From NCBI GenBank assembly GCA_946965045.2, contig OX337232.1, positions 3,534,001 to 3,598,000 of the forward strand: a stretch of 64,000 bases of DNA, given 5' to 3'. This document shows, piece after piece, positions 1 to 64,000 of the stretch (positions are counted from its first letter, which is position 1; every line of letters begins with the position of its first letter). The DNA comes from Epithemia pelagica. Lineage: Eukaryota > Protista > Bacillariophyta. The notes under the pieces were generated by a model. That model did not search any database. It saw only the letters and a list, made by a program, of their open reading frames with translations, and had not been told where the DNA came from. The position numbers were made by a program, and so were the translations under genes.

Positions 1-1320
1 TATCTCTGGCGCAAGTATGACAGCATCAGCGCCTTTGAAGGATACTTTGAAGCCATGGCTCGCATTCAAGCTCTCAATGTACCACTGGCCACCGTCATGG
101 AACTGGTGCATGCCCATTCTGGCAGTCACAGTTCCGATGACAGCGAGTCCTCGGAACGTGTCGTCCCCACCACAACGACAGATCCCAGTACCAGTCTGGA
201 GTTGGATTCGAGCAGCAACAACAGTCGCCGGGGCCGCCGTCGAAGACACCTTCGTACCATGGTTTGGTCACCCGCCAAGATTGAACGAGCCGCCCGAATT
301 ACCACGGGCAATCCGGGAAACAATGATCGTCCTGCGGTAATCATCTTTTCCTACGTCACGTGGGCGGCCTACAGTGAATTTCCCGATTGTGGCGAAACGG
401 CTCTTCGAAATTTGTTCAACCAATTGGTGTACAATCCCGACACGGGAAAGTTTGACTACCAAGTCTTGGAAGAACTCAAGGAAAAGTACTATCCAGAAAT
501 GAGTGACTTGCTCATCAACTTTTACAAAAAGAACGACAAGCCTCAAGATTCGGCCAACAGCAGTGTCGCGGTGGAATGGATTGACGTGGTATCCAAGTTG
601 AATGCGTATCGTGGTTGGACCAAGGACCACGCCATGCACATCAAGTACCGTCGCGAAAAGGAAGAGCAAAACATTGCCAGTCCACTGCACAATGCCCTCA
701 AGGTCATGAATGCCTTGTTTGGTGTTGTCGATATGGAAGGAGCCGATTTGGTCCATCAGATTGCCGAGCAAATCAATGACCTTCGTGATTTGGACTTGGC
801 TGTGGACTTGAGTGGGGTCAAGAACGACGGCTTTGGTATCCTGGCGCTTACCGCCGATGGCAAGGTCCGCTACGAACTGCAATCGTACAAACCGGTTCAC
901 TTTGGCTTTGTCCAAGCGGAACGGCTTAACAACCATTCGGAATCCGTCTTGAGTGCGGGTCGCCGCGAGTTCCGTGCCTTTCGACGTCTCATGAGGCACA
1001 GCAATCTTCCTCCCCGTGCCAGCGACAATACGTCCGAATACTTTCAACAATTGGCCTTGGCCTCCTTGTTTGTCCCCTACACATTGCGTCGCGATACGCT
1101 GGGACGCTTCTTTCGCCATACTCCACCACACTATTCACTCTTGTTTGCCGATTTTGACATCGAAACGCACAAACAAGAGGCCTTGAAATGGGCGTCGTCT
1201 CACGATGACATTGCCCAAGATGCACAGGTTCAAACATTTCTGGAACGCTTGGAGAATTATGTGGAACCCGAGTTTGCTCCCAAGAAAAAAGAAGCGAAAG
1301 CAGAAACGGAACAAGAGTGA
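1..1320 (+). CDS. Uncharacterised protein, 5'-partial (frame open from base 1), with an FPDCGETALRNLFN motif
   Basis: The frame of ORF 55..1320 has no stop back to position 1 (YLWRKYDSISAFEGYFEAMAR...). 439 codons of globular-looking sequence with a Ser/Thr-rich insert and a basic/acidic tail; stop TGA at 1318-1320. Confidence 0.7.
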   Translation, partial: YLWRKYDSISAFEGYFEAMARIQALNVPLATVMELVHAHSGSHSSDDSESSERVVPTTTTDPSTSLELDSSSNNSRRGRRRRHLRTMVWSPAKIERAARITTGNPGNNDRPAVIIFSYVTWAAYSEFPDCGETALRNLFNQLVYNPDTGKFDYQVLEELKEKYYPEMSDLLINFYKKNDKPQDSANSSVAVEWIDVVSKLNAYRGWTKDHAMHIKYRREKEEQNIASPLHNALKVMNALFGVVDMEGADLVHQIAEQINDLRDLDLAVDLSGVKNDGFGILALTADGKVRYELQSYKPVHFGFVQAERLNNHSESVLSAGRREFRAFRRLMRHSNLPPRASDNTSEYFQQLALASLFVPYTLRRDTLGRFFRHTPPHYSLLFADFDIETHKQEALKWASSHDDIAQDAQVQTFLERLENYVEPEFAPKKKEAKAETEQE

Positions 1321-2050
1321 GACCATCATTGCCTGGATCTCATGAGATCCATTTTTTTTGAACTGCGGGACAGTTTGCATCTTTTGGCGCCTTGTTATAC
1401 CTGCTTTCCCGCATGTTCCTACTGCTCCCATATGGAGTGCATACATGCACTTGAGGAGCGCTCGCAAGGATGTAGGAACTGAACCAAAAGAAGACGCTTG
1501 TTTAGGGTACATGACCTTAGACAAAATGACCAGCAATGCATATAATAGTAATTGTTTGATTCCAATTTGCCGCTTTGGATCGAAAGTCCTCGTGTTTAGT
1601 GTAGGAATATCACCATGTTAACAGGGTGTGGAGAGACAATCAGGACTTTTGTTCCATATCGGCCTATTATTTGTCCTCTCCTTGACCGACGGCTGGTGCC
1701 CAGTAGATAGTTTGTGTCATGAGTCATGATGTGAGTCCCGCGCCATTGTGGGCCCTGACGGGCTCGCGCACCAGAGCGAGCATCGAGAAAAGTCCCGCCA
1801 CTTTTCATCTTTTGTCCCAAAGGTTGTTCCAAAAATTCATCGAAGCATCGAAGACCGAAGCGTCCATGATATTGCCTTGATCACGACGTCTCCTGAAAGC
1901 CTTGTTAAATAGTTTTTCGAAGCATATGATGTCTGGGATGTCGAGGAGGCACGTCGAATTCTGGATGAGAATGGTGAGACCATTGCAAAAACACTTGACT
2001 GGAAAACACGCCAATATCCCCTCCATCGCATTTTAGATGAGAATCATCGC

Positions 2051-3844
2051 ATGAACTTGTCTTCTATTGAGGGATATAAACTGGTTGAGCAGTTGGTCTC
2101 ATGCTTTCCCGACGCTCTTTTGAGAAAGGACCGTTATGGCGATTTGCCCATTCATCACGCTCTCCATATTAGACCGTACTGCTCACCTACTCCCGAGAAC
2201 AAAACCTACTGTCTTGTAACTTTTTTTATGCGAGAAGAACCACGGTGTGCTGCTATCCAGTCATACAAGTGTGGATGCACGATTCTGCATAGGGCCTGCC
2301 GAGAACATCCTAAGATGGTTTCAACGTATACCATGACACAACTGGCCCAAGGATGGCCCAATGGCATTGTTCAAAAAGATGGAAATGGATACACTCCCCT
2401 TCATAATCTTTGCCAAGTATCACAGCATCGGGACGATCTTATTGAGCTTTTCAACCTGTTTCATCAGCTCCAACCAAGCTGTCTGTCCATTCCTGACAAT
2501 GAAGGGCGTAGGCCCCTCGACATGCTCTGTGAAAACAAATCTCTCGGAAATTCTTACCAAGAGCAATTGGTCAAACTTGTCCTTTCTCTTGACCCTAAAG
2601 TCACAGAATTCGTTGATAACTGGGGCAATCTTCCTGTTCACAGAGCGTCTATTTCTTGTCCAAGTATTGCTGCTTTGCTGCTTGAAACGAGTCCGAAAAC
2701 ATTAGACCTATGGAACAGAGCATTCGGTGTTCCGCTGCACTCAGCTATCCGGTATGGTAAACCCCAGAACAACACAAAGGCCATTATTCGAATGATTCAA
2801 GCTCGTCCCGATCAAGCCAAATCCCCTGACGAAAGCAGGGAAAACAAGATACTTCCTCTTCACATTGCCTGTAAACACGGAATGGCCGAACTCATTCCAA
2901 CTTTGGTTGAGGCATATCCACAAGCTCTGTCATGGCAAGACTCCAATGGAGATACACCTTTCCATTGTGCCGCCCGAACGACCAAAAATCAAGAGGTTTT
3001 GACCTGTTTGAACAACCTTTATCCTCAAGGCTTTTTGTACAAGAACCGTGACGGCCAGCTGCCGATTGCGTGTTGCGGCAAGGATCACCAGCAATTTTTG
3101 CATTTGGTGCAACTTTGTCCTGCAAGCCTGTATCACGACTCCTCGACAGATAGTACATCGCTGAATCCAGGGAGTGCGTATTTGTCCGACAACCACAAAC
3201 TGTCGGACTCGGGAGCAGTACTACTCAATCGAGTCTTTGCGGCGACCATCCCAAAGCCCACAGATATGAAAAGCGAAAATAAGAAGCCCAAAGAAATGGA
3301 TGATTCAAAAGAGAAGGAATCATCATCATCATCATCCAATCACATCAATCAAGACCTAGAAAAGGACTCTGACGACACTCATGATAAAGAAGGGGAGGAA
3401 AAAGGATCAACTGCTGGCTCGACGACTAATGAGGCAGATTTGCTGGAAAACGAAATGTTTTCTCAACCATTGCTCGACAAGGCTATCGATAGATTGCAAA
3501 GGCTGTTGCAGGAAGCGGAGGAGATGAAGAGACATTTGGTTCAAGTGCAAACGACACAAGTAGCATTGGCGCAAAACACCAACAAGAACAAGTGCGAACA
3601 ACATGACGAGGGGCAGGCACAGGAAACGGACAACACGATGCTCACAGAGGAGGCCGACCTTCGCAACACAGGACGTACTAGTGTATCTTCCGTTGGTGCT
3701 ATGCAACGGTTAGACTCGAATGAACCCCAAGGTTCCAAAGAGTGCACGAACAAAGGCATCGATACTGCAGAGCACAAAGAACAACAACCAGGATCGAAAC
3801 GAAAACGTCCCCCGAGTAGTGAAACAGAGCAAGAATGCCACTAG
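2051..3844 (+). CDS. Ankyrin-repeat protein, subfamily D (D1), with acidic linker, short coiled coil and basic C-terminus
   Basis: 597 aa ORF with repeated ankyrin-like motifs (GDLPIHHA, GYTPLHNL, GNLPVHRA, ILPLHIAC, GDTPFHCA) and C-terminal SKRKRP. The homologous N-terminus continues upstream (ESLVK*FFEAYDVWDVEEARRILDENG) but is cut by TAG 1910-1912. Confidence 0.8.
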   Translation: MNLSSIEGYKLVEQLVSCFPDALLRKDRYGDLPIHHALHIRPYCSPTPENKTYCLVTFFMREEPRCAAIQSYKCGCTILHRACREHPKMVSTYTMTQLAQGWPNGIVQKDGNGYTPLHNLCQVSQHRDDLIELFNLFHQLQPSCLSIPDNEGRRPLDMLCENKSLGNSYQEQLVKLVLSLDPKVTEFVDNWGNLPVHRASISCPSIAALLLETSPKTLDLWNRAFGVPLHSAIRYGKPQNNTKAIIRMIQARPDQAKSPDESRENKILPLHIACKHGMAELIPTLVEAYPQALSWQDSNGDTPFHCAARTTKNQEVLTCLNNLYPQGFLYKNRDGQLPIACCGKDHQQFLHLVQLCPASLYHDSSTDSTSLNPGSAYLSDNHKLSDSGAVLLNRVFAATIPKPTDMKSENKKPKEMDDSKEKESSSSSSNHINQDLEKDSDDTHDKEGEEKGSTAGSTTNEADLLENEMFSQPLLDKAIDRLQRLLQEAEEMKRHLVQVQTTQVALAQNTNKNKCEQHDEGQAQETDNTMLTEEADLRNTGRTSVSSVGAMQRLDSNEPQGSKECTNKGIDTAEHKEQQPGSKRKRPPSSETEQECH

Positions 3845-3884
3845 ATTCGGATAGTCTTTAAAACTAAGAATTCACTTATATATA

Positions 3885-4124
3885 TTTTTCGAGGCCTATG
3901 AGAACAAGGATTTGGACAAGGCACGACGAATCCTGAACGAGGACGGTGGTGCTGTCCTGGCCCATACCTTGGATTCCATCTTGCATCGATATCTCCTTCA
4001 TTGCGTTTTGGATCAAGACAAGGAGTTCTTGTCTAGCAAAAGGCTTATAAACTCAATTCCCGACTCATTCAGTTGTGTCCGAAAACGCTCTTGAAACGAG
4101 ATAGTTCTGATCGTTTGCCCCTTC
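3885..4124 (+). pseudogene. 5' fragment of a D-type ankyrin gene, truncated by the PGAM-kinase segment
   Basis: Close copy of about 8158-8397 (FEAYENKDLD..RILNE.GGAVLA.TLDS..HRYLLHCVLDQDKE). Similarity stops abruptly after ...tttgccccttc at 4124. Confidence 0.75.
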
Positions 4125-5661
4125 TCGGTTCCAACAATGTCCCTCTTGCTTTCCCTAACGCTAAAACAACGCCGAATGACTTGGAGTAATCACTGTCATC
4201 AGAGTCGTGCAACCCGTAAAGTTCGGAAGATAGAGCTGACCGTTTTTCATCATCCAACGGGCCTACAAAAGAAAGCGCCAATGTAATCTTGTCTTCGACT
4301 AGAGCCTCTTTTTGACCGTGGTGGTGCTCGCCGCCAAGAAAGTCTATCCAGAGAATATCGCCATCGCGGGTCTTGATGGCGTTGGGATACCTTGCATCTC
4401 CGTGATACCAGCCGCTATCATGCAACGCTCTGAGTGCGCAAAAAAGCTCGCGACAAGCCTCGCTGGTCTTGATCATAGTGCTCCCCACAGGTGTCATTGT
4501 ATACGCACAAAGAGGCCACTCAGCTTTCGCTTGTACTTCTACAACAGGGGCACCTTCATGTTTTGCGCTCTTCAATCTGCGATACTCCTTTGCGAATGAA
4601 GCGTGACCCGAGCGAGCAACCTTCAAAGCAACCATCTCGCCGTTCTCATTCTCGACGCAGAAAACTTCGCCGAAAGAGCCACCGCCCAAATACGCAGACG
4701 CGCCACCCGCAAGACTGGCGATCCGCAATCGCAGATCCACCATGGCATTCTGGGCGTTTACAACCTGTTGCGTCGTATGTTTTGTCATGTAGGCTTTCAA
4801 TACTGCTCTCGACCCTGGTGCATCCCATGGCACGAGATGATACAACGTGCGGATTACCCCATCGATAGAATCACCAACGACAAACCCATCCATGTCGTAC
4901 AAAATAATACTTAAACTGCGCCTCTTAACCCCCAAGCACTTCACGTAGTCGACCATCTCGCCAAGGGCCTGATGAAGATTTCCCAACTTTGATTTGCCCT
5001 CCCACAACGACGTAAGGTAGAGTTCCGAATCTCGTTTCATGTCCAAGCCGCCGAAGATCAAGCCCGAAATTTGGTGATTTGTTCGAAAACTCACCATAGC
5101 TTTACCTCCAAATGAAGTCGAAGGGGAGATCCGTAACGGGTGAGCGGTGAGCAAGTCAGGTTTCCTGCGGTTTTGAGCTGACTCAAGCGGATAGGCTGGA
5201 AGCCACTTTGTCGATTCTGTATTGCTCAAAACAAGTCCTGACTTTGTTTCTTCTTTCAACACTTCCGTAATTTTCGGGGACAAAAGAGCTGTCATCGCTG
5301 CTTCTACCAAATCAGGCTGTACCTCTCGAAGTGTTTGCCGTAGATCACACAGTTCAACGCTCGACAGTACCGACGACTCTTTGTTGGCGCCAACCATACC
5401 CGGAGGCTGTTGACTGTATTGGCCGCTAATGATCAATGCCTGTAGACATCTTGCGCCTCTTGTGGCCGCAGTTTGGGTCGGTTCGACGTTCTGTTGCTGG
5501 ATTAAGTCAGTTAAGTGTTGCGTGGCCTCAGTTAAGTAGCCCAACTGTTGTTGCGTGGCCTGGTTCTGTTGTAGCATGGCCTGGTATTGTTGCATCAACT
5601 GTTGTTGCATGGCCTGGTTTTGTTGCATCAACTGTTGTTGCATCAACTGTTGTTGCATCAT
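4069..5661 (-). CDS. Crinkler (CRN)-like PD-(D/E)XK nuclease + kinase module; could also start independently at ATG 5661
   Basis: Nuclease-like motifs [22 protein letters not shown] and ALGEMVDY. Kinase motifs [27 protein letters not shown] and WIDF. Confidence 0.7.
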
Positions 5662-6683
5662 CGTGGGAAGCTCCTCGACATGTAGAGAATTTGCGTTAGT
5701 GACAACCGGATTGGCCACCGCAACTTCTGCAGGAGGAGCAGCCGCATCGTCAGACGGTTCAGTATCGGAGACGGCCAGCTTCCTCAGCAGATCATGGGAG
5801 TTGTGGCCTCTGCGACTCTGCGTTTGGGCGGCAATGGGAGCGAAAGCTGGATGGAAGTTTTCGGTGATTTTGACACCCTCGATACGCGCTTTGATAGCAT
5901 CTTGATCACCCAAATAACGGCCCTTCAGGGGAGCAATAGCATTGGCTTGAGGGATTGGTTTGAGATTCTCGTCCAATTCATACACAAGAGGAGTCCCCGT
6001 TGGAATATTCAATTCGGCAATGGTGCCTTCATCGACGTCGTCCAAATGCTTGACAAGAGCTCGGAGTGAGTTCCCATGAGCAGCAATCAAGACAGTCTTG
6101 CCTTCCAAAATCTTGGGAGAAATTTCATTCTTCCACAGGGGAACAACCCGGTCCAAGGTTGTGGCCAACGATTCCGTCAAGTCATTGGCCGGGTGGTGTT
6201 CACTGGTTTTGTCAACGGGAGGTGGAGGAACATTATAAGCCACTGTGGGTTCCAATCCCTCTTTGGCAATCAACTGTCCCCCTTCAACCACCTCTTCGTG
6301 GCCCTTTGGCGACAAAGGACAATCATACCAACCAGTGAACTACGGAAACACAACGACGGACAGAGCAATATAAAAGTAAGAACAGAATTCCTTGATATCA
6401 TCCCCTTTATTACAACGAATCCTCCCTAAGATGAATGCTGAAGTTGTGAACACATGCCTTATTTTCAAGATTCCATGTCGATTCACCATGTCGAATGAGG
6501 ATCAGCGTGTGTTTTTCAGCAGTCTGGAACGTTGCCAAGCTGGAAGAAGATACCAAAAGTACCTGTGGTGAGATCTCACTTTCGCTGCAAGAAGAGGAAT
6601 TAAACCAAGGATTCCTCAACCTACCTTGGCAAGCTGCGTACACGAGACGCCAAGCGAAGAGAGGAACGGGAGATGGCAAACAT
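4069..6683 (-). CDS. Predicted chimeric gene of about 803 aa: presequence + internally deleted dPGM + polyQ linker + Crinkler-like restriction-endonuclease-fold domain + protein kinase
   Basis: Exons 6683-6625, 6539-6458 and 6339-4069 join in frame via a GT-AG intron (6624-6540) and a GC-AG intron (6457-6340). This gives [56 protein letters not shown]..., open to the stop at 4069. Confidence 0.55.
5520..5661 (-). repeat. Imperfect tandem repeat encoding QQQLMQQ units (polyQ-rich linker)
   Basis: Repeated caactgttgttgcat / ggcctggttctgttg units; translates as [29 protein letters not shown]. Confidence 0.85.
5869..6683 (-). pseudogene. PGAM: Cofactor-dependent phosphoglycerate mutase (gpmA/PGAM-type) copy with mitochondrial-type presequence and two in-frame internal deletions
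   Basis: Motifs [27 protein letters not shown] and [14 protein letters not shown] are present. The segment normally between VAY and (Y)xxPPP (the LxRA...LNERHYG region) is missing, as is a short stretch before TESL. No stop after ...IEGVK. Confidence 0.85.
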
Positions 6684-8146
6684 GGTGGTCGGTCAAATGA
6701 CAGCACCCCCGTCATGGGAAGCTTCCTACATCTCTCAGTACTGTTTTCAGTTTTGCTGACGTCACTGTAGCGATTAAAGTAGACGCATTAATCATCCTTA
6801 TCCGGAGCAATACGAAAAAAAACGAAAAACCCCCAACATTCTCTGGTGAAGTAGACTGGGTTTTTCTTTTTTTTTGTGGGACAACATAATATTATGGACC
6901 ATTTAATCATGAGATTATCTATAGATTTGAGTACAAAATTATATCCGCGACTGAAAAATGAGGGAAGATCCCAAAGATCTTGCGACCATGTCGGCACGGA
7001 GACGCACACTCCGGAACCAAACTTGCATCACCCATGATCTTCCACTCTCTCTCTCTCTCTCTGGTGTGATGGATGTAAGCTTTACACTGAGCAAGGACAA
7101 GCTGCTAATACTCCAGGAGACCCGCAAGGGACGAGCCAAGAAAGCCATGTGGAAGGTCTACGACGGCTTGCCTTGTCCCTGGGAGAAATGGAAGCGGCGT
7201 CAAAATTTTCCTTGTCGCATCATCGTCGACTTCCCGAGGCTATCTCCCAAGCACGGGAGCTCTTACAGGGAGGAGCTACCATGGTATGAGGGACGGCCAC
7301 CAAGTACACGTTACTGGGCTGAACGAACAAATCAAAATGACAGAAGACTTGATGAAAGGCTGTCAGTTTGTAGCGACAGGTTGTGTGTTGATTCATGAAC
7401 CATCTTTGGGATACAGTCGAGCCTTTCGACGGCACGTCAAACAAGCGAGTCGACCATTGTCGAAACCGTGATGCAATTAATGACTGCCTTTTTGGACGAC
7501 ACCCCGTCTGGTTCAAAATTCTCCCTCTCTCGAACGCATGTGGCCATAAGTACCATCAACATCAGCAAACCAGTCCTGGTCTGGGTGTATATCTTGGTTT
7601 ATTTTTGGATCCGAGTGGCGAAAAAGGGGAAACTATCATCACGCTCATCATGTTCGTCAACGCTCCAATCCAGTTCCAGTTCCTTCCTCATTGTCAGTTT
7701 CTGAACAACACAAGACGGGTTTATGAAATGAAGGTCTCTTACTTCAAAAACCGTTGAAAGCAGACAAATGCAGCGGAATGTCTGCTGAGCGATAAGAGTT
7801 TCATGTTCATTTCAGGCCCGCCAAGCAGAAACACGTCTCTTTAATTCACTCGTACTCCTTAATAATAGACCTATGGCCGCTACCCATCATGTAGAGAAAC
7901 TACTGCTCCTGAATACGGATACTGAACTCAGCCGTCCTATACCGCCTTGGCGGTTTCAATTAGGGAGCGTAAGGTAGTTCAAGTCATGCGTCGTTCATTC
8001 CCGCGCCGTTGGTCGCGCCGTTGGTCCGAACATGCGGGCTCGCGTTCAAAGATCGGGAGAAGAAAAACCTCCACAAAATTCAAACAAGGACAGGAAAATC
8101 ACACTGAGAAGAATCGCCGTTTGCCAATCTCCAATCTCGTAGTTTG

Positions 8147-8720
8147 TTCATCATGCTTTTCGAGGCCTATGAGAACAAGGATTTGGACCGGACACTACGA
8201 ATCCTGAACGAGGCCGGTGGTGCCGTCCTGGCCCAAACCTTGGATTCCACCATGCATCGATATCTCCTTCATTGCGTGTTGGATCAAGACAAGGAGTTGC
8301 TGTCTAGCAAAAAGGGTTATAAACTCATTTCCCTTCTCATCCAGTTGTGTCCAGAAGCGCTCTTGAAACGAGATGCTTCTGGTCGTTTGCCCCTTCACTA
8401 TGCCTTTTCGATTTCATTCTGTTCTTCTTCCCCTCTTCCTCCCAACAACAACAATAAAAAGGTCTTTTGTCTTGTCACGCTCATACTTCGTCATGCACCC
8501 GAGTGCGTGGGTGTCCCGTAAACGGGCCGCTTTGTATCGCACAGTTGCACCCATTTCGGTGTCGAAACCGCGGACCATCATTACCCCAAAGCAATCACCG
8601 CCTTTGCTGCCGTTGCAGCAAGTTTCATCGCCGTCCAGTCAACCATCCTTGCGCGTTGGTGAGTCCATCAAATCTCACGTCCTATCGGTATCTCAGATCA
8701 ACTTGCGTGAATTCTCGTAG
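8147..8720 (+). pseudogene. Degraded D-type ankyrin gene fragment
   Basis: ORF 8144..8521 aligns by eye to the D1 N-terminus (GYKLI..L.QLCPEALLKRD..GRLPLHYA...FCLVT), then breaks. It is followed by spacer sequence also seen near 23.5 kb and 30.1 kb. Confidence 0.7.
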
Positions 8721-9257
8721 CAGTACCCACAAACTAATAGCTTCACCGACGTTTTGGTGTTGCGACAATGAAGACCACAGAGACACAGACACACATATTC
8801 GAGATAGCGCCTTTGCCACCGTCAACGCTGTTGGGGTTTTGGCATGGAATTTCATATCTGTTTCAGCTTGTCGTCACAAAACTACTGAAACACATTCGAT
8901 CACCACGTTCAAATTTTGCAAATATAAAATAGTGAGCATATTTTCGTAACGCCATGCGATGGTAAGCGCCTGCCGATCGGCATTGCGCGATCAAATCATC
9001 TTCCGAGTTCCGACACACAGAGCGCGGCGGACCGATTGCCTCCACAGATTCAAATTTCTCACTACTGGAAATTGGAATGCGAACCTATACCGTAACGCGA
9101 ACAACTCGGGTGCGCGTGTTCTGGGCATCTCACAGAATACGAACTCTACAAGAGTCATCAGAGGCAGCAATTAGAAAATGAAATCCAGAGAAGAGCATCG
9201 CATAATATCTCGACAAAGCATCCACTCTTAACATGTATTCACCATCCTCTCCAGAGT

Positions 9258-9650
9258 ATGACCGAGCGACGGCCTTTGCGTCGTACCATGAGACCAAGTA
9301 TCACCACACAAACGATAGTTTTTCTTTGCCCAGTTTGTTTCACGAAGAAGAGGAGGAGGAAGTACCCATACGGTCCCCTACTCACCACAGACTCCACCGG
9401 CCAACTCCACGACACGACTTTGAACGAACGCTGCTGCATGCACATGGACTCACACGAGCACTTTTGTTCGCCTGCGTTCCCTGTCGAGGAATGGAAGGCA
9501 CTGTTCCAACGAATACAATCGATTCCACAAGACAGAAGCAACAAGGTGGTGTGAAATCGTACTATGTGCCTACGGATATTTGGGACGATTCGGAAGTTCT
9601 GCCGTATCTCACAAACAACCAGCGAAGATAAGAACGCACCAGTTCGTCGT
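9258..9650 (+). repeat. Duplicated segment with a short conserved reading frame (copy 1; copy 2 at about 38790-39080)
   Basis: DTTLNERC..H.DS.EH....PV.EWKAL.Q...SIP.DRSNKV is kept in both copies. Each copy lies just past the 3' end of an A-type gene (A1, A6). Confidence 0.6.
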
Positions 9651-9740
9651 TAAAAAATATAATATATAGATACACATAATGAAAGTTTTGTTGCCTCGTC
9701 AGCTTCTCCACTGGTCAGTCGTTTCGTTGTGTCAATCTCT

Positions 9741-11543
9741 TTAGTCTAACGAGACTCGCGCCCGTTTCACCCGTCGATTCTCTGGAGATTCATCCACAAC
9801 GACAGTCGACTGTGGATTCGGGTTGGCTGTTGTTGCTGTGCAACTATTGGACGGAAGTTTCACGTCCACCTTTTGTAGCTCAATATGGGTGTGCTTAATA
9901 AAGTCCGTTAAGGACGACCGAGAAGGATTCGGATTGGACAAGAAGCCTTGTACAAGGAACTCTTCCCTGGATTGTTCCTGGGAAGGCTTGTCACCATGAG
10001 ATTTGACAAGTTCGAGCCGTTTGTTCAGAAAGCTTGCAAGGGCTTTCAGAGCTTCGATTGGCAGTACGCTCAAATCGTCTTGGCCTGGAGTTTCAATGAT
10101 TGGGAGCATTGCCGCATCGAGTTTCTGTCCCTCTTTGATAATGTCTTGAACAAGCATGTCATTTCGAGTCTCTACATCTTTTAGCTTGTCAGTCAACTGT
10201 GCGTTCTCGTTCTGAACGGTCTTGAGCTTTTCGCCAGCACGTTTCAAATCTGCTTTCTCTTGCTTCAACTTTTCGTTCAAGCTTTTGTTGTCGATCGAGA
10301 GACTTTTCCAACTCTCCTCGAACTTTTCTTTTTCTCGCAAGGCGTCATCTCTTTCCCTCTTGAGTTTGGCTTCACCCTGCTCGTCCTTCCCAGAACCGCT
10401 AAGCGCTTTTTTCGTCAAGATGCATTGAAAGGCGTGATGAAACACCTGTCGCAGCAATTCCGTGCGGCGCTTGGGGAGATTGTGGTGACCAGACAAATAC
10501 TCAAGGACAGGACTGAGCAGCAGACTGTCTTGAATCTTTGTGTCATCAATATGAAACAAGCTCTCGGGGCACAATCGGGCCAGATGCAAAAACCTTTCAT
10601 CATCCTTGGGGCAACAATCTATGGGTAATTCACCGTCGTTGTTCTTTTGCAAAAAGGCTTCTGGATACTCTGAGTAGAGATACTGAAATGTGTCGGCATA
10701 GTCTTTTTCTTCGTTACTTGTGACCAAATGAGCAGGCAAGTTTCCATCATTGTCCATCACACGTACAGAATCTGGATACGCTTCTACCAAGGCCTTTATA
10801 ACGCGGGTCGGCTGGGTTTAACATGCATAATGAAGAGGTAGCATCTTCGTAGAGGATTCTTGCTTGGAAGCATGTTCGGGTCGGGCCTTGAGGAGGCACA
10901 ACACGGCATCTGGATTGGAACCATATATAGTTGTGCATGCGACATGCAACAAATACGTTCCATCATCGTCACAGATATCAATGGGTTCTTGGTATCGGTC
11001 CAAAAGCATCTCCACCAAATCTTGGTTTGCGCCCACCGCCACGTCGATTGGAAAATTTCCATTCTTGTCCCTTTGTCGAATTCCCTCTGGATACAACTCT
11101 AGCAACAAGGAAGCCACTTGCTTGCCCTCCTTTCCTAGAAATGGCTCGGCAGCTTGACGATGAATGGGAAGTTGCCCCTTACTGTTTGGTGTGGAAATGC
11201 ATTCCGGTAGTACTTTGTAAAAGAGCTCAACAAGGGTCTTGTCCCATTGGGCCCATTTGAAATGCAGGGGACGATTCCCACGAATGTCTTCTTTGAGGAG
11301 CACATCAGGATACAGGCTCAATATTTTGGAGACGAGCTTGTAGCCGTTGGGAAAGGGGAACGCGCGATAATTGAGGAGTTGATGGAGTGGGTATTGTCCA
11401 CTCGAGTGTCTGGCTTTGGCAAGGGCCACACCATGTTCGCCATTGAAGAGTTCCAGGAGCGCTTCCATTTTTTCTTCCTCCCAAAGCTTGGCATGAAGAG
11501 TTTTATGGAATGATTTGAGCAGGGAGTCTGTTGACGCGGTCAT
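9741..11543 (-). pseudogene. Ankyrin-coiled-coil gene A1 with one in-frame stop
   Basis: ATG in cccaccATGacc context at 11543 (MTASTDSLLK). ORFs 10818..11741 and 9741..10790 are the same frame, split only by TAA 10818-10820 (HYAC*TQP vs HYACKTQP in A2). Ends VDESPENRRVKRARVSLD. Confidence 0.85.
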
Positions 11544-12229
11544 GGTGGGTGACAAGAGGGGAAGTAGACAATGGCGCTCTGTTAGTTCTTTTGTGACGAT
11601 GATGAGAATGAGAGGGCATCGGCAATCGGCATCGGTGGGAATTGTCGGAGGGAAAAGTGGGAAGCGGCGCGCTCTCCAGAATCCACGCCTGCACATCACC
11701 GCTAGACCGAGCGGCAAGGTACCGCGTAAAAAGCGCGACAATGCGTGGTTGAAAGGTTCTCGTGACTGATCTACCTACCGAATGCATCCAAAGCTTGTTC
11801 GTCGGAAGAGAAAACATGGAGTATCAAACAATCAATCGAACTCGGCGAGAACGAATGTTTAACGACACACCGTAATGGTTCGATTCGAACATTTCAGACT
11901 TTGCTGTTGTACTCCAAAAAAGCCACCAGCCACTGCTCCTAGCTCGCCACATGGCTTAGAACAGGTCGGAGATTCACTTTGTTCTTGGGAGTACTCCTAC
12001 AAATGCTTCCTTTGGCCAGACGACGTCAAGGGTGAATCATCCGAAACGATATTCATCAACGAACTCCTAAGGCGTATGCTGTGCTGTCTTGTCGCTTTCC
12101 TTTGCTATTATCCATTCAAACTGAACGCGTACAGGCAGAGTCATTGAAAAGATAATATAAACACGACATGATATTCGTTTGTCCCATCGGAGTGTCTAAA
12201 GTCCCGTCATGTTTATGTGCATCGTTTCA

Positions 12230-14152
12230 CTAGTCCATGGAAACTCGAGCCCGTTTCGCACGTTGATTCTCTGGGGATTCATCGACAGTAACTGTTGACT
12301 GTGGATTCTGGTTGCCTGTTGTTGTGGTGCAACCATTGGACGGTAGTTTCACATCCATCTCCTGTAGCTCACGATAGGTGCACTTGATAAGGCTTGTCAG
12401 GGACGACCGAGAAAGATTTGGATTCGATAGGAAACCTTCCAAGAGCAGCTGTTGACTGGAGATTTCTGTTGAAGGTTTGCCACTACCATGAGATTTGACG
12501 AGTTCTTGTCGTCTATTCAAAAGGCTTGCAAGGGCTTTCAGAGCTTCCATCGGCAGTGTATTCGAGTCGTCCTGGCATGTTGGTTCAATGAATGGAAGCA
12601 GTGCCGCATACAATATCTGACCCTCCTTGATGAAGTCTTGAACTAACAAGCCATTTTGAGTCTGGAGAGATATTAGTTCTTGAGTCAACCGTGCCCTCTC
12701 GGTTTCAACCGTCGTGAGTTTTTCATCAGCACTCTTTGCGCCTGCTTCCTCTTTCTTCAACCTCTCTTTCAAGTTGCTGTTGTCAATCGAGAGACTTTTC
12801 CAGCGTTCCTCAAGATTTTCTGTTTTGCGCAAGGCTTCGTCTCTTTCCCTTTCTACATTTTTTAGCCTGTGAGACAATTTAACCCCCTCCTCCTCAAGCT
12901 TTTCTTTTTTGCACAAGGCTTCGTATCTCTCCTTTTCTATAACTGCTAGCTTGTGAGACAATGTAGCCCTGTCATCCTGCGTTTGTTTCTTCCTTTTTCC
13001 CAAGTTTCTGGTTTCAGACTTGAGTCTTTTGTTTTCTTCCTCAAGCTTATCTTTTTCATGCAAGGCTCCGTCTCTTTCCTTTTCTACATTTTTTAGCCTG
13101 TGAGTCAATTTAGCCCCCTCCTCCTCAAGCTTTTCTTTTTCGCGCAAGGCTCCGTCTCTTTCCTTTTCTACAACTTTTAGCAATTCCGCACTGTCGTCCT
13201 GAGTTTGTTTATTTCTCTTTTTCAAGTTTGTGGTTTCAGTCTCAAGCCTTTTGTTTTCTTCCTCAAGCTTTTCTTTTTCGCGCAAGGCTTCGTCTCTTTC
13301 CCTCTTGAGTTTGTTCTTAATCTCCTCGTCCTTACAAGAACCTTCATGTGCTTTCTCGGCCAAGAGGCATTGAAAGACCTCGTGAAATACTTTTCGTAGC
13401 ATATTCACGCGGCACCTCGCGAGATTTCGTTTGACCAAAAAGTCTAGAACAGGATTGAGCAGCACACTGCTATGGATGTTCCTTTCATTTATGTGAAATA
13501 AACTTTTCGGGCACAATTTGGCCAAATGCAAAAACCGGTCATCGTCCTTGGCGCAGCAATCAATGGGCATCTCACCATTTTTGTTCTTGTGCATAAAGGC
13601 TTCAGGGTACTTTGTGTGCAGATACTCCAAGTTGTAGTATCCTTTATTGCCAGCGGCAAAATGAGCCGGTAAGTTCCCGGCGGCATCCATGATGCGGAGG
13701 GCATCTGGATAAACTTCAACCAAGGCCTTTATCACCTTGTCCGGCTGCGTTTTGCATGCATAATGAAGAGGTAGCATCTTGGTGGAGGCTTCTTGCTTGA
13801 AAGCATGTTCGGGTCGAGCCTTGAGGAGGCACAACACAGCATCGGGATTGCAACCACTGTCTTTGACTTTGGTTGCACATGCGAGATGCAATGCATACCT
13901 ACCACCTTTATCGCACGTATCAATGGCTGCGGGAAACAGGCTCAATAACTTGGAAATAAGTTTGTATGCTTTTGAGAAGAAGAAGGCATCATGCGTGACT
14001 ATTCGATGCAGGGGGTACTGTCCAAGCGAGTCTTTGGTTTTGGCAATGGCTTTACCATGCTTCCCATTGAGGAGTTCCAAGAGCTCTTCGTCACGTCCCA
14101 AACGAAGAGCTTTGTCGAATGCTTTGATCTGGGACTCTGTTGATGCGGTCAT
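12230..14152 (-). CDS. Ankyrin-coiled-coil protein A2 (intact, 640 aa)
   Basis: Start MTASTESQIK at 14152. Ankyrin motifs QYPLHRI, RYALHLAC, MLPLHYAC and NLPAHFAA; about six ERD(E/G)ALxEKEKLEEE coiled-coil repeats; C-terminal FLSNPNLSRSSL...KRARVSMD. Confidence 0.88.
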   Translation of the reverse strand: MTASTESQIKAFDKALRLGRDEELLELLNGKHGKAIAKTKDSLGQYPLHRIVTHDAFFFSKAYKLISKLLSLFPAAIDTCDKGGRYALHLACATKVKDSGCNPDAVLCLLKARPEHAFKQEASTKMLPLHYACKTQPDKVIKALVEVYPDALRIMDAAGNLPAHFAAGNKGYYNLEYLHTKYPEAFMHKNKNGEMPIDCCAKDDDRFLHLAKLCPKSLFHINERNIHSSVLLNPVLDFLVKRNLARCRVNMLRKVFHEVFQCLLAEKAHEGSCKDEEIKNKLKRERDEALREKEKLEEENKRLETETTNLKKRNKQTQDDSAELLKVVEKERDGALREKEKLEEEGAKLTHRLKNVEKERDGALHEKDKLEEENKRLKSETRNLGKRKKQTQDDRATLSHKLAVIEKERYEALCKKEKLEEEGVKLSHRLKNVERERDEALRKTENLEERWKSLSIDNSNLKERLKKEEAGAKSADEKLTTVETERARLTQELISLQTQNGLLVQDFIKEGQILYAALLPFIEPTCQDDSNTLPMEALKALASLLNRRQELVKSHGSGKPSTEISSQQLLLEGFLSNPNLSRSSLTSLIKCTYRELQEMDVKLPSNGCTTTTGNQNPQSTVTVDESPENQRAKRARVSMD

Positions 14153-14333
14153 GGTGGGAGACGAAAGGGGAAGTAGACTCTCTTGATTTCGAACTACCTT
14201 GGAGTTTATCTGGCACCGCGGTATCAACAGCAGGGGGATGAAATAAAATATCCCTCGATCTTACTTTTTCTCTCACTGACCCCGACGCCAGGGTTGCACC
14301 GCATCCATCACGATCGTAGGGTAGGTCTTGGGA

Positions 14334-17300
14334 TTTTTTATTTTACAATCTATGGTCGATAGGGGGGGACTCCTAAGCGGGCAGGTCGCAAAGGAGTGGG
14401 GCGTTATCAGTAAGGTGAACATATTCCTCCATGGGGATGGGGGAATAAATTGGTGTCACTGGACCGAATCCAAGCCGGGCTAAGTTTTGGATCTGTGATG
14501 TCCTTGTGGTGGTTTTTGCTTTGTGGTTCCGGATGGTGGCCATGTGTGTATTGGCATGGGTGGCTAAACTGGAGACGATAGCGTGGCTGAGGGAGAGTTT
14601 GGCGAAGTGGCCGAGGGAGTAGACGTTGGCGGCCGGGTAGCAGAATTTGGTGATGTCTTTGTTGGCGGTGGAGATGATCTTGGATGGTGCATGTCGAAGG
14701 TGTTGATACAGTGCGAAAGCTGCTGGGTGGGAGAGACTGCGAGAGGCGTTTCTGCCAAAGTGTGGGTCTTGCCAATTTGGTGGGTGGGCAGTGGAAAAAG
14801 GGTGTGGGTTGTTGTCGCTTGAGAACAGCAATGTTTCAGCGAAAGATCCCAAGGATCCAAGGTGGTCGACGGTAAAAGGAAGAAGATACACGCCGTTGTG
14901 GAGGAGGTGTTTGGCTGTCTCTGGGTCCCTGCAGTATTTTGCGCGCGCTGATTCTTGATGCGTCCTGGATGCATGTGCTGTTAGTTGTTGATGGTCGGAC
15001 GGGTCAAGGGTGGGCGTTGGCTGCTGCGGTGGGGGGACAGTGACGTCGATTGCGAGGTATTGAAATTCATCGTTGTTGTGTGGCTGACTCAGCAATAAAC
15101 CGACATCAGCGGGCCGGATGTTGCGGTTGTGCATCGGCGCAAGGCCTGGTGGCTCGACGTGGACATCGTGTGGGGTGTCGACAACCTTGGCAGCGGGGGC
15201 TAGATGGCGTAGGACGTCATACAGAGTGTCTCGGATGGCGTTTGACAAAGCAGTTTTGGATGCTTGACTGCAGCCGAAGAGGTGGTCGCCGTGTGGATCG
15301 AGTGGCTTGGAGCATTTGCACGATTGAAGGTCGTTGCAAGGGTGGACGAAGTGGAGTGGCAAGCGTAGTTTTCGTTTCAGGGCGGTCGCAAAGACTTTGT
15401 TGTCGAGGCGGAAATCGGAGGCTGAAAGGGGTACGGAGAAGGGCATACTCGTGAGGGGAGACAGGACGGACGGAAGGAAGATCCGTTGGTCTGGTTTGGT
15501 CGCGCGGAAGATTTTCGGGATCACATGCTCTTTGAGGATATGGTCCATTTGGCGGTTGTGAGTTGAGCGATCGAAGCGTTCGACGGTGAACAATGATTCG
15601 TCGGCATATTCGTTGGCGAAAAGTGAGAGTGCTTTGCGGAATTTCGTCATTTCTGGGCTGGTGTTTTCCTGCCAGTTTCTGTATGTTTGTTGATGGACAG
15701 TCGGGAGAGGGCTGTGTTCGGAATGTGCCATGGCTATGGCCTGTGCTGTTTGGGTCAAAAATCTTGGGTATGCCGCGGCCGCGGCGTTTTGGTATCCTGT
15801 GCCGCCCAGTCGTTGGGGCAGGGAAGCGATCAGGGTTGACGGGACAAGGACCATGTCGATTGGGGTGGATGTTAGTCGTGCAAGGAATGTAGCAATCAGC
15901 CGTTCCATTTTGATTGTTGTTGGGCTGGTCCAGAGTGTGGACGTTGGGCGCCCGGCCGGGTTGGCCAAGGTGATATCTGCTGGTAGCAAATGCAGAATGG
16001 AGGAAACCAGCGAGAAGCGGAAGAGAGTGTGTTTTGTTTGGAGGTCGTGCAGCTGATGAAGCTTGTCTAATTTGTTTTCCAGTTTTGCGATTTTAGAGGC
16101 GATGTATTGTCGGGCGAAATTGGAGGATCCAATTGGTTGGCCAAGAAATCGGACGCCGGTTGTGATTTCGGCCTTCTCTGGGGACGTCGGTGAGAGGAAT
16201 GTCAAAGCTTCTTGCAGTCCTTGTCTTTGGCTGGGTGAGAGCTTTTTGATGGGAGATTCACCAGTTGTGGAGGTGAGTATGTTTGTTTTGTTGTGGTTGA
16301 GGATGATGCCAAGCGGTGTCCCTAACTCTTGGAATCTCTGCAGAAACCAGGGGAGGTCGGCATGGGGGAGACACACGGAGGTGTCGTCCATGATTGACGC
16401 CGTGTGTGCCAATCCGCCCATTCCGTCGTCGTATGGAATGTCTTGTTGTTTGCGTTTTGCCGCTCGTTGTGCCTGTTCTTTGTTGATTTTGTTTGTCAGG
16501 GCCAGTAGGACCAGACAAGAGAAAAGCGGGCTGAGTGGGCAGCCCTGTGGGAACCCTTCCTCTTGCCAGAGGTGTTGTGGCTTTTTGTTTTCATCGAAGT
16601 ACCATGATTTGCATGGTTTCGAAGTGAGGAGGTCGAAGATTGGGACCAGTGGTTTCGTGGCGTCGTCGGACAGCAATATACGTCTCGCTTCTGTCCGGGA
16701 GACATTGTTAAACATGTTGGTAAGGTCTAACAACAATAAACTTCTTGTTGGTGGTTGGTTGCTGGTGGTGTCCTTGATGTCGTTTTGGCGGGTGATGAAT
16801 TTGCGCACCGCGGCGGCTGTGGTCTGGGCGACAACGTCGACGCCGCCGGGGATTTGTATTCCATACTGTCCTCCTTTGAGGAGGATGGGGGATATGTGTT
16901 CTGTGACGTGGACTAGTGCCGTTTTTGCGGCGACTCTGCGGATTGCTGTCCCGATCCCGATGGGACGGAGCTTCTCCAGGTTGGACAGGTCCTTGTGAAG
17001 GGCCAGGAAGTAGTTGCTTGCCAACAGGGTTTGTATCGATGGCGGGACTTGAGCCGTTACCACGAGCTGGAGGAGCGTTTTGATCTTGCCAAAGTATGGT
17101 CTGGTGGAATTGGCTGCTTTGGTTGTACGGTGGAGAGCCATGGAGACGATTGCGTCTATGCAGTTGGCGAATGGGCCGGAGGCCGTGCCCGGTTTCATTT
17201 GGCGGAGGGCTAGCTCGAAGTTGCTGTCTTCCAGTCTGAGGTATTGGTTGGCCGGTGGAGGATCTCCCGTTTGTCCTTGTGCTCGTGTGCTTGGTGGTGG

Positions 17301-17549
17301 TTGTCGATGGGGGGGAAACAGTTCGTCTTTGCATCGTTGAATTCTGGGTGGTGTAAGGGTCGCCGTGGGCGTATCCTCTGAAAAACCAGTAGTGGCGGCG
17401 ACGCGCCCTCGCTATTTGGCCCCTCGTTAGCGATCTCCCCCAACCTACCCCCAAGCAGCAAGCAGGGGTGATCCCGTCCCGCGTGTTTGAATGCACGATG
17501 CATTAACGTACCTTTAGGTATGACTTATGTGCGACATCGACTCACCGGG
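14334..17549 (-). mobile_element. CRE-like non-LTR retrotransposon (RT + CCHC + restriction-like endonuclease), probably 5'-truncated
   Basis: 7-bp direct repeat CTTGGGA at 14327-14333 and 17550-17556. A-rich 3' tail (TAAAATAAAAAA on the minus strand) ends at 14334. Contains the RT/REL ORF. Confidence 0.88.
14373..17411 (-). CDS. Non-LTR retrotransposon polyprotein (first ATG 17198; frame open from 17411)
   Basis: RT motifs LRPIGIGTAIRR, LLDLTNMFNNVSR, GFPQGCPLSP, IMDD, LNHNKT and FLGQPIG. Zn knuckle CKC..D.HGDHLFGC. REL endonuclease RPAD...IDVTV...KY...LPFTVDHLG. Confidence 0.9.
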   Translation of the reverse strand, partial: RGRVAATTGFSEDTPTATLTPPRIQRCKDELFPPHRQPPPSTRAQGQTGDPPPANQYLRLEDSNFELALRQMKPGTASGPFANCIDAIVSMALHRTTKAANSTRPYFGKIKTLLQLVVTAQVPPSIQTLLASNYFLALHKDLSNLEKLRPIGIGTAIRRVAAKTALVHVTEHISPILLKGGQYGIQIPGGVDVVAQTTAAAVRKFITRQNDIKDTTSNQPPTRSLLLLDLTNMFNNVSRTEARRILLSDDATKPLVPIFDLLTSKPCKSWYFDENKKPQHLWQEEGFPQGCPLSPLFSCLVLLALTNKINKEQAQRAAKRKQQDIPYDDGMGGLAHTASIMDDTSVCLPHADLPWFLQRFQELGTPLGIILNHNKTNILTSTTGESPIKKLSPSQRQGLQEALTFLSPTSPEKAEITTGVRFLGQPIGSSNFARQYIASKIAKLENKLDKLHQLHDLQTKHTLFRFSLVSSILHLLPADITLANPAGRPTSTLWTSPTTIKMERLIATFLARLTSTPIDMVLVPSTLIASLPQRLGGTGYQNAAAAAYPRFLTQTAQAIAMAHSEHSPLPTVHQQTYRNWQENTSPEMTKFRKALSLFANEYADESLFTVERFDRSTHNRQMDHILKEHVIPKIFRATKPDQRIFLPSVLSPLTSMPFSVPLSASDFRLDNKVFATALKRKLRLPLHFVHPCNDLQSCKCSKPLDPHGDHLFGCSQASKTALSNAIRDTLYDVLRHLAPAAKVVDTPHDVHVEPPGLAPMHNRNIRPADVGLLLSQPHNNDEFQYLAIDVTVPPPQQPTPTLDPSDHQQLTAHASRTHQESARAKYCRDPETAKHLLHNGVYLLPFTVDHLGSLGSFAETLLFSSDNNPHPFSTAHPPNWQDPHFGRNASRSLSHPAAFALYQHLRHAPSKIISTANKDITKFCYPAANVYSLGHFAKLSLSHAIVSSLATHANTHMATIRNHKAKTTTRTSQIQNLARLGFGPVTPIYSPIPMEEYVHLTDNAPLLCDLPA

Positions 17550-17599
17550 CTTGGGAGTACCCCCCAACCGTCACAGCTCATGATGGCTCATGGGTAAAG

Positions 17600-18330
17600 C
17601 TATACCCGTGATTCATTTTTCCCCACAGTCCCATGACTAATATACCTCCCGATTATCCATATTGTATCTTGCCCCTTCGCTCTAGGCATGACATCTCTCC
17701 TAAGACAATGACCGAGTACCTTGCTAACGTCTCGGATCTTTCAGGATGATGAGAATGGAGTAGCGAGAGACAGTACTGGTTTCATTGAGTACCAATTGAG
17801 CATATCAAGACTGTTGGTTTGTCAAAAAAAAGGCCCCAGGCACTAGGGTTCGTCCGAACTGGAGCTTTCCACATGACTTAAAGGTTTGCGGTCGAACGCC
17901 AGGTGAATCATCCAAAATGAGATGCATCAGCCGTTCTCTAGGCCACCTGGCTCCTCTTGTCTCTTTATCCTACTAGACAGTACCCATTTCAGCTAGAGGC
18001 ACAACGGCAAATCTCATTTCTCGTTTAGATAAAATACATCTATATAACGGAACAGTGCACAAAGAAATGAGACTGGTCTGTGATTCAAAATCATATCCAT
18101 GTCGTTGTTAAGAAGTCCACTGAGTCCTCTTCTCTTTATCTAGCCGGTGCCTATTTGTGAAAAACACCTAAAGACAAGTCTCGTTCGTCGCTAATAACTA
18201 ATTACTATCGATATAAAGGAACAGTGCACATAGAAATGATACTGGTTTGTGATCAGGCCAATGGGACAAGAACACTTCCAACGCGTATAGATAGATCAGT
18301 CTTCTGAAACTCAAGCCCGTTTCTCTAGGG
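17600..18330. repeat. Non-coding spacer module M (copy 1; copies at about 35480-35960 and 40980-41460)
   Basis: Shared blocks GTGATTCA, GTGACTA.T.TACCT.CCG, CTAGACAGTA(C/T)...CATT.CAGCTA and TTCCAACGC.TA.A.ATAGATCAGTC occur in all three copies. Confidence 0.75.
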
Positions 18331-18332
18331 AT

Positions 18333-19997
18333 TCATTCATAACGACAGTCGATTGTGGATTCTCTTCGGCTGTTCATCTCTTGTAGCTCACGATAGGTGC
18401 TCTTGATATAGCTTATCAAGGACGACCGAGAAAGGTGAGGATTCGACAGGAAACCTTCCAAGAGCAGCTGTTCCCTGGACGGTTCCGATGATGGATTACC
18501 GCCATGAGATTTGACGAGTTCAAGTCGTTTGTTCAGAAAACTCACAACGGCTTTCAAAGATTCCATTGGTAGTTCGTCTTCGCATGTTGTTTCAATGAAT
18601 GAGAGAAAAATCTCATCTAACTTCTGTCCCTCTTTGATTGTGTCTCGACGTAACAAGGAATTTTGAGTTTCTGCAACTTTGAGCTCGCCTGTCACTTGGA
18701 TCTTCTCGTTCTGAACAGTCTTGAGCTTTTCCTCAACACCAATCGATTATGTTCTCTGTTCTTGCAACTGCTCTTTCAAGTTCCTGTTTTCAATCAAGAC
18801 AGCTTTCCAGCGTCCCTCAAGTTTCTCTTTATCGTGCAAGGCTTCGTCCCTTTCCCTCCTGAGCTTCTTGTTTTCAACCTCCTCGTCCTTTCCAGAAACT
18901 ATCTGTGTCATTTTGGCCAAGAGACATTGAAAAACATGATGAAAGACCTGCCGCACCATATCCGCACGGCACTTTGGGAGATTTTGTTTGCTAACCAAAT
19001 ACTGAACGAGAGGACTGAGTAGCGCACTGTCTTGGATGTTCGTTTCATTGATGCGAAACAAGCTCTCTGGGCATAGTCGAGCCAGCTCCAAAAATGTGGA
19101 ATCATCCTTGGCGCAGCAATCAATGGGCAACTCACCGTGCTTGTTCTTGTGCAGAAAGGCTTCTGGGTATTGCGAGAACAGGTATTCCAAGGTGTTGAAT
19201 CTTTGATTGCCAGCGGCAAAATGAGCCGGTAAGTTCCCCTTGGCATCCCTGAGGCGGAGGGCATCTGGATGTGCCTCTACCAAGGCCTTGATAACGCTGG
19301 TTGGATGGTTTTTACATGCATAATGAAGAGGCAGCATCTTGGTGGAGGCTGAGGGCTTGGAAGCGTGCTCGGGTCGAGCTTTGAGGATACACAATACTGC
19401 ATTCGAGTTGAAATGAGGCTCGCAAGCACATGCGGCATGCAACAAATATGTGCCATCATCGCTACACTCATCAATCGAATTGGGGTATCGATCCAGAAGA
19501 ATTTTTACCACCTCTTGATTTCCAATAACCGCCAAATCGATGGGCAAATCTCCGTTGTTGTCCCTGTGTCGAACTCCATCAGGATACAACTCGAGCAACA
19601 AGGTAGTCAGTTCTTCGCCCTCTCTCATCATGAATTTCTCGGCAGCTACAAGATGAAGGGGTAGCCGACCTTCTCTGTTGGGTGTGGAGATGCATTTCGG
19701 TTGCACTTTGTAAAAGAGCTCAATCAGCTTCTTGTCCCAATCCCCCTGCTGGATATGAATGGGAAGATTCCCACGATTGTCCTTTTCTAGGAGCGCATCC
19801 GGATACAGGTCCAATAACTTGGATACAAGTTAGTACCCTTTGGAACGCCGGGAAACACGATCCTTAAGTATTCGATGGAGGGGATATTGTCCCATCGAGT
19901 CTTTGATTCTTGCCATGGCTGCACCGTACTCCCCATTGAGAAGTTCCAAGAGCTCTTCCTCACGTCCCAAATGAAGACGCTTGTCGAATGATTTCAT
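18333..19997 (-). pseudogene. Ankyrin-coiled-coil gene A3 with two in-frame stops and a damaged tail
   Basis: One frame from ATG 19997 (MKSFDK) with TAA at 19830-19832 (KGY*LVSK) and TAA at 18747-18749. The terminal NPQSTVV...KRA motif is out of frame near 18300-18360. Confidence 0.82.
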
Positions 19998-20800
19998 GAG
20001 AGACGCGGTTGATCTACGAAAGGGAAAAGGGAGACAATGGTTCAGGGTCTGGTCTACCTCCCTGCTTCTGCTTGGGCCGACATAATATAAGTTTGCGAGT
20101 TGCGAGGCAAGAAGTGGGGAGCTGTCACGCCTGCACATCCCAACCGGATACGAATACAAGCACATATATTCAAGGAACGAAACTGCGTGACTCATTTATC
20201 GTTCCCACCGATTTCGTCCAACGCATGTGCATCAAATGCTCGTGTACAAAAAGGCGAACTCACATGTCTTGGTTCTTCTAGGAGGAAGAGAGAGAATGGT
20301 GTACTTCTGTAAGGTGACACTCAAATGACTTTCGATGGAGCTGCTGCAATCGAACAGATCAAGAGTTTTGGGTTTCCCCAAGCAAAAAGCACCCCTTCTT
20401 CATGGTTCGAGCCTGGGCTTTCGACATGACGAAAACGGTCCGAGATTGGTTTGGTTTTGAGTACCAGCACTGACAGTACGAGACTCGAAAAGCTCGCAGG
20501 GAGACGGTGATGTATGGCCCGCCGAATCCTTTCGCTGTTCCATAGTACCCCAGTCATGCGACAACTCCTTTCATTGACACCATTGGTAGCTCGAATTTCC
20601 TTTTGCTTGGTCTCGTTTTTCAAGAAGATTCAGGAACGTCAGAACATCGTGACTCTGTTTCGCATCAGGAGCAGGAGAGCATCGTGATGTGGTGCCGAGT
20701 GGAGGAGGAAAAGATGGAGAAGAATCGATCGATATAGTTCCGTTTGCGCGCTATTGGACTTTTCCCACGCAAGCCTTTCCCTTCTCATTAAAAAAAGGCA

Positions 20801-20900
20801 TGACGTGCTCGGACCTTTGGCTGCGTATGCGCGAACGCTGGCGGATATCTCGGACGCTCCGATGAAATGCCGCCACAATTGGAACTTTGCGGTTTGTTCG
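20801..20900. promoter_or_regulatory. Conserved ~100-bp element upstream of B genes (copy 1)
   Basis: GACGTGCTCGGA...ATGCGC.AACGC.GGCGGA...TCGGACGCTCC.A.GAAATGCCGCCACAATTGGAACTTTGCG, found in front of all four B copies. Confidence 0.5.
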
Positions 20901-20977
20901 GATATAGAGAATCTCGATCGGTGCCATCGAGGGATACTTTTGTTTTCTTGAGAGAGAACGACAACGACCGAACGACC

Positions 20978-23420
20978 ATGGCTTCCACTGATGTCGTGAA
21001 CCAGTTTTGGTCAGCCTTCCAAGCATTTCAGTATCACGACGTGGTCGAACTGCTCGAAGGCGACCAGGGTGCGGAAATTGAGTACGCAAAATTCCATCAC
21101 CTTGCAATATCCCATTCATTGCATGCTCGATGCGCCGCCACAATTCTGGCTTTCTCATGCCGACTTCTTTTATATCGTCGTGTCTGAGTTGGTCAAAGTG
21201 ACTCCTGACTTTGTGTTTGAAAGCAAGGACCAAAAGGGAAATCTTCCCTTGCATTATTCCTTGACCATCAACTACGAGAACTTTGGAAAAGACGAGTGCA
21301 TCATTTCTCTGGTGTACCGTAAGAACCGGTCTGCTCTACGTTCCAGGATGCAAGACGGAGCGTTTCCCTTGCATGTGGCCTGCGGTTCCTCGGGTCGTCA
21401 TACTTCCATGATCCGTCGACTCATGGACCGATTTCCCAAGGCCGTTGGGTTGAGCGATAACAATGGCAGACTTCCCATTCATCACCTATGCTCTCACAGC
21501 AATAGTGCCAAGAGTTTCTCCCACGTTCTCGACGACTTTTCCCCCATACTCGACCGGGTATATATCATTCGAAGGTTTATTCAAGAGAAACACTACAGTG
21601 CTTCTTCTCGAGATGCCAAAGGGATGTTACCTCTTCACGTAGCGTGTGAGAGTAGCAACGACGCTCAAGTTGTTGCTCTGTTATTAAGAGTGTATCCTCA
21701 AGGAGCGAGAGAGAAGGACCATTCTGGAAAATATCCCATTCACTATGCCGCTGCCTCGTGTCCGAAACTGATACCTCTGTTACTCAATAAGAGTTGGCCC
21801 GAGTCGATTGACATTTCTGGTCTCCTGCACCTTGCATGCCGCTTCAGTCCTTTCTCAAGGAATGATGAGGATGAGAATGAGGATGATGAGAATGAGGATG
21901 AGAATGAGGATGAGAATGAGGATGAGGATGAGAATGAGGATGAGAATGAGAATGAGGATGACTACTTGAACCAGGAAGGCATTGTCAAACTTATCAAGAC
22001 TGGTCCTCAGCACGCCGCCATTTGTTACCGATCGTCCAACATGCTTCCTTTGCACCAGGCTTGTGCCAGTGGTCTGTCAATGACAGTGGTACAAGCCTTG
22101 GTGGAAGCATATCCCGACGCCGTCAAGACACAAGACGAGAATGGAGACTTGCCGGTGCATCATGTCGTGCGTTCGCCCTAACCTTGCCTCCATGTCGTTC
22201 GGCATCTTCATTCTGTGTACCCACAAGGGTTGTTACACCAAAATAAGAGTCACTATCTACCCCTTTCGTTGTGTAATGTACTGAATGACCCACTGATTGC
22301 CGAACTGATCGAATTGGCACCGGAAAGTCTGCCCCATCTCACCGCACCAAAAAATAACCATCAAAATCCTTTCGCTAGGGAGGAAGACGAGGACACAGAG
22401 GACGACGACGAGGCTACGGAAGAAGAAATGAAAGAGAATGACGAAGAGAAAAATGAAGAAGACAAGGAAGAGGATAAACAAGAGGCTACGGAAGAGGACA
22501 ATGAAGAACGCAAGCAAGATGATGACCCTTCGAGTGCCGAGTCTAAACTGAAAAAGGCTCTGAAAGAAAAGGCAGCCTTGAAACAACAAGTGCATGATTT
22601 GAAACAGAAATACCAAGAACTCCAACAAGCCCAAACCGCTTTGGAAGATTCTGCCAACAAATTGTCGCAGGAAAAGGAGCACCTCCAAGACACGCTGGAG
22701 GTTCAACTCACGCAAGAAGCCGATATGGAAGAAAAGGACCATGAGCTCCATGAGACGCTGGAACTTTCCCAGACCGAGGTGTTGCATCTCCAAAACAAGG
22801 TGCAGAGCTTGGAGGAGGAACTCCAAACGTCAGAGTGCGCTCACGAAAACGCCCTGGAAGATCAGGAACAGATCCATTCCATGTATGGGAGAATCATTGC
22901 CCAAGGACGGTTGTGGGATCAGAAGTTGATTCGCCTTTTGGAAGAGCAATGCGATCCAAATGACGAAACGACAAGTTTGGCAGTGTCCATCACTGAGATT
23001 TTCAAAGCCTTGGCTGTTTCCTTGCAACAACGATCGCAATTGGTCCAGCCGCTGGGTACATTCTCGAATACTGACAAATACGCAGACGAATCGTCCATGG
23101 TCCAGTTCATGCTGCAAGCCTTGTTGTCACAGCCCAATTTGAGTCATTCGTCCCTCCTCGAACTGATTCATCGGTTGGACCGTCAATTGGAACCACTCGA
23201 TCAACAGGTTGCTGGCGCTTGTAAACAAGTTCTTCCTCCACCGACAGTCACCCAACAACATGCCACCACCACTCGAAGAGGACGCCATCAATTGGAGGTC
23301 GTCAACAAAGGAGATGCCTTGTCTCCCGTTACCTTGGATGAAGCATTGGCTTATAACGACCATGGGAATGGAGGACCGAACAAGCGGGCTCGAGTTTCTA
23401 TCTCCCAGGGTGGGGAATGA
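20978..23420 (+). pseudogene. Ankyrin-coiled-coil gene B1 (2-nt frameshift near 21080, in-frame TAA 22179-22181)
   Basis: Start MASTDVVNQFW at 20978. Lacks cc relative to B2 (attgagtacg vs attgccagtacg). VVRSP*PC vs VVRSPKRC in B2. Ends GPNKRARVSIS. Confidence 0.85.
21862..21962 (+). repeat. Hexanucleotide GAG(A/G)AT expansion encoding an E/D/N tract inside B1
   Basis: Translates NDEDENEDDENEDENEDENEDEDENEDENENEDD. The equivalent site is NDDDEN in B2 and NDND in B3. Confidence 0.85.
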
Positions 23421-23569
23421 GAAACAAACAAGGCACTCTGGATCCTAAAGAAGTTGAAGCTAGTTCGGTGTCGAATCCACGAAGTATTATTATCACAAAG
23501 CAATAATCACCCTTGCTGCCTATTAGTATCACAAAGCAATCATCACCTTTGCTGCCGTTGGAATGAAGA

Positions 23570-24055
23570 ATGAGACGGTCCACAAAATTCAAACGAGGTC
23601 ATCTCTTTTGCAACCCGGTGTCAAGAAAGGGAAATCATACTTGGGCATTGACGAGCACCATACAAGAACTAGCTCAAGCATGGCCCCAAGCAATTGTCCA
23701 AAACGATGCATATGGCGATATTCCTCTTTTTGGGTTGTTTCAGAACGACGTTCCTCGCAATGAACTGATCGTGCTCCTTTCCCTCTTTCATGAGCTCCAA
23801 CCCGACTGTCTGTCCATCCCAGACGCGGAAGGATGCATCCCCTTGTACCAAGTGTGTGGTAATGAATGTTTGGGAGCCGCCTACGAAAAGGAATTGGTTC
23901 AGCTTTTACTGTCACTCGATCCTCTGGCGGCGCAAATGATCGATGACGGTGATAATCCAAATCCACGACTAGTCCTGCTGCTGCTCCAAAGCAGTCCCAA
24001 ATCCATTAATTTGTGCGACTGTGGATCATGTTCCCTTGTACTTGCACGACACTAA
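23570..24055 (+). pseudogene. Internal fragment of a D-type ankyrin gene
   Basis: ELAQAWPQAIVQND.YGDIPL...LFHELQPDCLSIPDAEG.IPLY...YEKELVQLLLSLDP matches D1 (QLAQGWPNGIVQKD...LFHQLQPSCLSIPDNEG). Confidence 0.75.
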
Positions 24056-25402
24056 ACGCAACAACAACGTGTCGCCATCCATGTCATCAACAACCAACTA
24101 GACAACATCCAAGATCCAATGCACCACCGACAAGAAAGCCCTCGAGATTTTCAGCATCATCATGATTGGCCTCGCGTATCAGTGAAATCTGCCGATGTGA
24201 ACGTTTGAAGTGCGTATGGATTGACACCTTGTCCAACGGTACAAGAATGGAACGAATTTGCGGCAACAGCTGGCTCGTTGACTGGGGCCGTTGCCACTGC
24301 CCTCTTCCGCACCCTCGGTACCATTGCCGTATCGATATATGCCACCTTCTTTGCAACATTTGGAAATGATTCAGCCATTGCAGCAACAAACCATTCGTCA
24401 GCTCTGTTCTCCTCAAGTTGCTCTTACGATTCCGATCCGTTTGTCGCAATTTCAAACTCCCTTTTGAGAACAGCAAAAGGGAGAACAAGCATTTACGGAC
24501 GATGCGAAAGGCCATCAACCGACCAACGACGCGAAAAGTAAGAATATTTCCACCAACAAACGTCCCAGTGATGGTCGATACGTCCCAGTGATGGTCGATA
24601 TTGTGCCGTTGATATTGTACAAGCGTACATTAACACTTTGCCTGAAGCGGCACCCATTTTAAGTCACCGCAAAATGCGATTGCCAACTCGTCTCGATGTA
24701 GGCTTTCCGGCGGGAGCCACAGAAGCTGAAATCCTTGCCAAACAAGGGGAAATGCCCCACGAAACGGAGTGGGAGAAGTTACACCCCGATTGGTCGTTCT
24801 CGTGACGACCAGTGATTTGGGAACCACAGTCGAAGATGAAACCTACCATATGTTGACAGAACCTCATTTGCACTGGAATGGTGGTGGCTGGTACCTTTTG
24901 GTGGACCCGAGCTGTTGCATGTCATGGACGAAAATGCGGTAAAATGGAGACGGCGCCACAAACGACAGAAACATCAACAACGACAAACAAGACGAGAAAG
25001 GAAAGAACAACCACAATCAACACAAGAATTGCGTCCGTTACGGACCAGGATGACTTTTGTTGGTTGTTGATGGGTGGTGGTTGAAACAAGGCCAGAACCA
25101 AAAAAACCGAATAGTGCAAGACAGAAATGACCAAATAGCCATATATAGACGAAGACGACGGATGCCAAAGTCACGGTGGAGAAGAAAAACGGCAAAAACA
25201 AGTCAATCCACAAGATTTTGTGCGTATGTGTTCGTCTGTTTTCTCTCCTATCAATCTTATCTATCCATATCCTTTATAGTTGAACACGTACACGCAAACA
25301 AATTTCTGGTCATTTTAACGCTAATAAACTCAGCATGATATTCGTCTGTCCCATCGGAGTGTCTGAAGCCAAGTCATATTCATGTCCATCATTTCACTAG
25401 TC

Positions 25403-27261
25403 CTAGGAAACTCGAGGCCGTTTCGCACGTTGACTCTCTGAAGATTCATCGACTGCAACTGTTGACTGTGGATTCTGGTTAGCTCTTCTTGCTCTGTTAC
25501 CATGGGACGGTAGTTTCCCAATCATCTCTTGTAGCTCACGATAGGTGCACTTGATATAGCTTGTCAGGGACGACCGAGAAAGATTTGGATTGGATAGGAA
25601 AGCTTCCAAGAGCAGCTGTTGACTGGCAAGTTCCGTTGAAGGTTTGCCGTCATGAGACTTGACGACTTCCTGTCGTTTATTCAAAAAGCTTGCCAGGACT
25701 TTCAGAGCTTCCATCGGCAGAGAACTACCGGTAGAGTCGTCGTGGCCTGTTGGTTCAATGAATGGAAGCATTGCCGCATACAATTTTTGACCCTCCTTGA
25801 TAAAATCTTGAACTAACAAGTCATTTTGAGTCTGGAGAGATACTAGTTCTCGAGTCAACCGTGCCCTCTCCGTTTCAACCGTCGTGAGTTTTTCATCAGC
25901 ACTCTTCGAATCTGCTTCGTCATTGATATCTGTTTCCACATCCCGGTTATCCGACTTCCCAGCCAGCCTCTCAGTTGTTTCAATATTGCTCACATTTGTC
26001 GTGCTTCCACTTTTTCTTGATTTTCTTTTACTGCCACTACTGTGACAAACATCTTCTTTCGAGTGTAATATCCGAGATATTAACTCTTCCACGACATCAT
26101 CTCCAGCGTCCACACCCAACTTTTCTAAAATGTAATCTTTTGCATCCTTGATAATATCCTTAGCAATAAAACAGAATCGTTGTTAGGAATAACTCTTTGG
26201 AGATCCAACACGCAAAGCAAAATACATACCTTCGACAGCAACGATTCTTCTCCTGGATTTACGGTCTTGTCTTGTTTTTGCGTCACCAAATAGAACATCT
26301 CTTTTGGTTTATACCAAAACTTCTTATACATGTTGTCTGATGATTGTCCTTCTGTCAACGACAAGCTCCATTCTGCCTTCCTCAACATGGGGGCCATAAG
26401 CCCTCCCACTGCCTGCGACTTGGCCGAACGACCTACAGCCGAAAATCCCCCGCGATCAGTGAGACTGTTTCTCGTTCGCTTGTTATCTTTGTTGTACATG
26501 GGCTTGGTTTGTTTTAGCATGTACATCTTGTTTTCCCACAGCCAAGCATCGATCACTTTCGCAAGCCAAGATCGTTCGCGATGAAACTGGTAGACTAATT
26601 CGTATACGAGATTCATGTTTTCTTTCGTACACTCCAAAGTCATCAATATATCTCGAACGTCCGATAGTGTGACTGGATGCGAAGTTCTTCCAGGCATCAA
26701 CAATCCTTTATCACGGGCAATATCTCGGATTCCATCCTTGTACCTGTCGACGACGAATTTTCGTAGACTTTCGCGTGTTTGTTGTATTTCGCGTAGCATC
26801 TTTGCCCCGTCTGGTCTGTCGCTAAGGCCATCCGTGTTCCGATTTTTTCGGTATTGCCAGAGACGTTCGGCGTCTTTAGTCGAGTTAGGAATACACCCAG
26901 ATAAAGGATGAAAGTAATCCTTCGGATAGGGCAGAAAATCCGGTGGATACACACGTCCTGCAGGATCGTTATCTGTGGTACCCCGATTGTTTTGTATCAA
27001 GGAGGTATATTCGATGACCGGTGTTTGGCTTCTTCGGCCGGGTTGGTTGGCCACTGTAACAGGATTATCCATTTGTTGCCGTCGATCCGTCACGTTTCTT
27101 GCCTGGTTGTCGCGATCCATCGTCCTTTCCGTGTTGCCATCGATCGATAGTTTCTGGTTTGCGCTTTGCGCGCTAGTGGACTTCATACTCCCAAGCAGGG
27201 GCGACCCGGTCCGTCGCACGTTTAGGTGCTCAGCGTATTTGAACGACTCCTCTGCGACCAC
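25403..27261 (-). CDS. Spliced chimeric gene: unknown N-terminal region fused in frame to an A2-like coiled-coil/C-terminal domain (up to 595 aa)
   Basis: Intron 26229-26159 (AAG|GTATGT, CCTAAC branch-like motif, TAAG|GAT) joins ORF 26125..27261 to ORF 25403..26119 in phase 0. 25403-25918 closely matches the A2 tail (ADEKLTTVETERARLT...KRPRVS). Confidence 0.7.
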
Positions 27262-27307
27262 TGCATTACTTGGGAGTAATGGACTTCATCGAGAGTTCAG
27301 AAAAGGC

Positions 27308-27398
27308 GAGACATGCTCGGATCTTTGGCTGTGTATGCGCGAACGCCGGCGGATCACTCGGACGCTCCGACGAACTGCCAACTTTGCGCTTTGTTCGG
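27308..27398. promoter_or_regulatory. Conserved B-upstream element (copy 2)
   Basis: GACATGCTCGGATCTTTGGCTGTGTATGCGCGAACGCCGGCGGATCACTCGGACGCTCC; lies between the divergent chimeric gene and B2. Confidence 0.5.
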
Positions 27399-27492
27399 AG
27401 GATGAGAGGTTCCCTGACAGAGAATCGATGTTTGCCATCATTCGAGGGACACTTTTGTTCTCTTGAGAGATAACGACAACGACCTACCATCC

Positions 27493-29764
27493 ATGCCTTC
27501 CACTGATGTCGTGAACCAGTTCTGGTCAGCCTTTCAGGCATTTCAGTATCGCGACGTGGTCGAACTGCTCGAAAGCGACCAGGGTGCGGACATTGCCAGT
27601 ACGCAAAACTCCAACACCTTGCAATATCCCATTCATTGCATGCTCGATGCGCCGCCACAATCGTGGCTTTGTCATGCGGACTGTTTGAAACCAAGGACCA
27701 AAAGGGAAATCTTCCCTTGCATTATTCCTTGACCATCAACTACGAGAACTTTGGAAAAGACGAGTGCATCATTTCTCTCGTGTACCGTAAGAATCGGTCT
27801 GCTCTACGTTCCAGGATGCAAGACGGAGCCTTTCCCTTGCATGTGGCCTGCGGTTCCTCGGGTCGTCATACCTCCATGATCCGTCGACTCATGGACCGAT
27901 TTCCCAAGGCCATTGGGTTGAGCGATAACAATGGCAGACTTCCCATTCATCACCTATGCTCTCACAGCAATAGTGCCAAGAGTTTCTCCCACGTTCTCGA
28001 CGACTTTTCCCCCATACTCGACCGGGTATATATCATTCGAAGGTTTATTCAAGAGAAACACTACAGTGCTTCTTCTCGAGATGCCAAAGGGATGTTACCT
28101 CTTCACGTAGCGTGTGAGAGTAGCAACGACGCTCAAGTAGTTGCTCTGTTATTAAGAGTGTATCCTCAAGGAGCGAGAGAGAAGGACCATTCTGGAAAAT
28201 ATCCCATTCACTTTGCCGCTGCCTCGTGTCCGAAACTGATACCTCTGTTACTCAAGAGTTGGCCCGAGTCGATTGACATTTCTGGTCTCCTGCACCTTGT
28301 CTGCCGTTACAGTTCTTGCTCAAGGAATGATGATGATGAGAACTTCGACGAGGAAGGCATTGTCAAACTGATCAAGACTGGTCCTCAGCACGCCTCCACG
28401 TGTTACCAATCGTCCAAGATGCTTCCTTTGCACCAGGCCTGTGCCAGCTGTCTGTCAATGGCAGTTTTACTAGCCTTGGTCGAAGCGTTTCCCGACGCCG
28501 TCAAGACCCTGGACGAGAATGGAGACTTGCCGGTGCATCATGTCGTACGTTCGCCCAAACGTTGCCCCATTGTCGTTCGGTATCAACATTCTGTGTACCC
28601 ACAAGGCTATTGCACCGAAATAAGAGTAACGATCTACCCATTTCGTTGTGTCCTCGACAGAATGACTCACTCTTTGCCGTACTGGCGGAATTGGCACCAG
28701 AAAGTGTACCCAATGGCATGGCACGAAAAACTTACCATCAAAGTCTTTTCGCTTCAATCCTTCAGTTAACGGAGGACGAGGACACAGAGGAGGGCATGGA
28801 GGACGACGACGAGGATACGGAAGAAGAAATGGAAGAGCTTGAGGAAGCGGACAAGCAAGAGTCTACGGAAGAGGACAATGAAGACGACAAGCAAGAGGAT
28901 AAACAAGATGATGATCCATCGAGTGCCGAGTCTAAACTGAAAAAGGCTCTGGAAGAAAAGGCAGCCTTGGAACAACAAGTGCATGATTTGAAACAGAAAT
29001 ACCAAGAACTCCAACAAGCCCAAACCGCTTTGGAAGATTCTGCCAACAAATTGTCGCAGGAAAAGGAGCACCTCCAAGACACGCTGGAGGTTCAACTCAC
29101 GCAAGAAGCCGACATGGAAGAAAAGGACTATGAGCTCCATCAGACGCTGGAACTTTCCCAGACCGAAGTGTTGCATCTCCAAAACAAGGTGCAGAGCTTG
29201 GAGGAGGAACTCCAAACGTCAGAGTGTGCTCACGAAAATGCCCTGGAAGATCAGGAACAGATCCATTCCATGCATGGGAGAATCATTGCTCACGGACGAT
29301 TGTGGGATCAGCACTTGATTCGCCTTTTGGAAAAGCAATGCGATCCAAATGACGAAACGACAAGTTCGACAGTGCCCACCACTGAGATTTTGAAAGCATT
29401 GGCTTTTTCCTTGCAACAACGATCGCAATTGGTCCAGCCGCTTGGTACAGTCTCGAATGTCGGCAAACACACAGACAAATCGTCCATGGTCCAGTTCATG
29501 CTGCAAGCCTTGTTGTCACAGCCCAATTTGAGTCATTCTTCCCTCCTTGAATTGATTCATCGGTTGGACCGTCAATTGGAACCACTCGATCAACAGGTTG
29601 CTGGCGCTTGTACACAAGTTCTTCCGCCACCGACAGACACCCATCGATTGGAGGAAGACAACAGAGGAAATGCCCTGTCTTCCGTTACCTTAGATGAAGT
29701 CTTGGCTTATAACGACCATGGGAAGGGAGGACCGAACAAGCGGGCTCGAGTTTCTTTCTCCTAG
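27493..29764 (+). pseudogene. Ankyrin-coiled-coil gene B2 (about 49-bp deletion near 27681, 1-nt frameshift near 28607)
   Basis: Start MPSTDVVNQFW. Near-identical to B1 across three successive frames (27463, 27636 and 28400 ORFs). Ends GPNKRARVSFS. Confidence 0.85.
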
Positions 29765-30441
29765 GTTGGGGAATGAGAAACAAACAACTCAAATATATGT
29801 GCCTAGCACTTGTTTTGGTTGTCAATCACCACCCTGGAAAGCAAACGAAGTTGGGTCAATCTGTGGAGAAGAAGAGCCACACGCACATCTGAACTTTAAG
29901 GCACCAGGCGCTCACCTCAAACTCGATTGGGTCGAAAACGATCGCTGGATAAGACAAAGAACAAGAAAACTATCCACCTCATTCTTCCGAGGTGGTTCCG
30001 TCCCATAAATGGGTCACTCTGGATCGTACAGTTGAAGCTAGTTCGGTGTCGAGCCCACGAACTATCATTAATCATTACCCCAAAGCAATCATCACCCTTT
30101 GCTACCGTTAAAGCCTCATCGCCGTCCTGCGCGTTGCGCGTTGGTGATTCCATCAGGTCTCACGGCTTATCGGTATGTATAGGTATCTCAGATAAACAAT
30201 TCTCGTAAAAGTACCCTCGCCAAAACGTAAAGGCTTCAGCTTGCCATCCGAAAAGAAATTAATGCGCCCGACTCCTAAAAGGGCTGTCCTGTGACATCTT
30301 GAGTAGCTATTACCAAGTCTAGCTTAACACGTACAGGCAAGTCTCTACCTAGTCATTAAAAGGATAATATAAACACACCATGAAATTCGCTTGCCCCATC
30401 GGAGTGTCGAAAGTCAAGTCATATTTATGTCCATCGTTTCA

Positions 30442-32235
30442 TTAGTCCACGGAAACTCGAGCCCGTTTCGCACGTTGATTCTCTGGAGATTCATCGACGG
30501 CGACTGTTGACTGTGGATCCCGGTTGACTGTTGTGGCGGTGCAACTTTGAGTCGGCGGTATCACTTCTATCTCCTGTAGCTCGCGATAGGTGCACTTGAT
30601 AAAGTCTGTCAGGGATGACCGAGAAAGATTTGGATGGGACAGGAAAGCTTTCGTAAGGAGCTGTTCCCTGGATTGTTCCCATGATGGTTTGTCACCATGA
30701 AATTTGGCGAATTCCAGTCGTTTGTTCAGAAAGCTTGCAAGGGCTTTCAGTGCTTCCATCGGTAGTATATTCGAGTCGGCGTGGCCTGCTGTTTCAATGA
30801 GTGGAAGCAATGCTTCATCCAATTTCTGTCCCTCCTTGATCAGGTCTTGATTTTGAGTCTCCATATTATTTAGCTGGGTAGTCAATCGTGCCCTTTCGGT
30901 TTGAACTGTGGTGAGTTTTTCATTAGCACTCTTTGAATCTGCTTCCTCTTTCTTCAACCTCTCTTTCACGTCTCTGATTTCAGTTGAGAAATTTTTGTAG
31001 TGTTCCTCAAGCTTTTCTTTTTCGCTCAAGGCTTCGTCTCTTTCCTTTTCGACATCTTTTAGCCTGTGAGACAATTTAGCTCCCTCCTCCCGAGTATTCG
31101 TGAGCGCTTCCTCCATACTCTTTGAATATACTTTGATGTTTTCTTTCAAGTTTCTGGTTTCTTCCTCAAGGCTTTTTCTTCCTTCCTCAAGCTCGTCTCT
31201 TTCATTTTCTACTTCTTCAAGCTTACCAATCAATTCTGCCTTCTCGTTCTCGAAAGTCGTGCGATTTTGCTCGATAACCGCTGCGCGAAGTTTTCACTTT
31301 TCTTTTAGGTCTTTGATGTCAGCCAAGAGACTTTTCCTTCCTTCATCAAGCTTTTCTTTTTCGCGCAAGGCTTCGTCTCTTTCCCTCTTGAGTTTGTTCT
31401 TAATCTCCTCGTCCTTACCAGACCCTTCATGTGCTTTCTCGGCCAAGATGTTTTTTAAAACTTCGTGAAATACTTAACGCATCATATCCGCGCGGCATCT
31501 CGGAAGATATTGTGTCCTTTCCAAGTAGTCAACGAGAGGACTGAGTAGCACACTGCCAGGAATGTTCCCTTCATTGATGTGAAATAAAGTCTTCGGGCAC
31601 AATCGGGCCAAATGCAAAAACATTTCATCGTCCTTGGCACAGCAATCAATGGGAAACTTACCACCCTTGTTCTTCTGCATAAAGGCTTCTGGGTACTGCG
31701 AGTACAGATACTCCAAATTGTTGTTTCTTCTATTGCGGACGGCTAAATGAGCCGGTAAGTTCCCGTCAGCGTCCATGACACGGAGGGCATGTGGATAAGC
31801 ATCCACCAAGGCCTTTATAACCCTGTCCGGCTGTGTTTGGCATGCATAATGAAGAGGTAGCATCTTGGTGGACGATTCGTGCTTGGAAGCATGTTCGGGT
31901 TTAGCCTTGAGGAGGCACAGCATAACATCTTCAGTGGAGGAACCGTCCCCCGATAAGGATATTTTTGCACTTGCGACATGCAATACATACCTACCATCTT
32001 TATCGCACGTATCAATGGCCTCGGGGCACAGGCTTAATAACTTGGATATAAGTTTGTAGGCGCTGGAGTAGTGGGACAACGGGACTACACGATGGAGGGG
32101 ATACCGTCCGAGCGAGTCTTTGGTTTTGGCAATGGCTGCACCATCCTTCCCATTCAAGAGTTCCAAGAGCTTTGCCACAGATCCCAAAGAAAGAAAATTA
32201 TTGAATTTGAGCATGGACTCTGTTGATGCGGTCAT
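30442..32235 (-). pseudogene. Ankyrin-coiled-coil gene A5 with two in-frame stops
   Basis: Start MTASTESMLK at 32235. Single continuous frame with TAA 31474-31476 (MMR*VFHE vs RKVFHE) and TGA 31294-31296. Ends VDESPENQRAKRARVSVD. Confidence 0.85.
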
Positions 32236-32377
32236 GGTGGGAGACAAATGGGGATGTAGACAGTGTCACCCTCTTGATCAGGGTTGGTCTTATCGTGCGT
32301 GAAATTTCACACATTTCACCCAAAACCAGCTTCCAAATGTCACAGTTTTTAGGGTGTGAAAAACTTGGGTCCAATCG

Positions 32378-33790
32378 ATGGCTACGAGTGTGAAATCGAT
32401 TTCACACAGCCGTAGTCTTCCCCCATGGGTCATTCATTTGCTTCCAACAACCAAACAAATAAGCATGATCTATTCAAAGTACCTAGAGGCAGAGGCAATG
32501 GAAGAAGAAAGTGACGAAGAAGACTTCCTCCATTTACTCAAGCTGATAGAATTTTATTCCCTTGCCAAGAAGCACCGAAGAAGCAGAAGCCCAATCCCTC
32601 GGTCCCAAACTCCTAAGGTTGAACGACTCAAGTGGTCAACCTTTGTGAGAGCCCAAATGGCAAGCGACCCAAAAGACTTTGAGAAGAGCATCAGAATGCC
32701 TTTAGAGGCTTTTGAAGCTCTTCATGAAATTCTTAAAGAGTCTCTGAACAAAAATGAAGAAATGGGGGCTTTACGTGGTGGTGCAATCGCTTCGGAAATA
32801 CGACTGTACTTGACAGTCCGATACCTTGGTGGTGGTGCAATGCATGACATTCGACGGATTTTTGATATAAAAAGGTCCACCTCCTACCATATAGTCCGCG
32901 ACGTCTGCCGAGCCATACTCCAGTGTGATAAGTTGGGGTTTAGCTTCCCAAGAACAGAGGAGGATTGCCAAAAGGCTGCCCTTGGTTTTCGAAGCATCTC
33001 TTTCGATGAAGCAATCATCAACTGCGTTGCTGTTGTCGACGGATATTTACTTCACATTGAACAACCTAGCAAGAGAATGGCAGGCAATCAACGTCAATAT
33101 TATTCCGGTCATTACAAAAAATTTGGCATCAACGTACAAGCCGCGTGTGATCACAATTCACAATTTATCTACTTTGCTCTTGCTGGACCTGGTAGCCAAA
33201 ATGACAAGGTGGCCATTGACCAATGCTCATTGGGTCCCTTAATTGACACTTTACCCGAAGGATATTGTGCTATTGGTGATGCCGCATACTATCCTACCGA
33301 ACGGTTGGCACCTATCTACTATGGCGTCAACCGGGACGACCCTCTACACGACAACTTCAACTTTTTTGCCTCTCAGCTGCGAATCAGAATTGAGATGGCG
33401 TTTGGCCTCATGCAGATGAAATGGAGGTTCCTGCAGCAGGCACGCCAGCCAACAAAGAATCTTCCTATGTATGTAATGGCCATAGCCCGGTTGCACAACT
33501 TTGTTGTTAAGTACCGGTTGGAACAAGGCAGCACACTTACTGAAATGATGAATGAAGATCACGGACAAGATGGTGAGAGTGGACAAACACCCGTACTACC
33601 ATCACAACCTGTGGATGATAATGGCAACCCTATGCTCTACGATGATATGGGCAATGTGGTACGAAGGCCCTTGCCCAAGGGGCATTCCATGACAAGGCAT
33701 TCGATGGCTGTTCGGATCCAGCAGAAAAACCTAGTCCGTCCTCTGCGCAACACCATTCAACGCGATGCCGAAGATCAAGAAGATGAATAG
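32378..33790 (+). CDS. Harbinger/IS5-family DDE transposase
   Basis: CVAVVDGYLL, YSGHYKKFGINVQAACD, GPGSQND, IGDAAY and RIRIEMAFGLMQMKWRFL; uninterrupted 470 aa. Confidence 0.92.
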   Translation: MATSVKSISHSRSLPPWVIHLLPTTKQISMIYSKYLEAEAMEEESDEEDFLHLLKLIEFYSLAKKHRRSRSPIPRSQTPKVERLKWSTFVRAQMASDPKDFEKSIRMPLEAFEALHEILKESLNKNEEMGALRGGAIASEIRLYLTVRYLGGGAMHDIRRIFDIKRSTSYHIVRDVCRAILQCDKLGFSFPRTEEDCQKAALGFRSISFDEAIINCVAVVDGYLLHIEQPSKRMAGNQRQYYSGHYKKFGINVQAACDHNSQFIYFALAGPGSQNDKVAIDQCSLGPLIDTLPEGYCAIGDAAYYPTERLAPIYYGVNRDDPLHDNFNFFASQLRIRIEMAFGLMQMKWRFLQQARQPTKNLPMYVMAIARLHNFVVKYRLEQGSTLTEMMNEDHGQDGESGQTPVLPSQPVDDNGNPMLYDDMGNVVRRPLPKGHSMTRHSMAVRIQQKNLVRPLRNTIQRDAEDQEDE

Positions 33791-33811
33791 AAAATCATTG
33801 ATATATAATTA

Positions 33812-35131
33812 TTATAGTCCTAGATCTTTGACAACTTCGTCGATCCTTGTTTGTAGTCTCATTTTCATTTCCTCATCGTCTGTTTTGCTGAGAGCCACAG
33901 TGAGAGTACTGAATTCATTGAGTAATGCAGCTCTCTCCATACGAGTCTCGCGTTTCTTGGCATTGTCAGCCATCACATCCGTAGCTGAAGATATGGCAAA
34001 GGCAATTTTATCGTCTGTTTGAGCTGTGGACATGGAGACAGGAGTTGTAGCTCGAGACGAAGCTCGAGATGAAGGTCGAGACCACACTTTACTGGAAGAA
34101 AGAGGAATGTCTGCACTGTCTATAGTCAACGATGGGGCCAGAGCTGTCGTGAACTTGGTGGCAAACTCGGGAACTGCTTCACTTTTGGAAAAGAAGTAGA
34201 AGGCAACAAACTGTGTCATAGAGGGCCCTTTGACCTTTGACAGGGCCTGGCGTGTAAAATCCCAGGGGTCGCTTGAGTGACTGCCACTTGCATTCATTGC
34301 CTTTTGGATGTGCTTTCGTACATTTAAGAGCGCCTTGAACAAGTCCGACACCTCTTTTTCATTTACTTTGTAAGTATTCTTTATTGATGGGTCCACTCGG
34401 CTCAAGATGGCATCTAGCACGTGGTGGTTGTATGCAGCGTTCACTGCATCACTTTCATCGCGTTTTTCCAATTTGCCGTATTTGTCGGAAGACTCTATAG
34501 CTGCTTCTACTTCTTCGTCAATGATATCATCATTGTCATCGACGAGGCGTTGGGTGAACATCGATGTTGCCTCTACTGCCTTCTTTGCAGGAGAAAAATC
34601 AGCTCCATTGACCGCGTCCACGACTTCCTTCCAGAACCTTTGATACTGTGCACCACTGCCTGATTCTTGCACATCCCGAGACCTGCTATCATTGAAGGCC
34701 ATGAAATCATCAATGAAGTCTCTGTGGAACCACACATTGATGATCCGACATTGTGTGGAAGGAATTTGTTCCAAAGTTTTGTTAATGCTTGACTGATTGC
34801 GACTTGTTTTGAGGATATGGAAGCGAATCTCTGTCTTCGTTAAACTGGCTTTGGTGATCCCAATCTTCCGCCCTAGCCTCCTTAGTTGATAAGCTGAGAG
34901 ATCCTTGTCCAGATGTGTCTCATTGTTGTCCTTGGCAATGGTACATGCCACTTCGACTTCTTCATCGTCACCCTCACTGTTCTTGATCATCTTCTTTTCT
35001 GTAGTCAGCGTATAGTCTTCCAGGTTCAGAGAGTCTAGTCCCTGTAAATACTCAGGTAATGGCTTCTCTACTCGCTTGGGCTTCTTCTTAGCAGGGCCAT
35101 CCTCCTGAGGTGCGGTGGACAACGGCGTCAT
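33812..35131 (-). CDS. Harbinger second ORF: putative DNA-binding accessory protein (NLS, SAP/HeH-like motif, Myb/SANT-like region, C-terminal coiled coil)
   Basis: 439 aa inside the TIRs, convergent with the transposase. PAKKKPKR; LSAYQLRRLGRKIGITKASLTKTEI; RIINVWFH...FWKEV; MNASGSHSSDPWDF. Confidence 0.8.
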   Translation of the reverse strand: MTPLSTAPQEDGPAKKKPKRVEKPLPEYLQGLDSLNLEDYTLTTEKKMIKNSEGDDEEVEVACTIAKDNNETHLDKDLSAYQLRRLGRKIGITKASLTKTEIRFHILKTSRNQSSINKTLEQIPSTQCRIINVWFHRDFIDDFMAFNDSRSRDVQESGSGAQYQRFWKEVVDAVNGADFSPAKKAVEATSMFTQRLVDDNDDIIDEEVEAAIESSDKYGKLEKRDESDAVNAAYNHHVLDAILSRVDPSIKNTYKVNEKEVSDLFKALLNVRKHIQKAMNASGSHSSDPWDFTRQALSKVKGPSMTQFVAFYFFSKSEAVPEFATKFTTALAPSLTIDSADIPLSSSKVWSRPSSRASSRATTPVSMSTAQTDDKIAFAISSATDVMADNAKKRETRMERAALLNEFSTLTVALSKTDDEEMKMRLQTRIDEVVKDLGL

Positions 35132-35957
35132 GGTGGCAATAATTGTTTGATTGTTGCGGAGGGGCTAAGAACGTCTTCATGTACTGGGGGGAAATTACAC
35201 CTAGTAACCACCTAGTAACCATAGACGAAGTGTGAAATTTTTGTGAAACTGCAATGGGGGGCCTCAAATTGCCTCGTGTGAATTTCACAAAAATTTCACA
35301 CTCGGCCTGTGCAACGTCAGGACACGTAGGCCAAAAGTGTGAAATGTGTGAAATTTCACGCCGATAAGACCAACCCTCAGTAATTACTGGGCATCTGCGC
35401 ATTAAAACAAGACATGAAAATGTGGCGCTCCCGCGCCTGGCATCACCCAGCAAGCCGACTGGTTCCGTTCCATGGCGCGAGGCAATGCGTGATTCATTTT
35501 TGCCCAGGCTCGTGACTAATTTACCTACCGATCGATCCTACTCCTATCGATTTTTTTGCTTCAGAAGTCAGAAGGCTCTTTGCGAGTAACGAGCTGGTTT
35601 GATTGAGTACCAATCGAACAAATCAAGACTTTTGGTTTGTTAAAAAAGCCACAAGCCACTACGCGTCGTCCCACTCGGAGGTTTCCACATTCCAAATGGC
35701 TGCAGTTTTTTCGGTCGACCGTCAGGTGAATCATCCATAATGATATACATCTGCCGTTGTGTATTCCACCTGGTTGTCTGGTCTCTTCTCTACTAGACAG
35801 TACCCATTCAGCTAGCGGCACAAAGGCAAAAATCCTTAGTCGCAAACTGGAACAGTGCTCATCGCAATGAGACTGGTCTGGGATCAAGCCAAGGGAGCAA
35901 GAACAGTTCCAACGCTTATAGATAGATCAGTCATTCGAAACTACAGCCCAGTGGTGG

Positions 35958-36050
35958 ATTCTCGTCGGTTGTTCATATCTTCTAGCTCACGATAAGTGCT
36001 CTTGATATAGTAGCTTATGAGGGACGGCCGAGACAGATTTGGACCCGCAG
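35958..36050 (-). pseudogene. Remnant of an A3-type 3' end next to the peptidase 3' end (second copy at about 41440-41590)
   Basis: gtggattctc..cgg.tgttcat.t.tt.tagctcacgat..gtgctcttgatata matches 18354-18420. Confidence 0.7.
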
Positions 36051-36139
36051 TAAACTTTTTCACCTTTCATATCTAGGTAGGACTCTATTCTTGGTTGAAT
36101 CTTGTCTCCAGGTGAGGGCTATTGTTACCAACGATTCTC

Positions 36140-37126
36140 TCAATCGTATTCTGAAAAGAAGGAATCAACAATCTCGCCATACATGGCGCCGTTCTCTAAT
36201 AGACCATGATGAGAGCATCCCTCCAGCATCTTTTCCCGCACAAATTTGTGATTGAAGACTCGTGCTTTCCAATCTTGCGTACACAGGTTCGTCACAAAGT
36301 CGTGTTCTCCTCGCATCACCAATGTGGAGGGCAATCGTCGTGCCGTCTCACTAGGCGGCTGTGCCACATAGTTGGCAATCGCCGTGGTGCCTCTCCACAC
36401 GGTCCCGGCATGAGCGTAGGCGTCCACCAAGGCTGGCGGTGATTCGGGTGTTTGACATTGATGAGCTTTACGGAATTCTTCCGCGACATTATCCTCCTCC
36501 TTCAAATCCAGTTCCGAGATGAGTCGGTTGGCTTCTTGTTCCACTTGTGTGACATTGGTGGGAGTCGACGAGAGAATTGCCGACAACACGCTTTGATCGT
36601 CCTGGCCCGATTCGGCGTGTCGTTTCATATACTCATAGGCAAGAATCCCACCAAAGGATTGACCATATAAATGAAACCGTCCGAGTCCCAGCTTTTCGAC
36701 CAACGTCTCCAGATCGTCCACGGCCTTGTCAATCGAATAACAACTCTTGTCGTTTGGTTCATTGGATCGGCCACATCCCAATTGATCGTAAAAGACCAGG
36801 GATCGATACGGAATCAGCTGCTCCAGTGGGTAGAGATAGTCCGAGGGAACGGAGGGTCCCCCGTGCAAGACAAGTATGGGAGCCGCTTGTTGTGAGGACA
36901 GTGCCATGGGCCGCACAATGCGATAGGCCAGTTGGTACACCTTCGGCGGCTCGTTGCCGCCCTCGGAACGAAACACGCTGCAGTGTCCTTCACTATATGC
37001 GGCACCAAGCCTGGAGGACAAGGAGGGTTTTGCTCGAAAAGCTTCCTTGTTAGGAGCTAGGAGAAAGGCATTGGATGTACCCAGCAACGCGAGAGCTACT
37101 AATACAATGGCACTATGCACTTTCAT
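36140..37126 (-). CDS. Proline iminopeptidase-like alpha/beta hydrolase (S33), intact, with signal peptide and possible plastid targeting
   Basis: LHGGP, YDQLGCGRS, GQSFGG nucleophile elbow, RGEHD and SHHGLLE. N-terminus MKVHSAIVLVALALLGTSNA-FLL. Confidence 0.88.
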   Translation of the reverse strand: MKVHSAIVLVALALLGTSNAFLLAPNKEAFRAKPSLSSRLGAAYSEGHCSVFRSEGGNEPPKVYQLAYRIVRPMALSSQQAAPILVLHGGPSVPSDYLYPLEQLIPYRSLVFYDQLGCGRSNEPNDKSCYSIDKAVDDLETLVEKLGLGRFHLYGQSFGGILAYEYMKRHAESGQDDQSVLSAILSSTPTNVTQVEQEANRLISELDLKEEDNVAEEFRKAHQCQTPESPPALVDAYAHAGTVWRGTTAIANYVAQPPSETARRLPSTLVMRGEHDFVTNLCTQDWKARVFNHKFVREKMLEGCSHHGLLENGAMYGEIVDSFFSEYD

Positions 37127-37276
37127 GGTTCTGTGGATGAGAGGTGAGAAGACAGATTGGTTGTCTTCTTATCATAGCTTCGATCCGAGGTCCGAGAAGG
37201 TGCAGTAAGCTGGTTCGGCTTGCGCGCAGTTGGACTATACCACGCAGGCATATCCATTATGAATAAGAAAAAAACA

Positions 37277-37372
37277 GACGTGCTCGGATTCTTTGCTGAG
37301 TATGCGCAAACGCCGGCGGACAAATCGGACGCTCCAATGAAATGCCGCCACAATTGGAACTTTGCGGTTTGT
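37277..37372. promoter_or_regulatory. Conserved B-upstream element (copy 3)
   Basis: GACGTGCTCGGATTCTTTGCTGAGTATGCGCAAACGCCGGCGGACAAATCGGACGCTCC; between the divergent peptidase gene and B4. Confidence 0.5.
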
Positions 37373-37437
37373 TCAGAGGCGGACAGTGATAACCTTGGAG
37401 AAGGACGACGACAACAACAACAACAACTGAACAAATC

Positions 37438-37837
37438 ATGACTTATATTGAGACAAGTGAACTGTTGGACATGTTTTGGTCCTGCTTCAAATCATTTCAG
37501 TACCTTGCAACAACGATCGCAATTGGTCCAACCGCATGGTACATTCTCGAATGTCGGCAATCACGCAGACGAATCTTCAATGTTCCAGTTCATGTTGCAA
37601 ACCTTGTTGTCTATGCCCAATTCTAGTCATTCTTCCCTCCTCGAACTGATTCATCTGGAACCACTCGATCAACAGGTTGCTGGTGCTTGTAAACAAGTTC
37701 TCACTCCACCGAAAGCCACGCAAGAACATGCCATCACCACTCGAAGAGGACACCATCGATTGGAGGAAGACAACAGTGGAGATGCCTTGTCTCCCATTAC
37801 TGAACATGCGGGCTCGTGTTTCTATCTCCTAGGGTAG
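37438..37837 (+). pseudogene. B4: B3-type gene with roughly 2.1 kb internal deletion
   Basis: MTYIETSELLDMFWSCFKSFQY (B3 start) is joined directly to LQQRSQLVQP... (B-type tail), out of frame, at about 37503. Confidence 0.85.
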
Positions 37838-38189
37838 GGTGGGGAATGAGAAACAAACAACTCAAATATATGTGCCTGGCACCTTGTTTTGGTTTGTCAA
37901 TCACCACCCTGGAAAGCAAACGAACTTAGGTCGATTTGTGGAGAAGAAGAGCCACACGCACATGTCTGTTTCTAAGAAAAAGTCTGACCGTCAAAACACC
38001 AGGCGTTCACCTCAAACTCCGAGTTTGGTAGTGACGTTGTCACTCGGTCCATATCATGACCATCGAAACCATCTGTTGGATTGAGAAGACCTCCTGACAA
38101 TGGTAGGAGAAGACCTCCTGACAATGGTACGATATGCCTGCAAAGCAGGACAAAAGACTTAATGTGGAGTCGACCACTGCCACATGTCA

Positions 38190-38770
38190 CGCGAAGTCCT
38201 TCATTGTTTGTTCCAGAACGAGGTTCCTCTTGATGAGCTGCTGATCGATCTCATGACCCTGTTTCATGAGCTCCAAACCGAGTGTCTGTCCATCCCAGCC
38301 GCCGAAGGAAGCACGTCCTTGCACCTTGTATGGAGTAGTGGATATTTGGGAGCAGTCTACTAAAAGTAATCGGTTCAGCTTTTACTGTCTCTGGATCCTC
38401 ACACGGCCCAAGTCACCGATTACGGTCACAATCTTGCCGCTAATTTTGCAGACATTCAAAATCCACGGTTTGTTCCACTGCTGCTCGAACCAGTCCCAAA
38501 TCCTTCAATTTATGCGACTGTGAGGACCATGTTCCCTTGCACTTAAGCCCTCCTCTGGAAGATAAAATGCAACCATCATTGACGATTGATGACGTGATGC
38601 AGATGTGGCCGACAGTGAAACCTTGTACATCGATGGAACATGAACCACAAGAATCGGGTTCAAAACTTTCGCCGAATGAAGAAGAACAAGGAAACCAACC
38701 GCCTGATTCTGCCGAGACAGTTCAGACCAAAAAAGGGCATCTCGGGATCGAAACTCGAAACCACGAACCA
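38190..38770 (+). pseudogene. Degraded D-type ankyrin fragment
   Basis: LFHELQTECLSIPAAEG...LLSLDP can be read across stops; the end resembles the D1 tail (...KRASRDRN vs GSKRKRP region). Confidence 0.6.
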
Positions 38771-38789
38771 TCATTAGATACCCCCAAAT

Positions 38790-39080
38790 GATCATGAGAC
38801 CAAGTATCCCCTACTCGCCATTGACTCCACCTACCAACTCCACGACAACGACACGACTTTGAACGAACGCTGCTACAAGCACATCGACTCACTCGAGCAC
38901 TCTAGTTTGCATGCGGTCCCCGTCAAGGAATGGAAGGCACTGGTCCAACTTCTACACTCAATTCCACGAGACAGAAGCAACAAGGTGATGTGACTACAGA
39001 TAATTGGGACGATGCGGAAGTTCTGCCGTATCTCACAAACAACCAGCGAAGACAACACACGGAAAATCTTGTGCGTCGTT
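38790..39080 (+). repeat. Second copy of the 9258-9650 segment
   Basis: acgacacgactttgaacgaacgctgct...gaatggaaggcact...gacagaagcaacaaggtg...ggaagttctgccgtatctcacaaacaaccagcgaaga is shared. Confidence 0.7.
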
Positions 39081-39159
39081 AACCAATATATTTTATTCAT
39101 GTCATCAAAAATCCTCTTGCCTCATCGGCTTCTCCAGTCGTTTCGTTGTGTCAATTTCG

Positions 39160-40779
39160 TTAGTCTAACGAGACTCGCGCCCGTTTCGTCACAGGTCGAT
39201 TCTCTGGAGATTCATCCACGACGACAGTCGAATGTGGATTCTGGTTTACTGTTGTGGCCGTGCAACTCTGAATCGGCAGTATCGCGTCCAATTTTAGTAG
39301 CTCGCGATAGGTGCTCTTGATAAAGTTTGTCAAGGATGGCCGAGAAAGATTTGGATTGGACAGGAAAGCTTCCACAAGGAGCTGTTCCCTAGATTGTTCC
39401 TCGCAAGGCTCGTTGTCGTGAGATTTTGCGAGTTCAAGTTGTTTGTTCAGAAAGCTTGCAAAGGCTTTTAGAGCTTCCATCGGGAATGCATTCGAGTCAT
39501 TGTGTCCTGTTGTTCCAATGAGTGGAAGCAATGCTTCATCCAATTTCTGTCCCTCCTTGATCAGCTTTTGAATTTGATTCTCCACAATATTTAGCTGGGC
39601 AGTCAATCGTTCCCTTTCGGTTTGAATTGTCGAGAGTTTTTCATGAGCACTCTTTGAATCTGCTTCCTCTTTCTTCAACCTCTCTTTGACGTCTCTGATT
39701 TCAATTGAGAAATTTTTCCAGCGTTCCTCAAGCTTTTCTTTTTCGCTTAAGGCTTCGTCTCTTTCCTTTTGTACATCTTTTAGCATCTGCGACAATTTAG
39801 CCCTCTCGTCCCGAGTAACCTCGAGCACGTTCTCCAGATGCCTTGAATATTGTTTTGTCCTCATTTTGAAGGTTCTGGTTTCAGACTCAAGGTTTTTGCT
39901 TTTTTCCTCAAGCTTTACTGCAAGGTGCAAGGCTTCGTCTCTCTGACTCCTGAGTTTGTTTTTAACCTCCTCGTCCTTTGCCAAGAGGCATTGAAAGACT
40001 TCGTGAAATACTTTTCGCACCATATCGGCGCGGCACCTCGGGAAATTCTGTTTCTTAACCAAATAGTCAACGAGAGGACTGAGTAGCTCACTGTCATGGG
40101 TGTTCCTTTCATTGATGTGAAATAAACTCTTTGGGCACAATCGGGTCAGATGCAAAAACATACCATCGTCTTTGTAACATAAACTTATGGGCAATTGAAA
40201 GCGCTTGTTCTTGTGCAGGAATGCTTCTGGGCACTGCGAGTAAAGATACTCCATGTTGTTGCATTTTTTATTGCCAGCGGCAAAATGAGCCGGTAAGTTC
40301 CCCTCGGCGTCCATGATACGGAGGGCATCTGGATAAGCTTCCACCAAAGCCTTGATAACATGGGTCGGCTGCGTTATGCATGCATAATGAAGAGGCAGCT
40401 TCTTGGTGGAGGCTTCTTGCTTGGAAGCATGTTCGGGTCGAGCCTTTAGGAGGCACAAGACGGCATCTGGATTGGAACCATCCCTCCATCTGCGTGTGTT
40501 TGCACATGCGACATACAATGCATACTTACCATCTTTATCGCACGTATCAATGGCCTCAGGGAACAGGCTCAATAACTTGGAAATAAGTTTGTATGCTATG
40601 GGCAAGAAGAACACATCATCCTTGACTATTCGATGGAGGGGGTACTGTCCATACGAGTCTTTGGTCTTGGCAATGGCTTTACCATCCTTCCCATTGAAGA
40701 GTTCAAAGAGCTCTTCCTCACTTTCCGAACGAAGAGCTTTGTCGAATGATTTGAGCAGAGACTCTGTTGATAAGGTCAT
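39160..40779 (-). CDS. Ankyrin-coiled-coil protein A6 (intact, 539 aa)
   Basis: Start MTLSTESLLK at 40779 in cccaccATG context; same architecture as A2; ends VDESPENRPVTKRARVSLD. Confidence 0.88.
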   Translation of the reverse strand: MTLSTESLLKSFDKALRSESEEELFELFNGKDGKAIAKTKDSYGQYPLHRIVKDDVFFLPIAYKLISKLLSLFPEAIDTCDKDGKYALYVACANTRRWRDGSNPDAVLCLLKARPEHASKQEASTKKLPLHYACITQPTHVIKALVEAYPDALRIMDAEGNLPAHFAAGNKKCNNMEYLYSQCPEAFLHKNKRFQLPISLCYKDDGMFLHLTRLCPKSLFHINERNTHDSELLSPLVDYLVKKQNFPRCRADMVRKVFHEVFQCLLAKDEEVKNKLRSQRDEALHLAVKLEEKSKNLESETRTFKMRTKQYSRHLENVLEVTRDERAKLSQMLKDVQKERDEALSEKEKLEERWKNFSIEIRDVKERLKKEEADSKSAHEKLSTIQTERERLTAQLNIVENQIQKLIKEGQKLDEALLPLIGTTGHNDSNAFPMEALKAFASFLNKQLELAKSHDNEPCEEQSREQLLVEAFLSNPNLSRPSLTNFIKSTYRELLKLDAILPIQSCTATTVNQNPHSTVVVDESPENRPVTKRARVSLD

Positions 40780-41671
40780 GGTGGGAGACAACAGGGGCAG
40801 TGTCACCCTCTTTATGACTAATTACCTTATATGTTACTCCTACTCTGTTTCGGGTTTATCGGGAAAATATCCGTAGGTATACGTAAATGTGGCGCCCCTT
40901 CGCCAGCATCCCCAACATATGCCGAACGGACATATGACATATGCTGCCAATAGACATAGACTGCCGATCCATCATGGCGCGAAGCAATGCGTGATTCAAT
41001 TTTCTCGCGCTTGTGACTATTTTACCTACCGGGATTCTAAGTCTATCAACTGCTGCAAATGCCTCTTCGCTCGATAGATTCTACATAGCATGCATCACAC
41101 AACTGCGACAAGCAGGAGTACCTGCGTCTTGGGTCTCCTCTAGGATGATGACAAAGGTGCTACGAGAAAGGTGCTACGAGTTACGAGACACAGTACTGGT
41201 TTGATTGAGTCCCAATTGAACGTATCAAGACTTTCGCTTCGTCCCAGTCGGAGCTTTGCGCATGGCTCAAAGGTGTGATATGCAACTAGACAGTATATCC
41301 ATTCAGCTAAAGGCACAAAGGCAAATATCCTTAGTCGTTTATCAATATATTATCGAACAGTACATATAGCAATGACTGGTCTGGGATCAAGCCACTGGTG
41401 CAAGAACACTTCCAACGCGTATAAATAGATCAGTCCTTCAAAACTCAAGCCCGTTTCTTGAGGGATTCATCCATAACGACAGTCAATTGTGGATTCTCTT
41501 GTCGGCTGTTCATCTTTTGTAGCTCACGATCGGTGCTCTTGATATACTAGCTTATGAGGGACGGCCGAGACAGATTTGGACCCGCAGTCAACTTTTTCAC
41601 CTTTCATCTTAAGGACGCTATTCTTGGTCAATCTTGCCTCAAGGTTTGGATTATTGGTACCAACGATTCTC

Positions 41672-42670
41672 TCAATCATATTCTGAGAAGAAAGAATCAA
41701 CAATGTCGCCATACATGGCGCCGTTCTCTAATAGTCCGTGATGAGAACATCCCTCCAGCATCTTTTCCGGCACAAAGTTGTGATTGAAGACTCGTGCTTT
41801 CCAATCTTGCGTACACACGTCCGTCACAAAGTCGTGTTCTCCTCGCAGGACCAGTGTCGAGGGCAATCGTCGTGCCGTCTCACTGGGCGGTTGTGCCACG
41901 TAGTTGGCAATCGCCGTGGTGCCTCTCCACACGGTCCCGGCATGAGCGTAGGCGTCCACCAAGGCTTGCGGTGATTCCTCTGTTTGACATTGATGAGCTT
42001 TGCGAAATTCTTCGGCAACATTGTCTTCCTCCTTCAACTCAAGTTCCGAAATGAGTCGGTTGGCTTCTTGTTCCACTTGTGTGACATTGGTGGGAGTCGA
42101 CGAGAGAATTGCCGACAACACAATATGGTCGCCCTGGCCCGATTCAGCGTGTCGTTTCATATATTCATAGGCAAGAATCCCACCAAAGGATTGCCCATAT
42201 AAATGAAACCGTCGCAGTCCCAGCTTTTGGACCAACGTCTCCAAATCGTCCACGGCCTGGTCAATCGAATAACAACTTTCGTCTTTGGGTTCATCCGATC
42301 GGCCACATCCCAATTGATCGTAAAAGACCAGTGATCGATACTATATCACCTGTTCCAGTGGGTAGAGATAGTCCGAGGGAACCGAGGGGCCCCCGTGCAA
42401 GACAACCATGGGAGCCGCTTGTCGTGAGGACAGTGCCATGGGCCGCACAATGCGATAGGCCAGTTGGTACTCGTTCGGCGGCTCGCCGTCGCTCTCGGAA
42501 CGAAACACGGCGCAGTGTCCTTCATTGTATGCGGCACCAAGCCTAGACGACAAGAAGGAGGAGCGTTGTGCTACGAAAGCATTTTTGTTAGGAGCTAATA
42601 GAAAGGCATTGGGTGTACCCAGAAACGCGAGAGCCACGAATACAATGGCAGTATGCACTCTCACTCTCAT
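41672..42670 (-). pseudogene. Second proline iminopeptidase-like copy with one in-frame TAG
   Basis: ORFs 42341..42670 and 41672..42313 share a frame, with TAG at 42341-42343 where copy 1 has CCG (EQVI*YRSL vs EQLIPYRSL). All catalytic motifs are retained. Confidence 0.88.
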
Positions 42671-42810
42671 GGTTCTGTTGACGCTTTTGAGCTTGAGGGA
42701 TGGGAAGACAGATCGGTTCTTTTGATTTTATGAGTCAGCCCCTTCGGTCCGAGCGAAGAAAAGCTGGTTCGGTTTGCGCGCGGCGGCACTTTCCACGCAG
42801 GCATATCGGG

Positions 42811-42902
42811 TGACGTGCTCGGATTCTTGGATAAGTATTCGCAAACGCCGGCGGAGAAGTCGGACGCTCCGACGAAATGCCGCCACAATTGGAACTTTGC
42901 GG
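42811..42902. promoter_or_regulatory. Conserved B-upstream element (copy 4)
   Basis: TGACGTGCTCGGATTCTTGGATAAGTATTCGCAAACGCCGGCGGAGAAGTCGGACGCTCC. Confidence 0.5.
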
Positions 42903-42981
42903 CTCTCATTGTTTACCCTCTGGAGTTGGAGAAGGACGAAGTCGAAGAAGGGCGAAGACAACAACAACAACTGAACAAATC

Positions 42982-45489
42982 ATGACGTACATTGAGACAA
43001 GTAAATTGTTGGACATGTTTTGGTCCTGCTTCAAATCATATCAGTATCAAAACACGCTTGGACTGGTCTCAAGCGAACATGGCTACAAAATTGCCGGGGC
43101 TCAAGATTCCACCACCAAGCAATACACGATGCATCGCATCCTGGATTCTCCACCGCAATGGTGGATTAATCATCCTCGCAACTTTTACAAAGTCTTGTCC
43201 GCATTGGTCGAGAAGACTCCTGTGTATGTGTTTCAAACCAAGGATAAGGAGGGAAAGCTTCCTCTGCATTATAGTCTCACCCTCCGCCACGAGATGTTCA
43301 AAAAAGAAGAGTGCATCATGGCGTTGGTACTGAAGAAGAGCCCGCGTGCTGCATGGTCCAAAACAAACGACGGAGAGTATCCCTTGCATGTCGCCTGCAG
43401 TTCCTCTGGGTTCCGTACTGACATGATCTGTGAACTGGTTGACCGCTATCCCCAGGCGATTATGCGATTGGATAAAAGCGGCAGACTTCCCATTCATAAC
43501 TTGTGCTCTCGTACTAGCAGCGTTCTCGACAGCGTCAAGGTGATTGAACAATTTTTCAAATTGGAGCCCAACTGTGTTTGCTCGGAAGATGCCAAGAGGC
43601 AGATACCCCTTCACATGGCGTGTTGGGGTAGCAAAGACAGGCAATTGGTGTCTCTGCTAATAAAGCTGTTTCCTCAAGGAGTCAAAAAGAAGGATGATTC
43701 TGGGAATTTACCCATTCATCTTGCCGCTTCGTCTTGTCCAAAACTGGTTCCAATTCTTCTCAAGAGTTTTCCCGAGTCGATTGACATTCCCACTCGCGAG
43801 CGGAGGCATGCCCTGCACCTTGCGTGCCGCTACAGTCCTAGCAGCTTCAATGATAATGACTACCACAAAGGAATTGTCGAACTTATCAAGGCTGGTCCTC
43901 AACATGCTTCCACGCCCTATCAGTCGTCCAAGATGCTTCCTTTGCACCAGGTCTGTGCCAATGGTCTGTCGATGGAGGTGGTGAAAGCCTTGGTGGAAGC
44001 GTATCCCGATGCCGTCAAGATCCCAGACGCCAATGGAGATTTGCCCGCTCATCATGTCGTGCGTTCGTCTAGACATCGCCTCGATGTCGTGCGGTATCTT
44101 CATGCCTTGTACCCGCAAGGGTTTTGGCACCCCAATCACAGTAATCAACGACCCATTTCGTTGTGTCCTCACCAGAATGACCGACTCTTTATCACACTGT
44201 CCAAATTAGCACCACAAACTCTGTACAATGACACGGCACGAAAAAATGATGATAAAGTTCCTCTCGCTCCCCTCATTCAATATATGACGACTCATCACAG
44301 ATTACCTGCAAGCCAAGCCGACTTGATGCGACAAGTCTTTTCTTGTGCCATACAGCCGTGGCCGAGTCATGACACCACGGAGGAAGATGAGGAAAAGGAG
44401 GAGGAAGAAGAGGAAATGGAAAAGCAAAAGGAAGAGGGTACGCGAGAGCACAAGCAAGAGGCTAAGGAAGAGGAAAAGGAAATGGAAGTGGACATGCAAG
44501 AGCACAAGGAGGAGGGCAAGCAAGAAGCTAAGGAAGAGGACTCGCAAGAGGCTAAGGAAGACCGCAAGGAGGAGGGTAATGAAGAAGACAAAGAAAAGCA
44601 CAAGAAGGACGAGAAGGAAGGGGACAAGGAAGAGCACAAAGAAGAACACAAGGAGGAGAACGAAAAGGCAACAATGGACCAGCAAACCCAAGATATGAAA
44701 AAGAAGTATCAGGATCTCGAACAAGCCTACTCTGCGTTACTGGATATCAACAACAAATTGACGCAGGAAAAGAAGCAACTCCAAGACACGCTGGAGGTTC
44801 AACTCACGCAAGAAAAAGAGTCGAAAGAAAAGGATAAAGAGCTCCATCAGACACTGGAGCATTCCCAAGCCGAGGTGTTGCATCTGCAGAACAAGGTACA
44901 GAGCTTGGAGGAGGAACTCAAAACATCAGAGTGTGCACACAAAAATACCCTGGAAGATCAAGAAGGGATCCGTTCCCTGTATGGGAGAATTATTGCCCAA
45001 GGACGATTGTGGGATCAGCATTTGATAGGCCTTTTGAAAAAGCACTGTGATCCAAATGACGGAACAACAAGTTCGACAGTGCCCACCACTGAGATTTTCA
45101 AAGCCTTGGCTGTTTCCTTGCAAAAACGATCGCAATTGGTCCAACCGAATACCGGAAAAGACGCAGACGAATCATCAATGTTCCAGTTCATGTTGCAAAC
45201 CTTGTTGTCACAGCCCAGTTTGAGTCATTCTTCCCTTCTTGAATTGATTCATCGGTTGGACCGTCAATTGGAACCACTCGATCAACAGATTGCTAGCGCT
45301 TGCAAACGAGTTCTCACTACACCGACATGCACCCAACAAGATGCCACCTCCACCCAAAAAAGAAGCCATCGATTGGAAGACGACAACAGTGGAGAGGCCT
45401 TGTCTCCCATTACCTTGGATGAAACATTGACTTCCATTGATCATGGGAGCCGAGGACCAAACAAGCGTGCTAGAGTTTCCATTTCCTAG
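42982..45489 (+). CDS. Ankyrin-coiled-coil protein B3 (intact, 835 aa)
   Basis: Start MTYIETSKLL. Many ankyrin motifs (KLPLHYS, EYPLHVAC, RLPIHNL, QIPLHMAC, NLPIHLA, MLPLHQVC); E/K-rich linker; coiled coil; LLSQPSLSHSSLLELIHRLD...GPNKRARVSIS. Confidence 0.9.
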   Translation: MTYIETSKLLDMFWSCFKSYQYQNTLGLVSSEHGYKIAGAQDSTTKQYTMHRILDSPPQWWINHPRNFYKVLSALVEKTPVYVFQTKDKEGKLPLHYSLTLRHEMFKKEECIMALVLKKSPRAAWSKTNDGEYPLHVACSSSGFRTDMICELVDRYPQAIMRLDKSGRLPIHNLCSRTSSVLDSVKVIEQFFKLEPNCVCSEDAKRQIPLHMACWGSKDRQLVSLLIKLFPQGVKKKDDSGNLPIHLAASSCPKLVPILLKSFPESIDIPTRERRHALHLACRYSPSSFNDNDYHKGIVELIKAGPQHASTPYQSSKMLPLHQVCANGLSMEVVKALVEAYPDAVKIPDANGDLPAHHVVRSSRHRLDVVRYLHALYPQGFWHPNHSNQRPISLCPHQNDRLFITLSKLAPQTLYNDTARKNDDKVPLAPLIQYMTTHHRLPASQADLMRQVFSCAIQPWPSHDTTEEDEEKEEEEEEMEKQKEEGTREHKQEAKEEEKEMEVDMQEHKEEGKQEAKEEDSQEAKEDRKEEGNEEDKEKHKKDEKEGDKEEHKEEHKEENEKATMDQQTQDMKKKYQDLEQAYSALLDINNKLTQEKKQLQDTLEVQLTQEKESKEKDKELHQTLEHSQAEVLHLQNKVQSLEEELKTSECAHKNTLEDQEGIRSLYGRIIAQGRLWDQHLIGLLKKHCDPNDGTTSSTVPTTEIFKALAVSLQKRSQLVQPNTGKDADESSMFQFMLQTLLSQPSLSHSSLLELIHRLDRQLEPLDQQIASACKRVLTTPTCTQQDATSTQKRSHRLEDDNSGEALSPITLDETLTSIDHGSRGPNKRARVSIS

Positions 45490-45960
45490 GTTGGGGAATG
45501 AGGAACAAGCATCTATTAGATGTGGCTCATCGTTTTGCAACGTGAACAAACAGTCCCAGCACTTGTCCAGTTTTGGAAAAGAAGAGCGAAACGCATGTCC
45601 TCTCTCAGAGTCATGAACGGGTAAAGGATAAATGCATGGAAGGTTGAGTTGACTGCGTGGCGTTCTCTCACGCATGTTCGCTCGCTTTCGTTTCCATCTC
45701 GCGGACGACGATCCTCCACCCACAAATTCTCACATCACCTGGGTTCTCGTGTCGGCCGCCCAAAAGTGGAAACAAATAGAATGGATCCTTTCCAGGGCAC
45801 CTTTTAAGGGAAATGGACGAAATTGCAACATAGAATATTGACAAACAATGTCCCCTTAACACAATTCAAACTACGTACCAGCAATACTTAACTACTTGGT
45901 TTCCCTTTTTCGTTTGGTGATATGAGAATGTTGGTTCGTTGGATAGTCCGACCCAAAGAT

Positions 45961-47686
45961 TCATTCCGAATCCAATGAAACTCGGGGCCGCTTCTGACGT
46001 CGCGTTTCTGGTGGTGAGTCATCCACTGCAATGACCACGGTGGACTGCTGAGATTCTTCTGGATCCGTTCCTACGCGGCTCGTGCTACCGTGATAAAGGG
46101 ATTCAGCGGTAGTTGTCGTAGGACACGGGCGAGGGCTCTGGTCTACAAGACGAGCCGCAGCATCCATTTGGCCATCGGCCCAGTGAGGGAACTGGATCAA
46201 GGAGTACCAGCTCCGATTGGGATTCGCCAAGAACTCATCGAGAAACTGAACAATAAACGGCTTTTCGGTTGTTTTGGATCGGTGTGACTCAATCAGTTCC
46301 AGTCGTTTTTGCAACGAGACGGCAAAGACTTTCATGACCTCCATGGACAATGGGTTCGTCGTATGAGTGTTGTCCTGATGGGTCTTGTCGTCGAGAATGG
46401 AAATGAGCAACTTGTCGAACCTTCGACCTTCCTGGACCATTGAACCTACTACGGCCAAGTTCTCACCAGCCTTAGTTACCGCCTCTAACTGTTCTTCGAG
46501 TTGCCTCTTTTCTTGATCTTTTGCTTCCAGTTGCTTTTTGGAATCGTCTTCGAGGGCCTTGTGCGCCTTTTTGACGTCGTCGATTTTCTTTTTCAACTTG
46601 GCGTTATCGCTTTGAACCTTGTTTAGATTTCGGAGCTCTCGCTTACTCTCGGTTTTGGTCTTTGTATAATCACACTCAAGTTTCTCCTTTTCGTCTCGAA
46701 TCTTGTGCAGCTCCCGTTTCAAAAATTTGTACTCTTTCTGGACCACGTCCAATGCTACGCGATCTCGTTCGGTCTTTCGAGTCTGGCTGTTCAAACCTTC
46801 TATCAACTTTTGATTTTCCGTTCGGAAAGCCTCCTTCTCTTCTTGAAGCTGATCCAAGAGTGCTTGCTTTTCCTTTAAATTGAGATTTTCTGTTCGGAGA
46901 GCCTCCTTCTCTTCTTGAAGCTGATCCAAAAGTGCCTGTTTTTCCTTTAAATTGAGATTTTCTGTTCGGAGAGCCTCCTTCTCTTCTTGAAGCTGATCCA
47001 AAAGTGCCTGTTTTTCCTTCAAATTGTGATTTTCCGTTCGGAGAGCCTCCTTCTCTTCTTGGAGCTGATCCAAAAGTGCCTGTTTTTCCTTCAAATTGTG
47101 AATTTTTCGTTCGGAGATCATCCTGCTCTTCGTGGAGCTGATCCAAAAGTGCTTGCTTTTCCTTCAAGTTGTGATTTTCCGTTCGGAGAGTTTCCTTCTC
47201 TTCTTGGAGCTGACCCCAAAGTGCGTGTTTTTCATGCAGTGCTGCTTGAGTACACAAAAGGGCAGATTTCCGGGTATCTACCTCTAGTGAATATCTACAA
47301 AACAGTTCAATTGGAAGATGATTGTCGTTGGTAGGAACATGAAAGCACTCTGGTCGCAACTTCGACATGCAGTGAAAAATCAACGTTGGTTTAGCGTGTG
47401 CGTTGATACGGTCGCAAACATAATGAATTGGTAAATTACCACGCATATCCTTGTACATGAGAGCGTCGGGGAAGAGATTCATCAACTCGATCAGGAGGCA
47501 ATGAGAAGTGGGCAGACGAAAAAAATAAGCAGCTAGTTCTCTCAAAATCCAATGAAGTGGATAAGATTGTTGTCCGATGCATGTTTTGGCAATCTCTTCC
47601 TCGTGATTACCGCGCAACAGTTCTCGGGCCTTGTCCAGATGACTAGCTCTGAGTTTTTTCTAAAACGAGTCGATTGCGGACGCCAT
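45961..47686 (-). pseudogene. Ankyrin-coiled-coil gene C1 (TAG at codon 9, +1 frameshift near 47105)
   Basis: MASAIDSF*KKL (TAG 47660-47662; Tyr in C2); SYPLHWIL, NLPIHYVC. The frame shifts inside the repeat array. Ends VDDSPPETRRQKRPRVSLDSE. Confidence 0.82.
46820..47250 (-). repeat. 72-bp tandem repeat (about 6 units) encoding a 24-aa coiled-coil unit LKEKQALLDQLQEEKEALRTENHN
   Basis: The ctgatcc anchor recurs at 46849, 46921, 46993, 47065, 47138 and 47210 (last as ctgaccc); spacing is 72 except one of 73. Confidence 0.9.
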
Positions 47687-48305
47687 GAAGGAACAAACCC
47701 AACAACAATGAGATCGATCTGTTTGGTGCTTGGAGTGAGAATCGCATTCCCAGGAACGTGAGAGCAGTATTCCGGCCGGCGTTGGCGGGTATTCCTCGCG
47801 CGCAAAATCCAATAACTACATAATCTTTCTCATAGTATTTTTGATTCGATCGATCCGGCCGACTACATAAGAGAGATTCAAACTTACCCACAAAATCAGA
47901 ATCCGAGAGTCCATGACAAGGAGCACACATGTATGGTTCTTGATCATATCTCACCTTTCTGGAGCATGGTGTAGATGCAGTGAAATGGAATGCTGTCACA
48001 AAGTCTCTTTGCGACGATCACTGCGAGGAATCGCAAGTGTCACAAATGGACCACGGCGAATATTCCATGTGTGCGATGGAGTTCGTCTCAAATGGGAAAT
48101 GGGAAATTCGACGAAAAAGAACAAAGAAACCGCAAATAATCTCTCTCCTCATCAATCATCACATGCAATCCAAGGCTCGGTACTGACATGAACTGGTTTC
48201 TCATCTTTGCCAGAACAGCCAAGAGAGGTACCGTGCCCCTTCCCACAGATTTTGCTGTGGTACGACTGAGATGCTTGTAACTTGTAACCAGACAGTCAGT
48301 GACAT

Positions 48306-49043
48306 GTGTCCTTTCCCCATGATATCAAAAGTTCCTCGTGGTGTAGAAGCAGAGGCGCCATTGCGTTGTGTCTTTCGCTGGCCGCGCTTCTTCACAAGAA
48401 ATCAGATTTGTCCATCTTCCATCGGACCCTGGCGACCAGCGCTGTCTCTCCCTCCCCCGAAGAAGACTCGAATGCAACACCCGGTGAGGTAATTTCAGGT
48501 GATGTCTCTTCGTCTTTGGTCGGCAGCAGTCCAGAATCACCAGGAATGCTGGCGTTGGTGAAACAATATCTGGATGCAGGAAGTCGTAGCTACCAGCTTC
48601 AAGCACCGCGAGAGGATCGGAGCCAAGTCATTTCACTAAACTTAACTGGAAATAATTCGTCTTTCCGGAGCTTTATTGATGTAAAAGTCAACCAAAATCG
48701 CATGTTTGTGTTCCTTGAATCACCAGTAAAGGTTCCAGAAAACAGTCGCTCGTCGTGTGCAGAACTTTTGATGCGAATCAACTACACTTTGGCATTGGGT
48801 AACTTTGAATTGGATTTCAGCGACGGAGAAGTGAGATACCGGATGGCAGTGGATGTGGAAGGATCCGCCTTGTCATTGGAAATGATTGAAACAAATATTA
48901 TGGTCTCGGTCGCCGCCATGGATCGATACTTCCCGGCCATTATGAGAGTGATGTATGGGAACAAACCGCCGCAGCAAGCCTTTGAAGAAATTCGGGTCAC
49001 GATGGCCAATGCCTCTACGAGCGGACCCGCCTCAACTCAGTAA
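48306..49043 (+). CDS. YbjN-domain (type III secretion chaperone-like fold) protein; start uncertain
   Basis: VKVPENSRSSCAELLMRINYTLALGNFELDFSDGEVRYR...MDRYFPAIMRV matches the YbjN family pattern as I know it. Confidence 0.75.
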   Translation: MSFPHDIKSSSWCRSRGAIALCLSLAALLHKKSDLSIFHRTLATSAVSPSPEEDSNATPGEVISGDVSSSLVGSSPESPGMLALVKQYLDAGSRSYQLQAPREDRSQVISLNLTGNNSSFRSFIDVKVNQNRMFVFLESPVKVPENSRSSCAELLMRINYTLALGNFELDFSDGEVRYRMAVDVEGSALSLEMIETNIMVSVAAMDRYFPAIMRVMYGNKPPQQAFEEIRVTMANASTSGPASTQ

Positions 49044-49570
49044 CTCACGGAAACGAGGACTGCAAGAGATGAAGGAAACCATTGATCAATCATGGAACAT
49101 AGGACAATGCGAAAATTCAAAATCTACAACGTCAACAAACGCAACAACTCGGACAGACGCTCCTGGTTGGTAAATTACAACACCAGCTCAATTGTTTATT
49201 AAAAGCATGTATTTCAGACAATCTCGTGTCCCTCCACAGAATCCAAATCTCATTCTCGATGATAGACTCGACACACGTCCATCACAATCCTGTGCTTGCC
49301 GTGAAACTCTTTTCGACACCATCCTCTGGAGTTTGCAGGTCGCAGTGTATCCAAACATCAAATACAGTAGCCGATAGTGTGAGATCCTCAGGGAACTGAT
49401 AGATCATCCTTGATGACTGTTGCAAATGGATACGGTGAGGGATGATACCAAAAAATAAACTTGAGAGGAAAACCAGTTCGAATTCAAAATGTCCAGAAAC
49501 CAAACACTGTTTCGAACATGTGCCTTTCGAGAAAACACTCCATTGCCAAGAAGAAATCGCATATGGCACG

Positions 49571-51395
49571 TCCTAGGTTGGGGAATGAGGAACAAGCATC
49601 TATAATATGTGGCGCATTGTCTTCGAACGTGAACAAACAGTCCCAGCACTGGTCGAGTTTTGGAAAAGAAGAGCGAAACGCATGTCCTCTCTCACAGTCA
49701 TGAACGGGTAAAGGACTAAGGCATGGAATAGGCTGATTTTGACCGCATCGCGTTCTCTCACGCATGTTCGCTCGCTATCGTTTCCATCTCGTGGACGACG
49801 ATCCTCCACCCGCAAAATCTCACATCACCCGGGTTCTCGTGTCGGCCGCCCAAAAGTGGGCACAAACTTAATGACGAATCGAATCGAAAGGAATCCTTTC
49901 CAGAGCACCCTTTCTAGGAATATGTACGAAATTGCAACATAGACTAATGAAGAACAATGTCCCCCTAACGCGATTCAAACTATGTAACAGCAATACTTAG
50001 CTACATGGTTTCCCTTTTTCGCTTGACGATATGATAGTGTTGGTCCATTGACACTCGGGTCCGCTTATGACGTCTCGTTTTTCGTTAAGTGAAACATTCA
50101 CTGTAATGAGGGACTGCGGAGATTCTTCTGGCTCTGTTCCTACGCGGCTCGTGCTACCATGGTGTTAGGAATCAGCGGTAGTTGTCGACGACAAGGAGCA
50201 GCATCCATTTGGCCATTGGCCCAGTGAAGGAACTGGATCAAGGAGGACCAACTCTGTTCTTGCGGCTGGTTCAATTTTGAAGATCTAGGACAGACTCCCT
50301 GTAGTAGCAGTTGAATTGGTAGCTGATTTGCGTTTGTAGGAACATGAAAGCATTCTGGTCGCAGCGTCGACATGCATTGAGCAATCAACAGCATTGGTTT
50401 CGTGAGTGCCCTGATACGGGTGCAAACATAATGAATTGGCAAATAACCATGCATATCCTTTTGCATGAGAGCGTCGGGGAAGCGATTCATCAACTCAATC
50501 AGTAGGCAATCAGAATTGTGCAGACAAAAAAAAGAATTATCTCGTTCTCTCAAAATCCAATGGAGTGGATAGGATTGTGGTCCGGTGCATGTTTTGGCAA
50601 TCTTTTCCCCGTCATTACCGCGCAACAGATCTCTGGCCTCTTCCAGATGACAAGTTTTGACTTTTTTGTAAAAGAAGTCGATTGCAGACGCCATGATGGT
50701 GAAGGAACAAACCCAACAACAACGAGAGAATGGTAGGATCGAGTGTTGTGCTTGGAGTGAGAATCGCATTTCTGGGAACGTGAGACCAGCATTCCGGCCG
50801 GCGTTGGCGGGTATTCCTCTCGCGCGCAAAATCCAATAAATGCACAATCTTTCACATAGTATTTTTGCTTCGATCGATCCGGCCGACTACATAAGAGGGA
50901 TTCAAACTTTCCCACAAAATCAGAATCCGAGTTCATGACATGTGATGACATGTGGTCTTTGAAGGAGCACATATGGTTCTCGATCATATCTCTTCTTTCT
51001 GGAGCATGGTGTAGATGGTAGATGCGTTGAAATGGAATGCTGTCACAAAGTCTCTTTTGCGTCGATCACAGGGAGGAATCGCAAGTGTCACAAATGGACG
51101 GCGGCGAACATAGGTACTCCTAGGTAGTTCCATGTGTGCGATGGAGTTCCTCTCAAGTGGGAAATTCGACGGAAAAGAACGAAGAAACCGCAAATAATCT
51201 CTCTCATCATCATTCATTACATGAAATCCAAGCCTCGTTGCTGACATGACCTGGTTTCTCATCTTTGCCAGAACAGCATGAAGCCCCTTCACTCCGTGTT
51301 GTGGTAAAACTGAGATGCTTGTAACCAACCAGTCAGTGGCATGTGTCCTTTCCCCATGATATCGAAAGTTCCTTTTGGTGTGGAAGCAGAGGTAC
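49571..51395. repeat. Segmental duplicate of about 45484-48355 (B3 3' flank + C gene + C upstream block)
   Basis: Begins tcctaggttggggaatgaggaacaagcatcta (the B3 stop context). Ends after atgtgtcctttccccatgatatc.aaagttcct..tggtgt.gaagcagagg. Confidence 0.85.
50050..50694 (-). pseudogene. C2: C-type gene with most of the coiled coil deleted
   Basis: MASAIDFFYKK...SYPLHWIL...YLPIHYVC is joined to QSWSSLIQFLHWANGQMDAA; the tail is degraded. Confidence 0.82.
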
Positions 51396-51715
51396 TATTA
51401 CGTCGTGGTAATGAGAGCTTCTGTTTGAACAAAGTATGGACACTGAACCGTGTTGGAACGAAACGTACAGAATTGAGATTGCGTGTGAAACAGGGACATT
51501 GGCAAGGGGTATCCGCTTGCATCGGCCCCAACCAACCATCATGGTGGATGCCTGCCGGTTCCTCTTGAGCCAACGAACGGACGGTTGCTTGGTTCCCTCG
51601 AAAAGTCTGACCTTCGCAGCACACTTGTTCACCTCAAAGTCCGAGTTCGTCCACTGACGTTCTCACTCGGTGCATACTAGGGCCATTGGTTGGATGTCGA
51701 CAAGACCGCCTTACA

Positions 51716-54700
51716 ATGGTGCGATATGCCTGGAACACCGCAAAAAAGGCTTTGTTGTGGAGCCGAACAGTGCGACAAGTAACGCAAAGAGCACGCTGGT
51801 CGGCTTCACATCTAGGATGGAATTCCTTTCAACTGGGAACTACTAATGGACCTTGCTTCCGGTCGTCCATTCCTCGGTGTTCGTATCAACAAGCATGTCC
51901 TTTCACATCGACGAGTGACGATACCGATGGCGGTCACGCAATTGGGATCCCCGAAAGTTCAACGTCTTCTGATGATAGTTCTATGAAAAACTGGATGTCT
52001 TCCAAAGACCAATTGATGGCGTTGGAGCGAGGAACCTACGAATCTCAGCACTGGAAAGAAGCAGAAGACTTGCTGAATGAGTTGCAAACAAATCCGAAAC
52101 TTCCCCTTGACAAGGTTCGAAAGCATGTGAGGGCCATGTTCGAGATACTAGATCGACTTGCCGATGAAAAAGAATGGATGAAGCAGCAAGATGCTTCAAA
52201 CGAAAAACTCGACATGGCCACTGTGTTGACTCAGAAACTGTTGAATCATGCGCTGGATTCTTGGTTCATGTATATCAAATCCAAAACAAACAGGAGGCAG
52301 TTGATGTATGCAAAGAGGAAACGTGCACAAGGAGGTCAGTGGAAATTAGGAAACGCGGCGTTGGATCGCAATCTCCTTGGCCCGAAAACGGTCTTGTCAA
52401 AGATTGATCGATATTTTCATCTTGGTCTGTTCCAGAAAACCACTGTTCCATATTGCGTTGTGGTCCGTGGAATGAACAAGGTAGATGATCCACAACATGC
52501 TCCTTACGAGGCCCATAAAATCTACAAGATGTTGATTGAAAAAAGCGACCATGATCCCAATGACAGAACATTGCATCCCGATAAACGACTTGTATATGAC
52601 ATGATTGAGATATGGGCTCAGAGTTGGCTTCCGGAGAGTTATCATCGTACAGAAGAATATCTCATGTCGTTGAAAGATTGGTGCAAGAAAACCAATCACA
52701 AAATGCATAGACCCCATACAGACATGTACTGCGCTATCATGCAGACTCATGGCCGTTCAAATAAGCCAAATGCTGCGTTAACACGAATTCAAGATTTGTT
52801 TGCCGAAATGAAACAAAAATGTCCCTCTGATGAGCTTGATGTCGGCATATATAACCGTGTATGTCATGCTTTGGTTGAATGCAGCTCTATTGGTGCGATA
52901 AGGGTTGCGCACGTTATCCTTAACGATATGTGCGATGCAGTTCTGGACAAAGAAAGTCAAATCCCACGACCAAATGCATCAACTTTTAGTCTTCTTATCA
53001 CAGCATATGTGCGATCGGGGAGATCAGATGAGGCAGAGAAGTTGTTTGACCGAATGGAGCAACTGACCAAGGCAACAGGAGCAGAGGACTTGCGACAACC
53101 AGCAAATAACTACATTGGTTTAATCTCAGCATATGCCGAAGTTGGAGACAACACGAGAGCTGAACTGGTTGCAAAAAGACTAAATGAAGCAATGGGAAAC
53201 GGGGAAATATCCACTGAGGAAGGCAAATTAACGGTGATATGGGATCGTGCTCTTGTCGCATGGGCACGATCCATACATCCTGATGCTAGAGTCTTTTTCT
53301 GCCAGTGGATTCAGCGATTGCTCAAGTATTCCGTAGAGAACCAATTGCCAGGAAAAATTACCATCGATACGCTGAATAATGTCTTGCGCAATTTTGCCTC
53401 GATTGGAACAGTCAAAGGCGCAATGTCGGCAGAAACTTTGCTGAAATGGATGGAAAACCAAGACAATTCGCTCTTGAAACGAAACTCTAGTAGTTACCTC
53501 CAACATATTTTGGCTTGGTGCAAGGCAGGAAAACCGCATGAAGCAGAGACTTCTCTCCGGAGAGTTTGCGAAAACATATATGATGAGACGTCTTTGATAA
53601 ACCCGCGTTGTTTCATTAGCGTTATTGACGCATGGGCGTCCACCGACCACCCTCAAAGAAAAGAAAAAGCAAGAGGCATTATCGATCTAATGGAAACAAT
53701 GAAAGTCTCACCAAATCGTGACGTGTACAACTCCTTAGTGCGCGACTGGGCAAGGACAAAGAGGTTAGATATGTCTGAAACTCTGTTGAAAATGTTTGAT
53801 AAAATGAAACAACAATGGAAGGACGGAGATGAGTCTGCGAAACCATCAGGGTATACGTATAGTACAGTGATATGGACTCTGTGTCAGTCAAGAGAGTCCA
53901 CAAAGTTGGAGCATGCTGAAAAATTGCTTTATGAATGTGAACAAGATGAAGTACAACCGACGTTTCACATGTACAACTCACTCATGTCTGGATGGATGAG
54001 TCATTTGCGACCCGACAAAGTGGAGTCTTTGTTTGAAGAGATGAAGGACGGATATGTTGCTGGGAATGAAGCATTGAAGCCAACAAATGCAACGCACATT
54101 ACCCGACTCCAGGCCTGGTCCAAAGCCGGCAGTCCGGAAAAGACTTCCGAGGCACTGAACGACTGGATTGTTGCTGGTGAGGCGGAATCGTTCGTCGACA
54201 TACCAGGAACGCATGCGTTTAACGCTGTTCTTGTTGCATGGCTTCGGTCCAACCGTTCCAGTGCTGCAGAAAACGCACACAAATGGTTGCAACAAATGAC
54301 GTTTCTTGCTTCGTCCGGGAGGTTTGAATGCTTTCCGGACTGCTACTCGTTTACAGTTGTGATTTCGGCCTACGTCAACTCTAGGTCAACGGATGCAGAT
54401 AAAAAAGCTCTACAGTTACTGGAGGAGTTTAAGAGCATTTCTCGTGATAGACACGGTAAATCATTCGACCCCGACCTTTTCATGTATGTCGATGTCATTG
54501 TTGCTTGTTTCGGGTTTTTAAACATTGAGAATGGTGATGAAGCGGTTCGGAGTCTGTTTGCAGAACTCTTATCGAAAGAGGCCGCTTTTTGGCTCGACGA
54601 AGACATGGATGATGATGGACTCAAATCTAGATTGTTGCGTAAATTGCGCAGTGTGTTTGAATTAAGTCGCTTCAGACACGACGAGTTGCTAAAGTTGCAG

Positions 54701-54763
54701 CTGGAGCGAGTCGAATCCACTGCAAAACATGCTAGACGAGGGCAGGTGGGGGTGTGCCGATGA
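51716..54763 (+). CDS. Pentatricopeptide-repeat (PPR) protein, probably organelle-targeted
   Basis: About 1015 aa, intronless. PPR-like units PNASTFSLLITAYVRSG, PNRDVYNSLVRDWAR, PSGYTYSTVIWTLC, PTFHMYNSLMSGW, PGTHAFNAVLVAW and PDCYSFTVVISAY. Arg/Ser-rich N-terminus. Confidence 0.9.
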   Translation: MVRYAWNTAKKALLWSRTVRQVTQRARWSASHLGWNSFQLGTTNGPCFRSSIPRCSYQQACPFTSTSDDTDGGHAIGIPESSTSSDDSSMKNWMSSKDQLMALERGTYESQHWKEAEDLLNELQTNPKLPLDKVRKHVRAMFEILDRLADEKEWMKQQDASNEKLDMATVLTQKLLNHALDSWFMYIKSKTNRRQLMYAKRKRAQGGQWKLGNAALDRNLLGPKTVLSKIDRYFHLGLFQKTTVPYCVVVRGMNKVDDPQHAPYEAHKIYKMLIEKSDHDPNDRTLHPDKRLVYDMIEIWAQSWLPESYHRTEEYLMSLKDWCKKTNHKMHRPHTDMYCAIMQTHGRSNKPNAALTRIQDLFAEMKQKCPSDELDVGIYNRVCHALVECSSIGAIRVAHVILNDMCDAVLDKESQIPRPNASTFSLLITAYVRSGRSDEAEKLFDRMEQLTKATGAEDLRQPANNYIGLISAYAEVGDNTRAELVAKRLNEAMGNGEISTEEGKLTVIWDRALVAWARSIHPDARVFFCQWIQRLLKYSVENQLPGKITIDTLNNVLRNFASIGTVKGAMSAETLLKWMENQDNSLLKRNSSSYLQHILAWCKAGKPHEAETSLRRVCENIYDETSLINPRCFISVIDAWASTDHPQRKEKARGIIDLMETMKVSPNRDVYNSLVRDWARTKRLDMSETLLKMFDKMKQQWKDGDESAKPSGYTYSTVIWTLCQSRESTKLEHAEKLLYECEQDEVQPTFHMYNSLMSGWMSHLRPDKVESLFEEMKDGYVAGNEALKPTNATHITRLQAWSKAGSPEKTSEALNDWIVAGEAESFVDIPGTHAFNAVLVAWLRSNRSSAAENAHKWLQQMTFLASSGRFECFPDCYSFTVVISAYVNSRSTDADKKALQLLEEFKSISRDRHGKSFDPDLFMYVDVIVACFGFLNIENGDEAVRSLFAELLSKEAAFWLDEDMDDDGLKSRLLRKLRSVFELSRFRHDELLKLQLERVESTAKHARRGQVGVCR

Positions 54764-55552
54764 CCAAATGCTGATTCATCTTCACATGTTTCATGCCGTT
54801 GCTACTAGATTGGATGTATGACTTTCTTATTGTGTCTAGTAAGGTGTCTGTATTTGTCTTTTCAGTTCTTGTTCATAAATGGGCTATGGAATTGTACATT
54901 CTGAAGCACTTGCGGGGACGAAGAGTTTTTACACGATTGGTCTCGAGGCCATGATCCCGGGCGTCCGTAAACTCGGGAGAATGCTTCAATTTTTTTGGTT
55001 TGAAATGAAAGGAAGTATTATTGTGGATGGTCCAGCCAAAAACTCTCAGGAGCCGGGAAGATTGGGAGTGCAATGTATCGAGAAGCGGAAATGGAAGGAC
55101 TGGCAGTGCCGACCGGCGACTACTCCTAAATAGTTGCGGAAGCAAGCGTGGCAAATATAGCTTGCTGGCGAGGAGCGTCAGCCTTGCCTCACCTTGGGAG
55201 CGAAACCCACGAACGCGACCATGGCGCAGAAGAATCGTACGTGACTCCGATGAGTTTCCGGTGTAGCCGAATGGAATATGGGCCCTATCCCTAGAACTTG
55301 TCGAACAACCCACCATCCATCTCATACTGACAGTGACAAGCAAGACAATATTCGTAGAGTCTTGGGATTGGACATAACCTTTCGTTTCCAAAACGTCAAT
55401 GGACAACAGATACGGGATCGAGGTTCGATCTACTTCCCTATATGTTCCATATGGGAGATCATGATCCAAACGCTAATGTTACTACTAATTTCTATCGCCT
55501 TCTACCATACTAGCTGTGTATTGGTTGTTGCGTTGTTTTGTTGTCCTATACA

Positions 55553-55553
55553 G

Positions 55554-55593
<40 letters not shown>
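55553..55593. repeat. (GTT)n microsatellite
   Basis: About 13 perfect GTT units. Confidence 0.95.
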
Positions 55594-55595
<2 letters not shown>

Positions 55596-55667
55596 TTCCA
55601 TTGGTCCTGGTTTGGCGCATTGTCGTTTCCCACCGTTGGAAAACGAAAGTCGACGTGCCCATGACAC

Positions 55668-58389
55668 TCACGTGTCACATCCATCCGACGACGACAGGGA
55701 CGATAGTCCCACTTCTCTCATTTCCACCATGTTTCGGTCATTTCCATCTTCCAGGTCGTAGTCTTCCTGAATAAGATTGGTTTGGTCCGTCGGAGCTCGG
55801 TGATAGGCGGCGGTTGTTCCTCCTTGCAATTGTAATTGTTCTTGTTGCTCGAGTTGTTGCTGTCGACGTTGATAGGCCAAATAGGCACCAACAAACAAGA
55901 CGGCGGCAAATCGAAACAAGCCATTTCCTTGCGCCCATTGCAAAAATTGCACCCAGGAACTTGAACTGGAAGAGTGTTCATGTTGGGCCGCATTGACTCG
56001 TTCCAATGGCATCAAGTCGTCGTCGTCGTCATTGTCATTTTCGACGTCGTCATTTTCGTCATCCCATCCATAATAGACGGGTGGTGTGGATTGGGGAGAG
56101 GATTCCGCCGCCATGAGTCGCGTATAATTGCAATCGGCTTGGGCCCATCCAACTTGTCGCGCATCCATATCAAAGGCCACATCGTGTCCGAGGAAGGCAT
56201 TGGCACCCAACACACCACCATGAGGTTCGTGAAACCACAATCCGTTGGTCCAAGTGCCATCATTGGGATTGTACGACATGTACTGCCGGGGTTCAATGTA
56301 CAACAAGACATCTTCCGGATGATCGGGATCGTGGCCCACTGCCAATCCAGGGACTCGTGGGTCCAGGGTTGCGGGTTTCTTGCTGGAGGATGCGACGTCC
56401 CACTGTTGGGTTCTCATATATTGATTGGAGACACGATTGTTTCGATGTTGGTCTCCCACCAACTGGACCACAAAGGTGGGCATGGCTTGCACTTGGTCCC
56501 AGGTAAACTGGTACGTGGAATCAGGATTGGGATAGTCTTGGTTCGTAGTAGTATGGGGATTTGGGGACCAGAGTTGCAAAAACAAGTCTTGAAACTTGTT
56601 CTGGAGACATTCGGGAAAATAGGAATCGGTTGTCCCGCTATCCACCAAAATGGGATGAACACCCGCTTGATTGAGTTTGTGCAAATCCGTGTCATTGACG
56701 CCGAGTGGAATCAAGGAATGGTTGTCCTTGTCGTTCTGGTTGTTGAGCATGTAGAGATTGCGAATTTGAACGGTATAAAAATTGTGGTGCGCGACAGTCG
56801 GCACTTCCATGGGTTGCGTCCAGACCAAGGGACTGGTATGCAATCGCGCATCCGTTCCTCCCACGGTCAGGGTCCCCGCCGCGGGTCCACCGACCCCGTG
56901 TTGAGGAGGAGCATGCTGTTGCTGTTGCTGGGGATGCCAGGGGTTGGCAAAACACAGCGACACTCGATTCTTCTTCTGGTTGGTCGTCTTGTGGTGGTTT
57001 GGTGGTGGCTCATGGTGTGATGGTGATGGTGGTGGCGGCGTATTCTGGATGTGACGGAGCAAGGATCCCAGGCCCAGGTCCATTCCCAAAATACCATCCG
57101 CCAACTATAGAAAGATGCGCCGCCACGAGAAACAAATGCCCACAAAATTTTGAGAGAACGACAAACATGGGTAAGAAGAAGAAGAAGAAGAAGAAGAACC
57201 TGTAGTGTCTGTTCCAATACTACCATTCGACACTTTGGTGTGCGCGCGCAAGTACGGCAAAACGTACCTGTGTGACAAAGTAGCCCGACAATTCGACTTG
57301 ACATCCAAACGGCAAGCGAAACGAGGATTCAGTAGTGGTGTCTCGTGTGGGTGTCGTCGTACCACCAATCGTCACGACATCGGACGCTCCATAGGCCTTC
57401 CACGAACTGTGTTCCATATAGGCCATGGAGACATGACATTCGACAGCGGTCGAATGATTGTTGTGGTGGCGGTTGTCTGTTGTCGTAGTTTTCCAGGACA
57501 AGACATCGTGTGGTGGCTGCTGGGGCCAACATTGTCCATATTTATAGTCAAAGGTTGTGGCACAATCGTGACAGGACACGTATTCAAACGTGGTGGACTG
57601 GGTGGGATCAAAGAGGGGATTCAAATGATGGTGCGGTCGTACCAGGCTGTTGCTGCTGTCCTCTGGATGGAGTTGGGGCGTTGGCAAGGCATGCCCACAG
57701 TCATTATCGCCACTGGGACACCATCCCATGCTCTGACAGGGAAAGGCCGTGACACTGGATCCGGTATCGACAATGACCGTTTGTCGTTGCGGCACCGGAG
57801 AGCCTACCCACAAATCGACATAGTGAGTTCCATAGCCTTGCCACAATTGCGACGAGGAAATCTCCGTAGTCGTAGTATTGGGGCAGTTGTTCGAGTCTCC
57901 CATCCTTTTCAAGTGTCGTTCTTGTTGATGTGGTTGTTGTTTGGAAGCATCTTGTGAAGGATCCTGTTGGTGTCGTCGTGGATAAACCGAAAATCGACGA
58001 GGACGCTCGGTTTCTCGTTGGATTTGTTCGACGGATTGTGGTTCATTTTGGTGGTATCCTTGTTGCAAGTGTCGTTGTCGCCGCAATTCTCGTCTACGTC
58101 GTTCCTGAACCATGGAATGAGTCAGCAATGGCAATTGTTGTGGATGTACAACCCAAGCAGCAGTGTCTTGTGATTGTTCGTGGTCGTCAAGTGATTGTGT
58201 GGTTGTGCGTTGTTCTGGTCGTGGTGGTGATTGTGTCAACCAAGAAGAAGAAGAAGATGATGATGATGATGACGAGGATGCTTCCACCATCACCACTGCC
58301 AGTGCCAATCCAACTACAACGACCATCATCATCCTCATCGGCATCCATCGAGTTGTCTTCCTCCTCCTATTACTAGTAGCTAGCGCCAT
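55668..58389 (-). CDS. Membrane-anchored A1 aspartic protease (plasmepsin V / nucellin-like), two exons, about 852 aa
   Basis: Exons 58389-57268 and 57104-55668; intron 57267-57105 (CAG|GTACGT...CTATAG|TTG) gives TQ-LADGILGM. Catalytic VDTGS and VDSGT; GVLGAN; N-terminal hydrophobic stretch and C-terminal TM. Start codon choice uncertain. Confidence 0.88.
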
Positions 58390-60443
58390 TCTTGGAATGA
58401 TTGCTACGATTTCGCAATCATTCTTGGTTTGATTCTCATAAATGCCTTGGCGCCGCAACGACGACATCAAGAGCCTTTTGCTTCTGAGACTTTTTGCTCG
58501 GTGGTGCGTTTGGATTGGTTCTCTTTTTTCGCTTGGAGGAGCGGAGCAGGAGCCGAGCAGAGGGTGTGTCTGTGTGCCTCTTGTTTTCTTTTTCTTCTTG
58601 TTGTTGTTGGTTTCTGTTGTTTCCTTGGTGGAGATCGGCAGTTTTTGCGAATGGTTCGATGCGATGTGGTTGGTCCATATCGAAAGGTGCGTCATCTGTC
58701 CTCCACACAAACAATTTAATTATGAGAATTGAGGCAATGGCGAGGAGCGAATGACTGACTCGGAACGAATGAAGGACCATCCACCACACCACCCATTCGA
58801 GTCGCGTCTTGGTCGCGAATTGTCAAGAGCCACATTCTGGAACTTGGAACCGAAGAATCAGAATTTCCAAAACACACAAGAATACAACCATCAAATAAAT
58901 GGATTGCCATAGGTCTCAGGCTTTTCGCTTTTATCTCACACTGTACTGTCTCTCTCTCTCTCTTCTGGTATGTGTGGGGGTTTGTTACGGACTCCGGGGG
59001 ACAAAAAATTCCTCCATAGTTACCCGTGCTTTTCATACTCGTACTCTATTGTCTACAGTAATCTGGGCCTGGTCTAGGAAACACACCACGGTCATTGTAC
59101 TGCACAAGGCACCACCATGGCAACTCGAGCCGGTGTGTACCTCCAACGAAAGGTCCTAGTACTCCTCCGACCATCACAGTGTCTTCAGAATCAAGTGTAC
59201 CGTGATGGGTGAAAAGGGCGACGATGGGTTGGCTTGACTGATGGACCTACGGCAAGGTTTTGAAGTCTTCCTTTTTGGCATCCGCAACAAACGAAGTGAC
59301 CGTGAGAAGACAACGACCACAATTGATAGAATGTGTCCAGAAATTCACCCAACATACGTCCGCACGCAACAATCAACTCCTCGTTTCGGCCGAGTGACCT
59401 ATAACAACGACGACAAGCAGCTGTGGTGGTGGTAACATAATATAGGCTTATCATTAGGAAACGGTTTGTACATTTTGCACTAGTATGATTGTTGTTCTAC
59501 TATTCGTACAGGAAGGGTAAGCGCATACTCGTCTCATGGTGAGGGTGAGGGATTTCATCTTTACGAGGTGTAACCTTACAAGAATCAACCGTTAATGAGG
59601 GGCAATTCATTTTACTTTAGGAAAATGTATGGTGTAGTGAATCTCGTTGGGCCGGAAGTCTTACCAACGTGAAAACGGGCTATCGTGGAGGAATTTTTTG
59701 TCCCCCGGAGTCCGTATTGTTGTTGTTGTGGTTCGCAAAGACAAGGACAGGATGAACCGAGGTAGGAATACATGGTTCTAGAATACTATGGTATGCGGTT
59801 CGCCTGGTAATCATCATCATCTTCTTTGTTTCGTGCGGCGTGACACCCAGAGTTTCGTTGGCAGCATGCCGTGTCGACACATGAGATTGTGGGGGGTCGT
59901 TCGAGTTGGACCGTGTCCAGGAACCATTGCCCCCAGCAGACAAGGGTGAACCAGTTCACTGCCGCCGCAAAATGGTGGACACCTCTCCCTGGAACCATCA
60001 TCATCATCATCATCCTGGTGCAACAGTATCAGGGTCATGCAGGAGGAAGCGGTGGTCGGCTTCGCCATTCGACAGTCCTTCCGACTCTTACCAAACGAAT
60101 GTCCGTGACGAACATGAGAATGGTGTACGGGGCGATTGCAGTATTAGTTCGTTTGGTCCCAATCCGAAGAAGACTACCAATGAGGAATGATCGTCTAGTA
60201 CGTAGTCGTACCAACTAGATGCAGATGAATCCCCATGATGCAAAAGCCTCTGGTGAGTTTTTGTGAGATCATGTATGTATCTACCGTAATTTGCGGATTC
60301 CTGTCCCCCCTTTGTCCTGTCCCCCCCCCCACCCAGTGATGTACATGGATCTCTAACTTTACCAGGAAGTAAGCTACGTTAGGTTTGAATACACTACGTG
60401 ATTCGTGACATTACGAGCTTTCCATCGGTGTATCACACGTAAC

Positions 60444-60911
60444 ATGGGGTTTTCTCTGACGGGAGATACCATCAATATTGTGGGCATTGAGGCCTCATCA
60501 AATGGCCGATGTTGTGAAGAACATCCTATTTGTGGTATTGTTCTTCAACACAACTCCCTTGTTCGAATCAGACTTGTCCAAATAACCATTTGTGGAAAAG
60601 AAGAGTCGGCGCTGGCTGTATTCTGGGTGACAGATGGGGTGGATCGCTGCAGAGTTGGGTTTCTTCCAAGATACTACAAGAAGAATGCCCATCTCTATGA
60701 TGGAAAGCTGGCTCAAGTCACCGAGTTTTTAAAGGATTCAGAGTTCCCTTCAGAGAGGGAAAAGAGTTACAGAGGACGTGGTGTTTGTCGTGCTGCTTTA
60801 GTGGAAGTTGTGGAGACTCCACCAAGAAAACGTTCACTCAGTTCCGTATCAAAGGATGATGATGAAGACCAAGAGAACAAAAAGAAAAAAAGCATCAGTT
60901 CTATAGCCTAA
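60444..60911 (+). CDS. Transposon-borne 155-aa protein with a HIRAN-like beta-barrel pattern
   Basis: Intact ORF inside the TIRs: INIVG...GRCCEEHPICG.VL...VRIR...EESALAVF...DRCRVGFLPR...DGKLAQV, plus a basic tail (RKRS, KKKK). The fold call is by pattern only. Confidence 0.6.
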   Translation: MGFSLTGDTINIVGIEASSNGRCCEEHPICGIVLQHNSLVRIRLVQITICGKEESALAVFWVTDGVDRCRVGFLPRYYKKNAHLYDGKLAQVTEFLKDSEFPSEREKSYRGRGVCRAALVEVVETPPRKRSLSSVSKDDDEDQENKKKKSISSIA

Positions 60912-61776
60912 TTAATCAATAGAAATACTGTCACTTGACAAACTGAGTTCTTGCATACTATCTTCCAATTCTTGGATTGTTTCTGTCGGTGTAGATGGAG
61001 CAACCTCCCCAGGAAAAAATGAGTATTCTCCATGTCGCCAGGCATGCCTAATGATGTCCCCATCCAATTCCTTTAAAGCCATCTCACACCACTTGGCAAT
61101 GGTAGGACGACTTGGAGGAGTTGTCTTATCCTGTGCAAGTCCCTCCTCCAACATGTATTGCTCCCAGGCCGCTCTAATCCGATTTTTGAGCGGCTTGTTG
61201 ATACCAACATCAACTGGTTGGCATGAAGTCTTTATGACGACATGGCTGTTGAATCAATGGAAGGACAGACTGGACAAACTGCTTGGCTTCTTCTTGCTTT
61301 TCTCTGGGATGGGTTTGCGCCTCGTGGGTCTTTGATCTGATCACAATACCCTTGGCACGGAGAATGCGTCTGATTATTGCATACTTAGCTGTAGAGCTCT
61401 TGCGACGCAAGTTGTTGTCCATCTGGCATGCCATTATGACAGCCATGTTGGTGGACACTGGCATTCCAGACTCTCTCAAATCCATGATCTTGTCCACCAG
61501 TTCATCTGCCTTCGGAAAGGTTGTCTTCCGGCCAAAGTGGACAGAGAACTTCGACTTCTTGGAATCGCGGCAAGCCTGTATGAGCGTTGGCATTTGCTTC
61601 ATCCATCGTCTCAACTGAGAGGGATCCACATCTTCATCTCTTGCCAGCTTTTTTAAAGAAAAGTTGGCATCCAATCTACGACCTCTCCTCAGTTTGTTGC
61701 AGATCTCCACCTTCCTTTTGTTGGGAATGAAAACCCGACATCGCTTTGGGGCGTTGGTGTCATCCGCAGCGTCCAT
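60912..61776 (-). pseudogene. pogo transposase lacking the DDE core
   Basis: N-terminal HTH/CENP-B-like region (KRKVEI...LARDEDVDPSQLRRW...GMPVS...GIVIRSKTHEAQ) is joined after RHKDF, out of frame, to CQPVDVGINKPLK...PSRPTIAKW...IRHAWR. Confidence 0.88.
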
Positions 61777-62810
61777 GGTCAAAAGCTCTTACACGCAGTG
61801 ATGAGCGGACCTCCCACCACCGAATCAAAAAAAGCGCGAAAAAACACTGTCTTGTAAATAGTACTACGATATGGAATCTTATGGAATCTTAAAAAAAATT
61901 TACGAAAAATTTACGTAGTCCTGTCCCCCCCCTCAAAATTTTTGAACATTCCGGGGGGACAGGAATCCGCAAATTACGGTAGTGTTAATGGTTTATGGTT
62001 TCTCTTGTGGGGAGCATGCGAATGCTCACCTCTCCTATATGCCATGCTGGCTCGCGACTGCTCGCAGATATCACAGCAGCTTGTTGGCAGTTTAGACGAT
62101 GGTCGGAATCAATCGCACACATCTGCTTGCCACCGAGCAGCTGGCAGGAAGCCATGGCGCTCTTGTGTTTTTTTGGTACAGTTCAAGTTGGAAGGAAGAA
62201 CGACATGCATCCATTGGGGGAGCGAACCCCTCGCCAAGGCGGCAACCAAGGCCACGCAATAATGGGGACTGTCGCTGGGCATCTCAAGTCCCATGATGGT
62301 GATGGATGATGGATCATCTGGATGACCAACGGTTTCCCCCAAACCCATCTGGATCGGTTGTTGCGTCTTCTGTCAAAACGCGTTTCTCGTCTCGTTACCT
62401 TGACTCGATTGCTTCGACAATGGGACAATAGCTCTCCTAGACCGAGACATACAGAGGTAGCGATAGCGTGTTGCCTCTAAGTCTCTCTGGCTAGTACTTT
62501 CTGATGTTAATGTATTGAGAGGATGATAATATACTAAACCTCTTGCATCTTGCGTTTTGTACGCAAGGCTTGGAGTCCCTAATATATAGGTAGTGGTAAT
62601 AATCGACCGTCCATATGGCACAATCCAATCTCTGTTCGCGTCTGTTCCGTTCTGTTAGCGTTTTGCACATTCTCATGCTGGGCACGTTCCAAGAGTAACA
62701 CATCATGACAAGTGCGTGCAAATTAATATGTGTGCGTCTTTGTGTGTATTGTTCGTTTTCTTTTTTTCTGATTGATTAGGCGAGAGTATGTACAACTCCA
62801 TTTCTCTCTA

Positions 62811-64000
62811 CTACGCGACATGGCCAGCATGGGCATCTACTTCGTCATCGTCCACGTCGTCATCTGGATCATGCATACAGAGGGCCACTGCCTCGTCTTC
62901 GTCTTCTTCCTCTTGTTCATGGTGTCGTCGTTTTCTCCGTCGTCCCCAAAAGCAGGCCAAGATCAAATCACCCAAATCTCCCTGTCCGCCTTCCCATTCT
63001 CCATTGGCAGGAGGAATGGGCATGGTCCCACGATGAAATCGTTCCAAGTAGCCGCAATTTTGAAAGAGATTGGCCGCAAAGCGGGGCAACGAGTACACCT
63101 TGACGTATTGGGGATCGTTGTGAATGTCGGCATGCTGTGCGTGCGCCCAGGCACACAATCCACGCTCTTCGTCCGTACCGGGAATGGTATTGTCCATAAT
63201 CATGGAAGTAATCAGGGCAATCACCATGGGGCTACTCATCAACGCCAGGGCAATTTGACCAAAGGCCGTATCGAAAAACGGGCTTTTCTTGCTATCTTCA
63301 TCGGCCAAGGTGGTCGTAAAGTATCCGCCGGGTCCGGCAATGGACAAGCTGTAAAATATGGAAAAGCCAACAATGAACAGGTTACGGTGATTGTTCAGCG
63401 TAATGTACTGTAAATTGGACATTCCCACAGCTACTAGCACTGCCAATACAACACAAAACATGCCTCCAATAATGCCAGATGGCAGCGCTGCCATGGTGGC
63501 CGCGGCCTTGCCCAAAACACCCACCAAAATCAAAATAATGGAAGCCATTTGAACGACCACACGAGAGCCTACGCCTGTCAGGGCCATGACGCCAATATTT
63601 CCGGTCGACGACGTGGAACCTGACCCAGTGCCAAACATGCCCGTCATCATGACACCGAGACCTTCAGCCGCCAAGCCACGGCTAATAATACCGGGTGTGG
63701 GAGGAGGTGCACCGCAAATGCGTGCGCAGGAATAGTAATCTCCCACCGACTCAATCATACTCGCCATCATGGCTCCAAACATGGGAATCACGCCTGTTTC
63801 ATGGTTCCGAAAATCGAACACGTCAGATAAAAATGCAACAGAGAAGTGTCGACCTAGCTAACAGTACTTACCATACGATTCGAACCGCAATCCACCCCAC
63901 TGACCAGGATACGGGAGTCGGAAGAAGGGCATGTCTTCAATAATGTGGTTGGCGCCGTCTGTGCGACAAGCACTGCCTTCCTCCCAAACGTCATGAGCGG
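62811..64000 (-). CDS. Nucleobase-ascorbate transporter (NAT/NCS2, xanthine/uracil permease family), 5'-partial
   Basis: Exons 64000-63872 and 63793-62811 (intron 63871-63794, GTAAGT...ACAG). CRTD, PYPGQWG, SMIESVGDY, STSSTGNIG..LTGVGSRVV and NHRNLFIVGFS. Confidence 0.9.

Follow-up and report, generated by a model that had tools for sequence, protein, structure and literature searches.

We found that a gene array in Epithemia pelagica, at positions 1880-51400 of the window (the whole 64,000-nucleotide stretch of DNA analysed here), holds the intronless genes, pseudogenes and fragments, about 18 in all, of a single family. With moderate confidence, we interpret it as a small diatom family that has undergone lineage-specific tandem expansion, evolves by birth and death in a region rich in transposons and probably encodes nuclear, dimeric ankyrin adaptors.

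Members were located by tblastn of the window with the intact proteins as queries, by a frame map, and by searching the six-frame translation with a C-terminal-module HMM. Broken genes were translated with X in place of every stop. The first-pass annotation had counted about 16 intronless genes and fragments, slightly fewer than we recovered. Its statement that only four frames are intact was confirmed exactly (D1, A2, A6 and B3), and six lightly broken copies and about eight fragments complete the array. Members and other elements are listed by window position:

2051-3844, plus strand: D1, intact, 597 aa
8108-8518, plus strand: D-type fragment a, aligning with N-terminal D1 sequence
9744-11774, minus strand: A1, full length but interrupted by one in-frame TAA (10818-10820); about 106 residues longer in the ankyrin part (long ankyrin form)
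12230-14227, minus strand: A2, intact, 640 aa from the likely ATG at 14152; coiled coil the longest of all, containing internal repeats
14373-17496, minus strand: reverse-transcriptase element inserted between A2 and A3, not a family member
18336-20150, minus strand: A3, two in-frame TAA; long ankyrin form; last ~35 residues, including KRARVS, gone
20804-23420, plus strand: B1, one TAA at 22179-22181, N-terminal frame change near 21090, GAT/GAG hexamer expansion at 21864-21961
23567-24052, plus strand: D-type fragment b, from tblastn and the frame map
25403-26119, minus strand: A tail, coiled-coil end and complete C-terminal module, sharing 86% DNA identity with A2; adjoins an unrelated 378-aa ORF at 26125-27261
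27493-29764, plus strand: B2, one nucleotide lost from a GGG run near 28606, N-terminal frame change
30442-32265, minus strand: A5, two in-frame stops (TAA and TGA), no frameshift
32378-35131: Harbinger/PIF-type transposon inserted in the array, with a DDE_Tnp_4 transposase ORF (32378-33790, plus strand) and a second ORF (33812-35131, minus strand)
35944-36066, minus strand: A-type C-terminal-module remnant, 41 aa, from the module HMM
36140-37126, minus strand: a/b-hydrolase gene within a duplicated A-B block
37342-37834, plus strand: B fragment, the B N-terminal leader fused to part of the B C-terminal module
38199-38520, plus strand: D-type fragment c, from tblastn and the frame map
39160-40806, minus strand: A6, intact, likely ATG at 40779 giving 539 aa
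41451-41600, minus strand: A-tail remnant beside a truncated a/b-hydrolase copy (41672-42313, minus strand)
42877-45489, plus strand: B3, intact 870-aa ORF (database gene model 835 aa, start at 42982)
45961-47680, minus strand: C1, short ankyrin part, repeat-built coiled coil (72-nt x 6 tandem repeat at 46803-47233, one frameshift within the repeat), complete C-terminal module
50093-50886, minus strand: C2, C-type fragment, N-terminal part joined directly to a tail piece

Collapse of the array on reassembly had been raised as a concern. We ruled out collapsed repeats and other assembly artefacts because paralogues are only 65-88% identical in DNA by self-blastn of the window, that is, 12-35% different. 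The duplicates are old, with dS values of 0.1 to 0.85 (B1 and B2 at about 0.1). As to the higher-order arrangement proposed in the first-pass annotation, self-blastn showed a recurring block of an A copy on the minus strand, an a/b-hydrolase and a B copy on the plus strand (35792-37502 vs 41285-43046, 20737-20902 vs 37213-37377, and 20793-23431 vs 27301-29787). The head-to-head A/B pair is present three to four times as a result of block duplication. The genome holds at least 22 loci of the family, and its second cluster is a plain tandem with all genes on the same strand.

The copies share an order of parts: N-terminal ankyrin repeats, a CP(E/K/A)SL linker, a coiled coil that varies in length, a helical C-terminal module of ~135 aa and a KRARVS end. 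Pfam ankyrin repeats scored above the gathering threshold in the intact copies and the majority of broken copies tested, with Ank_2 (PF12796) reaching 33-70 bits (cut-off 27.3) in D1, A1, A2, A3, A6, B1 and B3. The AlphaFold model of full-length A6 predicts an ankyrin solenoid at residues 1-245 (pLDDT about 90), followed by one helix at 248-421, three further helices and a disordered tail. Foldseek returned 372 PDB matches to A6 at E ≤ 0.001, the top-listed ones being ankyrin domains, with KANK the best. Sequence match and predicted solenoid fold both place the proteins in the ankyrin repeat superfamily. Coiled-coil length differs through internal repeats, as had been claimed from the sequence; the number of ankyrin repeats also differs between copies, and within subfamily A the ankyrin part contains a 106-aa indel.

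Ten full C-terminal modules are present in the window. The module, which the first reading had already described as conserved, is retained together with its KRxRVS end over 13 copies of the genome and seven outside sequences, and in this set the K and both R residues are each at least 90% conserved. A K-R-x-R-V/I-S motif lies no more than ~10 residues from the C-terminus in 12 of the 13 genome copies and in nearly all complete outside sequences. It follows a disordered Ser/Thr/acidic stretch and forms a basic patch of the type K-(K/R)-x-(K/R). This conserved basic end is compatible with nuclear import, so the proposed nuclear targeting stands as a plausible signal, and nuclear location itself as something we infer; the KRARVS end could also be another kind of C-terminal motif. 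D1 is built from ankyrin repeats, a CPASL linker, an acidic/Ser-rich stretch, a short helix and a KRKRP basic patch, and the module HMM found no C-terminal module in it. Having the ankyrin part and linker without the module, D is a sister group of the family rather than a full member.

No Pfam model covering the C-terminal module and no published description of the family or the module were found in our searches, in line with the earlier statement that no function had been described for such a family in diatoms. Foldseek, VIA-align and a PDB sequence profile returned only generic helical bundles as structural relatives of the module. Because none of these is informative, any role assigned to the module is a guess.

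A profile search with the C-terminal module gave 28 matches among 1.84 billion (1.84e9) proteins. Seventeen of these are clusters from outside the genome that share the family architecture, with E-values between 1e-12 and 1e-3 when all 1.84e9 proteins are searched. The only named one is the Seminavis robusta "Ankyrin Repeat" protein Sro89_g046780 (CAB9500658.1, 677 aa); the remainder are about 16 unnamed environmental clusters. A whole-protein word search was swamped by coiled-coil words, and single-region searches matched only the genome's own proteins, apart from three unrelated ankyrin proteins found with the A6 ankyrin part. Scanning metagenome contigs with the outside-group alignment gave no matches, and one JGI contig carrying an outside homologue had no poly-A tail at its end. 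By these profile matches, the family is not private to the E. pelagica genome and its architecture is conserved in other diatoms. In the tree, a 99/99 branch separates all 14 tested genome copies from the outside sequences, and subfamilies A and B and an extra group, E, located elsewhere in the genome, are each monophyletic, in agreement with the birth-and-death array with subfamilies described at first. Since the tested copies group together, the array is a lineage-specific expansion.

The Seminavis protein has the ankyrin repeats, CP(E/A)SL linker, coiled coil and helical C-terminal module in the same order. Like the environmental clusters, it is intronless and carries the motifs LK.FA.SLK.R and F(I/L)..P..S(R/K)(S/T)SL and a KRAR(V/I)S end; these outside sequences differ in a module identity of only about 22-26% and, in the two contigs with at least 8 kb of flank, in having no second ankyrin gene within 8-10 kb. 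The animal KANK1-3 proteins also combine an ankyrin domain with long coiled coils, but their ankyrin domain is C-terminal, the diatom module is absent and sequence kinship is limited to the ankyrin fold. ANKRD26/POTE is an animal ankyrin and coiled-coil family, lineage-specific and multicopy, that likewise lacks the diatom module and any sequence kinship beyond the ankyrin fold. Among diatom proteins, dAnk1-3 of Thalassiosira pseudonana (Tp23225, Tp5147 and Tp21058) are linked to silica formation and are located at the silica deposition vesicle, on its cytosolic face (PMC9894196). Siren2 of Seminavis robusta is an ankyrin-repeat, pennate-specific family without a signal peptide that is night-phased, silica-responsive and possibly active in late mitosis (Bilcke et al., bioRxiv 10.1101/2020.11.23.393678). 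Both resemble the array proteins as diatom-restricted, soluble ankyrin-repeat proteins without signal peptides, and differ in their published descriptions, where no coiled coil, conserved C-terminal module or basic end is mentioned (PMC9894196; 10.1101/2020.11.23.393678).

A cell-division or cell-wall-associated ankyrin family, equivalent or related to Siren2, would be compatible with our favoured explanation and would name the process. The a/b-hydrolase at 36140-37126, whose N-terminus resembles a signal peptide, lies inside the duplicated ankyrin block, and the Siren3 proteins have an a/b-hydrolase fold and a signal peptide (Bilcke et al., bioRxiv 10.1101/2020.11.23.393678). That the only named outside homologue comes from Seminavis points in the same direction. 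However, ankyrin repeats and hydrolases are both widespread, so their coincidence is weak, and we consider this identification unlikely.

We then compared substitution rates across the copies. The ankyrin part gave pairwise dN/dS values of 0.28-0.64 and the tail 0.28-0.71; every domain lay at about 0.3-0.7, which does not agree with the earlier picture of a variable sensor on a constant tail. Nor are the ankyrin regions, described at first as strongly divergent, the more variable part: in subfamily A, their dN of 0.15-0.26 is not above that of the C-terminal module (0.15-0.32). For the intact pair A2 and A6, omega was 0.50 overall and 0.34-0.41 in the ankyrin part and tail. In sliding windows, omega exceeded 1 only in the N-terminal leader, in the coiled-coil repeat part or marginally in the ankyrin part, where values up to 1.35 occurred only in pairs including the pseudogene A5.

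The premature stops were examined individually. Aligned with the paralogues, each stands in place of a sense codon and without inserted sequence, so the breaks are not introns. Four of the six are TAA where the closest paralogues carry AAA, as at 10818-10820 in A1 (AAA, Lys, in A2 and A3) and 22179-22181 in B1 (AAA in B2). An alternative code in which TAA encodes lysine was rejected, as TAA also terminates A6, A1 and A5 at the conserved C-terminus. A1, A3, A5 and B1 carry one or two stops each vs 5-23 predicted by neutral drift since duplication, a 5-20-fold deficit. Because the stops are so few, the lightly broken copies must have been kept by selection for long and inactivated recently, with older copies reduced to fragments.

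These data bear on the possibility that the array is decaying junk, a dispensable gene piled up by segmental duplication among transposons, none of whose copies is now under selection. Broken or fragmentary loci make up more than half of the total, the array contains a reverse-transcriptase element and a Harbinger element, and omega in the youngest pairs is fairly relaxed, at 0.5-0.7. Nevertheless, four array genes and at least four from other parts of the genome have retained open frames of 415-870 codons, and the low A2-A6 omega, the deficit of stops and the architecture conserved in other diatoms all argue against decay. Neutral dN/dS throughout, which had been named as the mark of junk duplication, was not found; the copies were under purifying selection and are therefore not junk, an explanation to which we give little credence.

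The first-pass annotation had favoured a conflict system (innate immunity, self/non-self recognition or toxin-antidote drive) with a fast-evolving ankyrin sensor, a coiled-coil stalk and a constant signalling tail, to which head-to-head A/B pairs acting as sensor and helper can be added. The high turnover, the repeated A/B pairs, the ankyrin indel and variable repeat number, and an expansion restricted to the E. pelagica lineage all speak for such a system. Clustering, high turnover and a repeat domain that could bind ligands are shared with immune or incompatibility receptors of the NLR/STAND type, which have ankyrin, TPR or WD40 sensor repeats. The array proteins differ from these in lacking a nucleotide-binding domain, an effector domain and hypervariable repeats: ten family proteins gave no Pfam match at E ≤ 0.1 to NB-ARC, NACHT, nuclease, toxin or death-type domains, and Pfam, which covers known folds only, found no toxin, nuclease or pore-forming domain either in these proteins or in the ten further window ORFs scanned. 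Ankyrin omega is below 1 in all pairs, the same as in the tail, rather than above 1 as would be expected of sensor repeats. Block duplication accounts for the A/B pairing, the second cluster shows only same-strand genes, and the outside homologue has no adjoining ankyrin gene in the two contigs with usable flanks (at least 8 kb). A conflict system is thus improbable. Even less probable is a diatom self/non-self or anti-parasite system in which nuclear heteromeric A/B coiled-coil complexes recognise foreign or allelic proteins through their ankyrin faces while null and intact alleles segregate. In their pairwise rates and domain content, the copies show ordinary gene-family turnover without arms-race or immune-like signs, and nothing points to a new kind of system.

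For the lineage-specific adaptor family that we favour, the ankyrin solenoid, capped by the CP(E/K/A)SL linker, would offer a partner-binding surface. The single long coiled-coil helix would pair, making dimerisation probable, and the basic C-terminal patch may mediate nuclear entry. The proteins could then act as adaptors, tethering the partners of the ankyrin repeats to those of the C-terminal module. Selection preserved the copies through most of their history; several have lately been inactivated, and older ones are now fragments.

In conclusion, this analysis defines a previously undescribed small diatom protein family, with a C-terminal domain that has no Pfam model or structural relative, and provides a clean, datable case of gene-family birth and death. 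If the family acts in the nucleus of pennate diatoms during division or sexual stages, lineage-specific nuclear biology would become more accessible through it.

We located members of the family in the window by ORF listing, Pfam, tblastn with the intact proteins, a frame map, and a search of the six-frame translation with an HMM built for the C-terminal module; the genome comprises 60.5 Mb in 23 contigs. Together, these approaches found ~18 loci of a single family within 1880-50900, and the ~50-kb array proposed in the first-pass annotation is thus real. Four genes had been called intact, and D1, A2, A6 and B3 were indeed found as single open frames. Six further copies are nearly complete and carry one to three lesions each (translated through, with X placed at stops), and the remaining loci are fragments (letters denote subfamilies).

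Family loci of the array
2051-3844, plus strand: D1, intact
12230-14227, minus strand: A2, intact
39160-40806, minus strand: A6, intact
42877-45489, plus strand: B3, intact
A1: one TAA
A3: two TAA; C-terminal end missing
A5: one TAA and one TGA
B1: one TAA; frame change at the N-terminal side
B2: 1-nt deletion within a GGG run; frame change at the N-terminal side
C1: a single frameshift, located in a tandem repeat (72 nt x 6)
Fragments: three D pieces, one A tail, two A remnants, one B fragment, and C2

The ankyrin region of B1 also carries a GAT/GAG hexamer expansion (21864-21961; ~16 copies) encoding an Asp/Glu/Asn run that is missing in B2 and B3. The A tail, consisting of the coiled-coil end, the module and KRPRVS, is directly preceded in another frame by an unrelated 378-aa ORF (25403-27261, minus strand), and the two may form a chimeric gene.

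DNA identity between paralogues is 65-88% and every matching pair lies in the same orientation. The array therefore consists of old direct duplications, and an assembly artefact is ruled out. A recurring order, in which a D fragment is followed by a minus-strand A and then a plus-strand B, is present and arises because larger blocks were copied together, as seen for 35792-37502 versus 41285-43046 and 20793-23431 versus 27301-29787. The A tail is nearest to A2, yet the neighboring B2 is nearest to B1, so a simple block model fails in places.

A reverse-transcriptase element, which has a strong G-over-C skew (+0.33), and a Harbinger/PIF-type transposon just upstream of the A5 start both break up the array. 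Two hydrolase copies are also present.

Other elements in the array
14373-17496, minus strand: reverse-transcriptase element between A2 and A3, with a 941-aa RVT_1 ORF
32378-35131: Harbinger/PIF-type transposon, with a DDE_Tnp_4 transposase and a convergent 439-aa ORF that gave no Pfam match
36140-37126, minus strand: a/b-hydrolase (S33-like) with a signal-peptide-like N-terminus, within a duplicated ankyrin block
41672-42313, minus strand: truncated second copy of the a/b-hydrolase

Two other ORFs were observed. On this diatom nuclear contig, a 245-aa ORF (48306-49043, plus strand) contains a YbjN domain (PF10722; the family name denotes a putative bacterial sensory transduction regulator), and its 5' flank is co-duplicated with C1/C2. 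A 748-aa ORF (4069-6315, minus strand) combines the C-terminal part of a histidine-phosphatase (phosphoglycerate-mutase-like) domain with a Gln-rich repeat and, in its own C-terminal region, kinase-like sequence; its sole Pfam call was His_Phos_1, below the cut-off, with nothing clear otherwise.

As the neutral expectation for stops, we took drift for half of the dS to the nearest paralogue. About 4% of random substitutions in the family genes create a stop, and the expected numbers were ~23 for A1, ~23 for A3, ~10 for A5 and ~5 for B1. We observed 1, 2, 2 and 1, respectively, corresponding to a neutral period of only ~0.01-0.03 substitutions per site. This deficit indicates that selection maintained the copies over most of their history and that their inactivation is recent, which argues against a junk duplication. 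Older casualties remain only as fragments, a pattern of true birth and death. Four of the six premature stops are TAA at sites that read AAA (Lys) in the closest paralogues (10818-10820, 19830-19832, 31474-31476 and 22179-22181). The same A-to-T change thus occurred four independent times (P ~0.01-0.02 under a simple model, judged after the fact); TAA is nonetheless a true stop in the family.

Selection was assessed as omega by the Nei-Gojobori method on codon alignments of five A and three B sequences. Omega in subfamily A was 0.29-0.64 for the ankyrin part, 0.34-1.17 for the coiled coil and 0.28-0.59 for the module; the corresponding values in subfamily B were 0.35-0.47, 0.17-0.34 and 0.38-0.71. 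The ankyrin part had been read as a variable sensor joined to a constant tail. However, its dN in subfamily A (0.15-0.26) is not above that of the tail (0.15-0.32). When B1 or B2 is compared with B3, the ankyrin part is raised over the tail in both dN (0.29-0.30 versus 0.12) and dS (0.64-0.69 versus 0.28-0.31), so omega is the same; the simpler reading is that these copies have a mosaic history or that their 3' half underwent gene conversion. Sliding windows of 40 codons rose clearly above 1 in two places only: the leader that precedes the likely start codon, and the coiled-coil repeat part, where the alignment is doubtful. Ankyrin windows reached 1.0-1.35 in a few cases, all in pairs with the pseudogene A5. 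At the level of pairs and windows, we therefore see no sign of a hypervariable sensor. Birth and death with recent inactivation does not require conflict either, and the proposal of a conflict system failed every test that could be run, whereas the view of the family as real, undescribed and of high turnover holds.

AlphaFold modelling of full-length A6, with 17 family members in the alignment, gave a mean pLDDT of 76.6. Residues 1-245 form an ankyrin solenoid (pLDDT ~90), residues 248-421 a single helix, and three more helices precede a disordered tail (502-539). The top Foldseek matches of the model were ankyrin domains, such as those of KANK, SHANK3 and gankyrin. Modelled separately, the module adopts a four-helix arrangement (pLDDT 72) for which Foldseek, VIA-align and sequence profiles found no specific PDB relative, the best VIA-align Z of 9.6 lying in the chance range for helical bundles. 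No Pfam model covers the module. Its alignments keep the motifs LP.E.LKA.A.SL..R and FL..PNLSRSSL, as well as K-R-x-R-V-S within 10 residues of the C-terminus. The classical monopartite import signal is K-(K/R)-x-(K/R), and the family sequence AKRARVSLD is similar to the c-Myc signal PAAKRVKLD. This fit and the c-Myc likeness make it fair to regard the proteins as probably nuclear-targeted.

At the sensitivity of the search, the genome holds at least 14 copies of the module: 10 in the window, three in a second cluster ~70 kb downstream and one on contig 13. D1 lacks the module, as do a few further ankyrin-plus-linker relatives in the genome.

Family members outside the window
OX337232.1:3667315-3674320: second cluster, three same-strand open genes of subfamily E with ORF lengths of 415, 533 and 697 codons (the longest may lack its true start)
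contig 13:175003-176500: fourth copy, nearly identical, intact, 510 codons

Word-based searches across 5.8 billion proteins recovered no proteins other than those of the same genome. A profile search with the module against 1.84 billion representatives gave 28 hits, of which 11 belong to this genome and 17 are outside sequences (E 1e-12 to 1e-3). The complete outside sequences have their parts arranged identically, KRARVS end included. A single outside hit is named, the Seminavis robusta 'Ankyrin Repeat' protein Sro89_g046780; metagenomes and read-archive assemblies supplied the rest. No second ankyrin gene was found within 8-10 kb on each side of the outside homologue on the Seminavis contig or on an 11-kb environmental contig. 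A maximum-likelihood tree of the module places the 14 own-genome copies, without exception, to one side of a 99/99 branch and recovers A, B and E each as a monophyletic group. The ankyrin part alone retrieved only generic stramenopile ankyrin proteins. We found no paper describing the family.

Two described sets of diatom ankyrin proteins are linked to silica. In Thalassiosira, the soluble ankyrin proteins dAnk1-3 are located at the silica deposition vesicle (PMC9894196). Siren2 of Seminavis is a pennate-specific ankyrin family without signal peptide, expressed at night and reduced under silicon depletion, and is reported to be co-expressed with Siren3, a family that has an a/b-hydrolase fold and carries a signal peptide (bioRxiv 10.1101/2020.11.23.393678). 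The a/b-hydrolase with a signal-peptide-like N-terminus inside the duplicated ankyrin block is a suggestive coincidence. In conclusion, the array most likely represents a lineage-specific expansion of ankyrin adaptor proteins that would be dimeric and probably nuclear. It belongs among the clustered lineage-specific ankyrin gene families, and its novelty lies in the C-terminal domain.

Follow-up and report, generated by a model that had tools for sequence, protein, structure and literature searches.

A young chimeric gene in a diatom that most likely encodes a nuclease-kinase headed by a truncated, catalytically dead PGAM

The 64,000-nt stretch of diatom DNA analysed here (the window, to which all unprefixed coordinates refer) carries on its minus strand what is probably (p about 0.6) a young, lineage-specific chimeric gene, in which the DNA of three donors was joined and which most likely gives a single, PGAM-headed nuclease-kinase product. 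The 5' end of a mitochondrial-type PGAM gene would have supplied a short leader, the ATG, a presequence, both introns and nearly all of its coding sequence; a second donor would have supplied a full copy of a Crinkler/CR-type restriction-endonuclease (REase) fold and kinase gene along with its leader; and a third, a short tail, would be an antisense reading of an ankyrin-gene fragment. The predicted product thus comprises, in order, the PGAM presequence, a truncated, dead PGAM in header position, a Q-rich linker, the nuclease and the kinase.

The gene starts with an ATG at nt 6683, is interrupted by two short introns, and ends, after a third exon of 756 codons, with a stop codon at nt 4071 – 4069. 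Its parts, and the repeat copies that flank it, are as follows.

6684–6729 (-): short leader of parental PGAM origin; gapped alignment to L001 ~5545–5610, with nothing alignable farther upstream
6683–6625 (-): exon 1; ATG and presequence-like peptide, 19 codons + 2 nt; 97% identity to the parental PGAM
6624–6540 (-): intron 1; 85 nt, GT-AG; 5 of 85 positions unlike the parental PGAM
6539–6458 (-): exon 2; last part of the presequence, then LILIRHGES, including the RHGES catalytic-histidine motif of dPGM; His_Phos_1 profile positions 1–18
6457–6340 (-): intron 2; 118 nt, GC-AG, with the GC donor at 6457–6456
6339–4072 (-): exon 3; 756 codons, with the stop (4071–4069) directly after
6339–5868 (-): exon 3, PGAM-derived portion; 189-nt and 33-nt deletions, both in frame; finishes 4 codons short of the stop in the parent
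5838–5867 (-): junction filler; 30 nt, no match to either donor
5779–5837 (-): former leader of the nuclease-kinase gene, here read as codons; aligned to the paralogue at L002
5485–5778 (-): low-complexity linker; expanded Q/M-rich tandem repeat, with 33-nt units at 5542–5663
4702–5484 (-): REase (PD-(D/E)xK) fold domain; E at 5217–5215, KPD at 5163–5155, EGK at 5001–4993
4127–4701 (-): atypical protein-kinase domain; G-loop at 4692–4663, ALK lysine at ~4623, HGD..N at 4404–4381, IDF at 4347–4339
4069–4126 (-): C-terminal tail and stop; antisense strand of an ankyrin-gene fragment; homology to the paralogue stops at 4127
3886–4124 (+): 240-nt direct repeat, left copy; N-terminal piece of an ankyrin-family gene, frameshifted
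8157–8396 (+): right copy of the 240-nt direct repeat, 90% identical to the left copy; lies within an intact ORF, 8144–8521

The first-pass annotation of this DNA had joined the three exons in frame, and this structure was borne out when the coordinates were checked. The splice sites coincide exactly with the limits of conservation against the parental PGAM and two outgroup loci, and also agree with transcript-derived homologues, P0020 and P0014, which read ...SRVKSLAAFQTADKHTL... and ...FTGWYDC... across the splice joins. Intron 1 offers two in-frame acceptors, of which the conserved one is distal (...CTTCTTCCAG/C at nt 6540); the first AG was rejected because conservation with the outgroups and P0020 starts only at the distal site. 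The donor of intron 2 is GC in the chimera and GT in both the parental PGAM and the outgroups, placing the GT to GC change on the chimera lineage. If this intron were retained, the frame from the ATG at nt 6683 would meet a stop within it, at nt 6412 – 6410; it is probably spliced as a GC-AG intron. The annotation had also placed the loss of the PGAM stop at IEGVK, and the homology does end there, at nt 5868, beyond which no stop interrupts the frame across the Q/M-rich repeat, the nuclease-fold domain and the kinase domain. Adding up the exons, each of which was searched and analysed on its own, puts the most likely product at one protein of ~803 residues.

Both donors of the main parts were identified in the same assembly, in keeping with the proposal that the chimera is new. 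The parental gene is an intact dPGM (P0015, at L001:6001–6660) on the same contig, ~776 kb from the chimera, and its locus is syntenic with two outgroup loci. The copy retains the start codon, presequence and two introns of the parent, and is 96–97% identical to the resident gene where it is still present. Relative to the parent it has lost 63 codons (189 nt) and 11 codons (33 nt), both in frame, as well as the last 4 codons and the stop. The larger deletion (junction 6234/6233) removed the residues TSLLQRAIR...LNERHYG...WRRSY, equivalent to residues 64–124 of PDB 5vve, and the smaller lies near nt 6180. The N-terminal RHG phosphohistidine motif of dPGM is present in exon 2, and the second catalytic-histidine motif (AAHGN; AHGNSLRAL in dPGM) is kept at nt 6084 – 6055, followed by no KNQTK tail or stop. 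Absent from the chimera is the central dPGM segment (TS..R, LNERHYG, WRRSY), which presumably, judging from dPGM structures, holds the substrate-binding arginines and the catalytic glutamate. A PGAM that lacks these core residues, its tail and its stop, and runs on into another gene, cannot be an active mutase, and the description of this part as catalytically dead therefore stands; without 74 core residues it may also fail to fold. In comparison with dPGM/PGAM1 (His_Phos_1) of the stramenopile mitochondria-targeted type, the chimera shares the N-terminal extension, the two introns and the RHG and AAHGN motifs, but differs in the loss of 63 and 11 internal residues, the KNQTK tail and the stop codon.

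Homology upstream of the ATG ends at ~46 nt in the chimera (~66 nt in the parent), while the parental intergenic region is ~330 bp long, so that a leader or core element at most came along with the copy. The suggestion that the fusion lies under a housekeeping promoter is accordingly unsupported, and transcription would be driven by a promoter from the new locus. The N-terminus is, as had been noted, presequence-like: of the 19 residues encoded by exon 1, 4 are Arg, 5 are Ser and none is acidic (Asp or Glu), and the peptide belongs to an extension conserved in the parent, the outgroups and the transcript-derived P0020. Read by eye, the N-terminus shows no hydrophobic core like that of diatom plastid signal peptides. 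Mitochondria-targeted PGAM1 exists in diatoms (PMC11371179), and N-terminal extensions of diatom PGM direct GFP to mitochondria (PMC6198282). None of the P. tricornutum PGMs listed in the supplementary sequences of the latter paper has the N-terminus of the chimera, and the link to demonstrated import is therefore by class only. The gain of a mitochondrial presequence via recombination or exon shuffling is cited in the same paper (PMC6198282). As in other young chimeric genes derived from partial duplication, the fusion here is in frame and at the DNA level, the donors are still in the genome, and the presequence came with captured 5' exons; the chimera differs in that the recipient is a toxin-like nuclease-kinase, and in that the enzyme body has been kept and constrained even though its core is deleted.

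The nearest paralogue of the nuclease-kinase half is P0002, at L002 on another contig of the same assembly (88% nt and 86% aa identity). The copy includes the leader of the donor gene, upstream of its former start; the ATG of the paralogue has become CTG in the chimera (nt 5778 – 5776), and 72 nt of the L002 leader are absent, with no effect on the frame. With the parent (P0015) and the Crinkler-like paralogues located, their N-termini could be compared, and the headers were found to differ among family members.

Modelling of the nuclease domain with AF2 gave a REase fold with a pLDDT of 91.3 from an alignment deepened by profile search, compared with a pLDDT of 37 from an alignment of 11 sequences. 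The closest structural matches (VIA-align) were DrdV (Z 9.9) and BpuSI (Z 9.2), followed by NucC, SgrAI, Cfr10I, NgoMIV and Bse634I (Z 7–8); REase-fold nucleases make up most of the 50 rows, and Foldseek agrees. Since Z values of 7–10 are by themselves moderate, the assignment relies on the consistency of the match list together with the catalytic motif. That signature is strongly conserved across 64 family sequences (E90 in 63, K108-P109-D110 in 61–62, E/D162 in 59 and K164 in 62) and is complete in the chimera as SNTE, KPD and EGK, so that the nuclease looks intact as far as sequence and model can indicate. Pfam searches found no family for this domain or for the family headers. The kinase likewise appears intact from its motifs: the G-loop, Lys, Glu, HGD..N and WIDF are all present, and across 52 family sequences these positions show no variation or at least 90% conservation. 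YabT and TTK are picked up by the family kinase profile (5e-5 to 1e-4), and the motifs align to these two and to MAP4K1. Against Pfam Pkinase the chimera scores 14.4 bits, below the cut-off of 31.7, while P0142 and P0152, two distant members of the family, exceed it (37.2 and 38.6 bits, respectively). Beyond the DFG-like motif the domain is short, and hence atypical.

CRN8 of Phytophthora is a studied example of the CR proteins that combine REase and kinase domains. This pairing is a common CR C-terminal architecture (PMC5289972), and Zhang et al. (2016), whose work is summarised in PMC5289972, described Crinkler/CR (Crinkler-RHS-type) proteins with such a C-terminus. The C-terminal module of the chimera has the same composition, and the first-pass view of it as a Crinkler-like nuclease-kinase agrees with the AF2 model, the structural matches and the conserved motifs. 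The nuclease model also matches oomycete kinase-containing clusters (TM 0.62) and Crinkler-header clusters (TM 0.53), and in one oomycete cluster, matched by structure and protein features, 91% of members carry PF20147. Variable N-terminal headers, the other Crinkler trait that had been invoked, are likewise seen in this family. The paralogue P0004 (locus L007) appears to carry a Crinkler-type header where the chimera has PGAM, as the ORF just upstream of it is Crinkler-N-like by protein features (score 0.93; 28 of 30 matches in the PF20147 set), with no Pfam match. In the chimera itself no CR-type header (Ubl/Crinkler N domain PF20147, LxLFLAK, HVLVxxP) is present, and PGAM-derived sequence occupies that position. 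Among the database names of the family members found none refers to Crinkler or CRN, and the one informative label is kinase-domain-containing (Nitzschia inconspicua). The chimera and its relatives thus resemble Crinkler/CR proteins in their order of header, linker, REase-fold domain and kinase, and in being multicopy with swapped headers; they part company in the header of the chimera, which combines a mitochondrial-type presequence with a truncated glycolytic enzyme instead of being a Ubl or alpha-helical CR header, and in the host, which is a free-living diatom and not a pathogen.

The PGAM codons differ from the parent at 12 synonymous and 3 non-synonymous positions (pN/pS 0.078), while the introns differ at 14 of 203 sites (6.9%) and PGAM synonymous sites at 8.3%. 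An unconstrained copy would be expected to have gained 16–19 non-synonymous changes on its lineage, and at most 2 are observed (Poisson P ~1e-5 to 1e-6); a conservative test using only outgroup-polarised changes gave P = 0.03. By these substitution patterns the remnant appears to be under amino-acid-level constraint, and the low pN/pS beside 7% intron divergence argues that the PGAM-derived codons have been translated, although an intact PGAM duplicate that was broken only very recently would also fit. The nuclease-kinase half shows a dS of 7.4% and a dN/dS of 1.06 relative to its paralogue, and on the chimera lineage alone the ratio is ~0.7 (23 N : 10 S), indistinguishable from neutrality. 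Neutral divergence is similar throughout (introns 6.9%, PGAM synonymous sites 8.3%, nuclease-kinase dS 7.4%, the direct repeat ~10%), which a single complex rearrangement at the founding of the gene would explain most simply. Long ORFs are what readers of sequence flag, and the open frame is to that extent an ascertainment effect.

The PGAM piece could instead be a decaying pseudogene in the 5' leader of an ordinary, header-less nuclease-kinase gene translated from the ATG at nt 5661, the upstream open frame being a by-product of youth. This is unlikely but has a real claim to attention, as several features point that way: nt 5661 is the first in-frame ATG of exon 3 (MMQQQ...), the called ORF of P0002 begins only ~40 codons upstream of the conserved MM, the PGAM promoter was not copied, the donor of intron 2 has mutated to GC, and two large internal deletions with loss of the catalytic core resemble the death of a gene. 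Such decay is difficult to reconcile with a pN/pS of 0.08 and no more than two non-synonymous changes on the lineage. Moreover, three indels and the junction are all in frame, for which the chance is ~1/27 for two deletions plus the junction, and lower with 30 stop-free linker codons; 3–4 lesions with almost no substitutions are a better fit to a single founding event than to slow decay, and any transcript from an upstream start would bear the ATG at nt 6683 as a long upstream ORF.

That the whole locus is an unexpressed, non-functional mosaic, produced by complex rearrangement in a repeat-rich region and with both halves drifting, is improbable. It would account for the patchwork of at least three donors, filler and antisense tail, for the nuclease-kinase dN/dS of ~1, with a frame that survives neutral drift in 16% of simulations, and for the restriction of the fusion to one assembly. 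It does not account for the constraint on the PGAM codons, nor for the condition of the nuclease-kinase half, where despite ~23–40 amino-acid changes on the chimera lineage only 1 of 99 columns invariant among the other family members has changed, and where all nuclease and kinase catalytic residues are retained whereas P0002, P0004 and P0006 have each lost one. An orthologous fusion was not found in any other genome or metagenome searched, and its occurrence on one contig of one assembly is also what an assembly chimera of PGAM-gene and nuclease-kinase-gene reads would produce. Such an artefact is very improbable indeed: the PGAM half is ~4% and two deletions removed from the only PGAM locus found, and the nuclease-kinase half is 12% removed from its nearest paralogue, so neither half can consist of reads from those loci; the junction also holds 30 nt of unique filler, and the contig is 1.49 Mb in length.

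If the locus is indeed a gene with a PGAM-headed product, the presequence may take the protein into mitochondria, where the nuclease would act and the kinase would serve as its regulator, by analogy with what has been proposed for CR proteins. A fuller version of this scheme, which is speculative and rather doubtful, is that a nuclease-kinase has been re-addressed from a header-dependent route to the diatom's own mitochondrion by the captured presequence and a dead but selectively maintained PGAM. The remnant would possibly dock onto resident glycolytic enzymes or serve as a regulatory decoy, and the protein's targets would be mitochondrial nucleic acids, its role being, for example, that of a suicide or defence effector or of a selfish element. 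Should the protein indeed enter mitochondria, it would be the first nuclease-kinase of CR type to target an organelle within the cell that makes it, and would bear on the role of the family in free-living eukaryotes. For header swapping in Crinkler-type proteins, the sequence suggests that a fragment of a housekeeping enzyme can become a new header, and may bring an organelle address with it. Amino-acid constraint on a catalytically gutted piece of an enzyme is unexpected, and points to a non-catalytic role. The locus offers a rare instance of gene birth that is readable at every step, with extant donors, breakpoints defined to the base and four independent age estimates that agree.

Some features of the locus were not part of the first-pass annotation, namely the smaller deletion (33 nt), the GC at the intron 2 donor, the absence of the paralogue's ATG, the antisense-ankyrin tail and the purifying selection on the PGAM remnant. 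A 16-nt inverted match in the kinase coding region was considered as a source of the junction filler and rejected as chance, as ~6 such matches are expected per 7 kb by our own estimate. The segment at nt 6730 – 8156 has no match among the fetched loci and no Pfam family. Around the chimera no terminal inverted repeats of a transposon cassette were found, only the 240-nt direct repeat, the two copies of which flank a 4.03-kb segment containing the chimera. The last ~19 codons of the chimera are antisense to the ankyrin-gene fragment.

The first-pass annotation had described a three-exon chimera at 4069–6683. The gene is on the minus strand, and the ORF list, a reading of the strand and a script check bore out both the coordinates and the description. 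Exons were analysed separately. The parts of the gene, and two ORFs upstream of it, are as follows:

6683–6625, minus strand: exon 1, encoding 19 residues plus 2 nt (strand reading and script check)
6624–6540, minus strand: intron 1, GT-AG
6539–6458, minus strand: exon 2, encoding 27 residues past the split codon
6457–6340, minus strand: intron 2, GC-AG
6339–4072, minus strand: exon 3, 756 codons, followed by the stop at 4071–4069
6958–7398, plus strand: ORF between the chimera and the right copy of a 240-nt repeat, within 6730–8156
7395–7757, plus strand: second ORF in the same interval

The ORF listing gives 748 codons of this gene as a single ORF (4069–6315, minus strand), and Pfam reports His_Phos_1 alone, in two pieces (profile positions 1–18 and 112–183), with a sub-threshold Pkinase match. 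The intron 1 acceptor is fixed by a transcript-derived homologue. The intron 2 donor, GT in the parent and outgroups, has changed to GC on the window lineage, with a second change, G to T, at +6. Introns of the GC-AG type are handled by the major spliceosome. If intron 2 were left unspliced, the frame from 6683 would end at 6412–6410 and the first usable ATG would be at 5661.

The parental PGAM, which the annotation had suggested locating, was found when the PGAM part was used in a word search. It is P0015 (89% identical; L001:6001–6660, contig ctg1348l of ENA assembly ERZ21939226), on the same contig as the fusion and about 776 kb from it. In a related assembly, two outgroup loci (L004, L005) share the neighbours of L001, with a WD40 gene upstream, so L001 is ancestral and the window copy derived. 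Homology extends from window ~6729 to 5868, beginning 46 nt (window) or 66 nt (parent) 5' of the ATG and ceasing 4 codons ahead of the parental stop. Both PGAM introns lie inside the copied segment, so the template was either DNA or unspliced RNA. Upstream of 6729 nothing could be aligned to the parental locus, where the intergenic region is ~330 bp; the proposal that the chimera is expressed from a co-duplicated housekeeping promoter is therefore not supported, and any promoter would have to be supplied by the new locus, where the divergent ORF at 6958 lies beyond a gap of ~230 bp. The putative promoter region includes a near-perfect 18-nt inverted repeat (6815–6875), whose A-rich and T-rich arms are separated by 25 nt.

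The C-terminal half has its nearest relative in P0002 (86% protein and 88% DNA identity), encoded at L002:6001–7572 on a different contig of the same assembly; other paralogues are P0004 (same assembly) and P0003 (metagenome). Between the two donor segments is a 30-nt filler (5867–5838) that matches neither. The L002 match begins at window 5837, 140 nt 5' of the P0002 ATG, and the chimera's reading frame runs on through this leader stretch; the paralogue's ATG is lost to a 72-nt gap relative to L002, the window reading CTG at 5778–5776. Homology to L002 ends at window 4127, 8 nt ahead of the P0002 stop, and the last ~19 codons and stop of the chimera are antisense to an ankyrin-family gene fragment of 240 nt (3886–4124). 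Both donor loci were located and the breakpoints mapped, and the reading of a real chimera is supported. The same fusion was not found in other proteins of a 5.8-billion-sequence collection. The Q/M-rich linker (5542–5663) is built of tandem 33-nt and 21-nt units, and is longer than that of P0002 by 24 and 7 residues.

The 240-nt fragment recurs as a direct repeat (3886–4124 and 8157–8396, 90% identical), both copies corresponding to an ankyrin-family gene's N-terminal portion, on the plus strand. A 1-nt deletion has put the left copy out of frame, the right lies within an intact ORF (8144–8521), and together they flank a 4.03-kb segment, resembling a very long target duplication. Within this, neither a Pfam family nor a match among the fetched loci was obtained for 6730–8156 (~1.4 kb). 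On both sides lie ankyrin-repeat genes related to each other (2051–3844, plus strand; 9741–10790, 10818–11741 and 12230–14227, minus strand), some of which have a long coiled-coil tail, and the chimera sits inside this gene-family array.

Divergence from the parent is 6.9% in the PGAM introns (14 of 203 sites) and 8.3% at PGAM synonymous sites, the nuclease-kinase dS is 7.4%, and the flanking repeats differ by ~10%. The agreement of these four neutral values makes a single founding rearrangement the simplest reading. There are hints that its copied segments were RNA-templated, by template switching: they start 66–140 nt 5' of the donor ATGs (window 5837/L002 5861; window 6729/L001 ~5545), about where donor transcription would be expected to start, but the PGAM introns are still present.

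Compared with the parent, the PGAM-derived codons carry 12 synonymous and 3 non-synonymous changes (pN/pS 0.078), and when polarised by outgroups the window lineage has at most 2 of the latter, one at a deletion edge. Under drift 16–19 would be expected (Poisson P ~1e-5 to 1e-6; P = 0.03 in a conservative test using polarised changes only). This deficit argues that the PGAM-derived codons were translated, and under constraint, during most of their time at this locus. It is less likely that the duplicate stayed intact and broke only recently, as this would require three or four independent frame-keeping lesions with almost no accompanying substitutions. In the parental lineage, the single non-synonymous change replaces Pro by Leu within the presequence (exon 1, L001 ~5640), where the window keeps the ancestral Pro.

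To judge from its sequence, the mutase is dead, as the annotation held. Relative to the parent, exon 3 lacks 189 nt (63 codons) and 33 nt (11 codons), both in frame. The former covers TSLLQRAIR...LNERHYG...WRRSY (residues 64–124 of PDB 5vve), the dPGM segment in which the substrate-binding arginines and the catalytic glutamate are found. The two histidine motifs are retained. Exon 1 encodes a peptide with 4 Arg and 5 Ser that is free of acidic residues, and this extension is conserved in the parent, the outgroups and P0020, the complete transcript-derived homologue. Mitochondria-targeted PGAM1 is present in diatoms (PMC11371179), and in Phaeodactylum tricornutum the N-terminal extensions of PGM carry GFP into mitochondria (PMC6198282). 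This exact N-terminus is absent among the constructs listed in the latter study; the fusion protein may likewise be imported.

Pfam assigned no family to the nuclease domain. A large profile search with it gave 84 representatives (E <= 1e-3), mainly of 450–600 residues and with the query domain followed by a kinase, one being a Nitzschia inconspicua protein. Structure prediction reached pLDDT 37 from 11 sequences and 91.3 from a 64-sequence alignment. Nearly all structural neighbours of the model are nucleases of the restriction-endonuclease fold (DrdV, Z 9.9; BpuSI, 9.2; also NucC, SgrAI, Cfr10I, NgoMIV, Bse634I, HsdR and Hjc), and the residues invariant across the family form an E...PD...(D/E)xK signature. 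A family profile of the kinase matches YabT and TTK, and conservation across 52 sequences extends to the Gly-loop, Lys, Glu, HGD..N and IDF.

Unlike the PGAM-derived codons, the nuclease-kinase half has a dN/dS of 1.06 against P0002 (23 N : 10 S, ~0.7, on the window lineage), and its frame remained open by chance in 16% of simulations. The window copy departs at 1 of 99 positions invariant among other family members and retains every catalytic residue; P0002 (KPN for KPD), P0004 (WKGK) and P0006 (WQGK) have each lost a nuclease residue and kept all kinase motifs. The pattern fits, not decisively, a fast-evolving surface over a conserved core, as in conflict-related families.

A variable header followed by REase and kinase domains is described for CR/Crinkler proteins (PMC5289972), which also occur in free-living eukaryotes (PMC12957317). 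The window gene shares this module order, together with the REase fold, its signature and the kinase motifs, but itself lacks a CR header; "Crinkler-like" is a fair name for the module, given by architecture rather than by sequence membership of any named CR family. Searched against the ESM Atlas, the nuclease model matched an oomycete-rich kinase-containing cluster (TM 0.62), which a protein-feature search also gave, and an oomycete cluster (TM 0.53) in which 91% of members have a Crinkler N domain. Comparison of N-termini among family members, which the annotation had also proposed, revealed unrelated headers (a coiled coil in P0011; others in P0003, P0010 and P0012). Just upstream of P0004, an ORF on contig ctg1230l (L007:3324–3665) has no Pfam match, and by protein features reaches a score of 0.93 against Crinkler-N clusters, 28 of its 30 matches falling in that family set. 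An intron probably separates this header from the nuclease body, judging by the reading frames. In the Crinkler-N-like region (L007:3324–3995) the header ORF ends ...PLIVVAP, followed by a ~50-residue tandem duplication and then a frame change ahead of the nuclease body.
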